The translations under genes were made by a program, and so were the position numbers. A stretch of 64,000 nucleotides of DNA, taken from NCBI GenBank assembly GCA_965207375.1, contig CBDBMG010000002.1:416001-480000 (forward strand), written 5' to 3'. The notes under the pieces are model-generated. The model made no database searches. It saw only the letters and a list, made by a program, of their open reading frames with translations, and was not told where the DNA came from. The stretch comes from Nitrosopumilaceae archaeon (GTDB taxonomy: Archaea; Thermoproteota; Nitrososphaeria; Nitrososphaerales; Nitrosopumilaceae). Below, in pieces: positions 1 to 64,000 of this stretch. Each line of letters starts with the position of its first letter. The first letter of the stretch is position 1.

Positions 1-439
1 GCATGGGGTCGTAAGTTTCGGTTCTCACTTGAGATCGTGTGCCACCCGTAGTTCCACACGTCACGTGTCTCACTGCATAAAATTCTATTCTATACCGTCT
101 GTGTATGAGCTTGGGTGAGAACTGGGAGTGCAAGCTCCCATGGTCCAGAGGGGAACCCGTAAAGGGTTTCCCCTCACCCAAGTCAACTGATACCTCCAGC
201 TGTGTTGGTCCCTTAGAAAAAGACCTGTACCGATTGACAATAAAACCAATTTATGATAAACAATTTAGGTAACTAGAACAACTACATATACAACTGCGTA
301 CACCATCAAATATACTTATACAATTATATAGTATTAATGTATCGCTATATCCTAGCCACACTGTAATGTCATCCCCTTCTGTCTGGCATGGATCCTAGTC
401 AGTTTCTGGTAAACGTCCTGGCTGTACCAGACTACCAGT

Positions 440-3400
440 GTTGCTGCCGCCGGCAAGATCCTCTCCCTTGGAGTGCGGATATAGCTACAGCGTGTACGCT
501 GAACTCTCCCACCGACCCATGGTTCTGATCAGCGAGTCCTGAAACCCGCAGTTCGCTGCCGTTGTCGCTGCTCCGATTCTGAAGCTGTGACCTGCGTACT
601 TTACGGCATCTACTCCTGTGGCCGTTAGGGCCTCCCTCACAGCTCTGACGAATCTGTCACGAGTCAAGTAGCTAACGCCCATCGTTGAATGTAAACAAAA
701 GGGCCCGGTGTTGGCCCCCTCTTTACCAGGTAGCTAAGAACGGCCGCTACTGGGCATATTCTGTAGTTCGTCCTGCCTCGAGGGGTCCGTCACAAGCAAT
801 TTTGGCGTACGTGATTTGAAAACAACTGAGTTTTGTAGCTGATTTGTGATTTGAAAACTGTATTTGTGATTTGAAAACTGTATTCGTGATTTGAAGACTG
901 TTTTGAAAACCGTATTTAAGATTTCAAAACTTGTTAAAATGTACAATTCAGATAAAATCGCTGACTAAATTAATTTTGGCAGTACAAAGATCAGTGAAGG
1001 TGTAAGGAATCATCTTCAGTTCGCCTTAAGCGTGGAAGAAGTGCAGCATCCTCCCCTGAGATATTTTAGATTATGCAGTGCAGCCAGTGTACCCATAATC
1101 AATCAATCACGTAAGTTAAGCACCTTATAATGGGAAACCGCCGAGGGGTACAAAACGTACATGGCTGCCAAGATTCTTAAATCATAAATTAAAACTTCAG
1201 TTAAAATTTTTTCTCCGTATATTAATAATCACGTGATATGGACTGCCTAATTTGGTTATCAGGAATCAATGAAATCAGATCATAAATCAAACAATCAAGT
1301 CAAGATTCCAAGTGTCGGGGCCCCTGGAAACCGCTCATAGTGGACTGCATCCCCATGATGATAAGTACCTTAGGGTTTAAGTCCTTTGTGATCCTTTCCA
1401 TCTGTGTCTGTACAATAATTTACCTAATGGTGAAATCTGTTCCAAGACGTTGCAGGATGGCATTGTGAAAGCACATTAAATTGTCAGATAAGTGTCCACA
1501 CTTGACTACCATTGCAGTCCATAGATTTGATGTGTGATGACTGTGACATTTATTTAAACATTGTATGTACGTATGTGTTGTATAAGCACGTTATGTGACA
1601 TGCACATGCATGTTTAGGTTCCACCCATTGTTAGTTCATTGCTAAGGCTGACAGAGACTTGGCAAAAACAAGAAGCATTGCATATGATACTAGGATCTAT
1701 ATTGTCATTCATTATCACTGTATGTAAAACAATATCACATTACTCTATATACTATTAGAATGTATTGTGGGATTTAATATTCATCAACTGAATTGCCGGC
1801 AGTACTGATTATCTCAATCAAGGCCACTGTACTGCTTGAAACTATTCATGGTTGGATGTCTGTCGTCCCATGGATATAAACAGTTTCCATTCCACATCTC
1901 TACGCTCTCATCTCTGTTCTGTATGTCTCTCCGCTGAACCTTGTACCTGCACTCTCACTGTTTGTTGTGCCGGAATAAGAGTATATACTTGATGGTGAAT
2001 CTTGATCATTAAACTATTTACCTGCAAATGCACAACAACATTACTAGTATAACCAGTAATCAGTGCCCCACATTTATTCTTAGGAAGACTACAGAAGTCT
2101 TGAAGGGTATACATTCATTTTAAAATTAGAGGTAACCATTACAAATATCACATATGCAAAATACCGTGTGGCTAGTAGGATTTAATTTGATGCAACCATC
2201 AAATTAATAACCACCAATGCCTGTACACACAATAAACAGTAAATATCCACTCATGCCTATTCGTCAAATTTAAAATTTGTCATATTTTAAAATTGGAGGT
2301 GGATTTGTCTTCCAGCTATGAAGTATACAGGGTAGGTAATTAAATTACAGATACCACATAATAGAGGTTATGCACAAGACATGGTATTGGATAAGTGCCT
2401 TGCTTTTCTCGATTATTTACTTTGTTCTATTATAACACGAGTGGAAATATAAAAAGATTGTAAGGCAATTGATCATGGCATTGTTGCCAGTATGGTTGAT
2501 ATACAGTTAAAAGATAATCTCTGTTCTTAAATTACTCTACTTACATGATACCTGAGGGGTCCATGACTGTTTGAAATCATGTATGAGATATCTCTTGATT
2601 TTTTAACTTCAAATCTGATCTCAGGGGTTTGAAATCACTTTTGAATGTGTGGATTTGTTGGCTTATTATAAGCTTGCATTTGAAAGATATTGACTTTCAG
2701 AAATGAGATCGAGTTTACGAATTACTGTGTTGTAAGTCATAATTTCAGGCGAGAGTGTATATGATTTCAGTTAGTAACAGACCTCTTGATGATACCAGCC
2801 TCTATGTTATGCAAAACCTCAATAGGCTTGGAGGGTTTGACCGAATTTTAAAACCCTTAGACTTGAGAACAAGTATTAACGACAATGATCTAACTGGAAC
2901 ATATACTGCTAAGAGGCCACATCTGGTGAGGTGATGGTAGTCTGATTATTATTGCAACATGAAGTTTATAAAGTACTTTCCAGTAGGCCATGAATTAAAG
3001 CAGACCCATTAATAACCCCTTTTATGCATGATTCTTAATTTATTAAATACAGTACACTTGCCTGCAAGGAACATCATAGACGGATGAGACTGGTACGCAG
3101 AAGGCTTAACTTGAAATCTTTTCCACGAATCATGGGTAACCGGCAGTCTACGCTTCGTTCTTTATATTAAATTAACAGCAATTCTAGATTCTGCAAAAAC
3201 CTATTCCTTTCAATCAGCCTTTCTTGTTGTCTTGTTTCTGCATCCAGCATAGGCTTCATTTTCTCCGGAAACTTAACAGCACACTTTCTTTCCACAGAGA
3301 AATACCAAGCCTTGATGCGCCTTCTAAAAATAAAAATAATTTAAGGCACGCTAAATCGGCTCTCTTAGTAACCATATGCATAACCGATGTTTTACGGTGC

Positions 3401-4250
3401 ATATTTGGATGCATTTTACGGATTTATGATTTGAAAATATGATTTGCACTGATTTGTGTTTTGAAATTGATTTGGGAACTGATTTGTGTTTTGAAAACTG
3501 GTTTCTTATTTTGAAAACTGATTTGTTGTTTTGAAAACTGATTTGTTGTTTTGTAAACTGATTTGTTGTTTTGAAAACTGCTTTGAGTCAAAGTGTACGT
3601 GATTTGAGAGCGTGTCGGACCCCTCGTCCTGCCTAGATAGATGGTAACGCCCTGCCTGAAAGGATCCGTCTTTGACGCCTTAATTCTGATAGCCAGGTAT
3701 GAGGGGGATGAGTGGTTATCCACACTAATATCCGCCGCTGTCAAATGAATGTTGGGGTCAAAACTAGAATCTGAAGAGACGACAACTTTTCCTGCTCGCA
3801 GAAACCCAAAGAAGCACGTCACTGCCGCAGCCCATAGCATCGAGGCATCATGTTCTCCTAACTTGGCACACCAAGCCTGCTTGACCCAGCCGTTCCAGGA
3901 GGTCGAAGGTAATGGGGAGACGTGTTCGCACGGGTCCATTGGTTAGCCTCTTTACACCCCGCACTACATACTCTAGCTGGGTCATGTTCTCCATATGAGG
4001 ATTCCCCAAGCCCAGTGCTATTTGGGTATGACGTATAGCTGCCAGGTAACTCTTGATGGTGCCAGCTTTTAGGCCACCCTTATACAAATGGGCCACTAAT
4101 CGCAGCAGCGTGTCCTCACGTGCGGGAAATGGGTCATTGATGTTGTAAATCTCGCAAAATGAGCGGTATCTACTGGAGCCCGTCTTATACACTTTGAGCG
4201 TTGCCGGGGCTAGACCAGCCTTAAACAGTTCCCGAACAGTCGTGTCCATG
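440..4250 (-). pseudogene. Ngaro tyrosine recombinase, split by the 779-3626 insertion
   Basis: SAM-like N-terminus (TIKSYLAAIRHTQI) and catalytic R (FLRAG), K (SKTD), HxxR (HSFR), GRW. The frame GRT/NYRICPVAAVLSYL rejoins across the insertion. Confidence 0.9.
779..3626. mobile_element. Non-autonomous TIR DNA transposon with 8-bp TSD, superfamily unassigned
   Basis: TIR CGAGGGGTCCG(T/A)CAC at both ends; TSD TCCTGCCT at 771-778 and 3627-3634; subterminal TGATTTG..TTGAAAAC repeats. Confidence 0.88.
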
Positions 4251-5390
4251 CAACGGTTGGATGTCCAATCTGGCTGCTCCACCACCAGTAGCGTGACTAA
4301 GTCTTCTGGGAGGGGATCGCGATGATATGTTGACTGGAATACCTGTGAGTGAAGATAGCCAAAATTATTCCGTGAAACTGTATTTATCCAGGCATTATCT
4401 ATGCCCTCCACGTGCACTGCGTGCAAGGAGAACTGATAACATGCTTTGAAAAAGAACAAACATCGTAGCAGATACATGATTAGCGGTACCTTGCTGTACC
4501 CTGACTTCACTAGTGCCACGGCACCCGAATTAGCACAACGAACAGTCACACTCCGCCCCCTTAGTACTGGGCCTCATACCGCACAGGCCAGCACAATTGG
4601 TAACAGCTCCATCCACGTAATGCTCCGGCCTTCATCCATAACCTGTGATGTCTCTGTACCTCTCCATGGGAGCTGAATCCATCGGGAGAACGTTGGGCAT
4701 ATTGCCCCACAGCCAAATGAGCCTGAAGCATCCGTCCACACCTCCACAGGTGGTGCCAGTGCGTCGTGGATCATATTCACTCCGTTCCACTGCTCCATAA
4801 ATGTGTACCACCATAGCAGATCCGAGCGGGCTGTGGCCCCCAGGCGAACATGATGGCAGCTCAAACAGATGCCTCATGAAGGTTTTCCCTGGTTTCACGA
4901 CGCGGCTGGCATGCGCTAACTTTCCAGCTACCGACTCCAGCTCCTTCCGTGTGGCTGACTACCTGCCTATCCACTGCTGAACTTCCCGGCGTGTTTCCTC
5001 TAGCTTAATTGGCCAGGGAGCCTTGTCTCCATTCTCCTGGTGTCCAGCTCAAAACCCAGAAATGTAAGGCACGTGTAGGGGCCCTCAAGCTTATCCCAAG
5101 CCACTGGCAAGCCCAAACACTCAAAAATCTCCAGCAAAATCCTCAACGCGTGTTCCCCTGATTAGTGTCTGCTGACGTCACAATCAAGAAATCATCTAAG
5201 TAATGAATCACGAACTCCACCCCACGTTGTCGCGCTATCCATTCTGCTGCATCTGCCAGGGCTGTGAAGATCTTCGGGGCAGAGTGCAGTCCAAATGGAA
5301 GGGCCGTATCCACAAATAGTGATCCTTTCCAAAGCATCCCCATAGGCCACCGGTCATCTGGGTGCACTGGTACCACCCTATACGCATTGC

Positions 5391-5421
5391 CATAGATAGT
5401 ACGGAGAATATACTATCTATG
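5391..5421. mobile_element. 31-bp P-element-like remnant, probably an excision footprint, in the RT
   Basis: CATAGATAGTA...TACTATCTATG flanked by GCATTGC/GCATAGC (7 bp, 1 mismatch); removing it restores DIRNAYRVVPVHP. Confidence 0.75.
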
Positions 5422-5766
5422 GCATAGCGTATGTCAATCTTAATTAGAAGTGCCCCAGTCCCGTAATTGACTATCCCTTGAGTTGCGTCCTCCACCGTAG
5501 CATAGGAAAGGGAACACATAGTCTCCTGTATTCCATCGTTAATGCTGCCCTCTTCTTGGGAGGACATGTCCACGATGAGCCTCCACTTTCCTGGGGTGCT
5601 CTTTGGTATTACCCGAGGTATTACCCCAAACCGGCTAATGTGCACAAATGGAAATTCCTCGATGCTTAATGGACCCACAACTCTGCCTGCTCTGTATTCT
5701 GATTCTTGGTACTGTGTGATGACTTGTGGGTTATCCATAGCTGATGTCATATTCCTTCTTTAAGAC

Positions 5767-6789
5767 CTTTAACGAAAAAATCGGTCCGCCGTCAAAACTG
5801 GTTCCCCCGGACCGATTTTGGCTGTCAAAACTGGTCCCACTTGCCAATTTTGGTCCCCCGTGAAAACGTGGATTTACAACAATTTGGCTATGCATGGCCT
5901 ACCTGCTCTGATTGTCATTGTTGTTATAGGCCTTATATACTAGCTATACACCATGCACGACTGATTTAGTCTCGCGAGCCAGACCTTTTTCTTAACGCAC
6001 GATAAAAAGGAAGGCGCGCGTTAAGAAAAGGGCTTGGCTCGCGAGACCGCAGGTGATAGGACTGATTGGCTGTCCATGCCAAACATGTCAAAGTTAGCTG
6101 ATAGGTTTTAGCTTTTTCGCTTCATTCTTGGCAGCTGATAGCTATTCAGTTTATATAGTTACAGTACTCAAATTGCATGAAGCTACGTAGCTAGCTACAC
6201 AGATAGTTATAGATTCTATACATCTATGCTATAGCTACATTATTACTGCTTAGAATGCAAAGTAAAAAGGTAAATAGTGAGCTGGCTACGCGAGTTTGCC
6301 AGAAATGTATGGACTTTAATCGTAATATCAGAAACTAGACTATAGTCACGCTATCATCCTTCTAGTATGATAGTACCTTATGATAGACGATAGCCATACT
6401 GTAGTGGTTTGGCTGTCTGTCCATCCGTTGTGGCAGCAGAATCGAAACCGCGCTATATAACGATCAGGAAGCAAGCGCGTCGATATAGGCTAGCTCTCGA
6501 TCTATATGTATATATTACTGAGCTGATGTACGTACTAATTAGCTTTATAGCCTTGGTCGTGGCTAACATAAATCACTATGCAGCATCCAATGATGTAGAT
6601 TGTAGCTATAGCTAGCTAAAACTGTCACTTTAGTGGGGACAAATTTTGGCAAAAGGGGACCAATTTTGGCTGCCAAAATCAGTCCGTCGGACCAATTTTG
6701 GCAGCAAAAAATTGTCAGGGGGACCAGTTTTTCTGCCAAAATCGGTCCGGCCGGACCTATTTTAGGGAGGACCGATTTTGGTGTGACAG
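5767..6789. mobile_element. ~1 kb MITE inserted in the Ngaro RT
   Basis: Imperfect TIR CT..AAAATCGGTCC / GGACCGATTTTGGTGTGACAG with many subterminal GGACC(A/G)ATTTT repeats. The TSD is AC (2 bp) or AGACC (5 bp); both restore the same RT sequence. Confidence 0.8.
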
Positions 6790-7217
6790 ACCAACACTGA
6801 CATCTATAGTCGAAACCGACGCGAAATCCCTCCCGTATCCCATTAACAATATATTGTCGAAATTTTTGATCCAGATATGCACTCAGTCCTGTGTCCCATT
6901 CCTGTCATCTAAGGGGGGAGGTGTCTACCTGGAGGGATTGACTTAGACCAATAGGTTCTAACGGACGACATCTCTCTAGGTGGAGCAGATCCTCCATGTA
7001 TCGATATAAGCTTGAAAGGGGGCAATATGTCCCGTAAGTTCCATCCATGCATGCATCTGATCATATTCGCGAGGGAAGGCGCTCGGCTTACTGGGCCCGC
7101 TACTTCGGCTGTAGCTATTCCCTAAATCCCGCTTCCCATGAGATACATTATTAATCATAGATTAATGTTCAACAAACAAAACGAAAATTGTCCTATGGCC
7201 TGCTAGAATTATATGAT

Positions 7218-8183
7218 CTAACTGTAGCTATAGCTATACTGCTGCAGCTCAATAGGGTCTGTACTTGTGTGTGAGCCTTCCAGCTTGTTACGGTCCTCTG
7301 GGCTGGTGTCCATTTCGGGGGTAGGGGCCTGAGGAGTGGTTGTTAACATGCTGACGGCCCTGACGGGGGCAACGTGTCGCTGGATGTGGTCCTGCACAGA
7401 TGCTGCAGACGTGCGTGTGTCGACAGTACGGAATGTACACTCCTCTCTATTCCATTTATTACATACTTCCCCTGAGTGTCGGATGGGGCCTCGTGGGCGA
7501 GGAGTAACTTGTGTCAACTGTCGTTCCATGTTTTCAATGCGTCTCTCCAGTGAAATGTCCGGTGATAATCCTTCACTACAGTCCTGCGTCTCATGGGTAG
7601 CAGCCCCGAATACTCCACACCTCAATGGGTTTCGGGGAGCTCCGGTAAAACACCTGGCATAGCTTGTGGTGTTTATCACTGACCATTTGGTATCTCTCCT
7701 AAGAGCTGCATGTTTGCGAAACAATGTATCGTAGTTCAGCCAGGCCGTGCCTGCATACTCTTGGTTTACCCTCACAATCATAGACATGTAAGCCATGAAC
7801 TCCGGAATTACGGTTGGTGATTGCACTCCTCGGATACTAACATAAACCCCAAAACATTGGAGCCATGTAAATATGTCTACCACCCTTCTTCCACATCTCT
7901 TCTTATATTCCGCTTCTCCTTCTTCCTTTGGTGTCCACAACTCCGGGAGCAGCTCGCTCATCTCCACAAACTCTCCGGCCCTAATCTTCCTCACGAGCTT
8001 TGAAGGAACCCGGGGAAGGCCCTCCCCAATATACACTCCTTCAGTGGATGAACTTGCGTGGTCCCCCAGGGCTAAAGGTGAGTCCCCTGGAGCTGAAGGT
8101 GAGTCCACTGCTTGTGTGAGTAGTGTTGTTAGGTCCCTTCCATGTACCGGCTGGTCCGAGCCCGTTGGTGCGGCGAAGTGCAA
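7218..8183 (-). pseudogene. Ngaro gag-like ORF with C-terminal Cys/His knuckles
   Basis: WLQCFGVYVS...AYMSMIVRVNQEYAGTAWLNYDTLFRKHAA block typical of Ngaro ORF1; CNKWNREEC knuckle, frameshifted near the end. Confidence 0.75.
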
Positions 8184-9254
8184 CGGGACGTTACGAATGT
8201 CCTTCCCCGGGGGTAGTTTGTCCCCCGTGTTACCTGTAGCAACAAGATACTAGTAACCCTTCTTGCCTCACTATAGCTAGCTACGCATCCGCCGATGGTT
8301 TCTCGCGACACCCTTACATTACGCCAGACGAGCGACCCTGTCGAGAGCTCTCGGGGACGGCCTCGTGCTCGCGAGAACCGCATTCTCGCCTGACCCGGGG
8401 GTCCCAGCCATGTGGCCCGCTTCGCTTGAGTGTTTCCGCGAACGTGACAACACCATCACGGTGCGGGTGTTAGTTGGGCCTTCCCCTAGCAGGGGAAAAA
8501 AAGCCCGGTCATCTCAGCGACAGTGTCCCTGAGAGAAAAGACCGAAACCCTACCTGGACGAGATGTTCCGGGATCGTCTGCTTTCGCCTGTACTTCCCTC
8601 TGGGCTTCCGCTGCCTCCTTCATTAACTCCGCCACCGTGTCCGATCCCTCAGTTCTGAGAGTGGGACCACCCGATCGATGGGATCTTTCTGTTTGTCCTT
8701 GCTGGACGTTTCGCCACTCGGGGATGCCATTCACGTTTCCAGTTAGCTTCTACACTAAACTCGAAAGGCATGTGTTCGCACCTCTACTGCGCATTAAATT
8801 ATTACACGTGTCGTGTTTCTCCGTACTCGAGTCCAATAGATGCACCCCATGACCACAACTGGCTGTACGCGTGCGATGCATTTGTGAGCGAATTAACTTG
8901 GCTTAACCGTGCCTGTTAATCTTCACTTAATATCAGCTTATCGGTACAAAAATAAGTAAATAATCAGTTAACAGGAAATATGAATATACGCATATCAATG
9001 CAATAGATATGGCGAAATATAGGGGGAAGGATTTTTTAAAAATTATGTAGAAACCAGGTTTTGAAGGTTTTTAGCTAGTTAGCTAGTTAGCTAGCTATAT
9101 CTCACCATGCAACTTCAGCTGGAGCCAATAGCTAGTTTTACATTTTACTTTGCACTTAATTTGTCTGTACAAACAGATGGACTGATAAAAATATACAACA
9201 TAGGTACGTAACAGGCATGTACAACAATATAGGGTTTTTAAGTTTTCGTGGGTT

Positions 9255-11949
9255 TTAAAGTACCCATGCAAACAGAGTTTAGGTGATGGAATAGCATATG
9301 ATTTTCATGGTTTTTATGGTTTTTATGGTTTTCTAGTGTTTTAAGGTACCCAAGCAAACAGTTGCATGGTTAGATGATGGAATAGCATATGGTTTTTATG
9401 GTTATTATGGTTAGGTGATGGAATAGCATATGGTTTTAATGGTTTTTATGGTTTTTATGGTTTTCTGGGGTTTTAAAGTACCCAAGCAAACAGTTGCATG
9501 GTTAGGTGATGGAATAGCATATGGTTTTTATGGTTTTTATGGTTTTTATGGTTTTCTACTGTTTTAAGGTACCCAAGCAAACAGTTGCATGGTCAGGTGA
9601 TGGAATAGCATATGGTTTTAATGGTTTTTATGGTTTTTATGGTTTTCTGGGGTTTTAAAGTACCCAAGCAAACAGTTGCATGGTTAGGTGATGGAATAGC
9701 ATATGGTTTTTATGGTTTTAATGGTTTTTATGGTTTTCTAGTGTTTTAAGGTACCCAAGCAAACAGTTGCATGGTTAGATGATGGAATAGCATATGGTTT
9801 TAATGGTTTTTATGGTTTTCTAGTGTTTTAAGGTACCCAAGCAAACAGTTGCATGGTTAGATGATGGAATAGCATATGGTTTTTATGGTTATTATGGTTA
9901 GGTGATGGAATAGCATATGGTTTTAATGGTTTTTATGGTTTTTATGGTTTTCTGGGGTTTTAAAGTACCCAAGCAAAAGTTGCATGGTTAGGTGATGGAA
10001 TAGCATATGGTTTTAATGGTTTTTATGGTTTTTATTGTTTTCTACTGTTTAAAGGTACCCAAGCAAACAGTTGCATGGTTAGGTGATGGAATAGCTAGCA
10101 TATGGTTTTAATGGTTTTAATGGTTTTTATGGTTTTCTACTGTTTTAAGGTACCCAAGCAAACAGTTGCATGGTTAGGTGATGGAATAGCTTATGGTTTT
10201 AATGGTTTTCATGGTTTTTATGGTTTTCTACTGTTTTAAGGTACCCAAGCAAACAGTTGCATGGTTAGGTGATGGAATAGCTTATGGTTTTAATGGTTTT
10301 AATGGTTTTTATGGTTTTCTACTGTTTTAAGGTACCCAAGCAAACAGTTGCATGGTTAGGTGATGGAATAGCATATGGTTTTCATGGTTTTTATGGTTTT
10401 CTAGTGTTTTAAGGTACCCAAGCAAACAGTTGCATGGTTAGGTGATGGAATAGCATATGGTTTTAATGGTTTTTATGGTTTTCTACTGTTTTAAGGTACC
10501 CAAGCAAACAGTTGCATGGTTAGGTGATGGAATAGCTTATGGTTTTAATGGTTTTTATGGTTTTTATGGTTTTCTAGTGTTTTAAGGTACCCAAGCAAAC
10601 AGTTGCATGGTTAGATGATGGAATAGCATATGGTTTTTATGGTTATTATGGTTAGGTGATGGAATAGCATATGGTTTTAATGGTTTTTATGGTTTTTATG
10701 GTTTTCTACTGTTTTAAGGTACCCAAGCAAACAGTTGCATGGTTAGGTGATGGAATAGCATATGGTTTTAATGGTTTTTATGGTTTTCTAGTGTTTTAAG
10801 GTACCCAAGCAAACAGTTGCATGGTTAGATGATGGAATAGCATATGGTTTTAATGGTTTTTATGGTTTTCTAGTGTTTTAAGGTACCCAAGCAAACAGTT
10901 GCATGGTTAGATGATGGAATAGCATATGGTTTTTATGGTTATTATGGTTAGGTGATGGAATAGCATATGGTTTTAATGGTTTTTATGGTTTTTATGGTTT
11001 TCTGGGGTTTTAAAGTACCCAAGCAAACAGTTGCATGGTTAGGTGATGGAATAGCATATGGTTTTAATGGTTTTTATGGTTTTTATGGTTTTCTACTGTT
11101 TTAAGGTACCCAAGCAAACAGTTGCATGGTTAGGTGATGGAATAGCTAGCATATGGTTTTAATGGTTTTAATGGTTTTTATGGTTTTCTACTGTTTTAAG
11201 GTACCCAAGCAAACAGTTGCATGGTTAGGTGATGGAATAGCTTATGGTTTTAATGGTTTTCATGGTTTTATGGTTTTCTACTGTTTTAAGGTACCCAAGC
11301 AAACAGTTGCATGGTTAGGTGATGGAATAGCATATGGTTTTCATGGTTTTTATGGTTTTCTAGTGTTTTAAGGTACCCAAGCAAACAGTTGCATGGTTAG
11401 GTGATGGAATAGCTAGCATATGGTTTTAATGGTTTTAATGGTTTTTATGGTTTTCTACTGTTTTAATGTACCCAAGCAAACAGTTGCATGGTTAGGTGAT
11501 GGAATAGCTTATGGTTTTAATGGTTTTTATGGTTTTTATTGTTTTCTACTGTTTTAAGGTACCCAAGCAAACAGTTGCATGGTTAGGTGATGGAATAGCT
11601 TATGGTTTTAATGGTTTTTATGGTTTTTATGGTTTTCTACTGTTTTAAGGTTCCCAAGCAAACAGTTGCATGGTTAGTAGATGGAATAGCATATGGTTTT
11701 TATGGTTTTTATGGTTTTCTAGTGTTTTAAGGTACCCAAGCAAACAGTTGCATGGTTAGGTGATGGAATAGCATATGGTTTTAATGGTTTTTATGGTTTT
11801 TATGGTTTTCTAGTGTTTTAAGGTACCCAAGCAAACAGTTGCATAGTTAGGTGATGGAATAGCATATGGTTTTAATGGTTTTTATGGTTTTTATGGCTTT
11901 CTGGTGTTTTAAGGTACCCAAGCAAACAATTGCATGGTTAGGTGATGGA
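9255..11949 (+). repeat. Left subterminal tandem array, roughly 30 units of ~80-90 bp
   Basis: Unit AAGGTACCCAAGCAAACAGTTGCATGGTTAGGTGATGGAATAGCAT(ATGGTTTTW)2-3..CTACTGTTTT, with higher-order duplications. Confidence 0.97.
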
Positions 11950-12659
11950 TTTTATCGAAACATTCCCCCTATAATTTGCCACATATGGTCTGGGTGCGCT
12001 ACATTTCATAAGCGCTGAAATTATACTATCACGTAATCATGATGGTGTCTACATTAAACTCCAATATATGACCAGCGTCTGCGAACTGAATGGATGCACT
12101 ACAATCGATGTTAAAGGACAGAAAAGCAATAAAAGTGACACACACACGAGTAAATATAGAAAAGCGCGTTACTACCGGATCTATAGCTATACAAAGTGCG
12201 TCCGGTTACCGGACATATAGCCACTTCATTATTTAATTAGCTAAATACTATAGGAATTATAAGTTTTTAACCAATTAGCTAGTTATGTATGGACAGTATG
12301 GATTAAGGGAATGGGAGGTGGGTGCAACCAAGTACGTAGCATATAGCTATATCCTTGTTTCATAGCTATTAAGCTAATTATTTAATTTATCAGCTATAGC
12401 TATACCTGTATAATATTGCATGGGCCAGCAAAAATGGACCAATTAAGTGAGCACATGTAATTGATAATCATGTTTCTGTCTTGGTCTAAACACATTTCCC
12501 AGATTGCTAAGAAAGCTTAGTTAAAGCCTTCCTTCAGAACAACTTTAACTCCTGCCCAATACCTGTTAAAAGTCAGTTATAGCTATATATACAACTTTGG
12601 TAAGATAAATTTTAGAGTTCTGCTGTACTGTCTGGTCACCGCATACTGCTTCAGGCATA

Positions 12660-13112
12660 CAGTGTTTGGAAAGAGTTCAAAGAAATGCAGCCAGATAAAT
12701 TATGTCTTTGGGGATTACTGCCGATATCACAGTGTCACTGCTATGCTGGACAAACTACAATGGCAAACTCTAAATGATCGGAGACATTTTTAATAGCTGC
12801 TATGATGTACAAAATAGCTAGTTCATACTGAACTTAATTGCCATAGAAGCCTCCTCGTATACTTTATTCCAATTACCTCAGCCACCCGTGTTCACCAAAA
12901 ATGATATCTATAGCTATCTAGAATCAATGCATATTATTACTCCTTTTTTCCATCAGCTGTCAGAATATGGAATAGTTTGCCGGTGTGTTCAGTGACTGCT
13001 ATACTTCATTATAAAATTATAACAGATAGCACTAATGTAGACTTAATATTCTATAATTAGCTACTGTGCGTAATACTCTATTAGAGGTCTCCACAGTAAT
13101 AATAATAATAAC
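12660..13112 (+). mobile_element. 5'-truncated CR1/L2-group LINE 3' fragment
   Basis: Degenerate translation ERVQRNAAR...SVTAMLDKLQWQTL...YSFFPSAVRIWNSLP, followed by an (AAT)n tail at ~13098-13112. Confidence 0.75.
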
Positions 13113-13877
13113 ATAAAATTTGACAATGTTTTTCACAACTTACAGAATGTAAATCATTTAATGTGCTATATACAAACCAAGATACTTGATGTTTTGTGGT
13201 TATAACGTTAAGTGCATTTAAATTTTGTGCCCATGCACTTGGTCCATTTTCACTGGCCTGTTACTATTATATAGGATTAGATATACATACGTATGTATAT
13301 AACCAAGGTCACAATGCACTTCATAATAAAGATAGCTATGTAAGTATGGTTACTATGGTTACATAATACAGTTATTCAAATACCTGCATGAGTCCACTCC
13401 AGATACAGTAACAAATTTAAGTCTTGATACATAATCATAATAATAATAATAATACTATTGTGTTCTGACAGCCACATATAGGCTATATACATAGCTAATC
13501 AGTGTGTATAGTGTATAGTAAAATTAATACAGAATAAATATTAGCCAGAAGTTCTATCAATTAATCAATTTAGTCTTCAAATACATAGCTGACAATGAAA
13601 ATCCTTTTTAGCTGCCTTCTTCGTAACTTTTACACATCGCTGATGAAACCACTGATTACATCTCGTGCATTCTATCCACCATGTTCCCACTCGTTCTCTC
13701 TTTAGTGTGCACACTTGTTTGGGACACTTACGTATCTTTATTTCCTGTCCATTCCTTTGTTGTGCTTGCTAGTACTGGCACAGGCTTAATAATAGCAATG
13801 CTCTGTGATCTGAGGGATACAATATTGGTGTAGTCTGGATCATTATCTGCAAGTGGTCATGAAAGCACATAGGTAAA

Positions 13878-14342
13878 TGTGACTGTCTCTGCAAAAACCC
13901 TCCATGTTTGCATAAATATATTATGATGATATGCCTTTACAAAATAACTATAAATTCCAGATTGGGGATCCAACATGATTCCAAATAATGTATATAACTG
14001 CCAATTTTTGATTCACAGTCTTGCAAATTTTTGTATTTCTCCATATACTAATATTCACATGATATGGATTGGTAAATAGGAATCAATGAAATCAAATCAT
14101 AAATCAATAAATCAAGCCAAAATAAAAATGATTCCAAATCTCATACAAAAATCTATGGTGTCAGACCCCTCATTCCTGATACTTGCATCAGTTGTTAATT
14201 GCTCTGCATAAAATGTTTGTCACTAATATGCAAATTTTTGTAATGTTACAAGAAACTGTACCAGAGTTATGAAATTTTAAATTTCTAAAGATGGGCCAAA
14301 ATTTGCATGCTAACATGGAGGGTTTTTGCAGAACCAGTCACA
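13878..14342. mobile_element. TGTGAC-terminated MITE
   Basis: TGTGACTGTCTCTGCAAAAACCC / GGGTTTTTGCAGAACCAGTCACA; AA flanks. Confidence 0.75.
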
Positions 14343-14399
14343 AAAATGCATACTTGTATTTTAGCTATAGTTATACATATGTATAGTTATGTGCATGGT

Positions 14400-15075
14400 A
14401 CCATTTGAAATGTTTTCACTAGTAGAACATAGCACAACTGTGGATGCAGGTGGTAAAGGAACCGGAGAAATAGTTTTGTCCTTTGATGGTATCATGATAT
14501 CAGATAAATTAAGTGATATCGATGAACTGGAGGTCTCTAGCAGTGAGTCTTCATTGACTTGATCTGTGGATGCATACACAGGTATACAGGATGATCACTG
14601 ATGAATTGATACGTATGTGTAGCTACTTATGATTATAGAACTGAAACATACCACTTGAAATGTTTTCACATGTAGGAGGTGTCTCAACTAAAAAGGCAGG
14701 TGGTGGAGGAATCGGAGATATCATGATATCAGATAAATTAAGTGATGAATTGGAGGTCTCTAACAGTGGGTCTTCATTGACTTGATCTGTAGATGCATAT
14801 ACACACTGGTATAGAGGATAATCGTTGATGAATCGATATGTATATAATATATATGTGTGTGTGCTACTTATAATTATAAAACTGAAACATACCATTTGAA
14901 ATGTCTTCACATGTAGAAAGTGTCTCAACTATAGATGTGGGTTGTGAAGGAACTGGAGAATTTGTTTTTTCATTTGATGGTATCATGATATCAGATAAAT
15001 TAAGTGATGAACTGGAAGTCTCTAACAGTGGGTCTTGATCTGTAGATGCATGCAGAGAATATCTACTGATGTCTT
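14400..15075 (-). repeat. Three tandem copies of a ~230-bp exon-intron unit in the ATPase-PHD linker
   Basis: Repeated peptide DPLLETSxSSLNLSDIMI...TCENISxG, each copy followed by a GT donor. Confidence 0.85.
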
Positions 15076-18053
15076 GGTTATTTGTGTACGGATATACATA
15101 ACAAAGATGATGGCAGTAAATAGTTACTTATATAGACAAGCAAGAATGATACATTAATTTACCTGCAATCCATGGTGATGTTGATGACATAGGTGACAGG
15201 GATGGTGAAGATATAGGAGAATGGTCTGAAACTTTAAGATTCAAAAGTAAAATAGTGAATTCGTACATGTAGGTAGCTATATATGTATGTGTGTCTCTGC
15301 CATTCCTAAAGGATGGATGCAATGACACTGTTCTAAAGCCCTCTGAAAATGGAAAACAGAGGAAATGCATAACCATCCCTCACAAGGCTATCTCCACTGA
15401 TGTTATTAGAAAGTTGGTTGATAGAGGTAAGTCTGCTAGTGCTGCTATCCATATGCTTATACGTAAATATACATACATAAGCCCAGATATTGCCCCCAAC
15501 TTCTTTAACAGCTTTCTTAAATTTAGTTTCATCCAAGGTGGAACAATAAGTCCTGATCATTGGTAAATATATGGCCACTGATCATGATGCACATGCTTGA
15601 TTGGTTTTATTGAGAACTTCAGGACGAAGAAATCTTAGTATCTGTCAAACATTTTAAAGCTATAATTATACATACATTGTATAAGATAAAAAATTAATAC
15701 CTCACAAACTTCTAAATCTTCAGTATCATATAGCAATTGCTCAAGAACACACTCTATTGTGTTGTGAGTGCACTGTAGCAAACTGGTGACTTCTGGGGCC
15801 CATTTTTCCAAGAAAAATCTTTTTATCATAGTGAATGTTGTTACCTCTGGTAGTGCAATGATATTGCACAGCTGTAAGTGTATTCAAAAATTATAACACA
15901 ATTGCAGAATCAATTTTCAAATTTTACTCACCTCCTTACCAATTCCTAACAAAAGGGCATAGCTCTTTTGAATTCTAAAATCAGCATCTGGCAATGCGTC
16001 ATATACCAGAGGTAACAAATCTTCATTAATACACTTTTGGAATTCTTCACTCATGATTGTTTCACCTGCTTGTTTCAGCAACTCTTCCTTTTCTCGTTGG
16101 TTTACTGCAACCTGTCCCTTGAAAAAAGGGACATGTATTAGTCGTGCTGCATTCCTAAAAGACATGTATACACAAAATTATGGGTCAACTGTTTTCAGAA
16201 CACATGCTGTATGAACATACCTGGAACTTTCAGCAAATGCTTTGTTCGCAGTCAATATAATCGTTGTACGTGGACAGTTGCTTCCTCCACTCACTGTGGA
16301 TAGTGCTGCTCCATTGAAAAATTGTACTGACAAAGCTTCAATGTTGTTTAGACTGTTAATGTCATCTACCCCAATTGGTATGGTCGTAATTGATGCTCGT
16401 GCAACCAAGGAATTTGGTGATGATTTCCCCACTCGGAAATGTGCAGCTGCTGCTCCACACAGGCTCAATGCTGCCCGGAGTGATGTTGTCTTTCCTGCAA
16501 ATATATAATTTCAAATTACCCAACTGTATTAATTGCCTATGTAGATAATACAACTATGGCCAGCTGTTAGTAACTAACCAGTTCCGGGAGTTTCACTGTA
16601 TGCTAGTACCAGCGGACATTCGTCTTGTATTGACATAATTGTCTCAAAGTGCATAGCCATGCATACTCCACTAATGATCTGATAAAAGCTTAGAAAATTC
16701 TGTTGCAGGCATTCATTGGCTGCGATCATAAGATTCTGGATACCCTAAAACATGACAAGTGATACTATTATTATTGCTCTACAGTACTATTAGCTAGCTA
16801 TATACGTAGCTACTTAATTGTATACAAATAATATGAAGCTAGTAGAAGAACTGAAAATCAATACACGTGCACCATGGATGATAGTGTTTAACCTACGTAC
16901 CATGATTGGTAATTATTGACTCTGCATATGTACTTACATACCTGAATCTGCAGTGGTAGAATAATTGGTAATGGAGCAAGCTTTGTATCATCAGTAACAT
17001 CTTTTCGTAACTGGTATTCACCATACCAATAAAATGGAAAATCTTTGTTGTCTAGTAGCTCTCCCTTGCTGTCGATCTGAATATCTGGTCCCAGCACCCA
17101 CACATCACTTTTTAGTTGCCTGCCTATAGCAGAAACCAGAGTTTTGTTATTAAAACTAGCACTGGTTCGAAAATCGCTGCACTCTTGGAAAATGTATCGT
17201 CCCCATAATGCATCGCTGCATTTAACATGTTGCACTCCTTTTAAAGATTTGCTTGCAGCTTTAGTAAAACTGCGAATAGTGCAAGCTTCGTCATTAGTGA
17301 TGAAGCATTCCCTGTGGGAAAAATATAATTATTTAAATGTGTTGCAATTATACCCATGCAGTACACCTATCACTTTAAGGTCTAGTGTAACCAATCAAAC
17401 TTGCATGATGCATTTTTAGAGCCAACACAAGGCAACAACAAGAGATCTAGTTATAGCTGTTAGATGATTAACTATTGATATAATTATGTACTGCTGGTAT
17501 AAGCTCTGAAGATCAAAGAAAAATTGCTCATGACACAAATGAAAATATTTTTCACTTTGGTATTCTATTGATCACACCTATATATGTGTATCCAGTGAAC
17601 TCTGGCAATCAAAGGAAATTGCTCTAACGCCTTATCATCAACGGTAAAATGTACAATTGATCACACTTGCATTTGGGACTCAATCACCTAAAATGAATTG
17701 AAAAAATGGTCGCAGCTTGACTGCATTGGAGTTTAAGAAGCTCAGGATGGGTAAACAAGTCACCCGCATCATTGCACGGCTGACATGCATGCATTGATGG
17801 ATCAAATCAAATCAAAATTGCCACATGCATCTAGTATATAGCTACGTAAATTAGCGAACTCACTTTTCTACTCCAGAGGTCATTGTTATTTTGTACAGAA
17901 ATCCATCTAATTGCATACAGGTTTCTTCCGGCGAGGATACAGCACTAACCACTTGAAAGCAAAGTTAGTGTACTGCAAAAACTCTCCTCTTTTGATCTCT
18001 CCAATTTGTCTATTAACAGTAACTAGTGACCTATGAGCAGCTGTTCGAGGCAT

Positions 18054-18228
18054 TGTCTGAAGATTTCAATCTAGGCTCAACTCTTTCGCTGTGATGCAGT
18101 TCTCAGACTACTACGCACCATTTAGTTTTCTCTCAACGTGCAAACCAAAGCGCGCGCATGCGTACGTAAACGTGGTTACACAGAGAAAATCCGGCTCAGC
18201 TAATGCGATAATTTTTACTCAGTTTAAA
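18054..18228. promoter_or_regulatory. Putative bidirectional promoter
   Basis: 175 bp between divergent ATGs (18053 minus, 18229 plus); central CpG-rich GCGCGCGCATGCGT (18150-18163) resembles the NRF-1 palindrome. Confidence 0.55.
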
Positions 18229-19720
18229 ATGCCACGTGGCAAGAAACGAAGGTTGGCAGCGGCATTAGATAGTTTATGTGATGCAAATCGTAGTTCAGGG
18301 GATGCCTTAGTAGAAGAAGATATTGTTGATACTACTCGAGATGTTACCTTCACGCCCCCGGTGAGCCAGGATGAAGATTTCGAGCCGCAATTGGAAGTGA
18401 CCGAAATGCATTGTGATCTAAGATGGGTAACAGTTTTGACTGCACAGGCACTAAACTTAGTACCGACATCTTTTTTGTCGCGACGCCAACATTATATCAC
18501 CAACATTGTCAGTCATTGCATAAAAAAGGATTTTACTTCAGAATAAATGGCTGTATTAATACAGAGCGCTGAAGGAGTTTTTGAGAATATCACTTATCTC
18601 CAAACGCCTAAGAGTGAATTATTATGGAAAGTAACTTTTGCTACTCAGGTGCCTCATAGCTACTGCATTTTTGGGACCTCCTACTACATTATGTTTAGAA
18701 TGCAGTGGAAATCTTTCAATTCATAATGATCCTTCTTCAGTTGTTGTATTTGGATTCCATGGACCAACTCCTGCTCTTAAAATCACTCTTAGATGTGATA
18801 CTCGTATGATTAACTACAGGTAAAATAGTTCGGTATAAATTATAGCTAGTTAGTTAGTTATATAGAGCTATCTGTATGTATCTATTACTACAGATATGAT
18901 CAGTATGGTGGAGATATTAAAGGTGGATACTGTTATTATGATAGCCCAAGACCATATGTGAAAGCATCACGCAGTGTATTCATTTGTAGAGATCTTTATT
19001 GCAACTTGGCAGCTGCTGCGTATGTTGTATTACTATTAATCAGTTATATTATCAATAAACATTGTAGCCATCATACTTGGAGTTCTTTTGAAGGTGCTGC
19101 AGAAAGCTACAATGAAGGAGTTAGGGAGTCATTGACTGGGTCACTGCTTTTAAATTATACAAAGAGATTCTTTACTATGTGTCCCCTGAGAAATGGTAAG
19201 TATAGCTATGTAGAAGTACATGCACATAACCAGTACTATTACATGTGTATACTAGTTAACACTGCATCCATCAACTGTGATGAATCCACTGACATGAATA
19301 TGATTACTCATGAACTTCATCGTAAATCTGTAGCAGAAGCATTCTGGAATGCTGAAATAGAAGATGAATTACGAGAGATAGGTCAAATTGGATACATATT
19401 TTCATCAGTGGATTCAAGAGAGAAGCTAATGGATTCCATTGATGAAGAGAGGGCTAAACGTCCTTATGCACACAATGACTGCACAGATGAGTGTAAGAAA
19501 AGAGGTGAGTCTGCAGATCAAGATCATATAGATATACAGCTATTACTCACTTCATAGTTAGCTAGACAACCTAGCTACTGCTCCTGTTTGTTTGAACACT
19601 TTTCAAACATCAATAGAAAAATAGAACGAGTTCATAAACAGTTCTGTCACTGCATTGAACATGCATGCAGCTATATGGTTTAACTAAGTTCAAGAGAATC
19701 GATCTTCACACTTATATAAT

Positions 19721-20363
19721 TGTGATTAGATTTGACAAAAGCCAGCTTCCACACACATAACAGCAAGACACACTAGCTTTGCACCATCAAACAATAGCTG
19801 TACACATTAACTAACAGTTCAGACAGATTTTGGTTCTGAAAGTTATATAATTACCCAGGCTGCTTTTGCTGAGGTTTGTTTCTTAGCCTTGTCAGATGTC
19901 CACGAGTACTTGGGTGGTTATTAAATGGCTCCATCTTCCCTGCACAAGCAGACAGCTGGCTGTATATCGCCATACAATGGCCTGGTAAGGTTGCTCATGG
20001 ATTTAGCTGCTTTGTGTAATATGTAGAGCTGAAAATGGCATCGATTGAAGCCAAATTGTTTCCATTTGGTTTTTCAGTTTTAGCCTGCCACTTCATGGCT
20101 CCCTGCCCACTCATAGGAGTGCTATAGTGATATTGGCTAGCTACACCAGTAATAAAACTATCTAAAATGGTGCATGGGTTATTATATTCCTAGTTATATC
20201 CGTTCAACAGTTAGTCCATAGATATAGATTATGAATAGCTATAGAATCGTGGCAAATTGCCTGCAAGCACCTGTTTTCCTTTACAAGATATAATGCTTCG
20301 AATAGGTGTTTCTAAATATTTATAATTGTGTGTGGAAGCCAGCTTCTCTCAAATCCAGTCACA
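19721..20363. mobile_element. TGTGAC-class MITE
   Basis: Imperfect ~35-bp TIR ending GTCACA; AT flanks. Confidence 0.7.
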
Positions 20364-20971
20364 ATTGTGCTTTAATTTTGAGTACGTATGTCACTGGCAA
20401 GGGATGCAGAACCATGCAGGTGGCTATATCTAGGAAGGCTGGAGCTCCTTATATTTGAAATACAGGTACATACCCTTGCATGAACAGGGAGTGCTATTGG
20501 TATGTTTATAATCACTGCATCATACAATTACGTACCTCAGCTTAATATTAGCTATAGTTACAGCCATGAATGCTTGTATGCATGCACTTGAGCCTCAAAG
20601 TTATGAACTATACAGATACATACGTAGCTATTAGCTGCTCAGTAAAAGCAGACCCATCAACTTTCGGCAGTGGTACTCTGGTAATCAGTTAGTTTATTGA
20701 TGGAGTGTAGCTGTAGCTACAAAAACTATTCTTACCCATTATGTGCATATGTGGTGGCTTTTGGCAAATCTGGTCACATAAATGTACAAGGTTTACTTCT
20801 GAATCACATGTCACTGAATAGTTCAAGGGGTTATCAACTCTTAAATGGGTTATAGATTTCAAAATTTCACTGATAATTAAGAATTTCATTGCTCACATTG
20901 CATTCCTAGATGTTCCTTTTGCATTTCTTCATAAATGCTACATAGCCTTTTGAATATAAGTACATGCATGC

Positions 20972-22106
<1,135 letters not shown>

Positions 22107-22122
22107 TATATATATATATACA

Positions 22123-23043
22123 CTAGAATAATAAAAAATTAAAAATTTAAAAAGTAAGTAGGGATTGAACTTTGGATTCAATAGTGCTACAAAAAGTAAG
22201 GAAACAAGGAATAAGATTTTGGGATGAGAGAACATTCTGGCATGAGATAATTTATAAAAGTTTAATCCCTATTTTTGGCTCACTTCATTCAGTAGGTTTG
22301 CCAAAAGTAGGGATTAAACTTTTATAAATTATCTCATGCCAGAATGTTCTCTCGTCCCAAAATCTTATTCCTTGTTTCCTTACTTTTTGTAGCACTATTG
22401 AATCCAAAGTTCAATCCCTACTTACTTTTTAAATTTTTAATTTTTTATCATTCTAGTTTGTTAACTTTTTATACATGCTAAGCATTCAATAATCTTTTAG
22501 CAGGCGCACAAAATGTTACAGGCGCTTACGTAATAATTATGCTTGTTTACAGGCGCTTGTTAACAATGCGCTGACATGGCAAAGCAGCTGTATGATAGCA
22601 AATAACACTCGAAAAACAGCAAAAGCTATTTGTCCAAGGCTATAATCTCGAAGTTCACGATGTAATAAAGTACACGCGAAAACATCGTGCCACTGTAACT
22701 AATTATATCACGTGCAAGCCAGGTTTTTGTGTGACGCAATAAGCAGAAGCCGTTACAGGCTATCGTCACCTTCGGTGAAATTCGCACCTTGCTAAGGAAT
22801 AAAGAAGAACAAGGAAAGGAATGAAGGATAAAGGGAATCGCCATGGCGCAGTGGGTAAATCGTCTTCGGAATAAGATTTTCGTAAATCCGCCGCCATTAC
22901 CTTTATTGTGTGAAATTTCTGGAGCCCTACACCTAGCGCAACCCGGTCTTACGGCAGGCTGGCTGTCAGGCTGGCAGGCTGTCAGACGAAATACAATTGA
23001 ATTTCGAAATTTTCAAAGTTGGCTGAAATTTTCAAAGTTGGCT
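22123..23043 (-). mobile_element. Family A copy 2, inverted and 5'-truncated
   Basis: Reverse complement of ~21190-22106, separated from copy 1 by a (TA)n spacer. Confidence 0.8.
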
Positions 23044-23733
23044 ATATATATATATATATGATATTATATGCATATAATTATTATAGGTACATGTTAAGCC
23101 ATCAAGTTATAATTATTAAAAATAATGTGATCACTTCTCATACAGGATGTGGGCATTTATATTCTTTTGATGGAAATCGGAAGCTAGTCTATCCTGTGTG
23201 CATGTTTAGAGTCCCTAAAGAAGTGACAGGTTTTGCCCATCATCTACGCTATGTTGATACTTGTCCTAATGAACCTGTGTGTGGCCATGCATTCTGTGAA
23301 GTGCATTGTAATGAAGCTGAAGAAAAGAAAATTCCAACAAAATTACGTGACTACCTGAGATACTGTGGCATTTTGAAAGGTACGTACGTAGCTAGCTATA
23401 TATTATAAATGATAGCTATTAGCTCATTGCATTTACCTACTTGTAGCTACGTACATAGCTACATATGTATTATGTAATAACATATAGCTAGCACCAATGT
23501 TACAATGTTTTATTCACAGCTTAGCTACAGTACAGTGTATAGCTTACTACGTAGCTTTCCACCAGATTTCTGTAATCAGTGCACCACTAGCTTCATCTAG
23601 GCAGCCTACTTTCAAAGATAAAAATTTTGAGGATTTTGGGGGACGTTTACAGGACCTCAAAAATATCTTCAAAATTGTAGGATCAGCTAGTCCTAGCTAG
23701 CTATATTGTTTACCACTCGCTTATTCTCGTATA

Positions 23734-24367
23734 TGTGACTGGATTTGCCAAAACCCGACATAATGTCGCAAGAACTGAAATCCAATTTATAGCTTAACAT
23801 GAAAGCCACAACTCGAGCTCCGGCACTATCCAGACACACCAATGACAGGGCTACAGATGGCCAGGTCTGCTTTCACAGGCAGGATTTTGCTGGCCCTGTA
23901 AATGAATGACGGTCCACTACAGGGTACATGGTGCCATTGGGGGGCACTAATAAGGCTGTATGGGGTGTCAAACTGCTGCCAGTGACCGTCTTGGCCTGAC
24001 ATGTTGACTGTGCATGGCTGTTTCTGTGTTTATTGAAGGCACAACGATCCTGTCTCTGTTCCTATGGATGGTATGGTCCGCCTTCTGCTCCCCACCCACC
24101 CCCATCGCCACCCCCTATAAACTAAATCCATGATATTGGTGGAGTTCAAAAAAATTGTCTCAAAATCCAGCAGTATTAGCTAGCTATATATAGGTGGTTG
24201 AATTAGTTATAAAGCACTAGCTATAAGATTACTCTACTTATGCTGTGAGTCAGCTGGCGTCTATGCAGTCAGGCATCAAGGAGCTACAGTAGCTTGAATA
24301 TTTCAAAGTGGTATTTCTCGAAATATGAAATATGCAGTTATGTTGGGTTTTTGCAAATCAGGTCACA
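23734..24367. mobile_element. TGTGAC-terminated MITE
   Basis: TGTGACTGGATTTGCCAAAACCC / GGGTTTTTGCAAATCAGGTCACA; TA flanks. Confidence 0.75.
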
Positions 24368-25037
24368 TATTTCTTATCGATCCTTTATACAATAGTCATG
24401 TGTATATATAATAAATTGTATTAATTATGTATATAATTGATCACACATTATGGTTTACTAACATATATATAGATCCAGACTGTGACTCAAGTGCTAATCA
24501 TGAAGATTTAAGTAAGCTTACAGCTGCTGAAGAAAACATGAGTAATAATGATGGAGCAAGAAATGCTTCAGATTGTCAAGGTTGAAAACCTTAAAATCTG
24601 TATTGACATGACAGTATTGTGTGATATATAAAGTTTGTGCTACAATAATCATCCTCCAATTAAGTAACGTATCATACATAACTGGAAAAATGTGACTGTC
24701 TGCAAAATACTCCAAATTTGCACTTGCTGTACTTCAAAAATATCATACTGAAAGAGAAAATGTCTCACATAGGTAGCTAGCTAGAAGTGGGGCAATAAAA
24801 CAAATTTCAATTTGTGTGAGAGCATGTATAGTATGGCTGAGCCAGTCACATATTATGCTATTCATTGCGTTGGCAGTAAAATTACTGTAGCTATAATATA
24901 GCTATAAGCACTGAAATTGGAGATGCATGCATGCATGGTGTTGATAATGAAGTTTTTGCATGACATACTTTAGCAGTTTATATTATGCAGGATAAGGATA
25001 TATTTCAGCATTGAAAAATTCACTAAATTACGTTATA

Positions 25038-25627
25038 TGTGACCGTCTCTGCGAAAACCGGCCTAGTTCACACCTGATAGTAATTAGAGAAACACCTGTT
25101 TAAAATTTTTAAATTGAAATAACCAGCTCTTGCTCGTACTAGGCCACTTTTATTTAGTAGAACTGGACTTAGTAATCTATTGAATAAAATACAATTTACC
25201 TTTGAAGTTGTTCCTCGCTTGATTTTAAGCCTTTTCAGATGATTTTTTTAAAGATGTGCATCAATTTTAGCCCAGCATTACAAGGGGGCGGGTGAGGGCG
25301 GGGGGTGGGGAGGGAGGAGGCTAAAGCTCCCCAGGTGAAGACACAAGGTCCTGAGTTGCCCACAGATGGTCCTGACCATACAACCAGGCCGAAGGGACAT
25401 CATTCCGATTCTAGGCCGATAACATCCAATTGGTACGCTCCACAGGTGTCAATGTGTCGGTCATGATTTTACAGCGCTGTAAATCCTCCCCTCCAAAAAG
25501 CAGACCACTTGAGTCTGGCCATCGGAGACGTGCTGTGTGGATAGCTATTGAGTATAGCTATAAGCTGGGGCAAAAAATAAATTAAATTTTTGTGCGAACT
25601 AGGCTGGTTTTTGCAGAGACAGTCACA
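25038..25627. mobile_element. TGTGAC-terminated MITE
   Basis: ~33-bp TIR TGTGACCGTCTCTGCGAAAACCGGCCTAGTTC; TA flanks. Confidence 0.8.
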
Positions 25628-26660
25628 TATTAATTGGATGCAATACATGTATATAATTGTATTATATGTAAGACACGAGTGGGTACATCATAACTAGGAC
25701 ATGTTATATCATCAATATTTTACTACATTTTTAAATAATTATTAGGTACATTATCAGTAATCACATCATACCCACAACTGGGTGCAGAACTAGATAAACA
25801 AAGTGAACTAGATTTTGTGCCAGAGTGCAACAAGGACACTGGCACTAGAAAGCGGATACAGAAATGGAGTCGCGGGCATTTCTTTATCGTTCGTGGAGGT
25901 GGACATATAGATATGTGGCAGCCATTATATCAGTATGTAGCTAATACTTAAATAGTTCCTTTATAGCTTGTGATCTGAGTATAGTAGCTATGTAGTAATA
26001 TTGCAAAGTTCCAGGCAGCCTATATAATTATACGTAGTTAGCTATAGATAGCTACCACTTTGCATTTAGATTTGTGGTAATTAATTAAATGATACCATTT
26101 CTACAAATATAGCTAGTAGCTAAGTAGCAATTGTTTATAGGCTTACAATGCATGTGTACAGTTTGTAGATGGATCTGTATATGTATAGCTACCGCCCTGA
26201 AGTACACATATGTACATGTGTATAATAAATGCATGCTCATGCCTCTGTAAGTTGCAATATATAAAAATTGTTGCATTGTGATCTCAAACAACTGCTCCAC
26301 ACACCAGATTTCTGAACATACGTAGCTATCTAATATGATTGTAGAAGCAATAACTGCATGTGTTTTCTGATACAACCTTAACAATACATGGTGTGTCAGT
26401 AATCATAGTACCTATCTATTTTCACAAAGAAAAATTCACTGAGTATATAGCTATGTTGCTTCATATTTTCAAACTTCTGAGCACAATTATTAGCTATTTG
26501 TTAATTATATAACTCAAGGATAAAAAATTCGAGGATTTTGTGGATGTTTGTATAGCCTCAGTAATATTCTATCCTCAAAATTGTAAGATCAACTAGCTAG
26601 TCCTACTGCTTATACCACTTACTCATTGTTGAAACTTTATCTCTAATAATCCTCAAAATT

Positions 26661-26908
26661 TGTGACCAGAATTTGGAAAATGGTTCCAAATCACACACTT
26701 TTCAGTATATTTATCACTACCACATGAAAAGTATTGCATTCTCAATAATATTTCATAGCACTAGATGGAATTCAATGGTCAAATTACTGAAAGAATGTAA
26801 GAAATACTCTGTAAATACATACACATAAGTAGAAATATCATTAAATACATGCAGAAATACACTGGATTTCATGCATGGTTTGGAACTGTTTTCCAAAATT
26901 CTGTCACA
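26661..26908. mobile_element. TGTGAC-terminated MITE
   Basis: TGTGACCAGAATTTGGAAAATGGTTCCAAA / TTTGGAACTGTTTTCCAAAATTCTGTCACA; TT flanks. Confidence 0.75.
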
Positions 26909-28460
26909 TTTTATATTCTCGAAAACAAGTTGCCCTACGGTGTTTCACCATTTACAACTATTATCAATGCATTTATTATGAACACACACCATATAAGTGA
27001 ATCCCACTCAATATCTGCATCAATTATATACCTAAAACCATACCAGTGTTATAGCACTAAGTGCATGTTACAAGATCATGTGACTGGATCATATGACTAG
27101 ATTTTATCAAAATGTAGCTATAGGGATAACTTTTGCGGTTTTGCTATATAACCTATAGTTTTGCCAAAGAAAAACAAAGCAGCTATTCTAGGAAAAACTT
27201 TCACATTTTATTGAAAATCTGCAAAAACCACAAAAGTTTTAATTTGTACTGCGAAACTTTTGTCATTTATGGTGTGATGATCTAGTAGTATAAAATTAAT
27301 AACTTATCAGTATAACCAAGAGCTACGTATATTAACACTATTTTGTTTCATCTAGATCTGAAGGGCCTGCACAGGTATTTTTGATAATCCTTGCATGGAT
27401 GGTTGCAGCATTGGGAAAACTTTCCAGGGATGAACGAAAGAAGATCACTGTATCCTATGACAATATGTGCCACATTGACTCCCTGCATGTAGCCAGAAGA
27501 CCTCTGCCTCTACCTGGAAACTTAAGTCATCTTTGGTTAGATGTGAACAAAATAATCGATTCTTTACACATTAGAAATCACCGAGACAAAAAGTGCCATG
27601 AAAAATATCACCCAAGTCAAGTTAAAGACAGCAATGAAACTTACAATACCATGAGTTGCGAACAGACGTTTGCCTGGATTTCCAGGTTTAAAAAGATAGT
27701 CTGTTCCATGGGAAAGAGGCATCATCATTTCTACCTTCACAGAATGGTGAAGCGAAGAAATAAATATATAGCATTTTGCTATAAGCATAACAAGAACCCA
27801 GTACAACCAAAACTACATTAATATAGCTAATTATGTGCTGACTAAGATATACATGTGTACTAGTTATAATCAAACATGTTAATCATCATACTCATATGAT
27901 TGATTATCTATTTGTGGCTAGGTAATTAATGTGCTAGTTAATGTTTTCATGAATATTGGTATACTATAGCTACGTATGCCGTGAAATAAAATCTTAAAAA
28001 TGCATGTGTATATGTACATGTGTGAGTGCATAGAAAATATTAATACAGGTGTATGTACAATATACTTTTTATATCCTGTTGAAACACATATGATACATTA
28101 TAGCTATACAACTAACTAGCCTATGACTAAATTTATAATTATCGTGTATGTAGCTAGTTCCAATTGCCATATTCACACTTTCAAGCAGGCACAAGGCTGT
28201 ATGGAATGATCTTTGAATCATCTAAGTGTACCTGAAAGCTAACGTTGATACTGCATGGGCAGCCAAGCTTGCAATTGGTGAGGTGTCATCTAGACTGAAC
28301 TGGTCATTTGTCACCATATCATATCAGTGTGTATCAGCCTTAAATAACTACCAGCTAATGCTAAAGTATGATAGTGGAAAGATTGACTTATTTTGATGAT
28401 TGTATGGCTGTTGATTCATCAAACTGTTCTCATCATTATATAGTAATGCAATACATACTT

Positions 28461-29015
28461 ACTGTATGCTTGGGTACCTTAAAACAGTAGAAAACCATAA
28501 AAACCATAAAAACCATTAAAACCATATGCTATTCCATCACCTGACCATGCAACTGTTTGCTTGGGTACCTTAAAACAGTAGAAAACCATAAAAACCATAA
28601 AAACCATAAAAACCATATGCTATTCCATCACCTAACCATGCAACTGTTTGCTTGGGTACTTTAAAACCCCAGAAAACCATAAAAACCATAAAAACCATTA
28701 AAACCATATGCTATTCCATCACCTAACCATAATAACCATAAAAACCATATGCTATTCCATCATCTAACCATGCAACTGTTTGCTTGGGTACCTTAAAACA
28801 CTAGAAAACCATAAAAACCATAAAAACCATTAAAACCATATGCTATTCCATCACCTAACCATAATAACCATAAAAGCCATATGCTATTCCATCATCTAAC
28901 CATGCAACTGTTTGCTTGGGTACCTTAAAACACTAGAAAACCATAAAAACCATAAAAACCATGAAAACCATATGCTATTCCATCACCTAAACTCTGTTTG
29001 CATGGGTACTTTAAA
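28461..29015 (-). repeat. Right subterminal tandem array (inverted copy, ~5-6 units)
   Basis: Reverse complement of the same unit, including the rare GGTCAGG and CTGGGG variants found in the outermost left units. Confidence 0.97.
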
Positions 29016-29685
29016 ACCCACGAAAACTTAAAAACCCTATATTGTTGTACATGCCTGTTACGTACCTATGTTGTATATTTTTATCAGTCCATCTGTTTGT
29101 ACAGACAAATTAAGTGCAAAGTAAAATGTAAAACTAGCTATTGGCTCCAGCTGAAGTTGCATGGTGAGATATAGCTAGCTAACTAGCTAACTAGCTAAAA
29201 ACCTTCAAAACCTGGTTCCTCAAATACTTTTCAATGCCTATTATGCCCAAAATTATGCTGGCATAATCGGGACATCCCTACTACTTGCATCATGTATGGT
29301 CCAACTTTAAATTCATAATATTGGATGTGCAGATAAGATCTGTTTGTGCAGGCCCAGTCAACTTTCTACTTGTAATGTATGTACGTAGCTATATATATAG
29401 TACGGGATATTTAATATTAGCTAATGAATGGAAATGCACATCCTGAACACAACGTAGCTATGTTAGTTGGGTTATTATTCAAAATTAATGAGTCCAAAAT
29501 GCCTTGGCCATATTAGCTACACATGTACAATGCTGCTTATGATAACATGGTACACAGGATAGCTATAATTATGCACTGTTAAATGTTCTAGTTTGATATG
29601 ACTACTATGCAATTTTGTACATCATACCGTCATGTTGTACAAGTGAATGGATTTAGAGCATAATAACTGCCAGATATACGTAATA

Positions 29686-29830
29686 TCATTAAGTACGGTA
29701 GTACTTAATAGTAGGGATCGATAAGGAATGTATGGAATGCAGAATTTTCGCACGTCTAGAAACCCACCTTACAATAAGCTCAGTTTAGCCAAAAAAACCA
29801 ACTTAAACGCACTGGTACAGCTATAGTAAT
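29686..29830 (+). mobile_element. Diverged 5' fragment related to family A
   Basis: TCATTAAGTACGGTAGTACTTAATAGTAGGGAT followed by diverged family-A sequence. Confidence 0.65.
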
Positions 29831-31101
29831 AATTAGATAATTCATAGCTAGCTAGCTAGCTAGCTACCACTGCAAAATTCAGAAATATTTTTATACAGTC
29901 TGTGATTTTTATACGAAGACCAATGCAAATTCAACTATAGTTACCTTATTTGCTCTAGCTATTGTAAGTGATTTAGCAATATAGGACAAACTATAGCAAG
30001 GATTAGTTAATAATGGCTACTTGGCAACTTCAACTCAGTGATTCTCAACCATAGTCAAGAAAGGATCACAGAAGTCTCATTTTGCTATTGTAAGTTAGCA
30101 AAACTCTGAAACATAACTATCAGTGGCACTCACTTTGGCAGTTTTGGCCTTTGATTATAGAGCTAGCTAGCTAGAACCATGACTCCGATACTGCATGATG
30201 CCTCTAATGTTGACCATGAGCTGCATAGCTAGCTACATACATACATCATACATTGTCACCATGCATGTGATGAATGATGACATACAATCAATATGAATGT
30301 AGCTAGCTAGCTACGTAGCTATAGCTAGTTCATGCATGGTTATATGCGAGGTGATAGCTAGCTATGTAACTATGTAACACACCTCGGCTGAGAATACAAT
30401 GAGAACTGTGGATCCACCACAGAATATGAGTGAAGTAGCTAGCTAGTTACAGCTGGTCAAACTAGCTAGCTATAGCTCAGTGTCACAGTGTATAATTAAC
30501 CACAGTATAGGTGACATTATAATAATTATTATAATCTCAGTATCGTTGGTAGCTAAGTGCCAGTTGATTTATGATTCTTGCAACGCTTATATAGCTACCT
30601 AGGTGCACAGTTCTTGGATAGAAAGTATTTTTGAGGGTGGATATATTTTATTGAGCTAGCTACATAGCTTTAAATCTTCTGAAGCCATACAGTAAACGCC
30701 AATAGTAAATTCACTGTGATAAGCACCGACCGCGCGGGAGGTTTATCTTTGCCCAGTGACTATACACATGATGAGCGCATGTCAGTGATTATAATTAGCT
30801 ACTATTAAACAGTTAGCTACGTATTTTATTCATTTAGCTAATAGCAATGTATCATCACTGAGAATTACTATTGATAGATACCATAAACGATAAAACTTTT
30901 AAGGGAAAACTCATTATGTAGCTAGCTATATAGGGAAAACTATTGAAAGTCTATGAAAACCACGAGTTTTCACTTTTCACCCTCAAAAGTTTAGTGTTGT
31001 TTACTATATTCATTACAACCAAGTAATTCATATAGCTAGTTACATTTATAGCTGTTATATATAGCTATATACATACAATTATTAAAATTATTAGCTAACT
31101 A

Positions 31102-32167
31102 TCATTAAGTACGACAGTACTTAATAGTAGGGATTGGTAAGAAATTGTACGGTTTCGGGAAAATTTCGCGCTGTAAAAATCAACCTTGCAATAGGCTTTA
31201 CCCGAAAAAACCAGCTGGAATGCATTGGTAAGGCTGTAATGATGCTGTACCTTGGTTAAACGAAACGACAAGTCGAATATTTCGACCTACAGCCAAATTT
31301 GAAAATTTCGAAATTCACCTGTATTTCGTCTGACAGCCTGCCAGCCTGCCGTAAGACCGGGTTGCGCTAGGTGTAGGGCTCCAGAAATTTCACACAATAA
31401 AGGTAATGGCGGCGCATTTACGAAAATGTTATTCCGAAGACGATTTACCCATTGCGCCATGGCGATTCCCTTTATCCTTCATTCCTTTCCTTGTTCTTCT
31501 TTATTCCTTAGCAAGGTGCGAATTTCACCGAAGGTGACGATAGCCTGTAACGGGCTTCTGCTTATTGCGTCACACAAAAACCTGGCTTGCACGTGATATA
31601 ATTAGTTACAGTGGCACGATGTTTTCGCGTGTACTTTATTACATCGTGAACTTCGAGATTATAGCCTTGGACAAATAGCTTTTGCTGTTTTTCGAGCGTT
31701 ATTTGCTATCACACAGCTGCTTTGCCATGTCAGCTCGTTGTTAACAAGCGCCTGTAAACAAGCATAATTATTACGTAAGCGCCTGTAAAATTTTGTGCGC
31801 CTGCTGAATGATTAATATGAATGCTTAGCATGTGTAAAAAGTAAACAAACTAGAATGAGTAAGAATTTAAAGGTAAGTAGGGATTGAATTTTGGATTCAA
31901 TAGTGCTACAAAAAGTAAGGAAACAAGGAATAAGATTTTGGGACGAGGGAACATTCTGGCATGAGATAATCTATAAAAATTTAATCCCTACTTTTGGTTC
32001 ACTTCAGGTTTGCCAAAAGTAGGGATTAAACTTTTATAAATTATCTCATGCCAGAATGTTCTCTCGTCCTAAAATCTTATTCCTTGTTTCCTTACTTTTT
32101 GTAGCACTATTGAATCCAAAATTCAATCCCTACTTACCTTTAAATTTTTAATTTTTTATCATTCTAG
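31102..32167 (+). mobile_element. Family A copy 3
   Basis: Same TC/hairpin start (loop GACA variant), body and 3' palindrome-CTAG end. Confidence 0.8.
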
Positions 32168-32178
32168 TTATAATAGCT

Positions 32179-34833
32179 CAGGGCCGTAGGAAGCAAATTG
32201 AAAGTGGTGAGGCCTTTGATCAAGATAGACTTCCATATAATATTATATGTTGGAATTTTATTCCATAACTAAGTGAACTATTATTTTGTATGATGTAATA
32301 CTACCTACACATCTACTACCTAATAATTATTAACATTAGCTACTTATTCAAGTCACTTTCTTTGAATGTACCAAAAATTTGTTTTCTGTGCTCATGTTCA
32401 AAGACAAAGTCATTAGCAACTTCAATTAAATTAAGCCCGTCAGTTAACTCCTGGTGATTGTTCAAAATCATGCGATGGTTCAGTCTGCTTTGAGACATTG
32501 TTGAACGTAAATACGTTTTGATTCTACGAAGGGTGCTAAATGATCTCTCACTAACAGCATTAGTTGCGGGCATAACAAGAAGAAGTTTGAGTAGCTTGCA
32601 CACTTCAGAGAGCAAGTCTAACTGGGCTGGCAACAAACTTTTATAATACTCTATAATATCTGATATAAATAGTGTTGCAGACTTGTCAGTAAAGTTAGCT
32701 GTAAAAACTTGCAATTGGGTTTTTAATTGCTCGTCATTGAAGTCACTACCATAAAAATTTAACACAAACTCTAATTCAGACTGGTATGAATTGCCTTTGG
32801 CAGCATTTATAAGCAAATCTTGAACATTACGATATACAGCAAACCCTGGCTGATCAAACCTCTCTGAGATACAAGTAGTAATGAGATCTAGTGCTTCAAA
32901 GTAAATGCATTTGAAGTAATGGTTAGGAGTAGTAACAAATTCAGGCTGAGCATTTCCTATTTCATATCTTTTTGGCATTTTTCTTTGCCGAGGTAATAAT
33001 GGGTCTGAAATATCCAAATCTTTAGCTGTCTTTGTGACCCGTTCCCAAAAGAACTCAAAATTTTCCTCTGACCTCAGAGAAGAAAGTGTTTTAAGTGTCA
33101 TCTTTGCTACCTCCTGTCCTTCTGAAGCAGAAATATCTGTCTTCTGTAATGTTTTACTTAAATTATCACTGTGACGCAAAATTAAGTCACCTAAGCAAAT
33201 CCCAAAATAGTACTCAAACTTCTGCATTTGTGAAGCTACACCTAAAATACGAGCTCGGGCATCAGAATCTTTGATATCATTAAGTAATTCACTCCATAAT
33301 TCAACAAGCACTTGGTAGTTTTGTAAGATACCTTGAAGGGCCTCTGCTCTTACAGTCCACCTAGTGGGACAAAGAACTCGTATTCCTGGTGTATCAGGGC
33401 TAATATCAACTTTGAGCTTTTCAAAACATGATTGTCTTTTAGGAGAATTTTTAACTAGTTTGATAATCTCATGTGTAATATCCAAGGCATCTTTCATCAC
33501 CTTACACCTCTTTAGTGTATCGCCACATGCTAAATTTAGGGCATGGCCATAACAGTGCATGTAAACAGCTCTAGGCTCTTCTTGAGCTAATCGAGTTGCT
33601 ACCCCAGAATGTGTACCTCTCATGGTAGCAGCACCATCGTAGCACTGACCCCTAGCTTTGCTTATTGGAAGATACATTCGCATTAATACACTGTGTATAG
33701 CCTGAACAATGGTTATAGCATCAATTGAATCAACAACATGCAAACCAGCAAACTCTTCATGAACTTTGAAGTCATTGCTTACCCATCGGAAGCATATGAC
33801 AACTTGCTCATGATTAGAGTTGTCAGTTGTTTCATCCACCATAATTGTAAAATATGGTGTGTTACGAAGAGAATAAGCTAGTTGGTTTAAAACTTTCCTA
33901 GCCATTACTTTTATGATTTCATTTTGCATTTCGGGTGATGTATATTTATCTGTCTTTCTTTCAACCAATTCAAACACTCTGCTGTCATCTTCTCCTCGAA
34001 GTCTTAGTAGCTGATTAAAATTTGAATCTTTTTCATCCCCATCACCACGCAATGCAAGGCCTTGCCTAGTCAAAAATTTCAAATTGGACAGAATCTTTAA
34101 AAAGCATTGACGACGGACATGTTTTTCTTTGGCAACCTGTGATGACAAACACTCATCAATAGCAGTGGTTGTAGCTGGAAGTGTTACAGTTGTTAGAAGA
34201 GCATCTTTATGACAATTACTAGCTTCATGGTTTTGAAATTTAACACATGCATCTTTCCAATTTGTGTAATCAGTGGAAATATATGTGGATTCAAGATTGC
34301 TGACTGACTCGAGTTTTCTTTCTATATATGCTCTTACACAAATAAAGCAGAAAGCTGCATCTTTGTGGACATAATAATGCAGCCATGGAAAACGGGAAAA
34401 CCAGTTCTCTTGAAATGATCTCTTAACAACTACCTTTTTTCCAAATTCGCGTGATGGAAATTTGTAGTTCTTTGGCTGATTAGGTTTTTCTCCTATCTCA
34501 GGTGTTTCTATACGTTGTAAAACCCTAGAAATCTTTGATAGTGACATACTCAACAACTCATGCTTGAAACTAGCGACAAAATAATCGATTGTGGGTTTCG
34601 GTTTTTTTCAATTGTGGGTTTGTATTTTTGTAAGCTCAGCAGTAGTAAAGCAGAGGAGGAAACAATGTTTCGGAGTAGAAACAATGCCAATTTAGCTTTG
34701 TTAGTGACTGGGAGCAGGAAATTTTGGTAAGGTGATTATAGTTATAACTTATAAGGCATAAATTTTCAATATCAGATTGCCAAAAAGTGGTGAGGCCATG
34801 GCCTCACCAGCCTCACCGTCTCCTACGGCCCTG
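32179..34833 (-). mobile_element. Autonomous hAT DNA transposon (ZMYM1/Tip100-like)
   Basis: TIR CAGGGCCGTAGGA; 8-bp TSD TAATAGCT at 32171-32178 and 34834-34841; subterminal GGTGAGGC motifs. Confidence 0.95.
32340..34556 (-). CDS. hAT transposase, uninterrupted (TTF zinc finger, DUF4371-like region, hATC dimerization domain)
   Basis: 738-aa open frame: WFSRFPWL..CFIC, LALRG, VDETTD, QCYDGA, HCYGHALNL, TRW, PATNAVSERSFSTL. The first ATG is a few codons into the ORF. Confidence 0.93.
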   Translation of the reverse strand: MLSMSLSKISRVLQRIETPEIGEKPNQPKNYKFPSREFGKKVVVKRSFQENWFSRFPWLHYYVHKDAAFCFICVRAYIERKLESVSNLESTYISTDYTNWKDACVKFQNHEASNCHKDALLTTVTLPATTTAIDECLSSQVAKEKHVRRQCFLKILSNLKFLTRQGLALRGDGDEKDSNFNQLLRLRGEDDSRVFELVERKTDKYTSPEMQNEIIKVMARKVLNQLAYSLRNTPYFTIMVDETTDNSNHEQVVICFRWVSNDFKVHEEFAGLHVVDSIDAITIVQAIHSVLMRMYLPISKARGQCYDGAATMRGTHSGVATRLAQEEPRAVYMHCYGHALNLACGDTLKRCKVMKDALDITHEIIKLVKNSPKRQSCFEKLKVDISPDTPGIRVLCPTRWTVRAEALQGILQNYQVLVELWSELLNDIKDSDARARILGVASQMQKFEYYFGICLGDLILRHSDNLSKTLQKTDISASEGQEVAKMTLKTLSSLRSEENFEFFWERVTKTAKDLDISDPLLPRQRKMPKRYEIGNAQPEFVTTPNHYFKCIYFEALDLITTCISERFDQPGFAVYRNVQDLLINAAKGNSYQSELEFVLNFYGSDFNDEQLKTQLQVFTANFTDKSATLFISDIIEYYKSLLPAQLDLLSEVCKLLKLLLVMPATNAVSERSFSTLRRIKTYLRSTMSQSRLNHRMILNNHQELTDGLNLIEVANDFVFEHEHRKQIFGTFKESDLNK

Positions 34834-35655
34834 TAATAGCTAATAGGATAGGAAAAATTGGTACTTACATATTTGCCTTGCAGTAAGTAGCTTTGTCAGT
34901 TTGTGCGCGTGAGGATCAAAGAGAAAATTGATACTATATATGCCATAAAACATCAAGTGTACTGTATAGCAAATACAGCACAGTGCATGGTCAGCAAATA
35001 CAATGCTGTTACGTATATTAATTATAGTCTGCAACTACGTACTGCGTAAACAACCTTGCTTCCTTAAATGGATTTACAAAGGTTATTAGCTAGCACAAAA
35101 ATAAGCCATCTTACCAGACCGACAAGCTTGTTTACAAGAATCGCATCTGCCATTAAGGTTCGCCATAAGGTCAAAGCATCGCATTGTTACGTCGAACAAT
35201 TGTAATAGTAGAGATAACAGTACACCCACTCGACATTGCACTGAATGGCAGATAATTGCAAAGCATCAAGGTAAGAACTTATAAAGCATCACGGTTTGTT
35301 GACTTATAATACTAACATGCCTAAAAGCATCACACCGCAACCGTCATTACAAAAAATACATATTAATCCTCCCACACAAAACTAACAAATCAGTAAAAAC
35401 ACTGTATACTCATGTAATACAGCACTCGGGGTGGGGTCTCGTGGCAAATACAGCACTGGCTTCGAATCTTGCTGTATTTGCCACTCGAACCCACCCCTCG
35501 TGCTGTATTTTATCGTACAACACTCGTAATGGTGCTTTAACTAGTATATAGTGTATGCAATTGTCACGATGCAGCTCATCCTGTGCTAGCTATGTTGTAG
35601 CTATGATTGTGTTTCAGTGACATACCGGCTAACTATAGCTAAATCTCATTTTATA

Positions 35656-37185
35656 TCATGAACCACGGTAGTGGTTCATAATAGGGATCCAACGAAAAAT
35701 TGTGTAAATGCTCTAATAGAACGTACGCCATTTAAAGCTTCCTATACTGTTGAAAAAACCGCCCAGATCCTCTTTCAATACTCCTAAGACTATTACCGAA
35801 GTATAAAAAGCCTAGCTATATGGTATCTATATTTTTCATGTTTTTGAAAATACCCCAATTTCTCCATCTTCTTCTTCTTCTTCTTTCGCGCATCTACAGT
35901 CCACACAAAGTCGAAATCAGAAATAAAAACTGCTGGCGTATCTTTAAAATGCCCCTACCCAGGTCTGTGATATTTTAAATAGTTCGTTTTCTAAAGGGAT
36001 TGGAAGATATGAGCCAAAACTTCCTCCATAAAGATCGAGAAGCCATACGAACGCCCGTGGTGCATGTGCCAAAACGACCTCAACATTATGTGACCAATCT
36101 TATTGACGCCATACTGTCTGTAATAAGTGATTTTATAACTGAGCAACGTATTTCAGCTATTGATTTCAACCCTTTATTTTCATCGCTAGGAAAATAACTA
36201 AGTCCTTTATTTTCCGCGTCATATATAACACTAAGGTTTCCTAGATAAGGCGCTTTAATTAGAAAGCGCCACGTTGTCAGCTGAATGTTGTTCAGAACTA
36301 TTGAAGATGGACAATGACACAGTGGATTTATCCATTCTAAGGTAAGTGCTATTGCGTGCTGTGTTAATCGTTGTATTTAACCACCGCGCGTGCTTTTGTC
36401 CTGGAAGCCGGTATGTGTGCGCGCGTCTGTGTGTGTCCGCCCCTCGGGCTATTAAAGCCATTGACGCCTCAATAACCAATTAAACAAGTCTTACTGCTTT
36501 TCAGTTTCTTTATAAGGCACTTGCTATCGATACTATTGATGGGAGGGAGCTTAGTAACTAAGCGCATCGTGAGTTACTGCCAAAGAGGAGCAAGGTTACG
36601 CGGTATTTGCTGTTCATTACGCGATAAAAGCCGTTTAACCAGCTGTACATTACTAACAAGATAGAGTGCTTCAGTTTTAAAAGTGGGCGTGCCGCGTGGG
36701 TTGCGAAGCTTACAAAACAAGACTGGCCTATAGTGTTACACTAATGCGTGTAAAGAGGCCGTTAGGGAATCTTATGAGAGCAACCCTGAAAAGAAAAGGG
36801 AGGCTGCCAGAACGATACGTGAATAGTAAAAGATAGTTGTTCATACATTTCATATGCAGATGTCATTGTCCAGCAATGGACATGAAAAAACTAAAGAAAC
36901 TAGTAAATATAAAAAAATTGTTAATTTCAAAAAGGAGAATAGGGATCCTGAAAAACTACCTAAACAAGGTGAAGATAGTGAGAGTTTGTGATTTTATTAT
37001 ATTTGAGATACCTATTTTGACTGTTGAAATGATAATTGTAATTGACCATACTCTCAGCTACTGTCAAAATAGGGATCTCAAATATAATAAAATCACAAAC
37101 TCTCACTATCTTCACCTTGTTTAGGTAGTTTTTTCAGGATCCCTATTCTCCTTTTTGAAATTAACAATTTTTTTATATTTACTAG
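35656..37185 (+). mobile_element. Helitron-like non-autonomous element, family B (same architecture as A, different sequence)
   Basis: 5' TC plus ATGAACCAC-GGTA-GTGGTTCAT hairpin, TAGGGAT boxes, palindrome 36899-37186 ending CTAG|T. Confidence 0.75.
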
Positions 37186-37456
37186 TATATAATATATAAT
37201 TGTCTGTACCTATGGCTAGTGGCTAGCTACCTTGTTGACTGTTAGTAAGAAGTGTTGCTATAGCTGCTACCATTTGGTATAAAACAATTTCCTTTAACTA
37301 TAAAGTCTATATTAATATTGTAAGCAATTAATTAATGGTCATAAACCCAAACCAATTTGTTGAGTTATTATAATTATATATCCTTCTGCTAAATTATATG
37401 ATATTATGTATATAGCTATGTAATATGTACACCTTACACTGTATGTAGCTACTATA

Positions 37457-37502
<46 letters not shown>

Positions 37503-38374
37503 TACGTATATCAACTCTATCTAAATAAAATATTGGGAAGAAGGGATCACACTCTATAATGGTGGGTCATCAGAGTTCATTGAATGCATGTGTTACAGCT
37601 AACTATAGAGTTTAAAAGTTAATGACATATTATAGCTAGCTAATAAGCAACACATAAGACTAAAATAATTTTATATAGCTATTTTGATAAAAACATCATG
37701 ACAACATACATTCAGGAAAGCTTAATAGATAGCTATATAATATTAGTTAGTAAAAGTTTTTAATAATATCTGTTTAGTTGGCTTCTGTTGTTACCAAATG
37801 ATGTATCAAAGTTACCCATATATAAATGTTATAACTGCATGTGCTTAACATTAGCAAAATAATCATGTTGTTAGTACAAGTAGCTACATACATACATGGT
37901 AAACACGAATACATATACTTGCCTATCTATGTAAATATATTAGTGTCGTAAAAAGATTATTTTTGGGGGCCACTATCAGTATTCATTGACAGGATGCTTT
38001 ATGTAAAAAAGGACATGTATCTATAGCTACCTACATTTGAAATCATACGTACTTCAAGGGCGGAGACAGCTACCAAAAAGTAGGGGTGCTGAATTCCCCA
38101 TGCTACTAGACTCTAACCGTAGAGCCCACTTTCATAAGGGCTCAAAATATGCCCAATTTATTTGGGCATGCACATATACACTATTTTCAAAGTGCAGTTA
38201 CCTAACTACTTATCTACACCTGCATAATTAAACCTAGACTACATATGCATGCTGCTGTTTGTGCAGCTCACTATGCTATGTGTATAATATATACAGAAGG
38301 ATCAGCTTCTACGGTTAATGAATCACATGCATGGACTGCGAGTCATCACTGGATCACATGGGCCGTCAGTTATC

Positions 38375-41300
38375 TGTAGTGTATAGACTGACTATCTATA
38401 TTTAGAATGATTATATATAGGTTGCACGTGATTGCTTGTACTATAAATATATACCTCGTGTTATTGAATTATTGTAATAATCTTGAATCCAATACAACTG
38501 TATTGTACATGGTGTCAGAAGTGGGATAACAATGGCTAGTCTAAGTTTAGAAGTACCAGAAAACTTTGACTTCCGATCTCCGGATGATTGGCCTCGATGG
38601 AAAAAGAGGTTCCAACAATTTCATCTCACTTCTGGGCTAGCAGATGAGGGCGAAGGGCGACAGATCAGTACTCTGTTATATTGTCTCGGCGGAGAAGCCG
38701 AAGACGTGCTGGGGTCAACCAATATCACCGAAGATGAGCGGAAGCAGTACAGCAAAGTACTGGAGAAATTTGACAGTCATTTCCAAGTTCGACGCAATCT
38801 AATTTTTGAAAGAGCAAGATTCAACAAATGTGATCAAAGAGAAGGGGAATCTGAGGAATAACATATCACCGCCTTGTATTAGTTAGCAGAAAGGTGCGAA
38901 TATCGTGATTTCAAATCGGAAATGATAAGAGACAAGCTCGTAGTGGGTATTCGTAATACAGCCTTATCTGAGAAACTCCAGATGGATGCAGCACTGACTT
39001 TGGAAAAGGCAAAGAGGTTAATCAGACAACATGAGGTGGTTCATGAACAGCAAGAGACACTGAAAGATCCTACGAAGGACACTAGTGCCGTAAGTGAGCA
39101 TAACCTAGACTACGTTAAGAATAGAACAGTTGGGTTCCAGAAGGGGAATGGGCACAAAGACAGGACACAAATAAATCAAAACACAGGTTGTCAGAGTAAA
39201 TGTACTCGATGTGGGAAGCCAAACCATGCACGAGACAAGTGCCCAGCTCGTGAAGCTAAGTGTTTTAAATGCCAGAAAATAGGCCATTTTAGTTCCCAGT
39301 GTCGCTCAAAACAAGTTTCTGCCATGACAGACCATAGTGAACAAATGAAGGAAGACCCATTCCTGGGGGCTGTCACCTCAAACTCGTTAACTCAGTGGAA
39401 TGCAACCATTGCAGTAAACAATAAACAGACTCAATTTAAGTTAGACACAGGGGCAGAGGTGACAGCCATATCCAAATCCACTCACAATACTATAGGGGAA
39501 CCAGACCTGATGAGAACAAGTAAAGCACTTTATGGTCCAGCAGGCACATCGCTAGAAGTGTGCGGCCAATTCACAGCTAGCTTGTCATACAAATCAGTTC
39601 AATCCAATCACACTGTGTATGTAGTGAAAGTCTTACGAATAACCTCTTAGGGGTAGCTACCAGCCATAATTTTACTCAACCTAGCCATGAGAATCCAACA
39701 AATAGAGGAGACTAGCACCCAAGTTCAAGATGAATTTCCCAACATTTTCAAAGGGTTGGGCACCATTGGTGAGGAGTATGAGATCCGACTCAAAGATGGG
39801 GTTAAACCCAGAGCATTGTGCACAGCAAGACATGTGCCAATCCCCCTGCGCACAAAAGTCCAAGAAGAACTGAATCGGATGCAATCACTGGGAGTAATTT
39901 CACCTGTAGATGAGCCAACTCCGTGGTGTGCAGGGATGATGGTGGTGGTACCCAAGCCTTCTGGAGACATACGCATCTGCGTAGATTTGAAACCCTTGAA
40001 TGAAGGAGTGTTGCGTGAATTTCACCCATTGCCCAAAGTAGAAGAGACATCGGGTCAATTAAATGGGGCGACGATTTTCAGTAAGTTGGATGCAAATAGC
40101 GGATTCTGGCAAATTCCGCTTGCTAGGAAATCCAAGCTGTTAACAACATTTATAACACCCTTCGGGAGGTATTATTTCAACAAGCTACCCTTTGGGATAT
40201 CTAGCGCTCCTGAGTTATTCCAGAAAAGGATGAGTACAATATTGTCAGACCTTAAGGGAGTGTTATGCTGGATGGATGATATCCTTGTGTTTGGAAGTAA
40301 CACAAAAGAGCATAACAAGAGGCTAAAGGCAGCTCTAGAACGTCTGGAATCAGCGGGAGTTACTCTTAACCCCAGGAAGTGTGAGTTCTCAAAGAGCTCT
40401 CTTAAGTTTCTCGGGCATGTAATTGATAAGGATGGCATATCGGCTGACCCAGAGAAAGTTCGTGCGATCACTGAACTGCCACTACCAACAAACATTCCAG
40501 AGTTGCGTAGAGTTATGGGAATGATCAATCAGTTGGGTAAATTCCTACCTAGTCGTACTAAAGTAACACGCCCAATGACAGCACTACTCAGTCCTAAGAA
40601 TTCCTGGATATGGGGTCAAGCTCAGTCTAACGCATTCAACAAAGTGAAAGAGGAACTTACCAAAAACCCTAAGGTGTTGGCTCTTTACAACCCAGCTGCA
40701 GAGATAAAACTTTTAGCAGACGCATCTTCATATGGGCTGGGGGGAGTACTTTTTGCAGAAAGTTAATACTACATGGCAGCCAGTGGCATATGCATCCCGT
40801 TTGATGTCCACAACAGAAGAGCGCTATGCGCAAGTAGAAAAGGAAGCCCTTGCCATTACCTGGGCATGTGACAAATTTTCAATGTATTTACTAGGGAAAA
40901 AGTTTGAAATAGAAACGGATCATAAACCATTGGTCCCTCTCCTCAGCTCAAAACCCCTAGACAACTTGCCACCCCGAGTTTTGAGGTTCCGTCTGCGCAT
41001 GATGAGGTACAACTATTCAATTTCGCATGTTCCGGGCAAATTGCTCTATACTGCAGACGCTCTATCTAGAGCACCAGTATCTGCATCTGGCAATCATGAG
41101 GATTCCACAAGTTTACAAAATGAGACAGAAGCCTTTGTTGCAGCCATGGTTTCAAATTTCCCTGCAACATCAGACTGCCTAGTGGAATTTTGGAAAGCTC
41201 AAGCAGCCGATCAAACACTCTCTAAAGTAATCAATTTCTGTCAGACTAAATGGCCAGCTGAACTAGCAGTGAGTGCTGCATTAAAACCTTACTAGAAAAT

Positions 41301-42537
41301 TCGAGATGAGCTTTCTGTTTGCAAGCAACTTCTTCTGTGTGGAGACAGAATAGTCATTCCTTCTTGTTTACAGGAAGATATTCTACAGCGTCTTCACCAG
41401 GGTCACCAAGGTATAGTCAAATGTAAACTTCGTGCTAAAAACTCCGTCTGGTGGCCAGGGATTTCGACACAAATAGACAAGGTCATTCGCAAATGTCAGA
41501 CTTGCAGTCAGAACCTTCCAAGCAGGAGTGAACCACTTATTCCCACACAACTCCCATAACGACCATGGGAAAAAGTTGGCTCTGATTTATTTGAACTCAA
41601 GGGAATACATTACCTCCTGATAATAGATTACTTCTCACGTTATATTGAGGTAACAAAACTGTCGACAACTACTTCAGCGAGTGTGATCTCAGCATTAAAA
41701 TCCAATTTTGCCAGATACGGTATCCCAGATGTACTGATATCTGACAATGGCCCTCAATATTCAGCAAAAGAATTTGAAGCATTTGCAAAGTCTTATGAAT
41801 TTACACACCAGACAAGTAGTCCCTATCACCCACAGGGAAACGGGGAAGCAGAGAGGGCAGTCAAGACTGTTAAGAAGTTGCTGAAAAGTTCCAAAGATCC
41901 TCATCTAGCATTGCTATCATACAGAACAACTCCACTTCCGTGGTGTAACCTGTCACCAGCTCAACTTCTGATGGGGAGGCGCATTCGTTCCAATCTCCCA
42001 ATATCAACAGCTTCACTCCAACCAGAATGGCCTGATTTACAAGTATTTCGTATACGAGACTCTTCTTACAAGGAGAAACTCGAGAAACAATATGATAGAC
42101 GACATCGTGCAAGGGAGCTACCACTGTTAGATGAAGACACTCCAGTGTATATTGCAAGTGGGCCAAATAACAATGCCATACCTGGGAGAGTCATTGAACA
42201 TGCTAGTGATCGCTCATACCTCATAGAGACACCAATTGGAATGTCGAGGAGGAACAGGAGTTATCTGAACATTAGAACTGATGAACAAATTGATGTTCTG
42301 GCTACACAAGGCAATGTTCCCCCAAGAACCCCAATTGCTACGAGGCTAAGGACTGGAACTGCCATCAAACCCCCAAACAAACTCACGTTCTAGGAGGGGA
42401 GATGTAGTGTATAGACTGACTATCTATATTTAGAATGATTATATATAGGTTGCACGTGATTGCTTGTACTATAAATATATACCTCGTGTTATTGAATTAT
42501 TGTAATAATCTTGAATCCAATACAACTGTATTGTACA
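38375..42537 (+). mobile_element. Full-length Ty3/Gypsy (Mag-like) LTR retrotransposon
   Basis: 135-bp TG..CA LTRs at 38375-38509 and 42403-42537; 5-bp TSD TTATC; PBS TGGTGTCAGAAGTGGGAT (tRNA-Leu-type); PPT AGGAGGGGAGA. Confidence 0.97.
38532..42393 (+). pseudogene. Gypsy gag-pol, disrupted
   Basis: Two CCHC knuckles, protease LDTGA, RT (LPFGI, WMDD), RNase H (DAS, ETDHKPL), integrase (HQGHQG..C..C, SDNG, GEAER); stops at ~38859, 38880, 41293 and 41557 and frameshifts at ~39640 and 40750. Confidence 0.95.
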
Positions 42538-43445
42538 TTATCGCTAAATGAAGGCCCGTGGCTGTTGACTCATCATGATCTCAATGTCAGAATCCACTAA
42601 AATAGGCAGCTAAATAGAATCAATTCAATCGGTGCTTTTCCTTTATCACGTGTTCTTGTCCTTCACTATTCCTCTGACGCCGGCATCGGCTTAAATGGCC
42701 CAGCAAACTAACAAAGTTTATGATTCAGTTTCTATGCTTAATATTACATATACCTACCTGAATGTAGCAGCTGGTTTCAGACAGTGTCATTATTAAATCT
42801 TCACACGAGCGCAAGCAATAAGTGGCATAATTCCAAACTGAAATAAAGGGCAATATTCATAAATTTAAATTCTTCACGTGATCAAGTTTAAATTTAAGAC
42901 TGATGAAGGATACATGTTGCTTGTGATGAATAGTAGCTAGCTAAGTTCAGTTTGTATATAATGCTACAGTTTAACTGTGTTAGAGTTCTCAGTATTTTGG
43001 GGGTGCTCAGCCCCCTCTCCTGCGAAGTGGGGGGCTTGAGCCCCTCCTGCCCCCCTATATCTCCGCCCTTGATAGTTAGCTTAGCATTTATATTCCCTGT
43101 TAATTACTTTAGCCAAAAGCTGTGCAGGAAATGTAATTTTTGCTACTTAAAAGTGCCTGCTGAATACTTTGAATGTTACTAATAATAATTAATTATGGTA
43201 TTTAACCTACGTATCAGTGCTGTTACCATGGCAAGAAGTGTTACATAACAGATATTAGTATCAGGCAAATTACCTGCCAATAAGTGGGTTTATAAACATA
43301 ATTGTGACCAGATTTGTGAAAACCCTTCCTTCCATTCACTGGACTGGACTACTGGACTGGAATACTGGACTGGACTACTGGACTGAATTTTTAAACCAGG
43401 TGGACACCTGGTTTCTTGAAATTGCTTTTGTCCGGAAAGTCAATA

Positions 43446-43530
<85 letters not shown>

Positions 43531-44310
43531 CTGCCCCAGGCTATTAAAACCATTCATGTGAAATGAAGCCTGAATAACCAATCAAACAAGTCCTACTGCT
43601 TTTCAGTTTCTTTGTATGACACTTGCTATATATGGATACTATTGATGGGCAGGGCCTTAGTAATGAAGCGAATCATGAGTTACTGCAAAGAAGAGCAAGG
43701 TGACGCTGTATTTGCTGTTCATTACACGGTAAAAGCTGTTTAACCAGATGTTTAACCAGCTATACATTACTAACAAGACAGAGCGCTTCGGTTTTACTGA
43801 AAGTGGGCGTGCCATGCGAGTTGCAAAGCTTATAAAACAAGACTGGCCTATAATTATATAGTGTTACAATAAGAATTTTGGGGCTCAAAACAACTTTATG
43901 CTACATACTTTTAAAACATTTTATCACTGAAGTACTGGAGTATGAAGCAGGTTTAAACAGATAAATTAAATTTGTATGCGTTGTTATGTGTTCCTTAGTG
44001 ATGAGTCTTCATTCATATGACTTACATGTGACATCATCAAATAATATTACAATACATTGAGAGTAACAGTGGTTTAACTTACATAGCGCCTGGTTTTTGG
44101 ATGGTAAAACATCAACTTGTTTCCATTTTTGGACAAGTTTCTGTGTTTATTTTAGCTACATTTCTGTAAAACAGTAACCGTGAATTATGAAGTAATTTGA
44201 ATGATTATAGAAATAATCTACAGCCCACAATAATTTCATGCAATATGTTTTACTGTAGTGTTTTGAACTGTTTTCAGCAATGCATTAGCTGATATTTGCT
44301 GTTATGATAC

Positions 44311-44750
44311 CATAGATAGTATACCCTACGGATACGGGATTGGAAACGCCGTAACCTTGTTTATGTACTATCCGCGCCCGCTCCTGGTTTTCACCTTTGC
44401 GTACCTGTAACTCTGTGATGTTCTTTACGAATTTTACGAAACTTTTGTAGGTAAATCAGTACGTGTAGTTTTACAGGGATATAGTAATTGGATTGTTTAT
44501 ATTAACCCGTTTATTGTAGATTACAGGTGTTTGTGTTGTTTATACACTCGCACTTTGCGTACCTGTAACTTCATTACTATTGCTATGAATTTCACAAAAC
44601 TGTTGTTAATAAGTTAGTAATGTGTAGTTGTACAGGGAAATCTTGCTTAAGTTACAGGTACACAAAGGTGAAAACCAGAAGCGGGACACGGATAGTACTA
44701 TGAAGCTTACGGCGTTTCCAATTCCGTGTCCGTAGGGTATACTATCTATG
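44311..44750. mobile_element. 440-bp P-element-like MITE
   Basis: Long TIR starting CATAGATAGTATACCCTACGGA; perfect 7-bp TSD ATGATAC (44304-44310, 44751-44757). Confidence 0.9.
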
Positions 44751-46162
44751 ATGATACATATGTAGTGTGCACTGATGAAAGGTACAAATCTAAAGTTACA
44801 TTATAGACATACATACGTATAAGGGGTCATTCACAATCTTTGGTTTTTATGTGAGCGTACAAAGAGTACTCTTTTAGCGGTAAACCCCTTCCTCCCACAA
44901 AGCAAACTCTGAAAATATTGATGTCACATGATCACCGTGTTTTCCTATATCAACATTTTTAAAGTGTAGGCTCCCTCCCCTAATATATACTCTTTGTACA
45001 CTTGCAAAAGGCTGAAAAATTGAATAACCCCTACGCAGAGTATACTGGTAGCTATAAGCATAAGTTTAGCCTAATTATAAATATAAATTTTAATCCCTAG
45101 CTTATCAGAACTTCCACTGGTACAATATGTCATTTTCTGACCAATTTCCGATTTCAGCAGTTTGTTGAGAAAAGTCTAATTAATTTTGGCATTGGGAAAG
45201 TCAATGATAGTCTATAATAATTTTCCTCAATGCATGGGCATTCAATTTCTAATCCTTACGTACGTATGTATAATAATTATATGTATTAATATTACTAGCA
45301 TAGCTGTCATGCATCAACCAAATAATCACCTGTTTAAAGTGCATAAAAATGAAAATAACTCAGTCCAGTAGTCCAGTTCAGTGAATGGAGACACCCCTTC
45401 CTTAATGGCACATTCTGATTCTTTTAAGCATAACTACATGATAGCTACTTCATCCAATAATTATTATTGATTTTTAAAGTTATAGTTCACTGAATGAACA
45501 TGTCACAAGAGATATTATATTAGAGATTGATAAAATACCATTTGTGGTCGGTCTGACATGAGAAAACCAGGAAGTACACAAAATACACCTATTCATATTA
45601 TGGTACCGTATAGCCTAAATTTTCAAGGGTTAAAATTTCGTGGAATCATAAATTTAGCAGTCTTGTGGATAAATGTTTCGTGGATTGCAGAAGTACAGTA
45701 TTGAATTGCAGGGTAGGACAAATATTTCAAGGATAAATTTTCGCAGTTGGTCAAAAAACCTTGAAATCAGTAAAAAAAATTCCCCTTGAAAAATTTAGGC
45801 TTTAGCTATACAGTAGCTAGCTAGCTATGTATTTCCTTTACTGTATAAGATTTAGAAAATCTGTGAACTGCATGAGATTTCCTATTGAAAGCTGCATAAA
45901 TGGTGAAAATTGTGCTAGACTCAATCACAGAAAGGTATTTAGCTAAGTTTGAAATCCAAAATGTGGTCAAATTTTATGTGCACTGATAATATAAGCCCTG
46001 TTTTCTCATGCCGGGTCACATTTTACAGGTATGAAGGCATTCGATTCAAAATTTTGTGCCATAACATTAAGGAACGTTTTCACAAATTTGATCACAATTA
46101 TATATATACTTACATATACGTAGCTATAAAACATACCATATGCATGCAAATACTTAATTATA

Positions 46163-46694
46163 CAAGGGGGTGTCACATACATACTTACTGTAGGGCGATC
46201 TGCGACCGGGGTCAAACTCAAAGTCAACGATCAAGGTCTCCAAAAACTATCCAGTCATAGGTCAAACAAGAAATTACACGGTCAAGAAACAAAACGAAAA
46301 CTTTAACCCACAATCAAATAAAACAAATTTATTAAAGTATACGAATTTATACTAGACTATACGGTATTTATAATTACATTTCGCCTCGCGCTGTGCATGC
46401 GGCTACGTCTTCGAGATCTGTAAACAATGTAGTTACAGCTGCTAGTGAATATGTCAGCTGCTTGTTGCAGCTGACTACTCCACTTGAAGCATCACGCATC
46501 CAAAAATAATTATTTCGCAGACGTTTGTATAGGACCATAGATGTAGGACAAGACCAAGCAGAAAACCGAGAAAGTCAAAGGTCAAGAACAGATAAGCAGT
46601 AAGTCAAGGGTCAAGCTTAATATTTCTCTGGTCAAGACTTTGACCGCGGTCGCAGATCCGGACCTACAGTATATGTGAGCGTGACACCCCCTTG
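46163..46694. mobile_element. MITE, unclassified
   Basis: TIR CAAGGGGGTGTCAC...GATCTGCGACCG; flanked by TTATA on both sides. Confidence 0.8.
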
Positions 46695-47345
46695 TTATAC
46701 AGCTATCAATTTATGCATACGAGTTACTAGTATAATAACACGTAAGTGTAATAATTGTTGATTGTTGAACACACATTCGATTCACTGTGCATACACCTAA
46801 GAGCCTACGAATTTTATAAACCAGAGGGCCCGAGGCTGAGCGCTCTCGCTGCCGCGGCGCTCGTCTTGCGCTACTAAGGGCCTGAGGTTTTATAAAATTC
46901 GTTGACTCCATGATATATACGCATAACTGTTTTATACACGATAGATATAATCTTGCTATTTGTCGCTTCGACCGACAGCCATGAGACAATTTCCGTTAAC
47001 GAATAATTATTAGAGGTCGCGCGTAGCAACTACATATTATTTAAGCGCCTGCGCGTCTCGTGTTGACAAATCGATTCGGGGTGGGTAGGTGGATTCGGCT
47101 TGGCCTAGCCATAGATATTAGAGGCGCGTTATGCATGCATGCAAGGTGCTTGTATTATAAAAGTGTTTCTTAGTGCCTAAATTATTAGTAAAGGTGTGGA
47201 GAGATTCAGTCGGTAGCTATGTCCAAGCTAAACACGTGCCTAACTGGAAAAGTTAACAATAATATGAAATAGATAAATGGGATATAGAGAGTATATAACC
47301 ATAGATAGTACCCTCCGGACACTAACCGGAGGTATATAGCTACTA

Positions 47346-48438
47346 TCATTAAGTACGGTAGTACTTAATAGTAGGGATTGGTAAGAAATTGTACGGCTTC
47401 GGGAAAATTTCGCGCTTTAAAAATCAACCTTGCAATAGGCTTTACCCGAAAAAAACCTGCTGGAATGCATTGGTAAGGCTGTAATGATGCTGTACCTTGG
47501 TTAAACGAAATGACAAGTCGAATATTTCGACCTACAGCCAACTTTGAAAATTTCGAAATTCACCTGTATTTCGTCTGACAGCCTGCCAGCCTGCCAGCCT
47601 GCCAGCCAGCCTGCCGTAAGACCGGGTTGCGCTAGGTGTAGGGCTCCAGAAATTTCACACAATAAAGGTAATGGCGGCGCATTTACGAAAATGTTATTCC
47701 GAAGACGATTTACCCACTGCGCCATGGCGATTCCCTTTATCCTTCATTCCTTTCCTTGTTCTTCTTTATTCCTTAGCAAGGTGCGAATTTCACCGAAAGT
47801 ACGATAGCCTGTAACGGCTTCTGCTTATTGCGTCACACAAAAACCTGGCTTGCACGTGATATAATTAGTTACAGTGGCACGATGTTTTCGCGTGTACTTT
47901 ATTACATCGTGAACTTCGAGATTATAGCCTTGGACAAATAGCTTTTGCTGTTTTTCGAGCGTTATTTGCTATCACACAGCTGCTTTGCCATGTCAGCTCG
48001 TTGTTAACAAACGCCTGTAAATAAGGATAATTATTATGTAAGCGCCTGTAAAATTTTGTGCGCCTGCTGAAAGATTAATATGAATGCTTAGCATGTATAA
48101 AAAGTAAACAAACTAGAATGATAAAAAATTAAAAATTTAAAAAGTAAGTAGGGATTGAATTTTGGATTCAATAGTGCTACAAAAAGTAAGGAAACAAGGA
48201 ATAAGATTTTGGGACGAGAGAACATTCTGGCATGAGATAATTTACAAAAGTTTAATCCCTACTTTTGGTTCACTTCAGGTTTGCCAAAAGTAGGGATTAA
48301 ACTTTTATAAATTATCTCATACCAGAGTGTTCTCTCGTCCCAAAATCTTATTCCTTGTTTCCTTACTTTTTGTAGCACTATTGAATCCAAAATTCAATCC
48401 CTACTTACTTTTAAATTTTTAGTTTTTTATCATTCTAG
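47346..48438 (+). mobile_element. Family A copy 4, nested in a ~55-bp P-like mini-element (47300-48446)
   Basis: Family A termini; the host has CATAGATAGTA / TCTATG ends and ATATAAC/GTATAAC flanks. Confidence 0.8.
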
Positions 48439-49742
48439 TATCTATGGTATAACGCTATAGCTACTGTTATGATATAGCTAAGGTTAGCCTTGTGGTTATG
48501 TGAGCTAGGCATTTTGGATATTTCATTTGCTCAAACTGAATTCTGTTAGCTAATCTCATGACTCCTTGGTGTGGCTCATTAATTGTGCACCCATGAAATT
48601 AAAAATTTCTTTACGTAGCTATGTATGTGACTATTTCTTCTTGAAAATAACCTGCATGCTATAGTAATGGTAATACTGAATTTGGTAATTAAGTAAATTT
48701 GTATCTTCACAACATTTTAAGGTAATTGATGATGTGTATGTTTTATTAGAGTAGTTTGAGTAAATTCTAAAATCTTGAAGTTTTGTGTACCATAAGTTAA
48801 TTTACTCCTTTTAGTTTTAGCATGATATTATTAATATTTATGTTAACATCATATACGTACTTTCACTATTTGCCACAGGAACACAATTCGTTTTGATAAA
48901 CCGAAGCATAAATAATGAAACATGTTGTGTATATATGCACACATGATATGCACAAAGTGTAAAATGGCAATTGAGGCAGTTACAGAAAAAGGATGCAGGT
49001 GATGAAAGAAACATGCAGGTGGTGGATGAGAAAGTAACATTCACTAAATAGCTAGCTAGGACCTGATGTAAATTTAAGATATTGCCTTGTAGTTCGATTA
49101 ATTTGTAGCTATAGTATTGCTGCATGCATATATAGTCAGTATATCACCCACCCTAGCTAGCTATGTATTATGCACCAGATCTTGCAAAAGTAATCAAAAT
49201 TTGTAATTGCTACATGATACGTAGTTTTATAAACTTTTGATATAACTAATGTACATGGCTAAAATTAATTAGCTATGTATAATGAAATACCAAATTCAAA
49301 CTTACATTTTGAAGCAAGGGTCTTTACTGATTTCTAATGCCATTGTTGCTGAAGGAAAGAACAACACCAATGTTAATTATATAGCTACTATATCGTCCAG
49401 CAAATCTGTAGATAAAGTTATTGACAGTAGCTAAGTGGTACTATTCCACTCTCATTCAGTATAATAGCTATATGCATTATATGTGATACAGCTCCACATG
49501 TTGAATGGCTAGTGATATTGTAACTGATGTTGTGCAGACATTATATATCTACTATACTGTACATGTAATGGTCACAGATGGTAGCTAAGTCTGCAATAAA
49601 TAGCAGCAGTAGCACATATTCCTATGCTGCTGTAATACATAAATTTCTATTGAATATTTTTATTCAAAGATTATGATTACATACATTGTAGCAATCAATT
49701 GTTATATACGTAGCTACGTATATGTATATGTACGTAACACTA

Positions 49743-49982
49743 TGTGACCGGGCTTGAGAAAACTACAATACACCTATTCGTATTATGATACCTATCTCTT
49801 TTTCTGTGTGTGCTATTCAAAATCTGTTGGTTTTTTGAATTTCTTAGGAATTTCTACATAGCTATATGATAATTAAAAACTTATGTGAAAATACTATGTA
49901 TGTTATGAAAAAGAGTTATTAAATTTGAATATTGAACAAATTTTATGTGTAGATAAGACCTGTTTTCTCAGGCCTGGTCACA
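49743..49982. mobile_element. TGTGAC-terminated MITE
   Basis: TGTGACCGGGCTTGAGAAAAC / GTTTTCTCAGGCCTGGTCACA. Confidence 0.7.
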
Positions 49983-50539
49983 ATGTCATAATACACTCTC
50001 TCACACAGATATACGTACATACAAATTTGGGTACCAGAATAGGGGGTCATTGGGGGCATTGGGGGCATTTGCCCCATAGTTTTTAATGAAATTTCCATAG
50101 AAACTATTTTCAATAAAAATGTGCATTTTGCTACATCTTTTTGGTTCCCACACTTAGCTAAATAGCTTCAGGCATTCCTGCACTGAACAAATAATATATA
50201 CATACACAACACACGCACATATAGCTATACTTGTAATATAGCTACATGCACATACTTGCACATAGCTACGTATACATAAATACACATGTGCACACTTATA
50301 ATAATAATATTATTATATACGTAGCTGGCTATTTATATATTGTGTTTTCTTACATACCTATAGTGTTGTTATACATAGTTCCTCTAGCTACTGCTGTAAT
50401 GAACGTGTGCATAAATTTCTATTGAATATTTTTATTCAAAGATTGTGATTACATACATTGTGGTTTCATGCAGGTGTGAGTATGATAATTATGTGATAGA
50501 ACAAGTTTATGGCTAGCTACGTAGTTAGTAGTTTTCTGC

Positions 50540-51175
<636 letters not shown>

Positions 51176-54100
51176 CACTGCTAGCGCTGTACCTAATATG
51201 CCAGAATAATTTTGGAACAAAAAGAATTAAGAATTACTACATGTACATGTAGCTATGCTAAAATAATGATAGGGCAAATTTTAACTATGCTATACTATAA
51301 AACCAACCTGTCTAGTTTAAAGTACAAAACACTTACTTTTATTAAACTCTCTAGTATTCTCTGATAAAATTAAGGTTAAAAATGCTGCTACATGCAAAGT
51401 CTTTAACAAATGAGTTGTAAATTTAAACCCATAATCAAATATTTCTTGTGTTCATGATATTAACAACTTCATATGCTGCAGTGGGCATTTTCTAGCGCAT
51501 TTAAGGTAATAGCTAGCTAAATGTTAGATTGTGTACTTAATTTGTATAGATTTAACTTAAAAGGGTGGTTTTTATTAAGGATAAATTTAGATTAATACTG
51601 AGGTAAACTTTATAAAAGAATTTCTAGAAAGAATAATAGGATTATAAGCATAATAGGTACAGCCTTAGAGACATAAGCATACACAGAGACACATGTACAG
51701 ATACAGAGAGAGAGTTATGGACAAGAGGGATTTGCCTGATATACATATACGTACGTAGTTTTGAAGGCCTGATCAAGATATCCCACCTCTGACACCTTGT
51801 AATAAGTATGATAATTATAGCTAGCTATGTAGGTAGTTTCATTCTGTAAGAACACTCTCCTCTTTAATTTGCAATTGATACACTAGCTACCATGCATATG
51901 CTGTATTATAGTGTTTAGGTACATAATTATGAAATACATCCTTATTCCCTCAAAGGCTCTAATAATTATTGTATAGCTACGTAGGCAGTGCCAGGGTGGT
52001 AACACAGTCATAAATATTTATATGAGTAGTGATGTCTACATTAGGCAAATGAAATTCATGGCTCAAGCACAATTATCATGACTGTATGTATGTAAGCTAG
52101 CTAGGTAACAATGTTAATTGCAGAGCTGGAATGAGATAGCCTAGCTACATTTGTTCTGATGTAGTTGTAAACTTGCTGATGGAATCTGTTAGTGTTATAC
52201 TGTAAACATAGTTACTGCAGTGTATAACACCTGTATAGCTATGTGAAAATTATCAAAACTCTGGCAAATTGATGACTATGCACCAATTTGTCAACATTTC
52301 CTGCTACAGATAAAAAATTAATGTAGAAGCCACATATTTACATAGCTGAGAAGTAATATTACACCCACCCACCCCCTTATACACGACACACGTGATATTA
52401 CAGAAACTTTTCAAAAAACCTTTACAAAACCAGTGATTTTGACTAGCTGTCAACTTGTTTATATAATGTTAGCTATAACACTAGTCTACTACTGGAGCAA
52501 GTCTGGCGTGGCTACAATCAAGCACCAGAGGAATACAGTGCCGTGAATATTGAAATTGGTATTTCTCGAAATACCAAATGTGCGATTTGGATTAGGTATA
52601 TATAGTATTACACTACTGAAGCAAATTGCTATGTATAGCTGACAGTAGCTATATGATAATGTGCATATGATGCTGTAACCTTGGTTACTCTGTAACAATG
52701 TTTATCGAACTAAGCATTGATGCTGGCATGTGTGGGTAGACACTTGTTTTGAGTGCAGTTAGGGCTAGGGTCCAGTGCTTACATGCATGTTATAATGTGC
52801 TGTTAAAATTGTTAATTAGCTACATAATCTACAGGTATATATTTTTGTGATCACAAAGACCACCCAATTAACATTAGTTCCATGGTACACTAGTTTGTGA
52901 GTTTATTAAATAATTTTTGCTAAATATTTTTGCTAATAATGTTGCCTATATGTAGTTAGCTATAATTTAATTAATGCTGTGATGTCAATTCTTAACTTAA
53001 TTAGTAGCTACATGTTGTTTATAGAGGCATTAATGTCTGCAAGTGCAAAGTGTTACTATATTTTTGTATGTTCTGACAACCTAAAGTTGTTTACTAACCA
53101 GCTGTAGAGGTGTGTTATTCGTAACTATTATTTAAAGATATGACGTTATTGCTGGTAATAATATATGTATATATATATATATATATATATACACATACAT
53201 ACGTATGTATATCAGTCAAGAGGGCATGAAGCAGCTTGGACACAACTCTCTATCCACTAGGATGCAGCTACAAATGTTGATTGAAGTTTAGAAAAATTAC
53301 AAAAGTAGCTTAAACTACATGCTAATAAAAATTAAAAAAGTACAAAAATCATAGCTGGGGATAGCCATAAAAAATAAGCTTATAAATAGCTAGCTATGTA
53401 GCTACGTATAATTGTATCACATGCTGCTAGTTGCAGTTTAAGTTGGTTTTGTTTCAGCATAGGTAACATGGTTATCAGCTTTCATAAATTTTGGCACTTT
53501 ATTACCCAGTTGTATTTCTGCATAGTTCAGCTTAGGTTGCAGTGGAGGAGTGGACTGTAAATGAAACTTATGCTGATATTTAGTGAAATAATTTTAAAAG
53601 TATACCCACTTCATCTTCATCAATGTTGTCATTATGGAGTGATTCGTCAACATGATGATTATCAATTGATGGTTCATGAATAGTTTCAGATTCTTTTGTA
53701 TTCTGTACAACACAATAAAATAGATTATTTGATGGTCGTTGTACATATACATACATAATGATATATGATATGTATATACGTAGCTACATAGCTACACACA
53801 CAATGTACTGTTGCTACGTATTATACTATATAGTAGGGCTGGGCAGTACTGATATAATTAGCTACATATATTATGAAAAAATTACTGTGCTGTTACAATA
53901 TATCGCAGTATCTTTGTACCTGCAAATGCACTCTAAAAATTAGCTAGCATCTAGCTATAACTTGCCTATGAATGTGGTATATATAATCACATTTTTGTGC
54001 ACATTCAGGAAAACCCTGGATTCTAAAACTACATCACAGTTATGTATGTGACTATGTTTGTACACTGTTATTATATGTTTTCCCTTCAGCTAACTACCTA

Positions 54101-55433
54101 TATAGCTATATTTATTTGCCTGTAAATCTTAATTGTTCTATGATATAACAATTTTTGCGATGTTACAAATACTTCAACATTATTTCATTGTGCTACCCTC
54201 ACCTTCATCTGCAGATACATACTTGCTTAGAATTATCGTCAGTACCTGGCTCAACGACAAATGCATCTTAGCTCTATTTTCATGATCTTTGCTCAATCTC
54301 ATTAAATTTTTTACTCGTCATTTTTCAGAATCACTCACTATCTAGTCTCTACAGAAGACAAATAGTTACCAGCAACTATCCCCACTACTGAGGTCATGGG
54401 ATCGAGCATGGGATGCATCACCACTTTTAATTTATAAACTATGAAATTCAGTCAATACCGCAATAATATTGATATCACAATAATACCGTTTCAGTAAGTC
54501 TTCATGATACGGTTACCATCTCAGATTATCGTGATATTACTATAATATAGCTAACTATGTATATAACTAGGATACCACCCAGCCAGCCCTACTGTATAGC
54601 ACAAAATGTTTAATGATGGAAAATTTTGACAAATGAGATCAGCCTTACATACAAATGGCAAAAATATTTTTCCTGTCAAAATTTTGTACTTTATGGTAAT
54701 TGGTTAAATGGTGTGCTTTCGATAGAACCACCCTCTGATAGTCATCACATAGCAATACATTACAAATGCCTTGTGCAACATTTTCAAATGAATAAATACT
54801 CCAGCTAATTGCCATAACAGCATGAAATTATAGTAGCTGGCACTAGTTGCAGTGAAATACAGTAGCTACGTATATATAGTAAACAGCTGTCAACAACACA
54901 TATCTCTTGGCTTCTCACTTTCAACTTGTGTAGCAAGTAACATTGATGTAACCATAGCTCATGATCATGTGATCATGTGGCCACAGTGTAAGGATTTTAG
55001 TTTTTCTGTTATTAATTTCAACAGAAATTTCTTAATGAGTTAGTATAGTAGTAGTATTATTTTGCTAAATACACAGCTTTTCACTAAAGGTATTCAAATG
55101 AAGACTGATATGAGCAATTTGAAAATATGTAGCTATAGGCCTTGCACACACAATGACACCTAATGATATGTAGATAATTACATGTATGTACATACTTGAT
55201 TTGCTGCATACATATAGCTACGTACGTATATAACATGGTACGTATGCATGTATGTATCATGGCAATCACATTTTAAACTTACTAAGTGTGTAGAATCTGT
55301 AGACCAGGCTGGGGTTGGTCCAGATACTGCATACTACAAGTGTAGATTATTACATCTACTGACTGCACTTAAACCATTTTAAAATACAGAACTACATATG
55401 TATCTGTATATGCACACAACATGACCAAACATA

Positions 55434-55670
55434 TGTGACCGAGTCTGCAAAAAAAGGTCTTATCTGCACATCCAACTGTACACATTCAGTAAGCCATAAT
55501 TTTTCTTGTGAATTAGCTAACAATTAATACAAAACTTACACCATTTATAGTACTATGCTTGGACTCTCTTGTATCAAATTGGTATGCCTATAGCTATCCC
55601 ACAGGCTGAGTTATGTGCCTTCACAATCATAAAATTGTATGTGCAGATAATTTTTGCAGGCTTGGTCACA
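55434..55670. mobile_element. TGTGAC-terminated MITE
   Basis: TGTGACCGAGTCTGCAAAAA / TTTTTGCAGGCTTGGTCACA; TA flanks. Confidence 0.7.
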
Positions 55671-55884
55671 TACATATATAAAGCCACCATAAATACGTAC
55701 TAAGCTATATTTATAATTATGGCATAATTACATAAACAACAGGTACGTAAGTACATATGTATGTAGCATCTCACTGGTGATGCTAAATCATGACTTGTAT
55801 TATCATCCTGTGTTTCAACATAACTAAAGATACATATCATATTAATTTATGTGTTTACACTTCATAATCATAACACATTACCAA

Positions 55885-58758
55885 TTATCCTCTGTCTTTC
55901 TTCCTGAATTTACATCTAAAAATGAATATTTGTATAACATAACACATCAATAACAAGTAGCATTTACAGTACATTGTGATATCAAAAGTGTTAGATACTA
56001 TTATAATGATAATTATAATAAATCCAATTACCACAACTGCTACAATAATTGTAATTATTATTATTGTTAATGAACTGCCACCAGACCCAGTGTTTTCATC
56101 AGATTGGTCAACATCTAAAAACATAGGTTGTAGTTACAGTAAGTTTCTAGCTATAGCTACATAGTAGCTACCATTTTAAATCTATATATATATATGTACA
56201 TACAATATATAGCTATATATAGAGTCTACACAAATTAAAATGATTTGAAAGACAGTCAAGTAAAAACATGCCTACAGTCATTAGCTAGTAATCTTGTTAG
56301 AGTATTTTGCAAAATGAAAGCACTTAGCTATATAGCTAGCTATTTGCAAGATAATATAAAAACCAAAGATCAATAAAATTAATAGCTTTTGCTAGCACAG
56401 AATTCAAAGTTTGGTTAAAGAGAAGTGTGATTGCAATACTGAAAGTTATGGTAGAGTTAAGTAGTAGATGCAACTACTATGATGCAGAGAATCTTGTGAT
56501 TCTGCCTTCTGCATGATTTACACTAAAGGCAATACAGCTTATAAAGTAATATTTATACGTATATACAGAGAGTATTGTCCAACACCAAAAAGTTAGTTGT
56601 GCTTTTACAAACTATAGCTACTATTTATAAGAACCTAGCTAGGTAGATGCATTTTTGCAAAGTGACCAATTTTTGCTTACTATAGAGAATAATTAGCTAC
56701 ATATTATGTAGTTAAGCTGCTTACTGGGTGATGTCATATTTGCCGTATCTGGCATACCAATGGTTCTGTTATATATAATAACTGTTGCATTACTTCTTTG
56801 TTCTTTAATGTCAACAACTGTAATATTTATTGTATATGTAATTTTTGTGTCGTTATCCAGATGATCAAATAAAAGAGTGGTTTTGTCAGTTTTTTCTGAT
56901 AGCACTTCAACTTCACCAGAATAAACTCGTACATCATAGTGTTTAATTGCAAACATAGAGCAATTGTTGATTTCTGGTGGCTGTAAATGTACATAAACCA
57001 TCATACACAGTACATACAGATACATAATCTGTAAAAAATATTTTTTGCAGCTAACATATGTAGGTACACAAATTTCCGTCAGTCATGTACATACCTTCCA
57101 CATTACTTGGACTGTATCATTACTTATTTCTTCAATTTCAATACTATTAACATTAATAGAATTAGGAGCTACAAAGAAAAATAGCATCCACAACTCACAA
57201 TTATGTACATAGCTAAGGTATAGATAGCTACAGCAAAATAATAGCTAATAATTAGTCTATATAGCAATAACAGCTTAATAACTACGTAGCTATAATTATT
57301 ATAATGATTAATGTACATACGTAGCAGACTGAAAAAACTTACGCTTTGATAAGTAAGTCCTCACAGATTTGTTAAGTATTCTATAACTACCATTGTGTAA
57401 TGATGTAACTGTAATATCATAAACTGTATCATTCTGCAGTCCATCAATGGTGTATTTAGAGCCACCGTCCATGTCTGGATGTATGACATTGCCTGATATT
57501 GTAACATTACGTGACACATCTCCACATGTTGGATGACTGTGAATATTCAGTGATATGATAATTGATGTAGTGCAAATTTCTTCCTCATTAATAATAACAG
57601 ACAATGGATCTGTTAATGATACGTACGTATAGTTTATTATATTTATTGCCTGTACTATTGCCTTACCCACTACTGTCATTATTCCTACACTGCTTATTAC
57701 TGAACCACCTACTCTTGGGAATATACACTGATATGATGACTGATTGTGTGTCATATTTACTGGACCAACTAATAATTTACTATTAGTACCATTGTTGTCT
57801 CCACTGGTTATATCAGGCAACCATTGTAGACCATTTATGAGTCCATTAAAGATGTCGTCTCTATCAACAGTATCATTACTAATGATACTACCATCAGCAC
57901 TTCTAAAGACTATCCTCCAGTTTGGTATTGCAAGAGTAGGATCAGTTCCATTGAATCCACAGTAACATTCTGCCATAACATTGATACATACAGTTGTATC
58001 CTGTGGTCCATTGGTAATTTTGAAGCCTACGTATGTAAAATACTATTAAACTATCAATAGCTATGTGAGCGTGAAAACTGTAGTATACCATATATGACAA
58101 AATAGTCAAGGTGGAAAACTTTCGCAGATTTTGCGTTTTTTGCTCAATTGCGAAAGTTTTCCTGTCGAATCTTTCACTAGACTATGCAGTATGCATTCAT
58201 TAGCTATTACAAGAAGCTTCTACTGCGAAAGTTTTCACGTTGAATGTCCATTTTTGTTCTAATTGTGAAAGTTTTCCCCCTCAAATGTTTTGTTGTATAT
58301 GGTAGCTACTCCATCAGTCATGAAATTATACACACATGTACATATTAGTAGGCATGTATCAAATTACATATAATTATTAAAAGAATGTCTAACCTACGTA
58401 TATCATCTTATGAATATTAAAGCTTTCCAAACAACAATTATGAACTAACTAGCCATAGTTGGGGTAACTACTGTATGGCACAAAATTTTGATGGGGAAAT
58501 ACTGATGGATTTGATGAATTTCTAGCAACTCAAAAAATTACCATCAAAAATTTTTCTTTAGCAGCTGTTTGTATATCAGGCTGATCTAAGTCATCAAAAT
58601 TTATTTGTCAAACTTTTTCACCATCAAAATTTTGTGCTATGTTACATATATGGTTCATAAATAATATGGCACATTTAGCTTTGCTTACTTTGTGTACTTT
58701 GTGACAAATCACTGACAAGTAGTATCATAAAAGAAATAAAATTAGTAAAATCTTTCAT
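55885..58758 (-). CDS. Multi-exon type I membrane protein: signal peptide, Ig-like domain, FN3-like repeats, TM helix; cytoplasmic exons uncertain, possibly extending to ~53580
   Basis: Signal exon MKDFTNFISFMILLVSDLSQ (58758-~58690); Ig exon FKITNGPQDTTVC..C..W...YQC...SSVGIMTVV; FN3-like YTIDGLQNDTVYDITVTS and LDNDTKITYTINITVVD; poly-Ile/Val TM at ~55995-56070; GT-AG borders. Confidence 0.75.
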
Positions 58759-58894
58759 ATTCTATGCATTGTATGCAATTTTGTCAGTAGCTGCAGTTTT
58801 CAGTCTTGTAGGATATCAAGTTTACTTCACAGGCCAATGGTGATTTACCTAGGCTAGATAATTATGCATTAACTGTAGGTAGCTAGGTACTTGG

Positions 58895-59664
58895 CAGGGG
58901 CGTAGGAGCAAAATTGGAAGTGGTAAGGCAAAATTTTACCTTCTTAGCAAGTTTTGTGATCATAACTGGAGCTTCTGTGTACTACAGTTGCCAAAGGCAA
59001 CTTAGCTGCTCATGCTAGGGGGGTCTGGGGGCATGCCCCCTCAGGAAATTTTTAATTTTTGTCATCTGAGATGGCATTCTAGGCCATTTTGGGCAAAGTT
59101 AGCTACTAACATTGATCCAGCTATACACGTAGCTATGCATAACTACTCTTAACTGTATAATTTGCTATGTTTTTAAAACAATTTCATTAAGAGAACACTA
59201 GTGTTTTCTTTGGTTTCTTTAGTGCAGGCAGGACGTGTCGTTTGATCAGTCTTCTTGCTATGGAAAAATTAAAAGTAATTAGCTAATTGGCTTTTCTCCA
59301 ATGGAATAAACCACTCCTGACCACAGTTCCAGGTGCATCGATCAACATCGTCAGTTTAACACATCCGTAATGGTGGCGATCAATTGACAGTATGTGAACG
59401 GTAAACCCATATCTTTTTCCATACCTTTCAATAGCATTAAACACTAAAGGTAACTGCGTTTTCTTGGCCTACCTCGTGTTGCCTAGTGTGCATGACGATA
59501 GCGCTTGAGTCTCGTTTATTAATAATAAACAAACATTCCGCTATACTAATAACATGGTTTCCGATTATTTCTCGGATTATTTTCACCTTAACTGATTTAC
59601 TTTTGAAGAGACAAAAAGTGGTAAGGCTCTTGCCTCTCTTGTCGCACCGTCTCCTACGCCCTTG
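58895..59664. mobile_element. hAT-like MITE with 5-bp TSD
   Basis: TIR CAGGGGCGTAGGAG / CTCCTACGCCCTTG; CTTGG on both flanks; ends resemble the 32179-34833 element. Confidence 0.8.
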
Positions 59665-62600
59665 CTTGGTATACCCTATAACTATATGTATATATATACT
59701 AGTATTAGAGCTGTGTATAACAATGATCAGCATTTATAATATGTAGCTATATAGATAAGTACGTAACTACGTATGTGTATTTAGTTTTAGACTATTATTA
59801 GCTAGTTGCATGGTCACTAAAATCCATATGCATGTACGTATGTGAATCATATACGTAACAAAACAATGATCATAATAGCAATTTTATATGGTGATCAAAT
59901 ATTAAGCATATACAAGCAGGTGATCAACACATTATGCCTATGACTAACACTGACCTTAGTGGAAACATAGTTACATAGCTACAGTCACATATTACAACAC
60001 ATATACATAACTAACTACAAACTATAAAAATGCCATGGTAGTCAATTACATAATCAGATCATCCAACCACATACATAATAATATATTTTACAGAAACATA
60101 AACTTTATGTTGCTGTTCTGTAACTTTGGCAATGTACATAGTTACGTAGCTACGTATGTATGTATGTAGCATAAGTTACGAATTAACCGGACAAAAAAGC
60201 AACCTAAATTTTTTGCTGCTTAAAATACCTTATAGAACGCACAGTAGGCTCAATACGACAAGTAGGTTGTGTCGGATAATGCAGTGACGTATTATTCCCG
60301 CAAAACAAATCAATGATGTAATAATCGCAACCTCAAATATTTTGCACAAAATTAATTATCAAAAGTCGCATCAATTATTATTTTGCCACAGGCTATAATA
60401 ATTATATCAATTATCAGTCGAGATAGCCACAATACATCAATTATCGTTTCAAAAAAAAACAAGTTTAGTGCGCTTCGCTGTACTCACATATTAGTTTTAT
60501 ATCTTTCCTACCTGAGGCGATTGTTCACAATCCTGTTTTTGCTCTCCTTTTAAACAAAGGATGGCGATACGCATGCATAGGCGCACTCGTGGTCATCACA
60601 TAATGGTGCCAGAAACCAGCCAAATAATAAACTTTTGAGTCTGTTTCTTTTATAACACATTTTAATACCAGTATAACATTTTTCTATGGGCCAGTTTTCT
60701 TCAGGTGGGTAAAAAGACTCAAGCCCGTTTCTTTTATAACACGTTTTTATATTCATTAACAAACTTACCCATCGTTGTAACTCTCTTCTATTAGCAAGTA
60801 TTTAACTTTGTGGAAGATTTCATGCAAACAAATGTGTTTACTTGAATATGCACCGTTTATGCTTGATTGATAATTGGTTGTGCGAGTCGATATCTGAAAA
60901 TTGGCTAATACTTGCTATACTGATGTGGACATATAGCTAGCTAGCTAGCTAGAAAATAAAATATGTATGCCTGTATTTAGCTACATAGATAAACCATTAC
61001 AGGTGCATAATAATTAGATGAATGATTGTAAGGCTTACGCTACTTAACCAACAGAACTGCAACAAGGTTGTTGGTTAAGGCTGTTGGCTAACAAGGCTGT
61101 TGGCTGTTGGTTAACCTACTCTGCCTGCTGTAAACTCTGTGGTCACCCTATTCCTATAGTTATATTCCTGTATTAAGCCTTATCATTACTAAAATCACAT
61201 GTCTTAAATATCTAATCCATACAAGGCAATATTATTTTTTGAAATGTAGCTACGTAGCTACCTGCCTGGTTAAATAAATATAAAGTGTACTTATAGCTAG
61301 CTATATATATACCTAATGATCTAATTTCTGGCTAGCTATATGGCTAGCTAGCTATATATATCTAGCTGCTTATACAAGGTTAATAGCTACTTATGTTACC
61401 ATGTTTGTATATTGATACATACGTACTAAATTCATTGATTTACCATTAATGTAATGGTTACAGGATATGTAAAAGTACATAGCTACCTAAGAAAATCATT
61501 TATAAAAATAGTAGCTAGCTATATAGTATACATAATTCAAGAATTGAGTTAGATATTGCTAAATACATAAGATAAACTAGTCATGTTGTACAAATATAAT
61601 ACTACACGTAGCTAGCTAGCTACGGTGCAAATAGGCCACAAGTTAAACGTGTGTTGCGTGTACCACGCATGTGCTTGCATATGCGTGTACACATGTCTTT
61701 GCATGTTACATAGACACTCATGCAGCTGCGTGTTGTACCACTCAATCACATGTAAGTGCTTCTGTTACACAAGTGTACATCAATCAATCAGATGCCGTTC
61801 ACTTCGCCGATACTAAGTATACTGGCTAGATAAACAGCATGTGATTGCAAGTACGCATACTGGTAGCTTCGTACGTATCTAACAGCAAGGGTTATTACTC
61901 ACCAGAATAGATAGCTAGCCTTATATACACTCCATGATCGAATGCTTCACTATCTTCAAGTCTCTCTGTCCAAATCACCAAAGGATAAGATTACATTATG
62001 TAGAATATGGTGCATGCGCCAACTCTCACAAGCTGTGCAAACTTCAATACATTGTGATAATAGATACTGGCCGATAATTTGGTACGTAGTTTATAATATC
62101 AAATACGTATATAGCCATTTACTTTCTAAAAATTATTGTCAGGTAGCTATGCCATATTCTTTTAAATTTTAGTTATAGGCGCATCCTTGTTATAGGTGCA
62201 TCCTTGTTTTTAAGAAGCGCACACTAATGTTGTGCGCAGTGCATTGTTATATAAAAGAAGACACGTATGGACATTATATTCCCGGATGAAGCACTAGTGG
62301 ATAATCCAGAGGTTATGGGAATGAGCTAAATATAAATGTTTATTGGTGCCAGCTGACGTCATGAACTACCCGCTCCCACTTAGACAGCATCATTTTTAGA
62401 ACTTTAAATATCATACGTAACTCTCTTACCATTCCATGTAATGTTGTATATTATAGTTGACAAATTATCCAGCTACATTTTAATATAAAGCAATCAAAAA
62501 TTGGTAGAACTTCAGGATTTTACAGCTGTTTGTGTGAAGCTGTGTAACATGGAGGCTTTTCGCAGAGCCACTCACAATTATATTAAGCACAGGGAAAAGG

Positions 62601-64000
62601 ATCCTTGTTTCATTATTTTGCAACAGATTAAATTCTACTTATCAAAAATCTATTCTATGTACGTACATTGTTATCTTGAAGCTTGATATTGGTGTGTTGA
62701 ACATTACATATTTTATATATATAGCTACCACTTAGCTAGCTAATCAAGAAATTTTAACATTACATTTCCCTGTATTCAGATGTGTAAATTGCATAAGGAA
62801 GCGGATATTTTAAGCATGATCTCTCTACGTATTAAACCAATTTTACATATATACATACAAACATAGTTATATAGCTATATGGAAGATATGTGAGTATATT
62901 TGAGTAATATAAAGTCCTAAGTATGTGTTAGCTAAATATGTATTCAATTATTTTAAGCTGAAAGTCTATCTAAAATAAGAACAAGGTTTAGTTGCCACAT
63001 TAGGAACTACTTGGCAATGCATAGCTTGAGCTTCAGGAGAATACTTAATCAAGAAGGCCTTGAACTATTAATCTCATGATAAGGTACTGCTCAATAAGGT
63101 TGATAGTCATAGAGGTACATACGTAGTTACATACGTATGTATTTAGACCCTTTACCATTATTGTACTAGCTAATAGCTAACTATACTATCAATTGCTTAA
63201 AACAATTACGTATACCAGTAGTTACTTTTTGCCTACCATTTTGTATTAAAGTTGATCATTATAATAATTGTATTATCAATATTCAAGATGTCAGTGTAAG
63301 AATAAGCTAGAGAAGAAAACTGCAAAGAATCAAAAATCAGAATTAATTTTACTGATAAACTTTTACTAACATTTTAACTTCCTTCACATCAAACTTTGAA
63401 ACAAATGGCATTGAGATGTTTGGTATTCCCAACTCCTTCATGAAATACCAGAATACCATGCCACGATATCATTACCGCAATGTTCTATGTAATAGTTAAA
63501 GAGTTACCAGAAGTACTAGCTATATGTGAAATAAACCATGAGGCGTGCAGCCGAGATGCTAATAAAGTACGAGGCAAAGTTGGGTACTTTATTAACATTG
63601 AGGCCAAGAGCCAAGTGGTTTACTTTATGTGTAGCACTCACGGCAGTGCTTTAACTGTTTTAAGGAATTGTTTATAGAGTTTATTAAATGCCTGAACTTA
63701 ATATACTCTCTGATTCATTCATACTTATGGTGACAACTCCAGTAGGCTTAATTGGTATTATGTCACTTATACACCAGTGCTTTTGATGAGACTTGCAGCT
63801 ACGTATGTAGACTAAGTGCTTGTTTTCTCTTGTCTATGTTTATATTAATATGCTTAAGACTGCTGGTTTGCATGTAACGACAAAAAAGGATAACAAAATG
63901 CCAGTCACATTGCATTGTTTACAGCCTTTGTAAAATCTCTGGTATGTTAGCACCTTCCAGCTGGGGTATGTTAACACAACTGTAATAGACTTTTCCTTTG

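What the first reader, a model, noticed from the sequence alone, without database searches (positions are those of the whole stretch)
9052..29217. 20-kb Kyakuja/KDZ transposon pairing a DDE transposase head-to-head with an AAA+/SF3-like ATPase-PHD protein
Seen: long near-identical TIRs enclose exactly two spliced genes, transcribed divergently from a 175-bp gap. One has the CxC5/CxC6/KDZ motifs; the other has Walker A/B, sensor and R-finger-like motifs plus a terminal PHD finger. Known: KDZ (Kyakuja-Dileera-Zisupton) transposases were described mainly from fungi with TET/JBP cargo and from fish with SWIM/SAP/Ulp1 domains; AcademH/HP carry an SF2 RecQ-like helicase (+PHD); Kolobok has a head-to-head partner gene. 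I do not know of a described KDZ element with an AAA+/SF3-type ATPase partner. Inference: this is a two-component eukaryotic transposon whose ATPase is either a targeting or regulatory subunit (analogous to MuB, TnsC, IstB) or a replicative helicase. This copy looks inactive, with at least one lesion in each gene.
Basis: partly seen in the sequence, partly recalled or inferred. Interest (0 to 1): 0.92.

Follow-up and report, generated by a model that had tools for sequence, protein, structure and literature searches.

The report
Sponge KDZ transposon carrying ring helicase
This is a decayed 20-kb copy of a giant cut-and-paste DNA transposon from a sponge that carries, next to its transposase gene, a second gene for a phage/plasmid-style ring helicase with a chromatin-reading finger, a pairing that I could not find described.

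Summary
Window 9052-29217 (20,166 bp) is bounded by inverted repeats: 493 nt at 98.6% identity, the outer 200 nt identical. Inside each end lies an array of 91/132-nt repeats.

Two intron-bearing genes start 175 bp apart and point outwards.
- Plus strand: a KDZ transposase (Pfam KDZ 35.9 bits, cut-off 26.6; CxC5 through homologs; CxC6 not found).
- Minus strand: a P-loop ATPase ending in a PHD finger. The model of its Amphimedon homolog is closest to the SCCmec Cch helicase (Foldseek E 1.3e-12) and to phage DUF927 primase-helicases. No MuB, TnsC or IstB is named among the matches.

Each gene has two lesions.

The pairing looks conserved. The Amphimedon homologs of both genes sit on a record of the same length (15,821 bp) with accession numbers four apart.

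In the eukaryotic 2.14 Mb of this assembly, 3 of 3 helicase loci lie beside a transposase gene, two of them beside a different, non-KDZ transposase. Only 1 of 5 KDZ loci has the helicase.

No target-site duplication and no second copy were found. I read it as a new variant of a known kind, with a probable element-replication or end-processing helicase.

The parts
9052..9232 (.). Left terminal inverted repeat, unique terminal part. The inverted match continues inwards through the array to about 9544.
   Evidence: 493 nt at 98.6% identity to the right end; first 200 nt identical.
9233..11949 (+). Left subterminal array of 91/132-nt units. ATGGTT occurs 139 times on the top strand and 0 times on the other.
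   Evidence: No blastn match elsewhere in the laid assembly.
13577..18053 (-). Gene for the Cch/DUF927-like helicase with a C-terminal PHD finger (pseudogene). Approximate coding pieces, in order: 18053-17949; 17325-16951; 16744-16580; 16492-16220 (P-loop exon); 16152-15930; 15860-15689; 15644-15474; the inverted exon; a repeat-rich stretch 15127-14364; and the PHD exon 13768-13580. One exon between 17949 and 17325 was not placed.
   Evidence: tblastn of P0011 and P0079; ORF lists; conserved exon borders in database fragments.
16220..16492 (-). P-loop core exon: Walker A lysine (KTTSL), Walker B (GVDDI), sensor-1 N (LTAN) and an Arg at the exon end.
   Evidence: Pfam DUF927 reaches 16.6 bits, below the cut-off of 22.6.
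15582..15584 (-). In-frame TGA inside an ATPase exon (lesion).
   Evidence: alignments to two homologs run through it.
15294..15428 (+). ATPase exon (SLPFLKD...KLVDR) with its GTAAGT donor, lying on the wrong strand. This is a local inversion (lesion).
   Evidence: 46% identity to P0011 residues 510-551 and 63% to P0079 residues 468-486, both on the plus strand.
13580..13768 (-). PHD-finger exon, the last coding exon.
   Evidence: Pfam PHD 27.5 bits, cut-off 24; aligns to the PHD of P0011.
18054..18228 (.). 175-bp spacer between the two start codons, presumed to be a bidirectional promoter.
   Evidence: The promoter role is inferred.
18229..27821 (+). KDZ transposase gene (pseudogene). Approximate coding pieces: 18229-18800 (CxC5 region from 18662); 18877-19010; 19060-19125; 19300-19506; 23145-23378; 24448-24582; 25745-25933; 27354-27818 plus the stop codon.
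   Evidence: tblastn of P0082, P0086, P0081, P0093, P0095 and P0122; Pfam KDZ on the last exon.
18544..18546 (+). In-frame TAA in KDZ exon 1 (lesion). A frameshift follows near 18658.
   Evidence: the TAA aligns to Q in CEQVAEL of P0095. The reading frame changes between VPH and TAFLGPP with no room for an intron.
20951..23028 (.). Nested insertion in a KDZ intron: two inverted copies of a repeat of about 1.1 kb that is frequent in the same contigs.
   Evidence: (I3, I19), 8, 9: up to 93 overlapping matches elsewhere.
25025..25635 (.). Nested repeat of about 600 bp in a KDZ intron.
   Evidence: up to 22 overlapping matches elsewhere.
28461..29036 (-). Right subterminal array, the same units in inverted orientation.
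   Evidence: 28 ATGGTT on the inward-reading strand and 0 on the other.
29037..29217 (.). Right terminal inverted repeat, unique terminal part.

Best explanation
Window 9052-29217 is a dead copy of a giant DNA transposon of the KDZ (Kyakuja-Dileera-Zisupton) kind, in sponge DNA.

SHOWN. Its lineage carries two genes that start 175 bp apart and point outwards. One is a CxC5+KDZ DDE-type transposase. The other is a ring-helicase-like P-loop ATPase of the DUF927/Cch type (SF3-like) fused to a PHD finger. Each end has about 180 bp of unique inverted repeat followed by an array of 91/132-nt units.

INFERRED MECHANISM.
- The transposase binds the ends and cuts and pastes the element.
- The helicase acts on the element's own DNA. 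It probably loads at the repeat arrays, much as SaPI Rep and SCCmec Cch2 use iterons. It then either lets the excised or gapped element be copied or opens DNA at the ends.
- The PHD finger ties the helicase to histone H3 tails.
- The 175-bp spacer drives both genes.

The confidence given (0.8) is for the identity of the element as a KDZ-lineage transposon whose conserved second gene is this helicase-PHD protein. Within that, I give roughly 0.4 to the replication or end-opening role.
For: TIRs and arrays.

KDZ identity: Pfam KDZ 35.9 bits against a cut-off of 26.6. There were 13 homologs at E<=0.001, the Dysidea avara one 88% identical over the last exon. CxC5 scores 70.9 bits and KDZ 27.9 bits in P0082.

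Helicase identity:
- 77 relatives at E<=0.001 in the representative library.
- The full-length Amphimedon homolog P0011 has the same layout, N-domain, P-loop, then PHD.
- The family profile finds 5dgk_A (Cch) at E 0.002 and 8tch_A at E 0.0024 in the PDB.
- In the AF2 model, 10-residue blocks 111-430 average pLDDT 76-95, except three blocks at 48, 66 and 57.
- Foldseek against the PDB: Cch 1.3e-12, MPXV E5 7.6e-5, NrS-1 8.5e-5, SaPI5 primase-helicase 6.7e-4.
- Foldseek against BFVD: 37 matches at E<=0.001, led by phage Toprim/DUF927 primase-helicases at 4.8e-15.
- The nearest ESM Atlas clusters are bacterial DUF927 clusters, score 0.97.

Unit character:
- The 175-bp head-to-head start.
- The Amphimedon homologs XP_019860089.1 (helicase-PHD) and XP_019860093.1 (CxC5/KDZ) are both on a record of 15,821 bp.
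- 3 of 3 helicase loci in this assembly lie next to a transposase gene. One of them is a 13,573-bp unit with 115-bp TIRs and a TTTGAC duplication inside a hAT gene.

Mobile-family behaviour: named D. avara members of two KDZ clusters lie on 7 different chromosome-scale records.

Iteron lead: strand-specific, 9-nt-phased ATGGTT(T/C)T arrays read inwards in both arms of this element and of the unrelated-transposase element. Windows this dense occur at only 7 places in the assembly. Six are at these elements or their duplicate.

Literature: Cch contains DUF927 and is related to SaPI Rep initiator helicases that bind iterons; SCC elements are thought to be replicative (PMC7581432, passages). KDZ elements are giant and often carry accessory genes (PMC12477816, passages).
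Against: - No target-site duplication flanks 9052/29217. Zisupton is reported to make 8-bp duplications (PMC12730594, passage).
- No second copy of the TIR, the array or either gene was found by blastn or tblastn in the laid assembly. Only 2.14 Mb of that assembly is eukaryotic.
- Pfam DUF927 stays below its cut-off in every member scanned: 16.6, 20.3 and 21.9 bits against 22.6.
- Foldseek TM-scores to Cch are modest (0.30 and 0.46) with rmsd 11.
- Only 1 of 5 KDZ loci in the assembly has the helicase, so the helicase is not a general KDZ requirement.
- Adjacency in Amphimedon is inferred from equal record length and neighbouring accession numbers. I did not see the DNA.
- The near-identical TIRs contrast with four gene lesions and nested insertions. 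This means either that a dead copy was moved in trans or that the ends were homogenised.
- The shared ATGGTT motif is a post-hoc observation.
- No expression data could be obtained.
Confidence: 0.8

Rival explanations
1. The ATPase is a MuB/TnsC/IstB-like regulator. It would be an AAA+ switch that binds target DNA or the transposase and controls target choice or immunity, not a helicase.
For: Two-gene transposase plus ATPase units work this way in Mu, Tn7 and IS21 (established knowledge, recalled). The PHD finger would suit target-site choice on chromatin. The Foldseek list also contains generic AAA+ clamp loaders at E about 1e-3.
Against: No match in the Foldseek list carries a MuB, TnsC or IstB name, and no IstB-type family appears in the Pfam scans. 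The best matches by 7 or more orders of magnitude are Cch, and after it D5/E5, NrS-1 and SaPI5 primase-helicases. The alignment to Cch covers 482 columns, which includes the N-terminal and C-terminal domains and not only the P-loop.
Confidence: 0.15
2. The helicase-PHD gene is mere cargo. It would be a host or foreign gene captured by one KDZ lineage, with no role in movement, for example helping against silencing or doing nothing.
For: KDZ elements often carry accessory genes (PMC12477816; TET/JBP in fungi, PMC12730594). 4 of 5 KDZ loci in this assembly have no helicase. PHD fingers are typical of chromatin proteins.
Against: The pairing appears again in Amphimedon, where the ATPase is only about 30-35% identical over aligned stretches. 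All 3 helicase loci in the assembly sit next to transposase genes of two unrelated families. DUF927/Cch-type helicases are genes of mobile elements and phages in every match found. The head-to-head 175-bp arrangement suggests co-regulation.
Confidence: 0.15
3. It is not a transposon. The unit would be a local inverted duplication of a satellite-bearing segment that happens to enclose two old mobile-element genes.
For: No TSD. A single copy in the sample. Very high arm identity next to decayed genes. Other parts of these contigs show segmental duplicates (equal scores for two KDZ loci).
Against: The identity stops sharply at 9052 and 29217. The ends-plus-subterminal-array layout is repeated in a second element that does have a TSD. 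The arrays occur nowhere else without such genes, except for one solo array of the other type. A transposase gene lies inside.
Confidence: 0.05

Closest known systems
KDZ (Kyakuja-Dileera-Zisupton) DNA transposons
   Same: Pfam KDZ catalytic domain over its cut-off. CxC5 cysteine cluster in the homologs. TIRs, giant size (20 kb), introns, nested insertions and an accessory gene (PMC12477816 and PMC12730594, passages).
   Different: The accessory gene is an SF3-like DUF927/Cch-type helicase fused to a PHD finger. Accessory genes seen in the passages I read were TET/JBP dioxygenases, and I recall SWIM/SAP/Ulp1 domains in fish Zisupton. The 8-bp TSD reported for Zisupton was not found here. Which of the three KDZ clades this belongs to was not resolved.
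SCCmec Cch helicase (PDB 5dgk) and SaPI Rep / primase-helicases
   Same: Best structural and profile matches of the ATPase family. They are helicases encoded by integrative mobile elements beside the recombinase that moves the element. The relatives bind short iterated repeats at an origin (PMC7581432, passages).
   Different: Those are bacterial, work with serine or tyrosine recombinases and have no PHD finger. Here the host is an animal, the partner is a DDE transposase and the gene has introns. Pfam DUF927 is sub-threshold (16.6-21.9 bits against 22.6).
MuB, TnsC and IstB transposition ATPases
   Same: A P-loop ATPase gene beside a DDE transposase gene in one mobile unit.
   Different: None is named among the Foldseek matches, and no IstB-type Pfam family was hit. 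The fold is that of SF3/Cch ring helicases.
AcademH and Helitron (eukaryotic transposons with helicases)
   Same: Eukaryotic DNA transposons that encode a helicase.
   Different: From recall, those helicases are SF2 (RecQ-like) and SF1 (Pif1-like). Here the matches are SF3/D5/Cch-type. The transposase family also differs.
Polinton-like viruses, virophages and transpovirons with SF3 (D5-like) helicases
   Same: Eukaryote-associated mobile or viral elements with an SF3 helicase. The search listing shows such papers, and a D5 primase/helicase of an algal virus is a match at 9.9e-6.
   Different: From recall, those elements have rve-type integrases or none, plus capsid or polymerase genes. Here there are only two genes and a KDZ transposase.

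Membership tests
KDZ transposon superfamily | KDZ catalytic domain (Pfam PF18758) at or above the gathering score | tested here: met
   Window 27336-27821: 35.9 bits, E 8.1e-9, cut-off 26.6. The six-frame search of the assembly also finds it at 34 bits.
KDZ transposon superfamily | N-terminal CxC cysteine cluster (CxC5) | tested here: met
   The window exon alone scores 17.9 bits against a cut-off of 26.9. The same region aligns to the CxC5 stretch of homologs that score 70.9 bits (P0082) and 46.2 bits (P0086). CxC6 was not detected.
KDZ transposon superfamily | Conserved acidic residues of a DDE-type catalytic core | tested here: inconclusive
   YDNMCH is invariant and E599/Q600 are nearly invariant in alignment A2. 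The window keeps FDGNRKL, YDNMCH and CEQTF. Which residues are catalytic is my assignment from recall. The AF2 model of the KDZ homolog was too poor to check geometry (pLDDT 46).
KDZ transposon superfamily | Terminal inverted repeats | tested here: met
   493 nt at 98.6% identity.
KDZ transposon superfamily | Target-site duplication (8 bp reported for Zisupton) | tested here: not met
   No direct repeat of 4-10 nt abuts both ends. This feature is defined only for Zisupton in the passage I read.
KDZ transposon superfamily | Several dispersed copies | tested here: inconclusive
   One copy in the 2.14 Mb of eukaryotic contigs. Close homologs in Dysidea avara lie on 7 different chromosome-scale records.
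DUF927 / Cch-type SF3-like helicase | Pfam DUF927 (PF06048) at or above the gathering score | tested here: not met
   16.6 bits (window exon), 20.3 bits (P0011) and 21.9 bits (P0030) against a cut-off of 22.6; no hit in the other relatives scanned, including P0079 and P0078. One UniRef record names P0079 a DUF927 domain-containing protein.
DUF927 / Cch-type SF3-like helicase | Walker A, Walker B, sensor-1 Asn and a following Arg | tested here: met
   K224 is invariant. G223, D266, D267, N306 and R314 are conserved in 90% or more of the 12 sequences of A1. All are present in the window exon.
DUF927 / Cch-type SF3-like helicase | Fold like Cch over the N-domain, ATPase and C-domain | tested here: met
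   Model of homolog P0011 against 5dgk_A: E 1.3e-12, probability 1.00, 482 columns, TM 0.30/0.46. Profile against PDB sequences: E 0.002. The test used the Amphimedon homolog, not the spliced window protein.
DUF927 / Cch-type SF3-like helicase | Hexameric ring, 3'-5' unwinding and origin/iteron binding | not testable with these tools
   The only leads are the repeat arrays with phased ATGGTT motifs.
MuB / TnsC / IstB transposition ATPases | Sequence or fold membership in those AAA+ families | tested here: not met
   No such chain is named among the Foldseek PDB matches. No IstB-type Pfam family was found at E<=1 or E<=0.01.
PHD finger | Pfam PHD at or above the gathering score | tested here: met
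   27.5 bits against 24 on window 13580-13768; 33.1 bits in P0011.

The most novel reading that the evidence does not exclude
Sponges, and perhaps other marine animals, may hold a modular class of replicative DDE transposons. In this reading, a self-loading DUF927/Cch-type helicase recognises 9-nt-phased ATGGTT iteron arrays in both arms of the element. It lets the excised or gapped element be copied, as proposed for SCCmec and shown for SaPIs in bacteria. The helicase-plus-array module has been combined at least twice with unrelated transposases: KDZ here, and a MULE/ISL3-like OTU-bearing transposase at two other loci. In the KDZ lineage it has also gained a PHD finger that couples it to chromatin.
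Probability: 0.25. Interest if true: 0.9.

Novelty: new variant of a known kind. Interest (0 to 1): 0.74.

Why it matters
As far as I know, eukaryotic cut-and-paste transposons use host factors for everything except the DNA breakage and joining done by the transposase. A transposase gene paired with a phage/plasmid-type ring helicase would mean that some animal transposons bring part of a replication or DNA-opening machine with them. Bacterial islands such as SCCmec and SaPIs do this. That offers a route to copy-number gain for a cut-and-paste element. It would also be a case of the same helicase module serving two unrelated transposases. The PHD finger suggests a direct link between transposon DNA handling and histone marks. 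Practically, these helicase-PHD genes are annotated in sponge genomes as ordinary uncharacterised genes. Recognising them as transposon genes would correct those annotations.

Tried and rejected
HOMOLOG AND LOCUS SEARCHES THAT FOUND NOTHING USEFUL.
- The word-based search with the P-loop exon (lengths 'longer') found nothing. The all-against-all HMMER search then found 77 relatives.
- Metagenome scans. The single exon found 0 relatives among 594 pattern matches. A tighter alignment found 0 among 169. No cross-genome context could therefore be fetched as DNA.

TSD AND EMPTY SITE.
- No direct repeat abuts the ends.
- The 52 nt right of the element match a small palindromic repeat elsewhere, which does not help.

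SECOND TRANSPOSASE.
- I tested whether it is a hidden KDZ. hhalign of the KDZ profile against its DDE ORF gave probability 0.19%, and Pfam gave only a weak ISL3 hit at E 0.051. I treat it as a different family.
- Cutting the 13.6-kb element out of the hAT gene in silico did not lengthen the hAT ORF: 327 aa with every TSD length tried. That insertion therefore rests on the TTTGAC duplication and on the hAT pieces on both sides.

STRUCTURE AND COMPLEX.
- The AF2 model of the KDZ homolog was poor (mean pLDDT 46.4) and was not fold-searched.
- Complex prediction on the helicase core plus the KDZ C-terminal half of the Amphimedon pair returned no answer. It is not used as evidence either way.

OTHER NEGATIVES.
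- Rfam found 0 families in the window.

PRIOR ART.
- Searches: 'DUF927'+'transposon' gave 9 papers, all bacterial by their listed titles. 'KDZ'+'transposase'+'ATPase' gave 1 paper, unrelated in the passages read. 'superfamily 3 helicase'+'DNA transposon'+'transposase'+'eukaryotic' gave 8 papers, none on KDZ by title or abstract start. 'KDZ'/'Zisupton'/'helicase' gave 47 papers of which 20 were listed. 'DUF927'+'eukaryotes' gave 6.
- In the five papers I opened (PMC12730594, PMC12477816, PMC5718144, PMC7581432, 10.1101/2022.05.23.493040) I read passages only.
- The two founding papers, Iyer et al. 2014 and Boehne et al. 2012, are recalled only. The first is not held.
- Repbase and Dfam are not available here, and supplements such as Table S1 of PMC12730594 were not seen. 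Prior description therefore cannot be excluded.

Full report
WHAT IS THERE. The window is TE-rich eukaryotic DNA with spliced genes. The laid 'genome' is a mixture. Contig C1 (2.16 Mb) has 72% of its length in long ORFs and looks bacterial. C2-C4 (2.14 Mb, including the window on C3) have 9-15% and look eukaryotic. All counts 'in this genome' therefore refer to about 2.14 Mb of animal sequence.

Ends. The repeat finder reports inverted arms 9035-9544 and 28725-29234 (510 nt, 97%). A direct comparison gives 493 nt at 98.58% identity with 7 mismatches and no gaps, and the outer 200 nt are identical. After about 180 nt of unique sequence, each arm runs into an array of 91/132-nt units: 9233-11949 on the left (28.9 copies of the 91-nt period) and 28461-29036 on the right. 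Neither the ends nor the arrays have any blastn match elsewhere in the laid assembly.

THE TWO GENES. ATG 18053 (minus strand) and ATG 18229 (plus strand) are separated by 175 bp.

The plus-strand gene.
- It aligns piecewise to full-length CxC5+KDZ proteins of Amphimedon queenslandica (P0082/P0122, 65% identity over the last exon), Dysidea avara (P0081/P0095, 87-88%), Patiria miniata (56%) and Oculina patagonica (51%).
- Its last exon passes the Pfam KDZ cut-off (35.9 against 26.6 bits).
- The CxC5 region is sub-threshold on the window exon (17.9 bits) but clear in the homologs (70.9 and 46.2 bits).
- CxC6 was not detected in any scan.
- The introns hold nested repeats at 20951-23028, 25025-25635 and 26654-26909.

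The minus-strand gene.
- It aligns to the 864-aa Amphimedon protein P0011 (XP_019860089.1) and to P0079.
- Its parts, in order, are an N-terminal domain, a P-loop core, a helical C-terminal region, a repeat-rich stretch and a final PHD finger. The Walker A motif of the core is split by an intron (..ETPGTG | KTTSL). The PHD finger scores 27.5 against 24 bits.
- The Walker A Lys, Walker B Asp-Asp, sensor-1 Asn and a following Arg lie in invariant or at least 90% conserved columns of a 12-sequence alignment.
- Many database fragments begin and end at the same exon borders as the window's P-loop exon. The intron positions are therefore shared in the family.

THIS COPY IS DEAD.
- KDZ: an in-frame TAA at 18544-18546 aligns to a Gln of the Dysidea protein. 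The frame shifts near 18658, where the homologs read straight through and there is no room for an intron.
- Helicase: an in-frame TGA lies at 15582-15584. The exon encoding SLPFLKD...KLVDR, with its GTAAGT donor, lies on the plus strand at 15294-15428. It is a small inversion that faces the donor of the preceding exon.

WHAT THE ATPase IS.
- Pfam gives only sub-threshold DUF927 hits: 16.6, 20.3 and 21.9 bits against a cut-off of 22.6.
- A profile of the family finds two solved structures: the SCCmec Cch 'active helicase' (5dgk_A, E 0.002) and a staphylococcal pathogenicity-island protein (8tch_A, E 0.0024).
- In the AlphaFold2 model of P0011, 10-residue blocks 111-430 average pLDDT 76-95, except three blocks at 48, 66 and 57. 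The mean over all 864 residues is 54.5, because the repeat region is disordered.
- Foldseek against the PDB puts Cch first (E 1.3e-12, 482 aligned columns). Next come the monkeypox E5 helicase, the NrS-1 helicase, the SaPI5 primase-helicase and the ASFV primase-helicase. Clamp loaders appear only from E about 1e-3. No MuB, TnsC or IstB is named in the list.
- Against viral models, 37 matches reach E<=0.001, led by phage Toprim/DUF927 primase-helicases (4.8e-15 downwards).
- The ESM Atlas places the protein next to bacterial DUF927 clusters (0.97).
- The protein is therefore a Cch/D5-like (SF3-type) ring-helicase relative without a primase domain. In passages of PMC7581432 I read that Cch contains DUF927, that it is related to self-loading SaPI Rep initiator helicases which bind iterons at an origin, and that SCC elements, moved by recombinases, are therefore thought to replicate.

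IS THE PAIRING REAL? There are four lines of evidence.
1. The 175-bp head-to-head start inside one pair of ends.
2. Cross-species adjacency. The Amphimedon helicase-PHD protein (XP_019860089.1, eukprot P019670) and the Amphimedon CxC5/KDZ protein (XP_019860093.1, eukprot P019674) are each recorded on a contig whose length is 15,821 bp. Equal record length and accession numbers four apart, with isoforms of the first gene in between (P0078 is isoform X3 and P0011 is isoform X8), make it very likely that they are neighbours on one small scaffold.
3. Within the assembly, a profile search finds the helicase at only three loci (6 matches, and tblastn). All three lie beside a transposase gene. One is the window. 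The other two (C3:529-534 kb and C4:876-890 kb) pair a distant helicase paralog (about 26% identity to the window's) with a different transposase. That transposase has the motifs DHTFKV, DDCC and DxFH, and carries OTU and CXC domains. It is not KDZ by hhalign (probability 0.19%), and Pfam and the Atlas give only weak ISL3/MULE signals.
4. The C4 unit is a clean insertion. It is 13,573 bp long, with 115-bp TIRs at 98%, inverted arrays in both arms and a TTTGAC duplication, and it lies between two pieces of a hAT transposase gene. A third copy of that transposase, at C4:157-169 kb, is a segmental duplicate of the same insertion with a 9.4-kb deletion that removed the helicase.

Against a general rule, a six-frame Pfam KDZ search finds four further KDZ loci, two of which look like duplicates of each other, and none has a helicase nearby. 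The helicase therefore belongs to this CxC5 KDZ lineage and not to KDZ elements in general.

Named Dysidea avara members of the two closest KDZ clusters lie on 7 different chromosome-scale records. This fits a dispersed mobile family.

A LEAD ON MECHANISM. The arrays of the KDZ element and of the other element share no blastn similarity. Both, however, are built around strand-specific, 9-nt-phased ATGGTT(T/C)T words that read inwards from each end. Counts of ATGGTT are 139 and 28 in the two KDZ arms and 64 and 91 in the two arms of the other element. The opposite strand has 0 in all four arms. The assembly average is 0.8 per kb over both strands. Windows with 15 or more TGGTT per 500 nt occur at only 7 places in the assembly: the two arms of each element, the duplicate, the right side of the C3 locus, and one solo array of the second type at C4:759.3-760 kb with no gene nearby. 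The helicase is the shared gene and the transposases differ, so the shared word may be the helicase's binding site. This is a post-hoc observation. I put the chance overlap of dominant hexamers at a few percent, and it needs a binding test.

MOST LIKELY WORKING.
- Shown: the anatomy above, the family assignments, the conserved ATPase motifs and the decay of this copy.
- Inferred: the KDZ transposase binds the ends and moves the element by cut and paste.
- Inferred: the helicase, made from the same bidirectional control region, loads on the element's repeat arrays. It either allows the excised or gapped element to be copied, by analogy with SCCmec and SaPIs, or opens DNA at the ends for the transposase.
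- Inferred: the PHD finger tethers the helicase to histone H3 tails.
- I give about 0.8 to 'a KDZ-lineage transposon whose conserved second gene is this helicase-PHD protein'. Within that, I give roughly 0.4 to the replication or end-opening role.
- The near-identical ends, together with four lesions and nested insertions, suggest that an already dead copy was moved in trans, as described for giant KDZ elements of Ectocarpus (PMC12477816, passage). Alternatively, the arms were homogenised.

WHAT SPEAKS AGAINST, AND THE LIMITS.
- No target-site duplication was found, although Zisupton is reported to make 8-bp ones (PMC12730594, passage).
- Only one copy exists in the small sample.
- DUF927 is sub-threshold, and the TM-scores are modest (0.30/0.46).
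- The fold evidence comes from the Amphimedon homolog (about 30-35% identical over aligned stretches), not from the spliced window protein, which I could not submit.
- The complex prediction gave no answer.
- The novelty claim rests on the literature searches and on passages of five papers. Repbase, Dfam, supplements and the two founding KDZ/Zisupton papers were not available.

VERDICT. The same helicase family also partners a second, unrelated transposase in the same sponge DNA. I rate it a new variant of a known kind, with interest 0.74.

Noticed in passing
Laid assembly G000: contig C1 against C2-C4 (the window is on C3): The assembly is a mixture. C1 (2.16 Mb) has 72% of its length in ORFs of 200 aa or more, like a bacterium. 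C2-C4 (2.14 Mb) have 9-15% and carry sponge-like spliced genes and eukaryotic transposons. All repeat matches of the element's nested insertions fall on C2-C4 and none on C1. The tool lists the assembly as 99.95% complete. Host contigs therefore seem to sit inside a prokaryote-type record.
   Followed up: partly
G000 C4:876493-890065 (L002 2493-16065): A second two-gene element of 13,573 bp. It has 115-bp TIRs (98%), a 6-bp TTTGAC duplication and inverted 9-nt-period arrays in both arms. It carries a DUF927-like helicase paralog and a non-KDZ transposase with OTU and CXC domains, and it is inserted in a hAT transposase gene. The family of this transposase is unresolved: only weak ISL3/MULE signals appeared.
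   Followed up: partly
G000 C3:526186-536498 (L001 2186-12498): A diverged relative of that second element. The helicase (minus strand) and the OTU-bearing transposase (plus strand) lie head to head, about 850 bp apart. There is one TGGTT-type array on the right side only, and the helicase has a frame break.
   Followed up: partly
G000 C4:157000-169300: An inverted segmental duplicate of the C4:874-893 kb region at 95-99% identity. It has a 9.4-kb deletion that removed the helicase, one array and the hAT 5' part. Two KDZ loci (C3:225-226 kb and C4:26-27 kb) also give identical scores. Together these suggest duplicated or haplotype-like segments among the contigs.
   Followed up: partly
G000 C4:759300-760000: A solo array of the second element's 9-nt-period repeat, 86% identical to the C3:535 kb array. 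No helicase or transposase match lies within 20 kb on either side. It may be a remnant or a non-autonomous element.
   Followed up: partly
G000 C4:626-631 kb, C3:92-99 kb, C3:223-228 kb, C4:24-29 kb: Four further KDZ-type loci over or near the Pfam cut-off, of a different KDZ type and without any helicase nearby.
   Followed up: partly
window 32340-34607 (-): An open 755-aa frame with DUF4371 (75.9 bits) and the hAT dimerisation domain (34 bits). It is a seemingly intact hAT-type transposase gene 3 kb right of the element.
   Followed up: partly
window 38883-42393 (+): Coding region of an LTR-retrotransposon type: zinc knuckle, aspartic protease, reverse transcriptase, RNase H and integrase, in four adjoining frames.
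   Followed up: partly
window 3424-8249 (-): A GC-richer block (46-50% against about 35-38%) with long open frames that have no Pfam hit, including 343 aa at 7218-8249 directly left of the element. It is possibly another retroelement.
   Followed up: partly
window 29219-29270: The 52 nt just right of the element belong to a small palindromic repeat that is also present at C4:511510-511560 at 90% identity. The element may have landed in or beside another small repeat.
   Followed up: partly
window 50542-51111: A (TG)n microsatellite of 289 copies. It explains the GC-skew peak at 50-52 kb and is unrelated to the element's arrays.
   Followed up: yes
window 14364-15127 (-): The part of the helicase gene between the ATPase region and the PHD finger consists of about 250-nt tandem units encoding Ser/Asp/Leu-rich repeats. 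The Amphimedon homolog has unrelated 22-aa acidic repeats at the same place. A repeat-rich linker therefore seems to be conserved in position but not in sequence.
   Followed up: no

Follow-up and report, generated by a model that had tools for sequence, protein, structure and literature searches.

A stretch of DNA of 64,000 nucleotides (GCA_965207375.1, CBDBMG010000002.1:416001-480000; hereafter the window, with all positions counted from its first letter) contains a short minus-strand reading frame for a PHD finger downstream of an ATPase gene, and the question that it raises is whether this frame belongs to the ATPase gene, what kind of genetic element the gene is part of, and what a chromatin-reading domain may do there. 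The first-pass annotation, made from the sequence, had taken the PHD finger for the unannotated last exon of the ATPase gene, tethered to the ATPase by a long Ser/Pro linker and able to guide insertion to marked chromatin, after the example of the PHD with which RAG2 targets a DDE recombinase. The analysis described here indicates that the open reading frame is probably the terminal exon of an accessory gene of a KDZ transposon, which encodes a helicase-like ATPase, a linker and a PHD finger, and which is divergently oriented to the transposase gene.

The minus-strand translation of 13577-13846 ends in KCPKQVCTLKRERVGTWWIECTRCNQWFHQRCVKVTKKAAKKDFHCQLCI followed by a stop codon and agrees letter for letter with the peptide proposed at first pass, while the stop-to-stop open reading frame (13577-13768, minus strand) is 63 aa long. 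Its zinc-ligand pattern is C-x4-C-x13-C-x2-C-x4-H-x2-C-x13-C-x2-C, which is C4HC3 with the spacing of a PHD finger, and it matches the Pfam family PF00628 (PHD) with 27.5 bits (E 3.2e-6) against a cut-off of 24 (26.8 bits in an assembly-wide scan). PF00628 matches are so sparse in the 4.3 Mb of the assembly that were scanned (8 of the 12 matches listed are above the cut-off, roughly one per 500 kb) that a PHD finger at exactly 13577-13768 is not expected by chance. The frame is on the same strand as the ATPase gene, downstream of it and collinear with it, and a homologous sponge protein, described below, likewise terminates in a PHD finger.

The ATPase gene was modelled from splice sites and homology as 12 exons that run from 18053 to 13577 on the minus strand (Table 1). 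With the alternative allelic state at each of four sites (see below), the model is 2385 nt (794 codons) long and open from the ATG to the stop codon of the PHD finger, without an internal stop, and 11 of 11 introns are GT-AG. Phase 1 is common to both ends of exons 8 to 11, to the end of exon 7 and to the acceptor at 13774; splicing of the PHD exon onto the ATPase exons is predicted by this model. Judging from the reading frames, the coding exon most likely starts at 13774, at a CAG acceptor, in an allele 4 nt shorter than that of the window, and not at the first codon of the open reading frame: the phase-1 CAG acceptor (13775/13774) reads into the PHD finger only in the allele without 13729-13732, and the sole acceptor that would hold the PHD frame in the window allele is a weak AAG before 13764. 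From N to C terminus, the protein is predicted to comprise a DUF927-type N-domain, a P-loop helicase-like ATPase, a helical domain, a disordered linker and the PHD finger. The linker, which had been described at first pass as long and rich in Ser and Pro, proves to be encoded by one short exon and three duplicated exons and to be 169 aa long, 74 of its residues being Ser, Pro or Thr; the duplicates (exons 9 to 11) have peptides 71% identical to the first, and all are in frame in the model. Over the repeat in the last intron, the summed contig depth of four public sequencing runs is 5,000-49,000, as against 20-340 on either side of it, and all four runs have loose ends at both of its borders.

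Table 1. Features of the transposon and of its two genes, in window coordinates.
Feature	Position	Strand	Basis or remark
Left terminal inverted repeat and subterminal array	9036..11950		About 29 copies of a 91-bp unit; exact terminus approximate
Exon 12, PHD finger and stop codon	13577..13774	-	Acceptor model, Pfam, alignment
High-copy repeat inside last intron	13877..14342		465 bp; contig depth
Exon 11, Ser/Pro/Thr linker	14402..14563	-	162 nt, phase-1/phase-1
Exon 10, Ser/Pro/Thr linker	14652..14786	-	135 nt, phase-1/phase-1
Exon 9, Ser/Pro/Thr linker	14893..15039	-	147 nt, phase-1/phase-1
Exon 8, Ser/Pro exon (DHSPISSPSLSPMSSTSPWIA)	15163..15225	-	63 nt, phase-1/phase-1
Exon 7, 3' part (SLPFLKDG...KLVDR)	15294..15426	+ in window	GT donor 15427-15428
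Exon 7, 5' part	15480..15641	-	Contains 6-nt insertion in window
Exon 6, helical region C-terminal to ATPase	15701..15871	-	tblastn collinear with P0010; splice sites
Exon 5, helical region C-terminal to ATPase	15932..16154	-	tblastn collinear with P0010; splice sites
Exon 4, P-loop ATPase core	16221..16494	-	Homology and splice sites
Exon 3, P-loop ATPase core	16579..16744	-	Homology and splice sites
Exon 2, N-terminal domain	16942..17311	-	tblastn to P0010 residues 48-204, E 1.6e-23
Exon 1	17864..18053	-	Start codon 18053
Spacer between divergent start codons	18054..18228		175 bp; presumed shared promoter region
KDZ (Kyakuja-Dileera-Zisupton) transposase gene, multi-exon	18229..27821	+	Pfam PF18758
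Right terminal inverted repeat	28461..29234		91/132-bp subrepeats as in left arm

Contigs of the four public runs (X1, X2, X4 and X5, from two studies) were aligned to 13300-18300, with introns and exons covered alike, and they reveal that the window allele is broken four times and that the alternative state at each site is found in contigs of other individuals. In exon 1, the window and X2 are without one base at 17952/17953, a frameshift, and the base is present in X1, X4 and X5. A 6-nt insertion (15579-15584) that contains an in-frame TGA is shared by the window and X1 and absent from X2, X4 and X5. The third lesion is the inversion of 186 bp (15294-15479) in the window relative to the gene: residues 510-551 of the sponge homologue map to the plus strand (15294-15422, tblastn), a 5367-nt contig of X4 crosses the segment in the opposite orientation, X5 has one junction at full depth, X1 and X2 have both arrangements, and joints of the 'opposite strands' type occur at the segment in X1, X2, X4 and X5; once the segment is re-inverted, exon 7 reads through. 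The fourth consists of 4 nt (13729-13732, minus strand), present in the window, X1 and X2, whose absence from X4 and X5 is supported at full depth; immediately 5' of the first Cys codon of the PHD finger, these bases put the finger out of frame with the CAG acceptor. These four lesions (a first stop at codon 48, then the TGA, the inversion, and the frameshift before the PHD finger) leave the allele of the window unable to produce the protein. At each lesion, a reading that matches the sponge protein is restored by the alternative state, and since the contigs of X4 bear all four intact states, an apparently functional allele therefore exists in the population. An unusual genetic code or small introns were considered as explanations of the TGA and the frameshifts and were rejected, other individuals being simply without the extra bases.

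A HMMER search with the P-loop exon returned 90 matches at E <= 0.001, of which 89 are no longer than 430 aa and mostly single-exon pieces. The one long match, P0010 (864 aa), and its isoform P0091 (912 aa) belong to one RefSeq gene model of Amphimedon queenslandica ('PREDICTED: uncharacterized protein LOC109588352'), and consist of an N-domain, a P-loop, a helical region, about ten tandem 23-residue repeats and a C-terminal PHD finger, in that order. P0010 is collinear on the window from 17325 to 13634 (tblastn), and its PHD finger matches that of the window in a pairwise BLASTP comparison (E 4e-12), with a common CPK-x2-C start. The ATPase-PHD fusion is thus found in one other gene only, in two isoforms of a computational RefSeq model. 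The expectation that homologous genes would also carry the finger holds for this sponge gene and fails for a sponge paralogue (P0092, 654 aa), which has the repeats but no PHD finger, and for the two more distant ATPase loci of the assembly, which have no PF00628 match within 30 kb. Word-based protein searches, each saturated at about 8,000 candidates, returned no match for the N-domain exon among longer proteins, only P0010 and its isoform for P0010, and four proteins for an alignment of 64 sequences; because of this saturation, the scarcity of full-length relatives is weak evidence. A single-exon search of metagenome contigs found two short contigs with 46% identity over 39 residues. DUF927-like ATPase exons occur at three loci only in 4.3 Mb of the assembly (profile search of six-frame open reading frames), and all three adjoin a transposase-like gene, that of the window locus being KDZ.

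The two distant loci (L008 and L009) are 1-6 kb from a different transposase-like gene, with OTU and CXC domains, for which Atlas neighbours with scores below 0.9 hint, as a lead only, at Mutator/DUF6729-type transposases.

The PHD open reading frame is very probably the last exon of the ATPase gene, as the first-pass annotation had it, on the evidence of the open 794-codon model and of the PHD-terminated sponge homologue. That it might instead be a remnant of some other gene or element, outside the ATPase transcript and at this place by chance, could be argued from the high-copy repeat that separates the PHD finger from exon 11, and from the good CAG acceptor being out of frame in the window allele; such an origin is very improbable, given that the sponge homologue has the same terminal PHD finger with the same CPK-x2-C start and both conserved Trp residues, that the frame of the alternative allele remains open through a phase-matched acceptor, and that a chance PHD match is expected so rarely in this assembly.

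The best PDB sequence match of the PHD finger is the third PHD finger of KDM5B (2ma5, E 2.4e-7), followed by fingers of PHF23, Alfin-like, PHF13, PHF2, KDM5A (PHD3), CFP1, BPTF, PHF8 and Spp1, all of which we take to be H3K4me3 readers. The transposon finger shares with KDM5B PHD3 the C-P-x3-C first knuckle, the NQWFHQ motif and both Trp residues, with which the second W of TWWIEC and the W of QWFH align, and the sponge finger retains both. The two Trp that had been assigned to cage positions at first pass are therefore the ones that align with KDM5B; in KDM5A PHD3, according to a passage of PMC9814790, the trimethyl-lysine cage is formed by two Trp only, ten residues apart. The spacing in the transposon finger is 9 rather than 10, because its second knuckle is C-x2-C and not C-x3-C as in KDM5A and KDM5B PHD3, and those fingers are part of a demethylase, whereas this one is carried by a predicted transposon helicase. 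A single-sequence AlphaFold model of the lone PHD exon is poor (mean pLDDT 67, all strands), for which reason the cage geometry is derived from sequence alignment alone; in the AlphaFold model of the sponge protein, the finger has a pLDDT of 67-81. The alignment supports a KDM5-PHD3-like finger with two Trp at cage positions, and this resemblance makes it fairly likely that the PHD finger reads H3K4me3.

The gene is enclosed, together with a KDZ transposase gene, in a DNA transposon of the KDZ superfamily of about 20.2 kb (approximately 9036-29234), a size that includes both genes because inverted repeats bracket them both. The partnership with a DDE-type transposase that had been suggested by analogy at first pass thus has a counterpart in the window, with both genes in one transposon. 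Inverted repeats I1-I25 pair 9035-11949 with 28461-29234 at 94-99% complementarity over up to 510 nt; both arms are composed of 91/132-bp subrepeats (TRF over 9439-11949: period 91, 28.9 copies), and the terminal alignment of the two arms begins near 9036/29234. The plus-strand transposase exons start with an ATG at 18229, head-to-head with the ATG of the ATPase-PHD gene and 175 bp from it. PF18758 (KDZ) matches a 161-aa open reading frame (27336-27821, plus strand) with 35.9 bits against a cut-off of 26.6, over profile positions 105-217 only, so that this frame represents the second half of the KDZ domain, and the introns of the transposase gene contain nested repeats (about 20.7-23.1 kb and 24.9-25.7 kb). 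Parts of PMC12730594 describe KDZ elements as DNA transposons of the cut-and-paste type, with inverted repeats and duplications of 8 bp, and Zisupton elements are described in parts of PMC9297572 and PMC12730594 as multi-exonic DNA transposons that bear inverted repeats. A clean target-site duplication was not found at the ends of this element; the sole direct repeat of 8-9 bp (AAAATTATG) sits away from the ends of the inverted-repeat alignment, the Zisupton duplication being of 8 bp. Inspection of the open reading frames of the element by eye revealed no primase or polymerase gene.

Searches of 4.3 Mb of the assembly found no second copy of the KDZ/ATPase-PHD element, and none of the four other KDZ loci there has a DUF927-like ATPase adjoining it. 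Both results are compatible with a host or domesticated ATPase-PHD gene that has an ordinary role in chromatin and happens to lie beside a decayed KDZ transposase gene, as are the presence of the locus in four of four runs from two studies and the annotation of the sponge homologue as an ordinary multi-isoform gene. Such a host gene is improbable, however: a single long inverted-repeat pair encloses both of the closely spaced, head-to-head genes, the four disabling lesions of the window haplotype ill fit a gene that the host needs, and the other two of the three DUF927-like ATPase loci have a transposase-like gene, of a type other than KDZ, 1-6 kb away.

For the ATPase of the transposon gene, the only Pfam lead is PF06048 (DUF927), which the window exon matches with 16.6 bits and P0010 with 20.3, both below the cut-off of 22.6. 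The ESM Atlas neighbours of the first 560 residues of the sponge protein are bacterial DUF927 clusters (0.97), and a profile built from 64 relatives finds its best PDB match in the SaPIbov1 helicase (8tch, E 0.008). When the AlphaFold model of P0010 was searched with Foldseek, the sponge homologue being the sole basis of the fold similarity, the top match was the SCCmec helicase Cch (5dgk, E 3.4e-5, probability 0.99), with 8tch in third place. The confident parts of that model are limited to residues of about 80-310 and 370-430, its linker is disordered, and the similarity to Cch is distant (17% identity). The Walker A motif (GTGKTT) straddles the junction of exons 3 and 4 and is followed by a Walker-B-like motif (IGVDDI), in the VDD of which the second Asp is invariant and the first nearly invariant among 64 aligned sequences. 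A wide VIA-align search with the 864-aa model was uninformative, yielding only helical-bundle matches with Z below 7 and weak MCM rows with Z of 5.1-5.3. The sequence and model comparisons suggest that the ATPase is eukaryotic kin, at some distance, to the Cch/Rep helicases that bacterial mobile islands encode. No regulator of the MuB, TnsC or IstB type was among the PDB profile matches or the best 49 Foldseek matches listed.

The protein of the gene gave no match to Kelch repeats, its N-terminal part being a P-loop ATPase, and kinship with RAG2 was rejected on that ground and on that of no homology to RAG2 being seen.

The resemblance of the ATPase to replication helicases brings up the alternative that the helicase-PHD protein unwinds, replicates or processes the excised or donor element, like Cch and SaPI Rep, without a part in the choice of target. 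The PHD finger would then tether the protein to active chromatin, for example at the element's own H3K4me3-marked divergent promoter, and the 91-bp subterminal arrays would be candidate binding sites of the helicase-PHD protein. Favourable to this alternative are the identity of the closest solved relatives (the SCCmec Cch and SaPIbov1 Rep helicases), the lack of MuB/TnsC/IstB-type regulators among the best 49 Foldseek matches listed, the long 91-bp repeat arrays at both ends of the element, and the surveyed papers that mention DUF927, which by their titles and the openings of their abstracts concern bacterial, archaeal or viral mobile elements, or bacterial genomics. It is nevertheless unlikely, given the distance of the similarity to Cch, the DUF927 scores below the Pfam cut-off and the want of a visible primase or polymerase gene, and given that KDZ elements are cut-and-paste transposons, as stated in parts of PMC12730594.

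For an accessory protein of a KDZ transposon, the function that the first-pass annotation had suggested can be formulated as a sequence of steps. The PHD finger would dock the ATPase on H3K4me3 nucleosomes, and the docked ATPase would deliver the transposition machinery to the chromatin of active promoters, with a bias in target choice as the most likely effect, in a coupling that would resemble the way in which the PHD finger of RAG2 links RAG1 to H3K4me3. That docking on H3K4me3 steers insertion is proposed tentatively, by analogy. More speculative still is the possibility that a KDZ transposon recruited a self-loading, MCM-like helicase of the bacterial-mobile-element type, fused to an H3K4me3-reading PHD finger, as a second and independent invention of the RAG1/RAG2 logic, in which the ATP-driven partner would either mark promoter nucleosomes as targets or replicate the excised element on active chromatin.

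To our knowledge, target-selecting accessory ATPases are typical of transposons in bacteria (Mu, Tn7 and IS21) and are hardly known in eukaryotic DNA transposons, and readers of histone marks that guide recombination are likewise known to us mainly from RAG2 and the integrases of retroelements. A KDZ transposon with a Cch/Rep-like helicase tipped by a KDM5-type PHD finger would link these two themes; with two genes, one reader domain and a pair of Trp residues to mutate, it would be small and tractable enough for asking how a DNA transposon senses the state of chromatin. DUF927-type helicases furthermore occur in animal genomes as predicted spliced genes beside transposases, at all three such loci in 4.3 Mb of the assembly. 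A literature search, the scope of which extended to neither the founding Zisupton/KDZ papers nor Repbase, found no gene pair of a KDZ/Zisupton transposase and an ATPase, DUF927 or helicase-PHD protein.

With the Zisupton and other KDZ transposons, as described in parts of PMC9297572 and PMC12730594, this element shares the KDZ domain, a multi-exon transposase gene and terminal inverted repeats, and the accessory genes described for KDZ elements in those sources are TET/JBP dioxygenases in fungi; the 8-bp target duplication of Zisupton was not found at this element. SCCmec Cch and SaPI Rep (DUF927, PF06048), to which the ATPase is closest in both structure and sequence, are also encoded by mobile elements, but they are bacterial, have neither a PHD finger nor a Ser/Pro linker, and serve replication of the excised island, whereas the gene in the window is eukaryotic, is predicted to be spliced, lies inside a DDE transposon, and scores below the Pfam cut-off. 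MuB, TnsC and IstB are similar in being accessory ATPases encoded beside a DDE transposase, and the logic proposed here, a target-bound ATPase that would recruit the transposase, is theirs; no homology to them was detected, however, and they read DNA or other proteins, not histone marks. The Ty3/gypsy chromoviruses have a chromodomain integrase, in which a reader of histone marks biases integration. They resemble this element in combining a mobile-element protein with such a reader, the reading by the PHD finger being predicted here, but theirs is a chromodomain for a heterochromatin mark fused to a retrotransposon integrase, whereas the PHD finger is on a separate ATPase of a DNA transposon.

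The closest parallel in architecture may be RAG2, which reads H3K4me3 through a C-terminal PHD finger and is the separately encoded partner of the DDE-type recombinase RAG1, the two genes being adjacent and convergently transcribed both in the RAG locus and in ProtoRAG. Like RAG1-RAG2, Transib and ProtoRAG, the element in the window would pair a DDE-type enzyme with a separately encoded partner that has a C-terminal PHD finger, if the analogy extends to function. The gene pair is divergent here and convergent there, the partner is a P-loop helicase-like ATPase and not a Kelch-repeat protein as RAG2 is, and the transposase is of the KDZ type and not of the Transib/RAG1 type; with these differences, the element would be a natural parallel for how RAG acquired its coupling to H3K4me3.

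The ATPase-PHD gene contains a 186-bp segment (window 15294-15479), carrying part of exon 7, that is present in both orientations in X1 and X2, contig sets of public sequencing runs from other individuals, and solely in the orientation opposite to that of the window in a third such set, X4. The edges of the segment are marked by an imperfect 11-nt inverted repeat (15278-15288 and 15469-15479). Its two orientations may be a simple polymorphism, or the segment may flip recurrently. The same gene also carries, in its last intron, an insertion of a very high-copy short repeat (13877-14342), over which the summed contig depth reaches at most approximately 49,000, versus 20-340 in the flanks. An intron of the KDZ transposase gene contains a foldback structure (20700-23100), the inverted arms of which (21258-21954 and 22300-22985) are 96-97% identical; the arm repeat occurs 30-90 times in the 4.3 Mb of the assembly searched, with an additional copy at window 31340-31814.

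Other features of the window are listed in the table. The domains of the Ty3/gypsy-type interior (zinc knuckle, aspartic protease, reverse transcriptase, RNase H and integrase) are spread over several frames. The GC-richer block, judged by eye only, looks like a retroelement with a tyrosine-recombinase-like part; three of its ORFs were searched against Pfam, with no match at E <= 0.001. The His/Thr and Cys/Val ORFs of the microsatellite block are spurious products of its (CA/TG)n-rich sequence.

Features of the window and two other ATPase loci of the assembly
Feature	Position	Strand	Basis
hAT-type transposase ORF, 755 aa, intact-looking	window 32340-34607	-	DUF4371, 75.9 bits; hAT dimerisation domain, 34 bits
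Ty3/gypsy-type LTR retrotransposon interior	window 38487-42393	+	domain content
GC-richer block with long ORFs	window 3424-8249	-	46-50% G+C
Long (CA/TG)n-rich microsatellite block	window 50449-51233		
L008, DUF927-like ATPase gene, more distant	G000:C4:877000-896999		
L009, DUF927-like ATPase gene, more distant	G000:C3:520000-539999		

Gly/Ser-rich microsatellite-like arrays flank the ATPase and transposase-like locus at L008 and L009. The L008 and L009 ATPases are 26-28% identical to the homologous proteins of the sponge Amphimedon queenslandica. At a distance of 1-6 kb, each gene has a multi-exon, transposase-like neighbour encoding the motifs DHTFK, VDDCC and DIFH together with OTU-protease and CXC domains, which suggests that DUF927-like ATPases are paired with transposases more widely.
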